From assembly GCA_048885925.1 (NCBI GenBank), contig JBHLLG010000056.1, forward strand, positions 1 through 18,281: a stretch of 18,281 bases of DNA. Direction: 5' to 3'. Of the stretch, positions 1-18,281 are shown in pieces (within the stretch, counting starts at the first letter, position 1; each line of letters opens with the position of its first letter). A program made the translations under genes and the position numbers. This stretch comes from Candidatus Hermodarchaeota archaeon (GTDB taxonomy: Archaea; Asgardarchaeota; Lokiarchaeia; Sigyniarchaeales; SOKP01). The notes beneath the pieces are model-generated. The model ran no database searches. It was not told where the DNA came from and saw only the letters and a program-made list of their open reading frames with translations.

Positions 1-123
1 ATTATACTTTTCATTTTTAATCTCGTAGGATTGAAAGGGTACAAGGCTTATGATAAATTCCTGCTAATAATAAGCTTCGTGTTTAATTTTCTGGTTGTTT
101 GGTACGCTTGGAACTGGGTTTAA
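1..123 (+). CDS. 3' end of a DUF6326-like membrane protein (partial, cut by window edge)
   Basis: Frame 1 reads IILFIFNLVGLKGYKAYDKFLLIISFVFNFLVVWYAWNWV*. This aligns with the C-terminus of 7370..7735 (IIFAIFNL...KYDKFLFIVGIIFNIMVIWYAWNWM). Not in the ORF track. Confidence 0.85.
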   Translation: MILFIFNLVGLKGYKAYDKFLLIISFVFNFLVVWYAWNWV

Positions 124-213
124 ATAGGGATGAAATAAACAAGAAAATATAAGTATACAATACCAGTAAATAATAGAAATTAAAAAAAGTGAAAAAAAGT
201 TGGAGGATTAATC

Positions 214-897
214 TTGAATATCGTAATATGGTTATCTGGTTTTTTTTATCTGTTAATCTTGGTTCTACAAATAGCAATGGCTGCCTTTGGTTACATATTA
301 GAACCAACACCGAAGCATTATGAATCAGATTATAAGTTGCAAAGTTTTAATACCGAACCAAAAAAATTTAAGATAGGAGTCGGGATAGCGCTCTTAGAAC
401 ATTTTTGCGTCATTACACTAGCTATAACGTTGTTTTTTGTTATTAGTCAATATAGCATACTAGCTGGAATTGTTTGTATTATCTTTCGAGTAGCTGAAGG
501 CTCTATCCAAGTCTATATTGAAAAGGACTACTGGGGATTACACAATATAGCAAAAAAGTACTCAGCTGCTAGTGGCACGGAGAAGAATTCGTTGATGGAT
601 TCATATCGTAGTATTCTTGAAACAAAAAGCACAAGATTCGCATATGCCATGATCGGGTGGTCCATTGGTACACTCGCAATTTCAATTGTTTTGCTTTCTT
701 TTGCGTTAGCACTCCCCTTTATTGGATGGTTAGGAATTGTTGCCAGCATTTTAATTGGCTTTGCTAATGTGATGAGACTTGTGAAGCCTGACGTTAAAGC
801 TTATGAAAGTTTGTCATCTATTAGTGGTTTATTGGCGATTGTATTTGAAATACTCATCGGAATTTCGCTAATGTTTTTTCCACCCATCATGTCATAG
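214..897 (+). CDS. DUF4386-like multi-pass membrane protein
   Basis: 227 aa with about 6 hydrophobic segments. Motifs FRVAEG, IGWLGIVAS and IVFEILIGISL parallel FRLIET, WLGMFGVI and FFEIAIGVWL in 15264..15962. GGAGG RBS precedes the TTG start. Confidence 0.75.
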   Translation: MNIVIWLSGFFYLLILVLQIAMAAFGYILEPTPKHYESDYKLQSFNTEPKKFKIGVGIALLEHFCVITLAITLFFVISQYSILAGIVCIIFRVAEGSIQVYIEKDYWGLHNIAKKYSAASGTEKNSLMDSYRSILETKSTRFAYAMIGWSIGTLAISIVLLSFALALPFIGWLGIVASILIGFANVMRLVKPDVKAYESLSSISGLLAIVFEILIGISLMFFPPIMS

Positions 898-930
898 TTA
901 ATTTATTACAAATCTTAATTTTTTTTAAAA

Positions 931-955
931 ATTAATTACTTAGAAAACAATCATA
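931..955 (+). pseudogene. Probable remnant of the last codons of an Lrp/AsnC gene
   Basis: aattacttagaa (934-945) is identical to 6002-6013, which encodes part of QLLRT at the end of 5137..6021. It lies 47 vs 49 bp upstream of operator site 1 of the shared control element. Confidence 0.5.
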
Positions 956-974
956 TGTTAGTTTTTGTCCATTC

Positions 975-1208
975 ACAAATTTCAACTAATTGGAAAATAT
1001 TTTGGTAAGTTTTGTTCAAATATGTAAACAATTAAGAGGAAATATGCTGATTCTATTGATATTTTTGAATAGTATAAAAATTTAATGTTAGGTAGTTTCA
1101 CTTATTAATTTCAATATATATCCTTTTAGAACTATAAACACTTATTCGAATTTTTTCTCCTTATCAACAAACATGCTCTTATTAGAACCCCATTCTGTAC
1201 TATAAAAA
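975..1208 (+). promoter_or_regulatory. Conserved control element, copy A (three putative Lrp operators + TATA-like box)
   Basis: Sites ttcaactaattggaa 981-995, aacaattaagaggaa 1027-1041 and ctccttatcaacaaa 1157-1171 (degenerate), followed by catgctcttattagaacccc. Colinear with copies at 6045-6275 and 16010-16235. Confidence 0.75.
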
Positions 1209-1271
1209 AAAAATTAAACTTTTAAATTAAATTAAAATGAAATATCATCTAAAAAAAAAGGTTATCAAAAA

Positions 1272-2081
1272 GTGTCAGAATCAAAATCAAAAACTGATGA
1301 AATGAAGCTTGATTCCGATAATTCGTACGCTATTGAAGTCAAGGATTTAAAGAAATATTTTGCAGGGAAAAATCGTTATGAGGATGTTAAAGCTGTTGAT
1401 GAAATATCGTTTCAGGTAAAAAAAGGAGAATTATTTGGTCTTTTGGGACCTAATGGAGCAGGAAAAACCACTACAATAAATATGCTATGTGGTTTATTAA
1501 AACCAACAGAGGGGTTTGCTATTGTTGGTGGTTATGATGTAAGGAAGTATCTTAATAAAGTTAAGGAATTAATTAGTGTGTGCCCTCAAGAAGCAGCAGT
1601 ATTCCCATTTCTTTCAGGTAGAGAGAATATTGAGTATTTCGGGAACATGCACCTGATGTCGAAAGAAAAAATTAATGAGCGAGCAGAAAAATTGTTAAAG
1701 GTATTAGATTTATATGAAGCAAGTAAGCGAAAAGCAAAAGGATATAGTGGAGGAATGAAAAGGCAATTAAATTTATTAGTTGCGTTAATAAACGAGCCCA
1801 ATATTCTCTTCTTAGATGAACCAACGGTGGGAATGGACCCTCGAGTTCGACGAAAAACATGGGAGTTTATTGGTTCTATAAAAGATGAAAATAGAACCAT
1901 CATCCTAACAACCCATTATATCGAAGAAGCAGAAGTTCTCTGCGATAGAGTTGCGATAATTGATTATGGGAAGTTAGTTGCGCTGGGTCCTCCTAAAAAA
2001 TTAATGGAAGAACACGGAGCTAAAAATTTGGAGGAAGTTTTTTTGAAAATTACCGGAAGAAGAATTTTGGAGGGGGTTTAA
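1272..2081 (+). CDS. ABC transporter ATP-binding protein (DrrA/NodI-like exporter type)
   Basis: Walker A GPNGAGKT, signature YSGGM, Walker B LFLDEPT, H-loop TTHY, C-terminal LEEVFLKITG. Confidence 0.95.
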   Translation: MSESKSKTDEMKLDSDNSYAIEVKDLKKYFAGKNRYEDVKAVDEISFQVKKGELFGLLGPNGAGKTTTINMLCGLLKPTEGFAIVGGYDVRKYLNKVKELISVCPQEAAVFPFLSGRENIEYFGNMHLMSKEKINERAEKLLKVLDLYEASKRKAKGYSGGMKRQLNLLVALINEPNILFLDEPTVGMDPRVRRKTWEFIGSIKDENRTIILTTHYIEEAEVLCDRVAIIDYGKLVALGPPKKLMEEHGAKNLEEVFLKITGRRILEGV

Positions 2082-2083
2082 TA

Positions 2084-2839
2084 ATGAAAGGACAAAGGAT
2101 TCTAACTGTTTTTAAGATGGAAATGAAGAAAATGATAAGAACACCATTATACTTAGTTTTTTCGCTATTTTTTGTTGCGTTGCTAGTAGTAATATTAGGA
2201 TTTGCGCTAAGTAATATATATGAATGGGGACCTGATGCATATGGGAATCCAAGAAGTATTTTTGAACACATGGTACCAGGATTATTTGCTTATGCAGGAA
2301 TCTTAATAGTGTTTACTTTCGCATCAGCTATCACTGGAGACCGAGATACTGGAGTGCAGAGAAGAATGAAGACAACTCCAATAACCTCTGGAGAAGTAGT
2401 ATTAGGTCAAATGTTAGCATATACAATTATACCAATCCTTCAAACCGCTATAATATTGATAACTGCGCTTCTCATGGGTTTTAATCCAATAATTACTGTT
2501 GAGGGGGTAATAATGGTATTTGTATTTATGATCTTTATGAGTTTTTGCTCAGTAGGGCTTGGATTGATTACTGCCACCATTGCCAAAGATGCTAGAGCTG
2601 CAGGTAGTTTAGCTTTTATCTTTATTGTACCACAACAGATGTTTGGATCATTCATATACATGGGCGAAGCAACAAGAGTAATAGGGTATGCCATGCCAAG
2701 TCAATATGTTACTGAAGGCATATACCGAATTTTCTATGGAGGTACTTTAACGGATGTATTTATATGGCTTGACCTTCTAATAATTGCAATTATCAGTTTT
2801 ATAGTATACATAATTGGTGTAAAATTGTATGATAGGTAA
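2084..2839 (+). CDS. ABC-2 type exporter permease
   Basis: 251 aa with about 6 TM segments and motifs MVPG and DRDTGVQRRMKTTP (ERExG..R...TP-like). Starts 2 nt after the ATPase stop. Confidence 0.9.
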   Translation: MKGQRILTVFKMEMKKMIRTPLYLVFSLFFVALLVVILGFALSNIYEWGPDAYGNPRSIFEHMVPGLFAYAGILIVFTFASAITGDRDTGVQRRMKTTPITSGEVVLGQMLAYTIIPILQTAIILITALLMGFNPIITVEGVIMVFVFMIFMSFCSVGLGLITATIAKDARAAGSLAFIFIVPQQMFGSFIYMGEATRVIGYAMPSQYVTEGIYRIFYGGTLTDVFIWLDLLIIAIISFIVYIIGVKLYDR

Positions 2840-2857
2840 TTCCTATCCTTTTTTTTT
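2831..2857 (+). terminator. Hairpin + T-run terminator of the ABC operon
   Basis: gatagg-taatt-cctatc followed by c and nine T. Confidence 0.7.
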
Positions 2858-2868
2858 GATTCATTTTG

Positions 2869-2914
2869 TTTCATAACCATGAAAATTAAATATTTATGAA
2901 TGTTTTTTCATAAA
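2869..2914. promoter_or_regulatory. Two adjacent inverted repeats, putative operator of the 2989 gene
   Basis: tttcat-aacc-atgaaa (2869-2884) and tttatgaa-tgtttt-ttcataaa (2893-2914), just upstream of TATA-like ttttaaag (2923-2930). Confidence 0.4.
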
Positions 2915-2988
2915 ACAATATCTTTTAAAGAAATTATAGATTTAATAACGAATATTGGAAAAGTTATTAAGTTAATAGGTAGTTGTTT

Positions 2989-3243
2989 ATGAAAAAGTGG
3001 ACAGCATTTATTATTGGAATAATTCTGGTTGCTGTTTTTATAGTAACCATGTTTGTTTTACCCCCGTTACTTGGATGGTATTACCCTGATATTTTGAGTT
3101 GGCAGGATTTTGTAGATTCTATTAGTACACCAGAAGGCTTTATTATCGGGATCGTTACTGAGGTGATTCCGATCATATGTGTTACAATCGGAGCCATTTT
3201 TCTAATAATTTTTCTTGTTAAAATAGTTCAGGGCAAAGAATAA
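2989..3243 (+). CDS. Small two-TM membrane protein of unknown function
   Basis: Two long hydrophobic stretches. ATG 2989 preferred (TTG 2983 is an alternative). Followed by a T-rich tract. Confidence 0.75.
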   Translation: MKKWTAFIIGIILVAVFIVTMFVLPPLLGWYYPDILSWQDFVDSISTPEGFIIGIVTEVIPIICVTIGAIFLIIFLVKIVQGKE

Positions 3244-3326
3244 CTAAATAGTAATTATTTTATTTTTTTTATCTTTATAGAGCAAAATATTTTTAAATAA
3301 GAAATAAAGCAAAAAAGTTGTAGAAA

Positions 3327-3980
3327 GTGGACGAACAAAGGATATTAGAGACAGAGGATCTTAAAAATTACATTAAAAAGTTAGAAATTGATATATATGG
3401 CATTGCAGACATGAAATTACTAACTGAAATGGAAACAGGACTTCCCACAGATACGAAAAAATTCATAAATATGTTTCCATATGCTATTGTATTAGGTGCT
3501 CAATATGGAAAGTTAGGGAGAAAAACCTCTGGTGGCAAGACCGCATTATTTTTAGAAGATGCTGCGTTTTCTATAATGGAATACTTGGAGGATAAGGGTT
3601 TTAGGCAACTTATTATTCATACTGAAGATGAATTTGATCCTATTAATCGGAAAGGGTTTATGTCTCTAAAACTCTTGGCAAAAACAGCGGGTCTAGGTTG
3701 GCAGGGTAGGTCATTATTAATTATTTCTCCAGAATATGGTCCTTTACATCGGTTAATTGCAATTTTAACAAACCTACCACTTCAAACTAATCAAGTAATT
3801 AAAAATGAATGTGGCGATTGCCGAAAATGTATAGAGGCATGTCCTCGGAACGCACTTACTTTTGTTGCTTTTGAAGATCATCCCTCATGTAGAGAGGATG
3901 TTTTAGATATTAAGACTTGTTTAGGAGATAATGGATGTCTGGTATGTATTTTATCTTGTCCTCGGCTTAAAAAGTCTTAA
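3327..3980 (+). CDS. QueG/reductive-dehalogenase-like 2x[4Fe-4S] protein
   Basis: Motifs YGIAD, K..A..AGLGWQGRS.L.ISPEYGP.HRL..ILTN, CGDCRKCIEACP and C...CLVCILSCP. True substrate unknown. Confidence 0.85.
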   Translation: MDEQRILETEDLKNYIKKLEIDIYGIADMKLLTEMETGLPTDTKKFINMFPYAIVLGAQYGKLGRKTSGGKTALFLEDAAFSIMEYLEDKGFRQLIIHTEDEFDPINRKGFMSLKLLAKTAGLGWQGRSLLIISPEYGPLHRLIAILTNLPLQTNQVIKNECGDCRKCIEACPRNALTFVAFEDHPSCREDVLDIKTCLGDNGCLVCILSCPRLKKS

Positions 3981-4012
3981 TATACATTTTGGTATAACCT
4001 TTTTTGTCTATT

Positions 4013-4975
4013 CTATGATTTGGGTAATATTGCTATTTTTTTCATTTTTTTAAAAATCTTAGCTATACTTAATATATGATGATGATTTGTACCACAACAT
4101 CCTCCGAGGATTTTAATATTTGAGTTTAAGTAGAGATCTATCATTTTTTTTCCCCAAATGCTAGGACTTTCAGAACTTGTTTCTTCAAGTGATTCTAATT
4201 CTTCAGGACTCATAGCAGAACCATTCGCCTGTAGTCCCTTAAGTCGAGTTCTTATTAGTTCCGTATTATTAGGTTCATTATTAATTGCACTCCAACAATG
4301 AGTAGGATGAACGCAATTCAGCATATAATAGATAGGTTTTGGTGAAACAGAATTATCAATTACCGAAATTGTCTCATTAAGAGATGTTCCATCTAACAAG
4401 GTTCCATTTGGGCGTATAACAAAACTTATAACATAATCAATATTTGATTCTGCCATTGCTTTAGCCATACCTAGTGCCTCTGAAGCTGCAGGTATAGTGG
4501 ATCCCATTAAAAAGTCCACACCTGCTTCTTTTAACTCTTTTACTTGAAATTTATGAAATTTATATGCCTCATCACTCAAAAGAGCTTCTTCTGGATTATA
4601 GGCATCCCCTTTACAAGCCATTGGCCCTCCTATTAATATTTTATTAGCAAACTCCCCATAACTATCACGAATATCAAATAAAAATTTAACACAATCAGCA
4701 TTAACGTTCTTTTGTTTAAATCCAGCTAACTCTAGACGTTCCTGACTTGCTCGCCAAGTAGGAGCTAACATTAGAATTGGTAAATTAAATTTATGGGCTA
4801 CGGAAATATACTGATTATAGATTTTATCAAGTATTTTTTTTCCTTGAGTATTATAAATCATACCCGCATTCTCGATGTATTGGTTCAACTCAAATTTGAA
4901 TTCTCTTTTTACTCTTTCGATAACAGCTCCTTCAGCAAGAATTAAAGGATTTTCTGAAATTAGTTTTCTTAACAT
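4013..4975 (-). CDS. Homocysteine S-methyltransferase family protein
   Basis: N-terminal ILAEGA, AGVDFL, Zn ligands NCVHP and GGCCGT. Confidence 0.9.
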   Translation of the reverse strand: MLRKLISENPLILAEGAVIERVKREFKFELNQYIENAGMIYNTQGKKILDKIYNQYISVAHKFNLPILMLAPTWRASQERLELAGFKQKNVNADCVKFLFDIRDSYGEFANKILIGGPMACKGDAYNPEEALLSDEAYKFHKFQVKELKEAGVDFLMGSTIPAASEALGMAKAMAESNIDYVISFVIRPNGTLLDGTSLNETISVIDNSVSPKPIYYMLNCVHPTHCWSAINNEPNNTELIRTRLKGLQANGSAMSPEELESLEETSSESPSIWGKKMIDLYLNSNIKILGGCCGTNHHHILSIAKIFKKMKKIAILPKS

Positions 4976-5136
4976 AATTCCTTGCCTTCCTTACTTTAAG
5001 TTATAAAATTTAATTATTATTTTTGTTAACAACATCAGAATAATTAAGAATTTACAGATAAGAACTAATAAATTTTTTGCTGGACAATAAATAACTAATA
5101 TTATTATCCTAGTTAATTAATATTCTAGTAACTACT

Positions 5137-6021
5137 ATGGATGAAATTGACCTAATCATACTTCGAAAACTACTATATAATTGTCGATTGACATATCGAG
5201 AATTAGGTGATATAACTGATATGTCAGTGAGCGCTATACATAAACGTATAAAAAAACTTGAAGATGATGGGATTATCACAGCCTATATTGCTCGACCAAG
5301 CTCAATAGCATTAAAGTATCTAAACGTTGTAATTTTTGGAAAATCTAATGCAAAATCAATGGATGTAATTAGTAAAGAGATTGGACAACATGAGTGTATT
5401 GATGGTGTTGGAATTTTAGGGGGAAAAAGACTCTATATAGGTGTTTTATTAAGAGATATATCAGAACTTCAAGAAATAAGTAGTTATGTTTCAAAAACGG
5501 GTCAAATTAATGAACCAACAGTAGGGATTCTTAACTATCCTTATTTGATCCAACCAGAACCTCTAACGAATACTGATTATAAAATACTAAAGACTCTAAA
5601 TAGAGATGCAAGGAAGCCTATAGTTGATATTGCTGATGATTTAGGATTATCTGCCAGAACTGTAAGAAGACGATTAGATCGAATGATTGAGAATAATTTA
5701 GCTTCATTTACGCTGGAATGGTTACCCTTGTACGAAAATACTTTTATCACGGTTTTTCATCTATATTTAAACGAAGGAACCGATATAAATTCCAAAATTC
5801 AACATTTAAGTGAGATATATTCTCAGAACATGATTTACTGTGTGAACTTTAGCAATATTCCTAACTTGATTCTATTGAGTATATGGAATGCAACTGCTCA
5901 AGACTCTCAGAGAATACTTGAAGAACTGCAAACCGAAGGTTTCAAGGATGTAATCCCCCATATTTTCTACTCGATGAAATGGTATGATTGTTGGATCGAT
6001 CAATTACTTAGAACTAAATAA
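5137..6021 (+). CDS. Double-domain Lrp/AsnC family transcription regulator (clade 1)
   Basis: Two AsnC-type wHTHs (MDEIDL..R.TYREL...SVSAIHKRIKKLE and DYKILK.LNRDARKP..DIADDLGLSARTVRRR), each followed by a RAM-sized domain. Confidence 0.92.
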   Translation: MDEIDLIILRKLLYNCRLTYRELGDITDMSVSAIHKRIKKLEDDGIITAYIARPSSIALKYLNVVIFGKSNAKSMDVISKEIGQHECIDGVGILGGKRLYIGVLLRDISELQEISSYVSKTGQINEPTVGILNYPYLIQPEPLTNTDYKILKTLNRDARKPIVDIADDLGLSARTVRRRLDRMIENNLASFTLEWLPLYENTFITVFHLYLNEGTDINSKIQHLSEIYSQNMIYCVNFSNIPNLILLSIWNATAQDSQRILEELQTEGFKDVIPHIFYSMKWYDCWIDQLLRTK

Positions 6022-6044
6022 TATTACAGAACTAATTTTAATGT

Positions 6045-6275
6045 CTAAATCTCAACTAAATGGAAAAAAAATGTGATCTTTTTTGTTCCATGTTTATTAA
6101 TTTGAGTGGAAAAATATAGATTTCATTGATTTTCTAGATTAATTTAGCTTTTCTGAATTATATAAAATCACCTAAAATTCTCCATTCTTTATATTTAGCA
6201 CTTACAAAGGTGTATTGTTGAATTTTTTCCAAATAAGTGAACATGCTCTTAATAGAGCACCAATCTATAATAAAA
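6045..6275 (+). promoter_or_regulatory. Conserved control element, copy B
   Basis: Sites ctcaactaaatggaa 6051-6065, ttaatttgagtggaa 6097-6111 and ttccaaataagtgaa 6227-6241, followed by tgctct-taat-agagca 6244-6259. Confidence 0.8.
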
Positions 6276-6313
6276 TTAAAAATAAAATTGTAAAAATAAA
6301 AGAGGTAAATATA

Positions 6314-7366
6314 ATGAAGGAAGAAAAAAAGTTGAATAATTTTAAGGAGAGTGGTATGAAAGCAATTATATATTCAAAATACGGACCGCCAGATGTTCTG
6401 AAGGCTAAAGAAGTAGAAAAACCTACTCCCAAGGACAATGAAATATTGATAAAAATACATGCCGCAACAGTAAGTGCTGGGGATGTGAGAATGCGAAGTG
6501 GCAAATTCCCTATTATTGGGGGAATTGGCTGGTTAGGTGCGCGATTATATTTTGGCCTCAGAAAGCCAAAAAGAACATTATTGGGGACTGAATTAGCTGG
6601 AGAAATCGAAGCAGTGGGTAAAGATGTAAAACGATTTAAAATAGGTGACAAAGTTTTTGGCACATCTACAATGTGGCATTCTGGAGCTTATGCGGAGTAT
6701 ATATGTATACCTGAAGAAAGGAAAAAAGAAGGAATGGTTGCATTAAAACCTTCTAATATGACTTATGAAGAAGCCGCCGCTGTTCCTGTTGGTGCTAATA
6801 TGGCCTTGCATTTTCTAAGAAAAGCAAATATCCAGCCCGGGCAAAAAGTTCTTATCTATGGTGCTTCTGGAAGTGTGGGTACTTATGCTGTTCAGCTTGC
6901 TAAGTACTTTGGAGCAGAAGTAACTGGCGTGTGTAGCACCACAAATTTGGAATTAGTAAAATCTCTAGGTGCTGATAAAGTAATTGATTATACCAAAGAG
7001 GATTTTAGTAAGAGCGGTGAAAAAGGGAATTACGATGTTATCTTTGACACTGTAAGCAAAGCTTCATTTTCAGACTGTAAAAGAACGCTAAAGAAAAAAG
7101 GTATCTTTATTGAGGCTAACCCTAGGGTGCTAAATCTTATTCGCGGATCAGTGAAGTCTATCAAAGTAATAGTGGGTAATGCAATTGAAAAGAATGAGAA
7201 TTTAACTTACCTTAAAGAGCTCATTGAAGAAAAGAAGTTAAAAGCAGTCATAGATAGAATTTATCCAATGGAACAAATCACTGAAGCCCACAGGTATGTT
7301 GATAAAGGGCACAAAAAAGGGAATGTAGTAATAATTGTGAATCATAATGTGCGAGGAAGTGATTGA
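6314..7366 (+). CDS. NAD(P)-dependent MDR-superfamily oxidoreductase (quinone-reductase/'alcohol dehydrogenase'-like)
   Basis: Motifs [34 protein letters not shown] and GHKKGNVV; catalytic Zn cysteine absent (TVSAGD). Start is ATG 6314 (GAGGT RBS) or ATG 6356 (AAGGAG RBS), not TTG 6215. Confidence 0.92.
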
Positions 7367-7369
7367 ATT

Positions 7370-7735
7370 ATGGAAGATGTGAAAATAATTCTTTCAGGTT
7401 TATGGGTAGCTATAATGCTAACTTATTTTTTGGGGGATGTAATGCGAATATTTAGTGGTGATTTTGAAGAAGAATCAAAAAAATATAGAAAAATGAGTCA
7501 AAAATTGATGTTTGTAATGACCGTGTTGATGCTGCTTCCAATTATTATGGTCATCCTATCTCTGACAATAACTTATCCCCTGAATCCCTGGGTAAACGTT
7601 ATTGTTGCTATAATCTTTGCTATCTTTAATCTCATGAATATACCTTCGGCCATTTCCAAATATGATAAATTTTTGTTTATTGTAGGAATTATATTTAATA
7701 TAATGGTAATCTGGTATGCATGGAATTGGATGTAG
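7370..7735 (+). CDS. DUF6326-like membrane protein
   Basis: MEDVKIILSGLWVAIML.Y..GD, MVILSLT, WVNVIVA and C-terminal WYAWNW; 4 TM segments. Starts 3 nt after the MDR stop. Confidence 0.8.
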   Translation: MEDVKIILSGLWVAIMLTYFLGDVMRIFSGDFEEESKKYRKMSQKLMFVMTVLMLLPIIMVILSLTITYPLNPWVNVIVAIIFAIFNLMNIPSAISKYDKFLFIVGIIFNIMVIWYAWNWM

Positions 7736-7826
7736 ACATATATGATTATGGATATAATAGATAAAGATTTTTTTAATCAAATTTTTTATTTTTAATTAAA
7801 AGAAATTTATCAACTTGGTGATTAGA

Positions 7827-8315
7827 GTGAAGCTATGGATTATACATAAGGATGAAATTGGATTCTCTAACATTATTGCAGAAATACTCCAAAATCGCTT
7901 GGAAGATTATATAGATGTTTTTGTAGGAAATGCTAAAAGGATCGATCCTTCCTATGTTGTTGAAGAAAAATTAGACTTTTTGATAATTGGAGATATTATC
8001 AGCAAGGAAATTCCTAATTTGGAAATTAAGGATTGGTTCCTTAAATTTTGGGAACTGTCAAACAAAAAAAAGGTCGTTCTTAAAGCAATCTCAGGATATT
8101 ATATTGCATTAGCCGAAATCATAGTTGAACCCTTTTGGGTTAAATTTCTTCATGATAATGTAAAGGTTAATATTATCTATCCACCAATACTTCGTTTAAT
8201 ACTAAATAGCGGAGATATATCATTAGAGAATAAAGCATATGATAAAGTTAAAGACTATTCAAACGATTTAATTGAATATTTTGTAGAGAATAAAAGAAAG
8301 AAAAAAAATTATTGA
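7827..8315 (+). CDS. Divergent flavodoxin-fold protein
   Basis: Paralogue of 9374..9835 (LWII....G.S..I.EI....LE.Y..V.VGNA....PS.V..EK.DF.I.G). A GGTGA RBS favours GTG 7827. Confidence 0.7.
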   Translation: MKLWIIHKDEIGFSNIIAEILQNRLEDYIDVFVGNAKRIDPSYVVEEKLDFLIIGDIISKEIPNLEIKDWFLKFWELSNKKKVVLKAISGYYIALAEIIVEPFWVKFLHDNVKVNIIYPPILRLILNSGDISLENKAYDKVKDYSNDLIEYFVENKRKKKNY

Positions 8316-8344
8316 AGCTCATCCTTTATTTCTAGGTAGAAATC
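8312..8344 (-). repeat. Direct repeat R1 (gene 3'-end remnant, DFYLEIKDELQ*)
   Basis: ttgaagctcatcctttatttctaggtagaaatc matches 14561-14593 at 28/33 and is preceded by an A-tract like the other copies. Confidence 0.75.
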
Positions 8345-8459
8345 AGAATGTGTGATATTATAATATTTTAAGAAAAAAGCATATTCTTGAAAAATAAAAT
8401 TTTTATTTAATTCATCTAATAATAGAATATCAAATTAACCAGCTTTATGTGTAAAATTC

Positions 8460-9245
8460 GTGCCAAAACAACTTCCATCTCATAAAATTAAAAAATTTCC
8501 ACCAGAACGCTTACCAATAGTAGATCTATTAAAGGATGCCAAAAAGCATAGTACAATTTACGCTATTGCTGAAGTTGATGTAACAAAAGCACGCAATATA
8601 ATCCGTGATCATAAGAAAAATACTGGAGAGAAATTATCATTTACAGCTTTTATCGCTTATTGCATGGCTAAAGCTATCGACGAAGATAAAATTCTCCATG
8701 CACGACGCAAAGGGAAAAATAAGCTTGTTATTTTTGATGATGTCGATATAATGACAATGGTGGAGAGGGAGTTTGGAACAAAAAAAGCCCCTATAGGTCA
8801 TATTATAAGAGGGGCTAATAAGAAATCATACAGAGAAATTCATGAAGAAATCAGAAAAGCTCAAGTTGATACATTAGGAGCTGATTATCAATCAAATCAG
8901 CAATTGAAATACAAAAGGTTACCTTGGTTTATGAAAAAAGCTTTATGGCGTAAACATTCTAAAAATCCATATTTTAAAAAGAAATTTACGGGAACTTGCT
9001 CTCTAACGGCAGTAGGTATGTTTGGAAAAGGGAATGCTTGGGGATTAACTCCATCGGGAGACACGGTAATGATGGTTCTAGGTGGAATTGATAAAAAACC
9101 AGCGGTTATAAATGACAAAATAGAAATCCGAGAGTTTTTGAGTGTAACTTTAGGATTTGATCATGATATAATTGATGGTGCTCCTGCTGCAAGATTTGGC
9201 ATACGGTTGAAAAATCTTATAGAGAATGCTGATGACCTTAAATAG
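8460..9245 (+). CDS. Stand-alone 2-oxoacid dehydrogenase E2-type (CAT-like) acyltransferase catalytic domain
   Basis: Motifs EVDVT, KLSFT, GTCSLTAVG and catalytic FDHDIIDGAPAARF. No lipoyl or E3-binding domain. Confidence 0.9.
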   Translation: MPKQLPSHKIKKFPPERLPIVDLLKDAKKHSTIYAIAEVDVTKARNIIRDHKKNTGEKLSFTAFIAYCMAKAIDEDKILHARRKGKNKLVIFDDVDIMTMVEREFGTKKAPIGHIIRGANKKSYREIHEEIRKAQVDTLGADYQSNQQLKYKRLPWFMKKALWRKHSKNPYFKKKFTGTCSLTAVGMFGKGNAWGLTPSGDTVMMVLGGIDKKPAVINDKIEIREFLSVTLGFDHDIIDGAPAARFGIRLKNLIENADDLK

Positions 9246-9312
9246 ATCTTCTTCTCATAATAAAATGCTTAAAAATATTAATTAAAAAGAAAAAAAGAAA
9301 TAAAAATTATTT

Positions 9313-9365
9313 TTGAAGCTTATGCTTCATTTCCATGTAGAAGTCCAGCGATTCTGGGTTTTTGA
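9313..9365 (-). repeat. Direct repeat R2 (gene 3'-end remnant KNPESLDFYMEMKHKLQK* + terminator)
   Basis: 48/53 identical to 14561-14613. Contains tgaagc-N4-gcttca and has a T-rich tract downstream on the minus strand. Confidence 0.9.
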
Positions 9366-9373
9366 ATACATAA

Positions 9374-9835
9374 TTAATTGAAGAAGAATATAATTAAGTG
9401 TTTAACGTATTTTGTAATCAAGGTATAAGTCTCTTTATCTAAAGATCCATTAAAAGTATTAATTTTCAAGACTAATGGTTTAGAAAAGATAGATTCAGCA
9501 GGGAAATATTTAGACATTGTTTTTACCCCAGTATCATTAATATCTAGATTACCTGGTACAATATAATAAGTAGCAACTTTTTTAATGGAAATATTATTAA
9601 ATTTTAAAAGTATATAAAATTCTTCAATCCACTTAGTAATAGGATTCAGAGAATTTTTTCGAATAAATTCACCAAAAATTATAAAATCAGGTTTTTCATC
9701 TATTACTAAGGAAGGTTTGACAATTTCAGCATTTCCTACGGATACATTAAAATATTCTTCTAATTGAGACTCAAATATCTCACTAATCATTTTTGAATAA
9801 CCAAAAGTATTGCTATAAATAATCCATAGATTCAT
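9374..9835 (-). CDS. Divergent flavodoxin-fold protein
   Basis: IIYSNTFGYSKMISE resembles the flavodoxin phosphate-binding loop, followed by DFIIFG and KKVATY. GAGGT RBS; starts 27 nt downstream of the wHTH gene. Confidence 0.72.
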   Translation of the reverse strand: MNLWIIYSNTFGYSKMISEIFESQLEEYFNVSVGNAEIVKPSLVIDEKPDFIIFGEFIRKNSLNPITKWIEEFYILLKFNNISIKKVATYYIVPGNLDINDTGVKTMSKYFPAESIFSKPLVLKINTFNGSLDKETYTLITKYVKHLIIFFFN

Positions 9836-9862
9836 TAGTTATTACCTCATAACCTTTTAATT

Positions 9863-10750
9863 TTAATTTAAGAGATAATTAGATAATTCACTAATCTTAT
9901 CATTTCCTGCAGTCTGCCCATAGTTTTCTAAGATTGGGATATTAACTGTGAATTTTTGTTTTCTTAATCCCTCGATTTTTATAGCTATTAAATTTGCTTT
10001 TTGCAGTTTTTTAAGGTGATATTGAATGGCGTTGGGAAACAATTGAAGATTTCTGCTTATTTGTTTAATGGAAATTTGTGAATTCTTTAAAATTTCTATA
10101 AGAATTTTACACACTAATGGGTTTAAGAATAAAGTACTAAGCCGTTCAAAAATCTCAGGGAATTCTATTGAAAAGAAATGTAATCTCTTCCCAAACTTGG
10201 TTGAGCGGATTAACCCAAAGTTTTCCAAGGTTATAATGTATTTTAGAAAGGTCGTTCGTGTTATATTTAATTCTGTTTCTATTTTGTTATCACTAGCATG
10301 AATTCCAGGATTCTTTCTTATAAAATTAAGAATAGCTCTGTATTTCTCATTATTAAGTATTTCTTCTTTAGTCCTACGTTGATTAGAAATAATCCAGTTT
10401 TTATTTTCTAAATTTTGAATCGCAAAGAAGATTTCCTCTTTTGAATAATCATGGCTATAACTTAATTTTGCAATACATTTTGAATATAATTTTTCTAAGA
10501 TTGGATATCTTTGAATTTGAGATTTTGAATTCACCTTAAATTTAGCAGAATATCGCTTTAATTTTAATATCTCTTCAGCAATTTTTAATACTTCAAATTC
10601 AATTTGAGATAAATTTTCAGTTGAATCTTCTTTATCTGTTAGATTGCGGTTAACAGAATTATTCTTCGCAATTACTCTTGAAGATTTCTTAATTAGAGGA
10701 TTAAATAGATTCCTATCTGCATAAAATACTAAAGTTTCTTCTTCAATCAT
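9863..10750 (-). CDS. Multi winged-helix (ArsR/MarR-like) transcription regulator
   Basis: ILNFIRKNPGIH...YIITLENFGLIRS and ISIKQISRNL...AIQYHLKKLQKANLI. GGAGG RBS. Confidence 0.8.
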   Translation of the reverse strand: MIEEETLVFYADRNLFNPLIKKSSRVIAKNNSVNRNLTDKEDSTENLSQIEFEVLKIAEEILKLKRYSAKFKVNSKSQIQRYPILEKLYSKCIAKLSYSHDYSKEEIFFAIQNLENKNWIISNQRRTKEEILNNEKYRAILNFIRKNPGIHASDNKIETELNITRTTFLKYIITLENFGLIRSTKFGKRLHFFSIEFPEIFERLSTLFLNPLVCKILIEILKNSQISIKQISRNLQLFPNAIQYHLKKLQKANLIAIKIEGLRKQKFTVNIPILENYGQTAGNDKISELSNYLLN

Positions 10751-11012
10751 TATTTAAAATCCCTCCAGTGATAGTTGGCTTTTTATTTTAAATGAAATTA
10801 AATTTAGAGTATTTTACTAACTCCTAAAGTTCTGTTTTAATATTAAAATTCTAATTCTTCCTAAGAATATAATATTGGAGGTAGGTTTTAAGAATATGTT
10901 TAGAAGATAACAGAATAAAGAGAAAAAATTTTAGGAATTTTTCCGATTTATTTCCTAGATGTGATAAAAGTTAGAATTGTAACAACCGATATTTTTCCAT
11001 CTCATTAAAAAT

Positions 11013-11885
11013 TTAGAGATGATCTAGCCAACATTTGAAATAATAACATTTGTGAATAATTCGGGGAATCATGTCAATAAGTCCAATATCTTTTAAAATA
11101 TTTTCAAAATATTGTATCTGGTTAAGAGTTTTTACTAAAATATGAACTGAAAGGAATAGAGGATTATTATTATAGGTTCGTACATATAATAAGTGTTGAG
11201 ATATAGTTTGGATTATTTTACTAATAACATCTTTCATGTCTGTGCTATTAGGAATATATGAATGGAAGATGGCAACAATATCATTCTCTTGACTAGGTTC
11301 AAATTCAATTGTGAAGGATACTAAATTGTTGGTTATCATATCATTAATATGTTTACTAACCGTTTTACTTGATAACCCCGTCTCATCTGCTACTTCTGAG
11401 ACCGATTTTCGTGAATCCCTATTTAAAGATTTAATAATTTGATAATCTATTTTTGAAAGGGTCCCAGTTACCTTTTGGTAGGGATAGTTATAAATTACAA
11501 TAAAAGGATCTTCAATTTTACATATCTCTGTTAGATTTTGTGTTACATTATGCATTTCTGAAATACTCCTGAGTACAGCGGTAATATATACATAATTCCC
11601 CGTAGAAATCCCAAAAAGAATCGTATAAGGATTCTCTCCAAAAATCTCGATTACTCTGTCATAGGATTTCAGCTTTGAAATACCCCCAATATTAATGACA
11701 ATTGCATTTAAAGCACTAAAACTTGGTCGAGCGATAAATGTCTTAATATCTCCCTTCTCTACTAAGTACTGAACTCGTTTATGAACTGCTCCAACAGATA
11801 ATCCAATCTCTTCTGCCAAATCGCGATAAGCAATTCGAGAATTAATTAGTAATTTTTTAATTATTTGTAAATCAATCTCATCCAT
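11013..11885 (-). CDS. Double-domain Lrp/AsnC regulator (clade 2)
   Basis: MDEIDLQII start at ATG 11885 matches the paralogues; two wHTHs; same length (873 bp) as 12070..12942. Confidence 0.92.
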   Translation of the reverse strand: MDEIDLQIIKKLLINSRIAYRDLAEEIGLSVGAVHKRVQYLVEKGDIKTFIARPSFSALNAIVINIGGISKLKSYDRVIEIFGENPYTILFGISTGNYVYITAVLRSISEMHNVTQNLTEICKIEDPFIVIYNYPYQKVTGTLSKIDYQIIKSLNRDSRKSVSEVADETGLSSKTVSKHINDMITNNLVSFTIEFEPSQENDIVAIFHSYIPNSTDMKDVISKIIQTISQHLLYVRTYNNNPLFLSVHILVKTLNQIQYFENILKDIGLIDMIPRIIHKCYYFKCWLDHL

Positions 11886-12069
11886 TGTGGTTCGCAATAA
11901 TTAAACACGTTAAAAATAAAAAAATTTCGTAAATTATATACAATTTTATAAAAAAACTTAAAGAAAATTCGGGAATTTTTTAGTAAAGCAAGTAAATTTA
12001 ATGATCGATATAATTCATAGAAAAGTACTAAATTAATACTGATTGATAGATCTAACTATAATTTAAAAT

Positions 12070-12942
12070 TTAGAATTCATCTAACCAACTTTTAAAATAA
12101 TATCCATTATAAACAATTCTTGGAACTATATCTTTTAGTCCAATATCTTTTAAAATTTCCTCAAAGTGTGTAATATTATTAAGGGTATTGACTGAAACAT
12201 GAATTGTTAGCATTAGTGGGAAATTGCTATATGTTCTAATATAAAGTAAATTCTTAGGGATATGTAGGTGTATTTTATTAATTATGTCTTTCATATTATT
12301 GTTATTTAAAATGTTAGCATGAAAAACAGTAATAATATCATTTTCATAGATCGGTTGAAACTCTATAGTAAATGTTATTAAGTTATTCGTTATCATATTA
12401 TTGATATGCTTACTTACTGTTTTACTCGACAATCCTGTCTCATCAGCCACCTCCGAAACGGTTTTTCGTGAATTCCTGTTTAGAGATTTAATAATTTGAT
12501 AATCTATTTTTGAAAGGGTCCCAATTACCTTTTGGTATTGATAATTATTTATTAAAATTAAGGGATCGTTTATTTTACATATATTTGAGAGATTATGGGC
12601 AATATTAGCCATATCTGAAATATTTTTCAATACTGTTATAAGATACAAATAATTTCCACTCGATATAGCTAAAAAATTTGCATAAGGATCTTCTTCTAAT
12701 TTATCAAGAATTCCCTCAAATGACTGTAATTTAGAAGTTCCAAATATGTATACAGGGATAGCATTAAAAAAGCTATAACTTGGATGAGCTATAAAATTTA
12801 TAATAACATTATTATCTACTAAATTTTGAACTCGTTTATGAACAGCACCTACAGATAATCCAATTTTTTCTGCTAATTCTCGGTAGGGAATACGTGAATT
12901 AATAAGGAATATCCTTATTATCTGTAGATCGATCTCATCCAT
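12070..12942 (-). CDS. Double-domain Lrp/AsnC regulator (clade 2), tandem duplicate
   Basis: Colinear with 11013..11885 (offset 1057 bp); the HTH segments are nearly identical. Confidence 0.92.
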   Translation of the reverse strand: MDEIDLQIIRIFLINSRIPYRELAEKIGLSVGAVHKRVQNLVDNNVIINFIAHPSYSFFNAIPVYIFGTSKLQSFEGILDKLEEDPYANFLAISSGNYLYLITVLKNISDMANIAHNLSNICKINDPLILINNYQYQKVIGTLSKIDYQIIKSLNRNSRKTVSEVADETGLSSKTVSKHINNMITNNLITFTIEFQPIYENDIITVFHANILNNNNMKDIINKIHLHIPKNLLYIRTYSNFPLMLTIHVSVNTLNNITHFEEILKDIGLKDIVPRIVYNGYYFKSWLDEF

Positions 12943-13159
12943 AGAATCCCAAAGTCCTTAAAATATTTCAAAAGGTAAAAATATTTCTAAAATTGAAGTT
13001 TAAAAAATTTTAAAAAGATAAGGTGAATTTTGGAATTTTCATTAGAGGTGAATACATAAAATAATGAAAATAGAGGAAAAAAAATTTTTTTTAACAGTAT
13101 TTTCTCGTTTATTTTGAAATAGTCAATGGTTTGATAGAGTTATTATTATTAAAGATATT

Positions 13160-13738
13160 TTATGATGACAGTAATATTTCTAAAAAACTTTCTGCGAATG
13201 CTCTGATTTTGTTCCAATCCCGAAAATCATTATTTTGTCCTTTTTTGATGTTAGGAAGGGTATTACTCATTAGTTTTCCTATTTTTATATCAAATTTACT
13301 CATCCTGGATTCTTCACTGAGATCTAAAACCCCTCCAAACACATCATAACATTGCGTTTTGAGTGAGTGTTTTTTCAGTTTATCTTCAATGAGGCTTTTT
13401 TTTAATTCAGGGATTTTGGTAGGATCACTAGCGGTTCCACAAAGCGTAAATATTGCGAGGGGTTGGTTTCCTTGTTTTAATCTTTTTGAAAAGCCTTTCA
13501 AAAATTGTTTGGCCCCTTTCGTCCAATTGCTGCAATTGTAAATAGCAGTCCCTAAAATAATACCATCATAAGAATCTAAATTAAATTTTTTATCATTAAT
13601 TATATCTTCTAGATTGTACACATTGGCATCAATCCCCGATTCTTTTAAAAGTTCTCCGATTTTTACGGCTACTTCTTCTGTACTTCCGTAACACGTACCA
13701 TACAAGATAACAACTTTTTTAGTTATTTTGCTACTCAT
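13160..13738 (-). CDS. Flavodoxin-domain protein (HemG/Flavodoxin_5-like)
   Basis: YGTCYGSTEEVA FMN loop, YDGIILGTAIY, VFGG and DFRDWNKIRAFA. Confidence 0.9.
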   Translation of the reverse strand: MSSKITKKVVILYGTCYGSTEEVAVKIGELLKESGIDANVYNLEDIINDKKFNLDSYDGIILGTAIYNCSNWTKGAKQFLKGFSKRLKQGNQPLAIFTLCGTASDPTKIPELKKSLIEDKLKKHSLKTQCYDVFGGVLDLSEESRMSKFDIKIGKLMSNTLPNIKKGQNNDFRDWNKIRAFAESFLEILLSS

Positions 13739-13778
13739 TTTTTAATCACATCATTTCTATTTCTTTTAATTAAATGCC

Positions 13779-13846
13779 TTGATTTATAAATAGAAAAAAG
13801 AAGTATTAAGAAATTTGGAAACAGTTTGTTGTTATGATAGTTAGTA
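13779..13846 (-). promoter_or_regulatory. Duplicated 68-bp promoter/operator, copy 1
   Basis: 61/68 identical to 14397-14464. Contains an ACA-N6-TGT dyad and CTTAATA (13804-13810, minus strand). Confidence 0.8.
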
Positions 13847-13913
13847 GCTAATGTGATTTAAAAAGCAAAAAAATTCTTGAATCCATTAAATATTAAGGGA
13901 AAAAAAAGATTTT

Positions 13914-14360
13914 TTATTTTTTCATAAAAAGCTCCTTTCCAGCAATTACCAACGCAAATGCAGTGATAACGGTTAGCATTATGTACGCCATATATGGAAT
14001 GTTGAAATTAAGTACTGGAAAGGTTAGAATAAGCTCCATGATAAGAGGGATGATAGTGCCGATCATTAAAAATATAAAAGCTTGTTTCGAAGATTTCCAG
14101 AAAGTCGAGTATATTGCATATAGAACGAAGACTTCCACAATTATAAAAGCAATTCCCATCATCCGGATGTATAGTGAAATCAAATACGCTAGATGAGGAT
14201 AATTACTGCCTAATTGTGCCCATGTTAGCTCGCTATACGCGAGATCATCTAAAATCAATGTCCCAATCACAAAGTATGTTGAGTAAACGATGATATGTAT
14301 CCCTGCCGCAAAGATCAAAAAGAAAATAGCAATTCTTCTTAAAATAATGGATCGATTCAT
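13914..14360 (-). CDS. Four-TM membrane protein of unknown function
   Basis: 148-aa hydrophobic ORF with an AGGTGG RBS and its own promoter copy. Confidence 0.8.
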   Translation of the reverse strand: MNRSIILRRIAIFFLIFAAGIHIIVYSTYFVIGTLILDDLAYSELTWAQLGSNYPHLAYLISLYIRMMGIAFIIVEVFVLYAIYSTFWKSSKQAFIFLMIGTIIPLIMELILTFPVLNFNIPYMAYIMLTVITAFALVIAGKELFMKK

Positions 14361-14396
14361 AAATTAACCACCTTTTTTAGTTTTGTTTTGAATAGT

Positions 14397-14464
14397 TTGA
14401 TTTATAATTAGAAAAAAGAAATAATAAGAAATTTGGTGACAGTTTATTGTTATGATAATTAGTA
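14397..14464 (-). promoter_or_regulatory. Duplicated 68-bp promoter/operator, copy 2
   Basis: Matches copy 1. Dyad gtgaca-gtttat-tgttat and CTTATTA (14422-14428, minus strand). Confidence 0.8.
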
Positions 14465-14560
14465 CAGGGTACTTTTTAAAAAATAAAATAACAATATGGC
14501 TAATTATTCTAGTTATGTTCTTTAGATTTAGATAAAAAAAATAAAAAAAATGATTTATTA

Positions 14561-14613
14561 TTGAAGCTTATCCTTCATTTCCATATAGAAATCCCGCTAT
14601 TCTGGGTTTTTGA
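14561..14613 (-). repeat. Direct repeat R3 (KNPE*RDFYMEMKDKLQ*)
   Basis: 48/53 identical to R2; in frame with the zinc-ribbon ORF. Confidence 0.9.
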
Positions 14614-14782
14614 TTTCTCTAAATAATTTTATTAATTCTATAAAATTAGGATTAAATTCCCCCTTATGATATATAAGTTCACATTCTTCGCAATATCCAA
14701 AAAGTTTATCCGTTTCTAAGTCATAAATTACGGGAAATATTCTATTACCACATTTTATACAGATTAATTCTTGAATCTTCAA
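14597..14782 (-). CDS. Small zinc-ribbon protein (possibly truncated by a premature TAG)
   Basis: CIKC...CEEC pairs; GAGGA directly upstream of the TTG start. The frame stays open 12 codons past the TAG to a TAA at 14558-14560. Confidence 0.6.
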   Translation of the reverse strand: MKIQELICIKCGNRIFPVIYDLETDKLFGYCEECELIYHKGEFNPNFIELIKLFREIKNPE

Positions 14783-14903
14783 TCCTCTTCTACTTTTACT
14801 TGTTTTTAAATCTATTTTCTGCAGTTTTTTCCACCTTTTTTATAATAAAAAACTATTTCAGGGGTTATTAAAAAAACTATATAATCCCCTTTTTGATTAA
14901 ATT

Positions 14904-15218
14904 TTAAGTATTCCACTTCCAAGCTTGCAAAAGTATCAATACCAGTAATAACCCTTCTATGGCTCCGTATAATATATAGTACACTGGATTGTTTCCTGTG
15001 AAAAAGGTCGTTAATAGTATAATAGATAAAACTATTCCTATGATGATATTTGTCGGACGATTTACTTTAGCTTTTAGAGTAAGAGACAAGAACACCATTA
15101 GACTCGGAATTGCCATTAATATTGCACTTGATAATAAAAATGCGGAGGTTATTTGGATCCCTGCTATCTCTCTTGTTATTAATTCACTTAAATGCCCCGG
15201 CTCATAAAAATCATCATT
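14904..15218 (-). pseudogene. 5'-truncated DUF6326-like gene
   Basis: The frame is open upstream of the track's ATG: FYEPGHLSELITREIAGIQITSAFLLSSAILMAIPSLMVFLSLTLKAKVNR...AWKW. It has no start codon or first TM helix before the in-frame TAA at 15219-15221. Confidence 0.8.
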
Positions 15219-15263
15219 TTATTGTTTATGCAACAAAGCCTCTGCTTTTCTTACTTATTGATA

Positions 15264-15962
15264 TTATTGGCTTAAGGATGCCAAGACCTCTTGATTGAAA
15301 CCCTTGACTATCAGCCAGACTCCTATTGCTATTTCGAAGAAGAGGGTAGGAAGCTCTAGGAACAAGGAGATATCGTGGATTCCAAAGAATCCAAGGAATG
15401 CACTTACAAATCCCAATAGAGTGACAATGACTCCAAACATTCCAAGCCACTTAGGAACCAATCTAGTTCTGAAGAAGATGTAGCAATACATGAAAGCTCC
15501 ACCATTAAACGCAAACGTCGCAAGAATCCCTGTCATCTCATTCATACTGAGAAAGGTGTGGGCTAAAATCTGATAAGTCGTATCAACAGGAGATCCAGCA
15601 GCAACATATGCGTTGCTTACAATAAGCACTGCAATAAACAATAGGGAAGCAACACCAAAGAGAACGGTCTCTATCAGACGAAAACCTATAGCAGACAGAG
15701 CCATTGACTCATTATACTTCTTGAGAACTGGATACAGAAATATCGCAATGTTGGCAGTGAAGAGAGCCATAGATAAGAATAGTAGTGAACCAATTAGAAC
15801 ACCGGTCTCATTCTGAGAGAATAATGCTACATTTGTCTCCACTTGTTGATAATCGCCTAGAAAGACGAGGCTCAATATTCCCGCTACTATTGCTAGTAGC
15901 CACATTAATCCTGCAACTTGTGCATTAAGTTTGTATGATACATTTATTTTTATATCTTCCAT
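15264..15962 (-). CDS. DUF4386-like membrane protein with a DUF6326-like N-terminal octapeptide
   Basis: Motifs LYPVLKKYNESMAL..IGFRLIE, FFRTRLVPKWLGMFG and FFEIAIGVWLIVKGFN. GGTGAT RBS; GC higher than the flanks. Confidence 0.9.
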   Translation of the reverse strand: MEDIKINVSYKLNAQVAGLMWLLAIVAGILSLVFLGDYQQVETNVALFSQNETGVLIGSLLFLSMALFTANIAIFLYPVLKKYNESMALSAIGFRLIETVLFGVASLLFIAVLIVSNAYVAAGSPVDTTYQILAHTFLSMNEMTGILATFAFNGGAFMYCYIFFRTRLVPKWLGMFGVIVTLLGFVSAFLGFFGIHDISLFLELPTLFFEIAIGVWLIVKGFNQEVLASLSQ

Positions 15963-16009
15963 TTTTCAATCACCATCTTTTCAGTTATTTTGTTTTTATT
16001 TTTAATTTT

Positions 16010-16235
16010 TAATAGAGATTGGGGCTCTAATAAGAGCAAGTTCACCGATAAGGAAAAAAATTAGCAGTGAGAGCTTATAGTTATTAAAGTTAAGGAATGT
16101 TAATTTTCCATTGAAATTAATAACATAAAATAAAAGATAAATTGGAAAAACCAATAAAATTCATATTTTTCCTCTCAATTGAATAAATTTTGGAATTGAA
16201 AGTACCAAAATTTTTTCCAATTAGTTGAAATTTTA
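16010..16235 (-). promoter_or_regulatory. Conserved control element, copy C
   Basis: Minus-strand sites ttcaactaattggaa (16229-16215), ttcaattgagaggaa (16183-16169) and ttccttatcggtgaa (16055-16041), followed by gctct-tatt-agagc (16037-16024). Confidence 0.8.
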
Positions 16236-16254
16236 GGATTAAGAAATCAATAGC

Positions 16255-17130
16255 CTAATTAGTCCGAACTAATTGATCTACCCAACACACATACCATTGT
16301 GCAGATAATAAGATATGGGGTATAATATTTTTAAAACCCTCTGATTCCAGTTCTTCTTGAATTTTATGAGATTCTTGTGCGTCTTTTGTACACAGATGGA
16401 GCGTAAAAAAGTTAGGAATATTGCTAAATGAGAGATAACGTACTAAATTGTGAGAATATCTATCGGATATCTTCTGAACTGTAGAACCTAAATCCATACC
16501 TTTGTTTATATAAATGTGAAAAATAGTTATAAAACTCCTTTCATAGACAGGACTCCACTCAATTGAAAATGCAATTAAATTGTTTTCAACCATGTGATTT
16601 AATCTCCTAACAACAGTTTTTGCTGATAAACCTAAATCATCTGCAACTTCGGCTATAGGTTTCCGAGCATCCCTATTCAACACTTTAATTATTCTATAGT
16701 CTATAATGGTAAGTGGTTCTGGAGTTGTTAAATAAGGGACGCTTATAATTCCAATGGTAGGATCACTAATATGGCTGATTTCTGATACATAATTACCAAA
16801 CTCTTGTAATTCCGATATATTTCTCAATAAAGCTGTGACATACATAAATTTCGCACCTGCAGAACCAACAAATCTCACACTCTCATGTTGGCCAATTTCT
16901 TTACTGGTTAATTCTAAAGATTTTACATTGGATGTGCCAAAGACCATAACCCATAAACTTTTTAAAGCAATTACACTTGGCCTTGCAGTATATGCAGTAA
17001 TTATTCCATCATCTTCAAGCTTTTTTATACGTTTATGGATCGCACTAATGGACATACTGCAGATATCCGCTAATTCTCTAAAAGTCAAGCGACAGTTTTT
17101 CAATAAATTTCTAATAATAAGAAGATCAAT
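16255..17130 (-). CDS. Double-domain Lrp/AsnC regulator (clade 1) lacking the normal start; possible pseudogene
   Basis: Homology extends to IDLLIIRNLLKNCR (17130), but MDE is replaced by NKK with TAA at 17143-17145. The first usable start, TTG 17103, removes helix 1. Confidence 0.8.
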   Translation of the reverse strand: MDLLIIRNLLKNCRLTFRELADICSMSISAIHKRIKKLEDDGIITAYTARPSVIALKSLWVMVFGTSNVKSLELTSKEIGQHESVRFVGSAGAKFMYVTALLRNISELQEFGNYVSEISHISDPTIGIISVPYLTTPEPLTIIDYRIIKVLNRDARKPIAEVADDLGLSAKTVVRRLNHMVENNLIAFSIEWSPVYERSFITIFHIYINKGMDLGSTVQKISDRYSHNLVRYLSFSNIPNFFTLHLCTKDAQESHKIQEELESEGFKNIIPHILLSAQWYVCWVDQLVRTN

Positions 17131-17141
17131 TTTTTTATTTG

Positions 17142-17480
17142 TTTATAATTGAATCCTTGAAAATTAATCACCCAGTTATAAAGGAAGTAGGGCTTCTTGT
17201 TGAAAATCCTTTCAGAGCTTTGAAAATACATTAGAAAATCTTCGAGGTAAATCCTTCCCACCTGAATTATTAAAAAATTTTTCTATGAGTGCTAGACAAA
17301 AATGTCGGGGAAAAATATCGGGAACCCATGTCAGTTATTATTAGAAGAGATTTCTCTGGAGTAGCGGATCCAACACTTTCTTTAAAGTTAATATGTGCTA
17401 TTGAAAAAGAAAATCAATCAATACTATCAGAGAATGCAACTATGAGTGAATATAAGGCAAGATTTTGTAAGAATTATTAA
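17142..17480 (+). pseudogene. Possible frameshifted relic of an unidentified gene
   Basis: GC is higher than in other spacers, and three overlapping open frames occur in succession (17142-17234, 17213-17344, 17289-17480). No family recognised. Confidence 0.3.
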
Positions 17481-17525
17481 ATGAAGAAATTAAATTAATA
17501 TATATTATATAATCTAATTAATATC

Positions 17526-18281
17526 ATGGATGAAATTGACCTTCTAATAATTCGAAAGCTATTAGAAAATTCTCGTATCACATATCGAGAATTAGCAGAA
17601 ATAATTAATCTTTCTGTAAGTGCAGTTCACAAACGTATAAAAGCTCTTGAAGATGACGGGGTTATTACTGCTTATATTGCAAGACCAAGTGTTATAGCAT
17701 TAAAATGTTTATTTGTAGTGGTATATGGTACATCTAAGGCAAAAGTGATGGGGCTTGTTCGAAAAATACTAGGACAACACGAAAATATTAATGAGGTCGC
17801 TATTCTGGGAAGTAAATACTTTTTTATATCTGCTTATTTAAGAGATATATCAGAACTTCAAGAGTTTAGTAGTTATGTCTCAAAAACGGCTCAAATTAGT
17901 GAGCCATTGATAGGAATTTTAAATGTACCCTATATAACTATCCCAGAGACACTAATCAATACTGATTTTAAGATTTTAAAGTATTTAAATCGAGACGCGA
18001 GGAAACCTATAACAGATGTTGCAGATGACACGGGTTTAAGTTCAAAAACAGTTAGAAAACGGATAGATAATATGATCAAGAATAAATTAGTTTCATTTAC
18101 TATAGAGTGGAAACCATTATCTACACAAAGTTTTTTTTCTATTTTTTTTATATATCTAAACGAAGGTACCAATATGAATAATACATTTCGGCAGCTTAGC
18201 AAGAAATATTCTAAAAACATTGCATATATGATAAACTATAGTAATATTCCGAACTTTATCAATATGATTACATGGGCAAAA
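17526..18281 (+). CDS. Double-domain Lrp/AsnC regulator (clade 1), partial, runs off the window
   Basis: MDEIDLLIIRKLLENSRITYRELAE...LNRDARKPITDVADDTGLSSKTVRKR...NYSNIPNF, open to the window end. Absent from the ORF track. Confidence 0.92.
   Translation, partial: MDEIDLLIIRKLLENSRITYRELAEIINLSVSAVHKRIKALEDDGVITAYIARPSVIALKCLFVVVYGTSKAKVMGLVRKILGQHENINEVAILGSKYFFISAYLRDISELQEFSSYVSKTAQISEPLIGILNVPYITIPETLINTDFKILKYLNRDARKPITDVADDTGLSSKTVRKRIDNMIKNKLVSFTIEWKPLSTQSFFSIFFIYLNEGTNMNNTFRQLSKKYSKNIAYMINYSNIPNFINMITWAK

Follow-up and report, generated by a model that had tools for sequence, protein, structure and literature searches.

Genes and repeated spacers at the locus

The window, i.e. the whole 18,281-nucleotide stretch of archaeal DNA analysed here, contains three related spacers (elements A, B and C), together with clade-1 double-Lrp genes and cargo genes of several families, arranged as listed below.

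5124..5133, plus strand: degenerate TCT-N4-AGA copy TCTAGTAACT, just before the double-Lrp start codon
5137..6021, plus: clade-1 double-Lrp gene before element B, 294 aa, two complete wHTH+RAM units
16255..17133, minus: clade-1 double-Lrp gene before element C, with no ATG, GTG or TTG at the homologous start position
17526..18281, plus: third clade-1 double-Lrp gene, truncated at the end of the contig
931..1208, plus: element A (alignment, motif counts; one contig covers 731-1439)
931-950, plus: element A, remnant of a double-Lrp 3' end
981-995 and 1027-1041, plus: element A, site 1 and site 2
1157-1171, plus: element A, site 3, degenerate
1175-1188, plus: element A, box GCTCTTATTAGAAC
1197-1208, plus: element A, TATA-like motif
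1272..2839, plus: cargo A (Pfam)
1272-2081, plus: cargo A, ABC ATPase (ABC_tran, 9e-32)
2084-2839, plus: cargo A, ABC-2 permease (ABC2_membrane, 5.5e-22)
6000..6279, plus: element B, including the Lrp 3' end
6051-6065 and 6097-6111, plus: element B, site 1 and site 2
6227-6241, plus: element B, site 3, preceded by a T-run
6245-6258, plus: element B, palindromic box GCTCTTAATAGAGC
6266-6279, plus: element B, TATA-like TATAATAAAATTAA
6314..8315, plus: cargo B (Pfam)
6314-7366, plus: cargo B, MDR/zinc-ADH-like oxidoreductase
7370-7735, plus: cargo B, DUF6326
7815-8315, plus: cargo B, flavodoxin-like protein, 166 aa (ESM Atlas score 0.90, TM 0.76; a lead only)
16002..16290, minus: element C
16215-16229 and 16169-16183, minus: element C, site 1 and site 2
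16041-16055, minus: element C, site 3
16024-16037, minus: element C, box GCTCTTATTAGAGC
16002-16014, minus: element C, TATA-like motif
14904..15962, minus: cargo C
15264-15962, minus: cargo C, DUF4386 membrane protein (Pfam, 2e-32)
14904-15116, minus: cargo C, weak DUF6326 fragment (20.7 bits, cut-off 24)

The repetition of the spacers is real and the three are homologous: they align over about 370 columns with a mean column identity of 75%, and the pairwise identities (A-B 57%, A-C 67%, B-C 63.5%) compare with a random expectation of 29%. Conservation is lower in the stretches separating the sites, which are nevertheless homologous. Elements B and C begin within the last ~34 nt of double-Lrp genes and A begins with the remnant of such a 3' end, so that the alignment bears out the placement of B and C directly after clade-1 Lrp genes, and of A after a remnant, described in an earlier note made from the DNA letters. 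The spacings given there (46, 46 and 46 bp between sites 1 and 2; 176, 176 and 174 bp between sites 1 and 3) agree exactly with the coordinates. Element B is additionally covered (4910-6435) by DNA contigs from the runs of three studies.

The 14-bp box GCTCTTAWTAGARC occurs three times in the window against 0.04 expected, a count reached in none of 200 shuffles. The exact TTC-N9-GAA dyad is found at only five of the nine sites, and no enrichment of it is seen in the window (13 occurrences against 8.8 +/- 2.9 expected; 22 of 200 shuffles reach 13).

The cargo is always co-directional with the element and is variable, comprising ABC-2 exporters, MDR, SDR and FMN reductases, flavodoxin-like proteins and membrane proteins of the DUF4386, DUF998 and DUF6326 families. 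Pfam agrees with the cargo families named in the earlier note, except that its truncated DUF6326 is a weak match, below the cut-off.

The double-Lrp regulator

The protein encoded at 5137..6021 matches the Pfam families HTH_AsnC-type and HTH_24 in two stretches each, HTH_AsnC-type profiles matching both halves at an E-value of 1e-24. In a profile search against the PDB, residues 1-126 and 147-279 each align to full-length Lrp regulators, and the AF2 model has a pLDDT of 93. Structurally, the best match over the full length is to an enzyme, the siroheme decarboxylase NirDL (TM 0.62, 12% identity). Among 30 clade-1 proteins, domain identity is 74% for HTH2 and 68.5% for HTH1 as compared with 63% and 59% for the RAM domains. 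The DNA-reading domains are thus more conserved among the paralogues than the RAM (ligand) domains, and a single promoter type may therefore be the target of several sensors.

A separate conserved region lies upstream of the clade-1 Lrp genes themselves, with TTCTTGTTAGAA right before the ATG; its core matches the box core TCTTATTAGA at nine of ten positions, and matches to the box core with at most one mismatch are found in 0.98% of the genome's 3174 upstream windows. Exact TCT-N4-AGA is present in 9 of 28 clade-1 upstream regions against 1.5% of the same 3174 windows, in eight of the nine cases at -13..-4 before the ATG. On this pattern, TCTAGTAACT is a candidate autoregulatory site.

Distribution and gene linkage

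A conserved control region of about 300 bases follows the fused double-Lrp gene, and precedes varied genes with redox, membrane and export functions, in Lokiarchaeia-type Asgard archaea. The source genome has eight copies; a search of the genus gave 45 matches in 22 of 53 genomes, and a sample of the family gave element matches in 45 of 130 genomes from seven genera, the core scoring 88-96 bits in other genera. In sampled genomes outside the family, one weak match was obtained among 14, followed by 0/1 and 0/4. The number of copies per genome is low (1-8). The module of double-Lrp gene, fixed-geometry spacer and variable cargo claimed for the window thus exists family-wide in Asgard archaea.

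Copies beyond the window are likewise Lrp-linked, the absence of such a link having been named in advance as evidence against the module. The element lies directly 3' of 31 of the 33 clade-1 double-Lrp genes with downstream sequence, and in a sample of 150 genomes, related and hence not independent, it is present in all 25 with a clade-1 double-Lrp gene versus 22 of the 125 without one. Two broken Lrp genes (one TAG; two TAA) were found upstream of copies, and short remnants of Lrp 3' ends precede copies A, E, F and G; these represent stages of decay between intact genes and remnants. On the downstream side, the first ORF is on the element strand in all 39 genus copies that have one.

Some element-bearing genomes without a detected clade-1 gene are reported as 95-100% complete (G002, G004), and contigs do break inside the repeated double-Lrp genes. 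Either another factor can use the element in such genomes or the assemblies lack the gene.

Geometry and possible helical phasing

Distances were examined in 69 unique copies, the denominators differing per distance. Three segments are nearly constant: sites 1 and 2 are 46 bp apart in 46 of 52 copies, site 3 and the box 18 bp in 61 of 66, and the start of the box and the end of the TATA-like motif 35 bp in 56 of 61. The distance between sites 1 and 3, taken as fixed in the earlier note, is not so across this wider set and changes in increments of about 10 bp, with values of 154-157 (5 copies), 162-167 (26), 173-177 (21) and 180 bp (1), the intervals 158-161 and 168-172 being empty. The distal-proximal distance therefore forms three classes about 10 bp apart.

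The best period of the distances is 10.0-10.5 bp, with R 0.73 for 32 genus copies and R 0.69 for 25 distinct indel configurations, values reached by 0 and 2 of 20000 uniform nulls, respectively; alignment-free anchors in 16 copies from other genera give R 0.62 (p ~0.002), and T-tracts between sites 1 and 3 show a period of 10.5 bp (power 0.82 vs 0.34 +/- 0.05 in shuffles), all copies being related by descent such that shuffle- and Rayleigh-type p-values overstate significance. Old paralogous lineages, or slippage of 10-bp T-tract units, could account for part of the length classes. The centre-to-centre distance of site 3 and the box (~17.5 bp, a non-integral number of turns) counts against phasing; 46 bp corresponds to about 4.4 turns, the known spacings of Lrp sites being 2-3 turns in the review PMC2995911. 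Core-only copies also exist, and the distal sites are therefore dispensable. The spacing of the element as a whole suggests bent or looped DNA.

Conservation, box and putative promoter signals

Weighted information content is highest for CAT plus the box (1.50), followed by the stretch from the box to TATA (1.21), site 1 (1.15), site 3 (0.96; 0.48 in its 9-bp centre) and site 2 (0.90), with 0.61-0.74 for the linkers. Operator positions no better conserved than the intervening DNA would have spoken against the module; sites 1, 2 and 3 are at the 95th, 83rd and 89th conservation percentiles of 15-bp windows. The description of three TTC-N9-GAA operators is nonetheless too simple, the exact dyad being present at site 1 in 21/53, at site 2 in 13/53 and at site 3 in 48/65 copies, i.e. 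consistently at site 3 only. The dyads are less conserved than the palindromic box 9 bp upstream of the TATA-like motif, and the box, earlier treated as an adjunct of site 3, forms with its flanks the most strongly conserved part of the element. Judged by conservation, it is a better operator candidate than the dyads.

The TATA-like TATTAWAATTAA is at a fixed place in the element and is followed by GGTG-type sites and start codons; upstream regions of tRNA genes in the source genome carry TTATAA(A/G) boxes. About half of the copies have a second TATA-like motif, ACTATAAGC, ~35 bp before the GAAC box. If ACTATAAGC were the real promoter, the box would lie downstream of the transcription start, and control would differ in sign and mode.

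Proposed mechanism and alternative explanations

Taken together, the sequence data lead us to predict, with a probability of roughly 0.6, an Lrp-type promoter like those of Ptr2 and Ss-LrpB, its auxiliary sites being helically phased. The spacers would be copies of a conserved cis-regulatory module of ~230-300 bp, acting as a promoter in which the regulator sites form a helically phased array. Read 5' to 3' along the cargo, the module consists of the 3'-terminal codons of a clade-1 tandem-Lrp gene; the distal conserved blocks, sites 1 and 2, 46 bp apart; a T-tract-rich linker in the three length classes; a proximal unit made up of a T7 run, the TTC-N9-GAA dyad, 3 bp, GCTCT-N4-AGAGC, 9 bp and the TATA-like motif; and a short leader carrying a ribosome site of the GGTG type, the cargo start codon being placed ~53-70 nt after the box. 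The fused double-Lrp protein may act as an intramolecular pseudo-dimer, binding the palindrome just upstream of BRE/TATA and controlling how TBP/TFB are recruited; by analogy with Ptr2, LysM and Ss-LrpB, its most likely role is that of an activator. More copies of the protein would occupy site 3 and sites 1 and 2 on the same helical face, and could be brought to the proximal complex by the wrapping or looping of intrinsically curved DNA. Where no Lrp gene is adjacent, a copy would be controlled in trans, and the nature of the cargo suggests a response to redox-active, electrophilic or hydrophobic compounds.

It is possible, if unlikely, that the cis-module is read by another transcription factor or a specialised TFB/TBP, the double-Lrp gene being a co-duplicated passenger or regulating elsewhere. 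Such a reading would account for the 22 of 125 genomes with the element and no detected clade-1 gene and for an orphan locus (S28e followed by an alpha/beta-hydrolase) that keeps the core where no intact clade-1 gene is found, and candidates are at hand in a TFB paralogue within the cargo of copy F and other HTH genes nearby. Assembly breaks in repeats can explain the missing genes, however, and the near-constant linkage to clade-1 genes, together with the box-core-like motif at their own start, argues for the Lrp protein. The architecture also fits known archaeal Lrp activators, in which, as the review PMC2995911 describes them, a dimer site lies in a constrained position a few bp upstream of the BRE and extra upstream sites are helically aligned.

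The spacer might instead act as RNA, be it the 3' UTR or terminator of the Lrp mRNA, a small RNA, or a structured cargo leader or riboswitch, since it begins at the Lrp stop codon, its conserved T7 run might serve as an archaeal terminator, the box has the potential for a 5-bp hairpin and an upstream ACTATAAGC could put the box in a 5' UTR. This is improbable, as RNAalifold predicts no conserved pairs over 30 copies, Rfam gives no matches at gathering thresholds, and the outer pairs of the box are often broken without compensation, the inner 10-mer being kept as sequence (43 of 66 copies). Sites 1 and 2 are, moreover, kept in copies without an Lrp gene, and a spacing period of 10.5 bp is a property of double-helical DNA.

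An equally small chance is given to a self-spreading mobile or repeat element (MITE-like) with an outward promoter. Several copies per genome do precede unrelated genes, copies C and G share a 100-bp stretch at 99% identity, and two genera share one of 886 bp (element F and its cargo) at 92%. Against mobility, the left end of homology varies (alignment column 1 to ~54) and is always in or after an Lrp 3' end, copy numbers are low, there is no associated transposase, every copy points towards a gene, and inspection of the alignments, rather than a dedicated search, revealed no terminal inverted repeats or target duplications.

Least probable, and already very unlikely, is a neutral residue of recent segmental duplications with functionless sites: the copies were clearly duplicated along with the ends of Lrp genes, but the B-C spacer is more conserved than the third codon positions of the co-duplicated Lrp genes flanking B and C (50% identity), the core is retained in other genera, and indels are excluded from three segments and quantised in a fourth.

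Comparison with known systems

The predicted Lrp-type promoter most resembles those of Ptr2 (Methanocaldococcus jannaschii), LysM and Ss-LrpB (Sulfolobus), which, as described in the review PMC2995911, share with it a dimer-sized palindrome at a constrained position a few bp before BRE/TATA, additional helically aligned upstream sites, the invocation of cooperative oligomers wrapping DNA, and targets that include redox proteins and permeases. It differs from them in its distal-proximal distances of ~155, 166 or 176 bp, as against 2-3 turns in that review (PMC2995911). Unlike in those systems, the regulator is a fused double Lrp unit, the putative operator array flanks the regulator gene on its 3' side and would drive the next co-directional gene, and the module is multiplied with unrelated cargo. 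The siroheme decarboxylases NirDL and AhbAB (PDB 4ch7, 4czd) offer a parallel in protein architecture, NirDL also being a single chain of two Lrp/AsnC-like units; identity is only 12-14%, NirdL-like_HTH is a weak match below the cut-off, the double-Lrp protein matches Lrp regulators by sequence, and its gene context is without haem genes.

Escherichia coli Lrp promoters such as ilvIH are comparable in their multiple degenerate ~15-bp sites on one helical face, bending or wrapping of DNA and cooperative binding, and differ in being served by bacterial RNA polymerase and a single-unit Lrp octamer or hexadecamer; we know of no gene-linked cassette with exchangeable cargo among these nucleoprotein promoters. 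In the theme of its cargo the element recalls MarR/TetR-type pairs, in which a sensor gene adjoins the genes under its control, likewise for detoxification, export or oxidoreductases; those regulators are usually divergent and repress via one or two operators overlapping the promoter. Here, by contrast, a different regulator family is found in tandem orientation with a long, putatively phased upstream array, and one promoter type is common to many operons.

Copies of the element in the window

The spacers that follow the clade-1 double-Lrp genes (fused tandem-Lrp genes), hereafter the element, are represented in the window by copies A, B and C, which align end to end with a mean column identity of 75% (pairwise 57-67%). 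The source assembly amounts to 3.9 Mb in 181 contigs with 29% G+C, and DNA contigs confirm the contiguity across 731-1439 and 4910-6435 of the window. Read towards the downstream genes (the cargo), the element consists of site 1, site 2, a linker, a run of seven T, site 3, the palindromic box GCTCT-N4-AGAGC and a TATA-like motif.

Positions of the three sites in the window copies
Copy A, plus strand: site 1 at 981-995, site 2 at 1027-1041, site 3 at 1157-1171
Copy B, plus strand: site 1 at 6051-6065, site 2 at 6097-6111, site 3 at 6227-6241
Copy C, minus strand: site 1 at 16229-16215, site 2 at 16183-16169, site 3 at 16055-16041

The spacings reported in the earlier note proved exact, with 46 bp from site 1 to site 2 in each copy and 176, 176 and 174 bp from site 1 to site 3 in A, B and C, respectively. 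The proposed association with Lrp genes was likewise borne out in the window: B and C begin within the last ~34 nt of genes for 294-aa proteins with two HTH_AsnC-type domains, and A opens with a short remnant of a double-Lrp 3' end, behind a DUF4386 gene. The TTC-N9-GAA-like dyads claimed for the three sites are exact in only five of the nine, and the pattern is not enriched in the window (13 observed, 8.8 +/- 2.9 expected). The box GCTCTTAWTAGARC occurs three times against an expectation of 0.04. What exceeds chance in the window is thus the homology and the box, not the dyad pattern.

Distribution of the element

Scanning the genome with a profile of the three spacers, as had been suggested, yielded five more copies (D to H), all on one strand of a second contig, C74 (locus L031), each preceding a different gene or gene pair.

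Cargo of the copies on contig C74
ABC ATPase and ABC-2 permease
219-aa protein of unknown family
162-aa flavodoxin-like protein and TFB paralogue (copy F)
DUF166 protein
CPBP/Rce1-like protease and amine oxidase

The wider scan of relatives employed a sequence-only covariance model of the 133-nt proximal part and located 45 places, spread over 22 of the 53 genus genomes. When 150 genomes of the order were sampled, matches of up to 96 bits were found in 45 of the 130 genomes of the family, covering seven genera; the same model gave one weak match in 14 genomes of another family of the order and none in the single genome and the four genomes of two others. BLAST with the 121-nt core in other families of the order returned short AT-rich marginal matches only. 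The surroundings of most matches were searched again with full-length profiles, yielding 40 copies for the genus and 26 for other genera; a joint search returned 70 matches (69 unique sequences), which form the set for conservation and geometry. No earlier description of the module was found in open-access literature text.

Over 886 bp, copy F and its cargo (L031 4200-5100) match a contig assigned to another genus (L104, G073:C100, 1650-2560) at 92% identity, where inter-genus double-Lrp orthologues are only about 60-70% identical as proteins. The likeness suggests a recent transfer or cross-binning, and the idea that copy F is an ancient orphan was rejected on account of it. In another locus (L075, G020:C89, 464-1074) two copies are arranged head to tail at a distance of about 290 bp, separated by a run of N; the upstream copy lacks cargo of its own. 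A gelsolin-repeat gene in the locus of one relative is consistent with an Asgard archaeon, and close homologues of the double-Lrp protein of the window bear names that point to Lokiarchaeota/Promethearchaeota.

Linkage to double-Lrp genes

A translated search with the 294-aa product of the gene at 5137..6021 (plus strand), upstream of copy B (hereafter the 5137 protein), was bimodal, with clade 1 at 57-70% identity and the other double-Lrp clades at 39% or less. The element directly follows 31 of the 33 clade-1 genes with downstream sequence; one exception (G061:C132) keeps only its first ~100 bp, and no element lies downstream of the other (L098:1117-2010). Viewed from the element, the expectation of an Lrp gene upstream held for part of the copies: in the genus, a clade-1 gene or fragment precedes 18 of 40 copies, and in the other genera 16 of 26 follow an intact clade-1 gene. 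Fourteen of the 40 genus copies begin inside an intact or nearly intact clade-1 gene; copy G has such a gene 83 bp upstream, copy D a fragment cut by the contig start, and two copies lie behind broken genes, one with a single TAG and one with two TAA codons. In the 150-genome sample, all 25 genomes with a clade-1 gene carry the element, which occurs in 22 of the 125 genomes without the gene and in none of the other 103 (Fisher test, p = 8e-16, a value inflated by the relatedness of the genomes). The orphan copies are thus genuine.

Contig C56, the window, ends (18281) inside a clade-1 gene and C74 starts inside one (L031 1-203); repeated modules probably break the assembly. Because of such breaks, copy numbers in draft genomes, and counts in which regulators appear 'missing', are underestimates, and the absence of a gene from a draft genome is weak evidence. 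A tie between box quality and the presence of the Lrp gene, compared by eye in the genus genomes, was dropped: the R1 medians of ~63 bits with and 56 bits without a clade-1 gene are unconvincing because the assemblies are incomplete.

The serious rival is that the element is read by a factor other than the double-Lrp protein. It draws on the elements in genomes without a detected clade-1 gene, an argument weakened where contigs break inside these genes, and on the TFB paralogue within the cargo of copy F. That the element is a MITE-like mobile repeat appears unlikely, as its left boundary varies over ~54 columns and always lies at the Lrp gene end, copy numbers are low and a transposase is absent nearby. 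Terminal repeats were not noticed in the alignments.

Copies C and G differ at one position in their first ~100 bp (Lrp 3' end, site 1 and up to site 2; window 16290-16178, L031 8670-8771), the remainder being far more diverged. The shared segment looks like the product of gene conversion or recombination between copies. In copy G, behind its intact Lrp gene, this stretch carries a TGG-to-TAG change in the pseudo 3' end.

The double-Lrp protein and its gene

In the 5137 protein, PF13404 (HTH_AsnC-type, 5.5e-24) and PF13412 (2.3e-24) each match two stretches, the HTH stretches being residues 1-48 and 143-183, and all clade-1 genes examined have the same two-HTH pattern. Pfam AsnC_trans_reg was not reported for the protein; a PDB profile search aligned residues 1-126/136 and 147-279 to whole chains of Lrp regulators (PH0061, FL11, LrpA), including their RAM domains. 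The AF2 model (pLDDT 93, pTM 0.88) contains the wHTH and RAM fold twice, and Foldseek matched it to single Lrp regulators (probability 1.0). Over the full length, the structurally closest protein is NirDL (TM 0.62, 12% identity), an enzyme of two fused Lrp-like units, as the 5137 protein likewise has two; single Lrp regulators make up the remaining top matches. A regulator rather than an enzyme is favoured by sequence and context. According to the model, the two units in one chain would form an intramolecular pseudo-dimer; the predicted two-copy complex scored 0.38 (mark 0.42) and is taken as evidence neither for nor against self-association. GCTCT-N4-AGAGC and TTC-N9-GAA are the candidate binding palindromes.

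Among 30 clade-1 proteins, HTH2 is 74% identical (recognition helix 80%) and HTH1 68.5%, compared with 63% and 59% for the RAM domains, a modest difference that would fit one DNA target and diversified ligands. Upstream of the clade-1 genes lies a further conserved region, GAGAAAATTATAWTTAA ... ATTTCTTGTTAGAA-N2-3-ATG. An exact TCT-N4-AGA lies within 60 nt before the ATG in 9 of 28 clade-1 genes (eight of them at -13..-4), compared with 1.5% of 3174 upstream windows genome-wide; the upstream core differs from the box core at one of 10 positions, and box-core matches with at most one mismatch were found in 5 of 28 upstream regions against 0.98% of genome windows. As the clade-1 promoters are homologous, these counts amount to about one independent observation. 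Such a motif would be expected of genes autoregulated via the recognition sequence of the element.

In the double-Lrp gene that precedes copy C, no ATG, GTG or TTG stands at the homologous start (window 17103-17142, minus strand), the translation there being ...TNKKIDLLIIR; use of the first canonical start, TTG at 17103, would cost ~10 residues of the first HTH. The gene may use a non-canonical start or be decaying. Two clade-2 double-Lrp genes (35-38% identical to clade 1) stand in tandem at 11013-11897 and 12070-12942 (minus strand), and neither is accompanied by the element. In the same region (9374-12942), their neighbours encode a flavodoxin-like protein, the second such paralogue (9374-9835), and a protein of 295 aa containing two HTH regions (9863-10750).

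Conservation and spacing of the parts

Information content was calculated for the 69 unique copies with position-based weights.

Information content of the parts of the element
CAT with GCTCTTATTAGAGC: 1.50
Lrp gene coding end: 1.40
9 bp from box to TATA-like motif: 1.21
Left flank of site 1 (ATTCCCAAAT): 1.18
Site 1: 1.15 (95th percentile of 15-bp windows)
Site 3: 0.96 (89th percentile; 9-bp centre only 0.48)
Site 2: 0.90 (83rd percentile of 15-bp windows)
Linkers: 0.61-0.74

The putative operators are better conserved than the intervening DNA, as the earlier note required (1.15, 0.90 and 0.96 for sites 1, 2 and 3, 0.61-0.74 for the linkers). The exact TTC-N9-GAA dyad is usual at site 3 (48/65 copies) but not at site 1 (21/53) or site 2 (13/53). 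Site 3 thus has the character of a true dyad, its arms being conserved and its centre free to vary, and what is conserved at sites 1 and 2 is an asymmetric sequence, similar in the two (TTCAAyT.A..GGAAAA). The box core TCTTAWTAGA is intact in 43 of 66 copies. The idea that a CCAAA...TTTGG inverted repeat around site 1 forms a stem or an extended dyad was dropped, the repeat being broken in several copies, with a possibly compensating change (CCGAA...TCGG) in one lineage only (L064, L078a, L086).

Three segments hardly ever carry indels: site 2 lies 46 bp from site 1 in 46 of 52 copies, the box follows site 3 at 18 bp in 61 of 66, and the TATA-like motif ends 35 bp from the start of the box in 56 of 61. 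The distance from site 1 to site 3, constant to within 2 bp in the window, is not fixed across copies; it is quantised, at 154-157 bp (5 copies), 162-167 bp (26), 173-177 bp (21) and 180 bp (1), with no measured copy at 158-161 or 168-172 bp. The best period in the genus set is 10.0-10.25 bp (R 0.73, 32 copies; reached by none of 20000 uniform nulls), and 25 distinct indel configurations retain R 0.69 (reached by 2 of 20000); an independent set of 16 copies from other genera, measured from alignment-free anchors, falls into the same classes (R 0.62 at 10.25-10.5 bp, p ~0.002), all these statistics overstating significance because the copies are related. The ~10-bp shortenings were made by different indels in different places. 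Old length lineages or slippage of T-tract units could contribute to the distance classes. T-tracts of at least three T between site 1 and site 3 show a sharp 10.5-bp peak (power 0.82 against 0.34 +/- 0.05 after shuffling). At the sequence level, helical phasing with phased T-tracts is the signature of curved DNA that a protein would wrap or loop on one helix face.

A structured RNA is an unlikely source of this conservation, since there are no Rfam matches at gathering thresholds, RNAalifold found no consensus pairs in 30 copies and the outer box pairs vary without compensation. Neutral residue of duplication is excluded as the cause of the spacer similarity by the conservation and the indel pattern, and the 63.5% identity of the B and C spacers, against 50% at third codon positions of their Lrp genes, argues against neutral decay.

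Promoter layout

The motif TATTAWAATTAA is located at a fixed 9 bp past the box and is followed by an A-rich stretch, a GGTG-type ribosome site and the cargo start, typically 53-70 nt past the box core (+62 in C, +56 in B). Upstream of 12 tRNA genes found by aragorn in this genome, TTATAA(A/G)-type boxes lie ~20-30 nt before the mature 5' end. From these tRNA promoters and the start-codon distance, we infer that TATTAWAATTAA is the active TATA. The layout would fit a standard archaeal promoter with a short leader, and the palindrome appears to occupy the position bound by archaeal Lrp activators. The stretch that separates box and TATA (CCCCAATCT) lacks the purine richness seen before the tRNA TATA boxes and may represent a BRE too weak to work without an activator. 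Another TATA-like motif, ACTATAAGC, is present ~35 bp upstream of the GAAC box in roughly half of the copies; it is considered secondary because it is absent from core-only copies (those without the distal sites 1 and 2) such as H and L063. Were transcription driven from it, the start would precede the box, whose action would then differ.

Cargo genes

The first downstream ORF is on the strand of the element in all 39 genus copies that have one. The downstream genes vary, as had been claimed, and families recur among the copies; the MDR and DUF6326 pair of copy B is found again in another genus (L109).

Recurrent cargo families
ABC ATPase with ABC-2 permease
MDR/zinc-ADH-like oxidoreductases
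Short-chain dehydrogenases
FMN reductase/SCP2 proteins
Flavodoxin_5/Fer4 proteins
Flavodoxin-like family of ~160 aa (without Pfam match; Atlas lead only)
Tautomerase, GNAT and alpha/beta-hydrolases
Acyltransferase_3, condensation-domain protein and hemerythrin
Membrane families DUF4386, DUF998 and DUF6326; small proteins of ~120 aa

Redox and detoxification chemistry, membrane proteins and export form the common theme, which may reflect a response to quinone-like, electrophilic or hydrophobic compounds. The TFB (TFIIB) paralogue (L031 5210-6181) is downstream of copy F, behind the 162-aa flavodoxin-like gene; a paralogue of a general transcription factor may thus belong to the same regulon.

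Several cargo genes seem to begin with ATT (L064, L078 at ~3990-4320 on the minus strand, L086, L110, L111, L075, L063, L101, L114 and L115; also L031 ~9860-9910, in the cargo of copy H, and L065 ~7040-7060). Five orthologous flavodoxin-like genes have ATT where homologues have GTG (L100) or ATG (copy F, L104), all sharing the N-terminus K-L-W-I-I, and the ATT-start genes lack a canonical start over a stretch exceeding 140 nt. Other cargo genes may have ATT-ACT-CAA starts, to judge from a recurrent GGTGATAAAAAATTAC(T)CAA, and in L065 the ORF with the condensation domain is short at its N-terminus unless an ATT start is used. At a conserved orphan locus between S28e and an alpha/beta-hydrolase gene (L073, L079, L081, L087), the start codon is ~130-150 nt past the box, and the extra stretch has a conserved sequence of its own, ACAAATTTCAAA...TATGAAAAC.TTTAAATAG, possibly a second control element.

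Proposed function and comparison with known Lrp promoters

We tentatively read the module, with a probability of roughly 0.3, as a propagating Asgard cassette in which a tandem-Lrp sensor is joined to a curved, phased operator/promoter in its 3' flank that loops over ~15-17 turns, and which built a shared-promoter stress regulon addressed by several paralogous sensors. The operator array would loop over about 15-17 helical turns in a compact, enhancer-like arrangement. Cassette duplication, divergence of the ligand domains, loss of redundant sensors and recombination between copies would have assembled the regulon, which would answer redox, electrophile and xenobiotic stress through one promoter type and several paralogous sensors.

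Asgard archaea are the closest prokaryotic relatives of eukaryotes, and to our knowledge almost nothing is known experimentally of their gene regulation. The module offers a ready test system, with a defined regulator family, a ~300-bp non-coding element in at least seven genera, precise predictions (box, rigid spacings, 10-bp phasing) and target genes that belong together. Confirmed binding would make the module the first regulon architecture to be described in Asgard archaea and a case of long-range, phase-dependent promoter control by a fused Lrp, and would show how a regulon can grow by the copying of a 'sensor + promoter' unit before new genes. In that case DUF4386, DUF998 and DUF6326 would also be annotated as members of one stress response.

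According to the passages of PMC2995911 on Ptr2, LysM and Ss-LrpB, a dimer site lies a few bp upstream of the BRE at a highly constrained position and extra upstream sites matter for regulation; adjacent sites of archaeal Lrp promoters are described there as aligned by helical periodicity at 2-3 turns. Similarly, the 14-bp palindrome of the element ends 9 bp before the TATA-like motif, and the conserved upstream sites 1 and 2 are helix-aligned (period 10.0-10.5 bp). By analogy with the Ptr2 and Ss-LrpB promoters as presented in those passages, the element would work like an Lrp promoter of this type, with candidate operators known here from their sequence. Unlike in those systems, the distal module stands 15-17 helical turns away in quantised steps rather than 2-3 turns, the regulator consists of two Lrp units fused in tandem, its gene carries the operator array in the 3' flank, and the module has been multiplied before unrelated cargo across one Asgard family.

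Follow-up and report, generated by a model that had tools for sequence, protein, structure and literature searches.

The locus lies on a single 18,281-nt stretch of DNA, here called the window, and is built around one family of short direct repeats. A repeat search of the whole window returns three copies, at 8285-8364 (R1), 9286-9365 (R2) and 14534-14613 (R3); identity to the reference copy 9286-9365 is 65% for 8285-8364 and 84% for 14534-14613. The copies share one orientation and are spaced by 1001 nt (R1 to R2) and 5248 nt (R2 to R3), which confirms the claim of an earlier note that three same-orientation copies bracket 1.0-kb and 5.2-kb blocks. Its counts of matching positions, 48/53 for R2/R3 and 28/33 for R1/R3, are exact on recount; R1/R2 match at 27/33. 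By blastn-short within the window R2 and R3 align over 59 nt at 89.8% (E 1.2e-15), R1 and R3 over 25 nt at 92% (E 6.5e-5), and R1 and R2 over 55 nt at 81.8% (E 0.001). On the minus strand R1 reads (NITHS)DFYLEIKDELQ, R2 reads FKNPESLDFYMEMKHKLQK, and R3 reads IKNPE, a stop and then RDFYMEMKDKLQ; each reading ends in a stop codon with a T5-T8 run no more than 30 nt past it, so that the readings and oligo-T runs described earlier stand. The repeats, the blocks between them and the neighbouring genes are collected in Table 1.

Table 1. Repeat copies, blocks and genes of the locus (positions counted from the first letter of the window).
Feature	Position	Strand	Remarks
166-aa flavodoxin-like gene	7815..8315	+	convergent with R1
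Oligo-T tract after R1	8285..8308	-	T8 C T3 C T4 on minus strand
R1, aacS 3'-end stump	8309..8359	-	(NITHS)DFYLEIKDELQ + TAA; repeat search, tblastn, nhmmer
Block 1 (R1-R2)	8360..9285	+	one gene
Stand-alone 2-oxoacid dehydrogenase E2 catalytic-domain protein, 261 aa	8460-9245	+	block 1
Oligo-T tract after R2	9286..9306	-	runs T5, T7, T5; presumed archaeal terminator of the 10750-to-9374 gene string (inferred function)
R2, aacS 3'-end stump	9307..9366	-	FKNPESLDFYMEMKHKLQK + TAA, frame intact; blastn, tblastn, nhmmer
Block 2 (R2-R3)	9367..14533	-	six genes, all co-oriented with R
153-aa flavodoxin-like gene	9374-9835	-	block 2
295-aa wHTH gene	9863-10750	-	block 2
Double-HTH AsnC-type regulator, first	11013-11897	-	block 2
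Double-HTH AsnC-type regulator, second	12070-12942	-	block 2
Flavodoxin_5 gene	13160-13738	-	block 2
148-aa membrane protein gene	13914-14360	-	block 2
Second TAA + oligo-T tract after R3	14534..14557	-	T8 A T8
R3, aacS 3'-end stump	14558..14614	-	IKNPE-stop-RDFYMEMKDKLQ + TAA TAA; blastn, tblastn, nhmmer
61-aa CxxC...CxxC zinc-ribbon orphan ORF	14597..14782	-	in frame into R3, ends at its TAG

The genes of both blocks are ordinary Loki-type paralogues. The block-1 protein belongs to a large Loki-type family (2977 matches) whose named members are from Promethearchaeota/Lokiarchaeota, and seven of the eight genes from R1 to 14782 share the orientation of R. The GC content of block 2 is 27.2% vs 31.8% in the flanks; GC3 values overlap (0.175-0.383 for block 2 genes, 0.199-0.386 for genes outside), and block 2 therefore has no clear foreign composition. 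Other short sequences are also duplicated in the window: a sharply bounded 77-nt repeat, D5 (86%), precedes two unrelated genes, and an intergenic module of ~280 nt likewise occurs twice. The D5 duplication suggests that short regulatory modules are copied here by a route that is not necessarily an integrase.

R1, R2 and R3 are almost certainly stumps of the 3' end of aacS, the gene for acetoacetate-CoA ligase. Blastn and tblastn led to the parent gene, an intact aacS ORF at 4620-6440(-) of L004, a locus from a related Lokiarchaeal MAG of the Promethearchaeota; its product ends in ...GALRNPTSLDFYMEMKDKLQ (in short form ...RNPTSLDFYMEMKDKLQ) and scores 738.5 bits on the TIGR01217 acetoacetate-CoA ligase model vs a cut-off of 520.9. 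By blastn the 3' end of this gene aligns with window 9271-9345 (R2; 80% over 75 nt, E 5e-10) and with 14532-14593 (R3; 80.6% over 62 nt, E 6e-9). In tblastn the L004 AacS protein matches the window through its last 16-18 codons only, at R2 (82% over 17 aa, E 0.004), at R3 (72% over 18 aa, E 0.016) and at R1 (8312-8359, 62.5% over 16 aa); nhmmer E-values are 1.4e-14, 1.8e-20 and 2e-18 for R1, R2 and R3. AacS relatives in Promethearchaeota number 346 matches, and among the best 120, which were used for tail comparison, the commonest Loki tail is ...RNPESLDFYMEMKDKLQ (VANRGALRNPESLDFYMEMKDKLQ in 12/120). The earlier description of the repeats as a gene's 3' end plus terminator thus holds, and the gene now has a name. 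Its conclusion that they derive from coding sequence also holds, by homology to a real gene; the argument offered from synonymous changes is weak by itself, as only 5/11 differences between copies fall at third codon positions.

Of the roughly 662 codons of the gene each stump retains the last 16-19, with the stop codon and an oligo-T tract behind it, and tblastn of the window at E up to 10 finds neither an aacS body nor a further aacS fragment elsewhere. Relative to the parent gene all three stumps are truncated, and R3 also carries an in-frame TAG (14597-14599) at the position of TCG in R2. R1 and R2 had been described as lacking a gene body, which is correct; R3 is also body-less, since the ORF that reads into it and takes this TAG as its stop is unrelated to aacS and is its own sole match in a homology search. 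R1 has a secure core at 8312-8344, with a 5' edge that lies uncertainly between 8344 and 8359; the TGA stop (8313-8315) of the 166-aa gene, which runs towards R1, falls among the last codons of the stump, and the plus strand of the R1 oligo-T tract supplies the codons of that protein's Lys-rich C-terminus. R2 begins 8 nt past the stop of the 153-aa gene, in a different frame. An archaeal oligo-T terminator is recognised by a run of at least five T on the coding strand just downstream of a stop; the runs after R1 (T8), R2 (T5, T7, T5) and R3 (T8, T8) are accordingly predicted terminators, and T5-T8 runs also trail both intact aacS genes, in L004 and in a second relative, L009. For the 153-aa gene the nearest downstream T-run is that of R2, and for the 61-aa ORF it is that of R3. 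Candidate intrinsic terminators of bacterial type (a GC-rich hairpin followed by a T-run) occur at two sites in the window vs 2.0 expected, none of them at R.

Judged by their sequences, R2 and R3 represent a single, already truncated stump in duplicate. They have a common 5' edge with 15 identical bases; this 15-mer has two matches in the window at up to two mismatches, both being R2/R3, with 0.14 expected. Both carry Lys where Arg stands in 120/120 natural tails (the best 120 of 346). The core is alike beyond chance, with 0/300 shuffles reaching the observed Smith-Waterman score, and the surroundings are unrelated: for all six pairs of 250-300-nt flanks, 53 to 269 of 300 shuffles reach it, which is within shuffle range. 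It is the combination of shared edge, identical bases, shared Arg-to-Lys change and unrelated flanks that points to the copying of a truncated stump. R1 is most diverged exactly where R2 and R3 are identical, so the common edge is established for R2/R3 and not for all three. The two copies are 90% identical over 59 nt vs 33-64% aa identity for neighbouring paralogue pairs. The DFYMEM codons form a dyad, ATTTCTA-nn-TAGAAAT, which by eye is perfect (7+7) in R1, 6/7 in R3 and L004, and 5/7 in R2; this dyad is possibly a core site.

The surroundings of R1 can be followed into relatives, namely 13 related loci of about 197 kb in total whose best DNA identity to the window is 70-87%. The L004 orthologue of this gene's 166-aa neighbour, at 4062-4553(+), faces an intact aacS in convergent orientation across a gap of 66 nt, so that R1 stands in the place of intact aacS beside the same convergent neighbour; this correspondence is for R1 only. 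In L009 a 166-aa-like gene and aacS are oriented to each other as in L004 but are separated by 2.2 kb, and nhmmer finds no stump flanking the 2.2-kb stretch between them. The gene aacS is present in 2/13 related loci; it directly adjoins the 166-like gene in 1/12 distinct loci and lies within 2.3 kb in one more. Gene order is otherwise variable, nearly every one of the 13 loci having a different neighbour for the 166-like gene. A scatter of copies genome-wide in random orientation, which the earlier note had set against its own reading, is not seen in the DNA sampled: across the window and the ~197 kb of the 13 loci the nhmmer profile matches only the three copies and the two intact aacS genes, with the next match at E 0.18.

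The window was also searched for the machinery of integration. None of 49 ORFs of at least 50 aa encodes an integrase, resolvase, recombinase or transposase catalytic domain, which agrees with the earlier statement that the window holds no recombinase; sub-threshold matches are to HTH domains only (e.g. HTH_Tnp_ISL3) and lie inside the AsnC-type regulators. No intergenic gap exceeds 423 nt, which leaves no room between genes for a decayed recombinase gene. Mobile-element hallmarks (replication, structural and partition genes) were not found among the block genes: PHROGs gave generic HTH matches only, for 9 proteins, and phage and plasmid collections gave no match. There are no tRNA genes in the window.

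The stumps flag sites at which blocks of genes have been exchanged, and no dedicated integration machinery was found. The account preferred here, in which aacS stumps arose together with att-like insertion of blocks that duplicated the target, is put forward tentatively as a whole. A resident aacS would initially have been convergent with the 166-aa gene, and DNA blocks would have been inserted serially at its 3' end through recombination that duplicates a target of ~55-60 nt, in the manner of attL/attR of elements that insert at gene 3' ends and carry a substitute for that end; the enzyme may have acted in trans, or may since have been lost. R1 would then be the original end, followed in turn by block 1, R2, block 2 and R3, with the aacS body lost later or lying beyond a further insert. 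The present-day stumps would be non-coding, R2 and R3 acting as 3' UTR and oligo-T terminator for unrelated upstream genes (the string ending in the 153-aa gene, and the 61-aa ORF). For this history speak the direct repeats of a gene 3' end that bracket the blocks with sharp edges, the common 5' edge and unrelated flanks of R2/R3, the single orientation, and the position of R1 beside the L004 neighbour of aacS. Against it stand the lack of recombinase and mobile-element genes in the window and the ordinary paralogues that fill the blocks; furthermore, intact aacS would be expected at the R3 end, whereas the unrelated 61-aa ORF is found there and the contig contains no aacS body. The overlapping GC3 values, the divergence of R1 at the edge, the stump-free 2.2-kb stretch in L009, the changing neighbours of the 166-like gene and the D5 duplication also weigh against it.

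The stump origin is compatible both with att-like duplication and with overwriting of the gene body while the terminator is kept. Overwriting would require no dedicated recombinase: native genes would have replaced the aacS body by illegitimate or short-homology recombination that is not site-specific, each stump being kept since its oligo-T ends the upstream genes, and R2/R3 would reflect a recent copy or short-tract gene conversion. This is considered rather unlikely, though it accommodates the absence of recombinase and mobile-element genes from the window ORFs, the ordinary nature of the block genes, the gene order that differs near the 166-like gene in almost all loci, the supply of first T-runs by R2 and R3, and the existence of other intergenic duplications (D5 and the ~280-nt module). 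It offers no mechanism by which just ~60 nt would be copied over a distance of 5.2 kb and end up sharply bounded between unrelated flanks, and it needs an unexplained copy event for the 5' edge that R2 and R3 have in common; moreover, a T-tract alone suffices for termination, yet 17-19 codons are retained at 90% identity.

A small probability is given to co-option of the stump as a cis element, either a protein-binding site centred on the dyad or an RNA 3'-end element, with selection rather than recent copying keeping R2 and R3 alike. Their identity exceeds that of the adjacent paralogue pairs, the dyad is perfect in R1, and many HTH regulators are encoded close by; however, the dyad is already 6/7 in the intact L004 coding sequence, which argues that it was inherited and did not evolve here. 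The nonsense change in R3 and the heavy divergence of R1 also count against selection, as does the lack of additional copies in the 197 kb of relatives. Predicted RNA folds of the three copies are not better than those of shuffles (z -1.13, -1.01 and -0.75), and Rfam gives no match even at E up to 1.

Independent decay in place of three aacS paralogues is very unlikely. The gene is widespread in Promethearchaeota, as the 346 matches and its presence in two of the 13 loci attest, but the 1.0-kb spacing from R1 to R2 is below the 2-kb gene length, which rules out three full genes that decayed side by side. The truncation point and 15-mer shared by R2/R3, and an Arg-to-Lys change absent from all 120 natural tails, likewise make separate decay improbable, and at E up to 10 the window holds no other aacS fragment.

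Still less credit is given to a dispersed MITE-like or terminator repeat, a description that would suit a short, AT-rich, intergenic element followed by T-runs; the copies match the coding 3' end of a real gene, all lie in one orientation, are accompanied in the window and 13 loci by two intact genes only, and show no terminal inverted repeats in the repeat search. An integron attC site is defined by the cores R'' (RYYYAAC) and R' (GTTRRRY) and a bottom-strand hairpin. Such cores, in their consensus form, do not occur in or near R1-R3 on either strand, and neither the folds nor Rfam indicate a hairpin; in addition, block 2 has six genes, and R has the character of a gene end rather than of an imperfect palindrome. 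An integrase-less cassette array (CALIN) with R as attC is therefore scarcely credible, even though co-oriented genes have the repeats at their 3' ends and Asgard MAGs are reported to be enriched in integrons, the archaeal cases being mostly CALINs (PMC9668308). A chimeric join at the repeats, conceivable in a window that is one 18,281-nt MAG contig, is just as improbable: no two copies share more than 15 consecutive identical nt, a length below assembler k-mers. In addition, a 7761-nt contig of a second assembly, known from its proteins, encodes counterparts of two proteins of the window, the block-1 protein (its C-terminal 192 aa, 100% identical) and the DUF4386 protein located right of R3 (97% identical), and is thereby consistent with an unchanged order from R2 through block 2 to R3.

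Some genomic islands lie between a tRNA gene and a duplicate of that gene's 3' end, and their tandem accretion leaves serial same-orientation copies. The R array resembles these in that a gene-end direct repeat brackets a variable block; it differs in that the target is protein-coding and missing in intact form and the window has no tRNA gene. A protein-coding counterpart is e14 (and phage 21) in icd of Escherichia coli, where e14 leaves a 163-bp pseudo-icd' (PMC6379469). There, as in R, the terminal portion of a protein-coding gene forms the direct repeat; the incoming DNA brings a slightly different 3' end, and a body-less fragment lies at the far side of the insert. The e14 system has an intact icd, an integrase and demonstrated excision, whereas the R array is without gene body, integrase or mobile-element cargo; its stump is also shorter (~55-60 nt vs 163 bp), exists in three copies, and is known here from sequence alone. 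For archaea, PMC8371274 describes tandem integration, att sites located in protein-coding genes, and the disappearance of the integrase gene once integration has occurred; the R array, likewise archaeal, is similar in having att-like repeats from a coding gene, tandem arrangement at one locus and the aspect of an integrase-less remnant, while the elements described there are recognised by integrases or viral/plasmid genes, of which the R array has none. The literature searched reports no Asgard element at aacS. Asgard integron arrays and CALINs, as described in PMC9668308, share with R co-oriented genes that lack a recombinase and are each followed by a similar short site; R differs from such sites in the absence of attC cores and hairpin, in being a relic of a coding gene, and in having one block with six genes. 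Ordinary pseudogene fragments show the same truncation, in-frame stop (R3) and strong divergence (R1), but the R stumps are set apart from them by occurring in three copies, two of which have an identical edge and 90% identity, and by their placement as the 3' ends of unrelated genes.

Homology to an intact gene elsewhere shows the three minus-strand repeats of the window, R1, R2 and R3, to be stumps of aacS, the acetoacetate-CoA ligase gene, each comprising its last codons, the stop codon and an oligo-T tract. In a related locus from a Promethearchaeota MAG (L004), the orthologue of the 166-aa gene (4062-4553, +) is convergent, at a distance of 66 nt, with an ORF at 4620-6440 (−) that scores 738.5 bits on the acetoacetate-CoA ligase model TIGR01217 (cut-off 520.9) and whose C-terminal end reads ...GALRNPTSLDFYMEMKDKLQ-stop. 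The 3′ end of this gene and the T-rich stretch after it match the window at 9271-9345 (80%) and at 14532-14593 (80.6%), and tblastn of the L004 protein against the window matches its last 16-18 codons, three times. The AacS tail is strongly conserved: in the best 120 of 346 relatives, the tails examined, the commonest form is VANRGALRNPESLDFYMEMKDKLQ, found in 12; a second intact orthologue, in locus L009, ends ...ALRNPESLDFYEKTREELNKQ-stop, and the end ...NPESLDFYMEMKDKLQ-stop could serve as a degenerate search pattern for stumps. The identification follows from the match to the L004 gene end, the three tblastn matches and the conserved tail taken together; R1, furthermore, lies beside the gene whose L004 orthologue neighbours the intact aacS. 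With this the origin of the repeats is solved; the kind of feature is already known and the example is new.

An earlier note on this DNA had claimed that the repeats derive from coding sequence and that R1 and R2 have no gene body; its interpretation is partly supported. The coding origin is borne out, with aacS as the parent, and the bodies are indeed absent, as tblastn with the L004 protein (E up to 10) finds no match in the window to the rest of aacS. The argument offered from synonymous changes does not suffice on its own; such changes are seen, but third codon positions account for 5 of the 11 differences. Two explanations given in the note, att-like scars and the overwriting of genes, are weighed below. 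The L004 aacS frame is itself open upstream and homologous as far as the usual N-terminus of the family (6440-6600); this N-terminus has no ATG, GTG or TTG, so that gene callers predict a protein of 606 aa where one of about 662 aa is encoded, and several 606-aa database entries suggest that the same miscalled start is common.

Coordinates of the stumps, their neighbours and the repeated modules of the window (~, approximate; rc, reverse complement)
Feature	Coordinates	Description
R family, three direct copies	8285-8364, 9286-9365, 14534-14613	spacings 1001 and 5248 nt
Block 1 (R1-R2 interval)		one gene, strand opposite to R; stand-alone E2 catalytic-domain acyltransferase
Block 2 (R2-R3 interval)		six genes, all co-oriented with R; 153-aa flavodoxin-like, wHTH, two double-HTH AsnC-type regulators, flavodoxin, membrane protein
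166-aa gene	7815-8315 (+)	convergent with R1
153-aa gene	9374-9835 (−)	upstream of R2
61-aa orphan ORF	14597-14782 (−)	CxxC-x21-CxxC; in frame into stump R3
Double-HTH AsnC-type regulators, five paralogues	5137-6021, 11013-11897, 12070-12942, 16255-17103, 17526-18281	35-64% identity, within 18 kb
DUF6326 copies	1-120 (+), 7370-7735, 14904-15116 (−)	first cut by contig start; last with ~20 N-terminal residues fewer than 7370-7735
~280-nt intergenic module	968-1245 (+), 15970-16243 (rc); partial 6038-6133, 6220-6294
D5, 77-nt direct repeat	13770-13846, 14388-14464	86%; ~30 nt upstream of start codons

The identities first noted between the repeats (R2/R3 48/53, R1/R3 28/33) are exact on recount, and all three similarities are far above chance: 59 nt at 89.8% for R2/R3 (E 1.2e-15), 25 nt at 92% for R1/R3 (E 6.5e-5) and 55 nt at 81.8% for R1/R2 (E 0.001). 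On the minus strand R1 reads (NITHS)DFYLEIKDELQ-stop, R2 FKNPESLDFYMEMKHKLQK-stop and R3 IKNPE-stop-RDFYMEMKDKLQ-stop; T5-T8 runs follow all three. R2 and R3 have a common first codon, at the Leu/Arg position of ...A-L-R-N-P-E..., and 15 identical bases at this start (the 15-mer is found nowhere else in the window, allowing up to 2 mismatches), and both have Lys where Arg stands in 120 of 120 natural AacS tails; hence they are copies of a single fragment that was truncated beforehand, and not the outcome of separate truncation events. Compared with these two, R1 is older or otherwise distinct, its homology being secure from DFY onward while the five preceding codons match weakly, and its distance of 1.0 kb from R2 is less than the length of one aacS gene. 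The repeats are sharply bounded: no homology extends beyond them in six flank pairs (250-300 nt each side), where between 53 and 269 of 300 shuffles score at least as high as the real pair, and for the core none of 300 does. A likeness of the open frame upstream of R1 to the C-terminal half of the 61-aa ORF found no support, as 53 of 300 shuffles equal or exceed its score.

Several other identities for the stumps were considered and set aside. A frameshift at the end of the 153-aa gene does not account for R2, as family members end where the 153-aa protein ends, and an R2-like tail is absent from the 16 fetched and 22 aligned members of this family (42 representatives at E up to 1e-3 among 1.84e9 proteins). 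Reading TAG as a sense codon in R3 was likewise discarded, TAG being the stop of 5 of the other 20 genes listed. The window has no tRNA genes; Rfam gives no match at the gathering threshold, nor at E up to 1 around the R copies, which fold no better as RNA than shuffles (z −0.75 to −1.13), and no bacterial-type terminator is present at R. The three stumps and the ends of the two intact aacS genes were combined in an nhmmer profile, which in the window and ~197 kb of related loci matched only these five places, with the next match at E 0.18; R is therefore no dispersed repeat in this sampled DNA.

The pattern is read here, tentatively and by analogy, as site-specific integration into the 3′ end of aacS, because a gene end of ~55-60 nt is repeated directly, with sharp edges and with unrelated DNA between the copies; this is a serious possibility, if somewhat short of a probable one. 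Incoming DNA would bring its own version of the aacS 3′ end, such that R1 would be the original chromosomal end of aacS and R2 and R3 would have arrived with blocks 1 and 2; the DFYMEM codons form a dyad, ATTTCTA-nn-TAGAAAT, that could be a candidate core site. The textbook case of integration into a gene 3′ end is e14 in icd, which leaves a 163-bp pseudo-icd′ (PMC6379469). For archaea, att sites that lie in protein-coding genes are on record, as are tandem integration and subsequent loss of the integrase (PMC8371274).

Confidence in integration at aacS goes no higher on several counts. An intact target gene is expected at the R3 end and is absent. A recombinase is lacking, with no recombinase or transposase domain in any of the 49 window ORFs of 50 aa or more, as is mobile cargo: the block genes carry no mobile-element hallmark and match no phage or plasmid records. 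In L009 the same two neighbours are separated by additional genes, and no stump is found there; the genes around the 166-like gene are arranged differently from locus to locus in almost all cases, with aacS directly adjacent in 1 of 12 distinct loci. Lastly, the window holds a second sharply bounded repeat, D5, before two unrelated genes, and short regulatory modules are therefore copied here by routes that need not include an integrase. The block-1 protein is one of a large family, the named members of which are from Promethearchaeota/Lokiarchaeota. The window is about 30% GC overall, block 2 having 27.2% against 31.8% outside, with a GC3 range that overlaps that of outside genes; the largest intergenic gap is 423 nt. 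Large ORFs with GIY-YIG nuclease matches adjoin aacS in L004 (6806-9724, −; 21 bits, below the cut-off) and the 166-like gene in L010 (10887-12284, +; 34 bits); as a common mobile gene they were rejected, the proteins being dissimilar (best E 0.17).

The main rival is a non-specific replacement of the aacS body, the stump being kept for its T-tract, which would terminate the genes that today precede it; the first T-runs after the 153-aa gene and the 61-aa ORF are in fact those of R2 and R3, but the copying of ~60 nt alone is left unexplained, and we consider replacement unlikely, though worth keeping in view. Selection on an exapted element and independent decay were also weighed as weaker rivals, the latter alongside the common truncation of R2 and R3, as were a MITE, alongside the nhmmer result, and an attC site, of which no core motifs occur in or near R1-R3. 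An assembly artefact is unlikely, given that identical bases common to the copies number 15 at most and that a 7761-nt contig of a second assembly, which fits the same gene order as far as its proteins indicate, has the C-terminal 192 aa of the block-1 protein at 100% identity and the DUF4386 protein beyond R3 at 97%.

The 61-aa ORF is stopped by TAG at the position of TCG in R2; without this change its product would have had 13 more residues, a tail derived from aacS, and the aacS stop and terminator would have served it. When the TAG is replaced by X and the ORF read through, it has no relative but itself among proteins of 40-130 aa, and it has no similarity to aacS; in the ESM Atlas it matches only unnamed small proteins and its model is poor (pLDDT 0.52). 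The 166-aa and 153-aa genes are paralogues (33% identity) within a small family of flavodoxin-like proteins. Neither of the two has a Pfam match, and the 13 genome matches are nearly all Asgard MAGs; both adjoin an aacS stump, and members lie near intact aacS in L004 and L009. The Lys-rich C-terminus of the 166-aa protein (...ENKRKKKNY-stop) is encoded by the reverse complement of the oligo-T tract after R1 (window 8285-8315), and the TGA of its gene overlaps the last codons of that stump.

The AT-rich window, which its protein matches indicate to be one complete MAG contig of 18,281 nt, is from a Promethearchaeota (Lokiarchaeal) organism. The region is a patchwork of paralogue modules, its order different in every related locus; DUF4386 is present in it as two genes and DUF6326 as three, counting fragments. 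The 13 related loci, fetched through the family of a neighbouring gene (10-sequence alignment), are almost all labelled Promethearchaeota, as are cluster mates of the window proteins, and have 66-89% DNA identity to the window. One, the whole of a 5.9-kb contig labelled 'Candidatus Stahlbacteria bacterium' (L001), matches the window as does a Loki_b31 contig (L002 7452-10676), at nearly the same identities, and is probably of Lokiarchaeal origin, having been assigned to a bacterial MAG during binning. The ~280-nt module follows closely on genes for double-HTH AsnC-type regulators and precedes target genes that vary, and also occurs in L003 (twice), L005, L006, L008 (three times), L009, L011 (three times) and L012. 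It has two near-invariant boxes, AAATTTCAACTAAATGGAAAATATTTTGG... and GAACATGCTCTTATTAGAGCCCCAATC, the second just before a TATA-like TATTATAA; eight aligned copies have a mean identity of 77%, and RNAalifold proposes a hairpin at alignment columns 14-76, in which both partners have changed in 4 pairs but which earns no net covariation bonus. The module could be an operator/promoter or a small RNA, and may be of wider general interest than the stumps. The D5 copies precede unrelated adjacent genes, for a flavodoxin and a 148-aa membrane protein; D5, with its TATA-like box, looks like a duplicated promoter module.

How their large, paralogue-rich genomes are built up is one interest of Asgard archaea, and few of their integration sites are known. 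Those described in PMC8813620 and PMC11529989 are tRNA genes or short AT-rich motifs; literature searches on Asgard mobile elements or integration at acetoacetyl-CoA synthetase listed no description of aacS as a target. If integration is correct, the aacS 3′ end would be an attachment site new for Lokiarchaeia and located in a protein-coding gene, at which ordinary regulatory and redox genes accreted stepwise without a resident integrase; if not, the stumps would still be a clean case of last codons and terminator that outlived their gene and now form the 3′ end of others unrelated to it, and a caution against taking every gene-end repeat for an att site. For annotation it is relevant that the 61-aa ORF ends inside a relic, R3. 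Interest would rise if stumps bracket variable blocks across Lokiarchaeia.

A bolder reading, which we regard as distinctly improbable, would give Lokiarchaeia a cassette-like system of gene capture with the stump as its site of recombination. A recombinase whose gene lies elsewhere would insert blocks of native-type genes one after another into a single locus; each block would end in a ~60-nt stump copy that also supplies the terminator. Such a system would be an archaeal analogue of the integron/CALIN, differing in that its site would come from the end of a coding gene and not from an attC hairpin.
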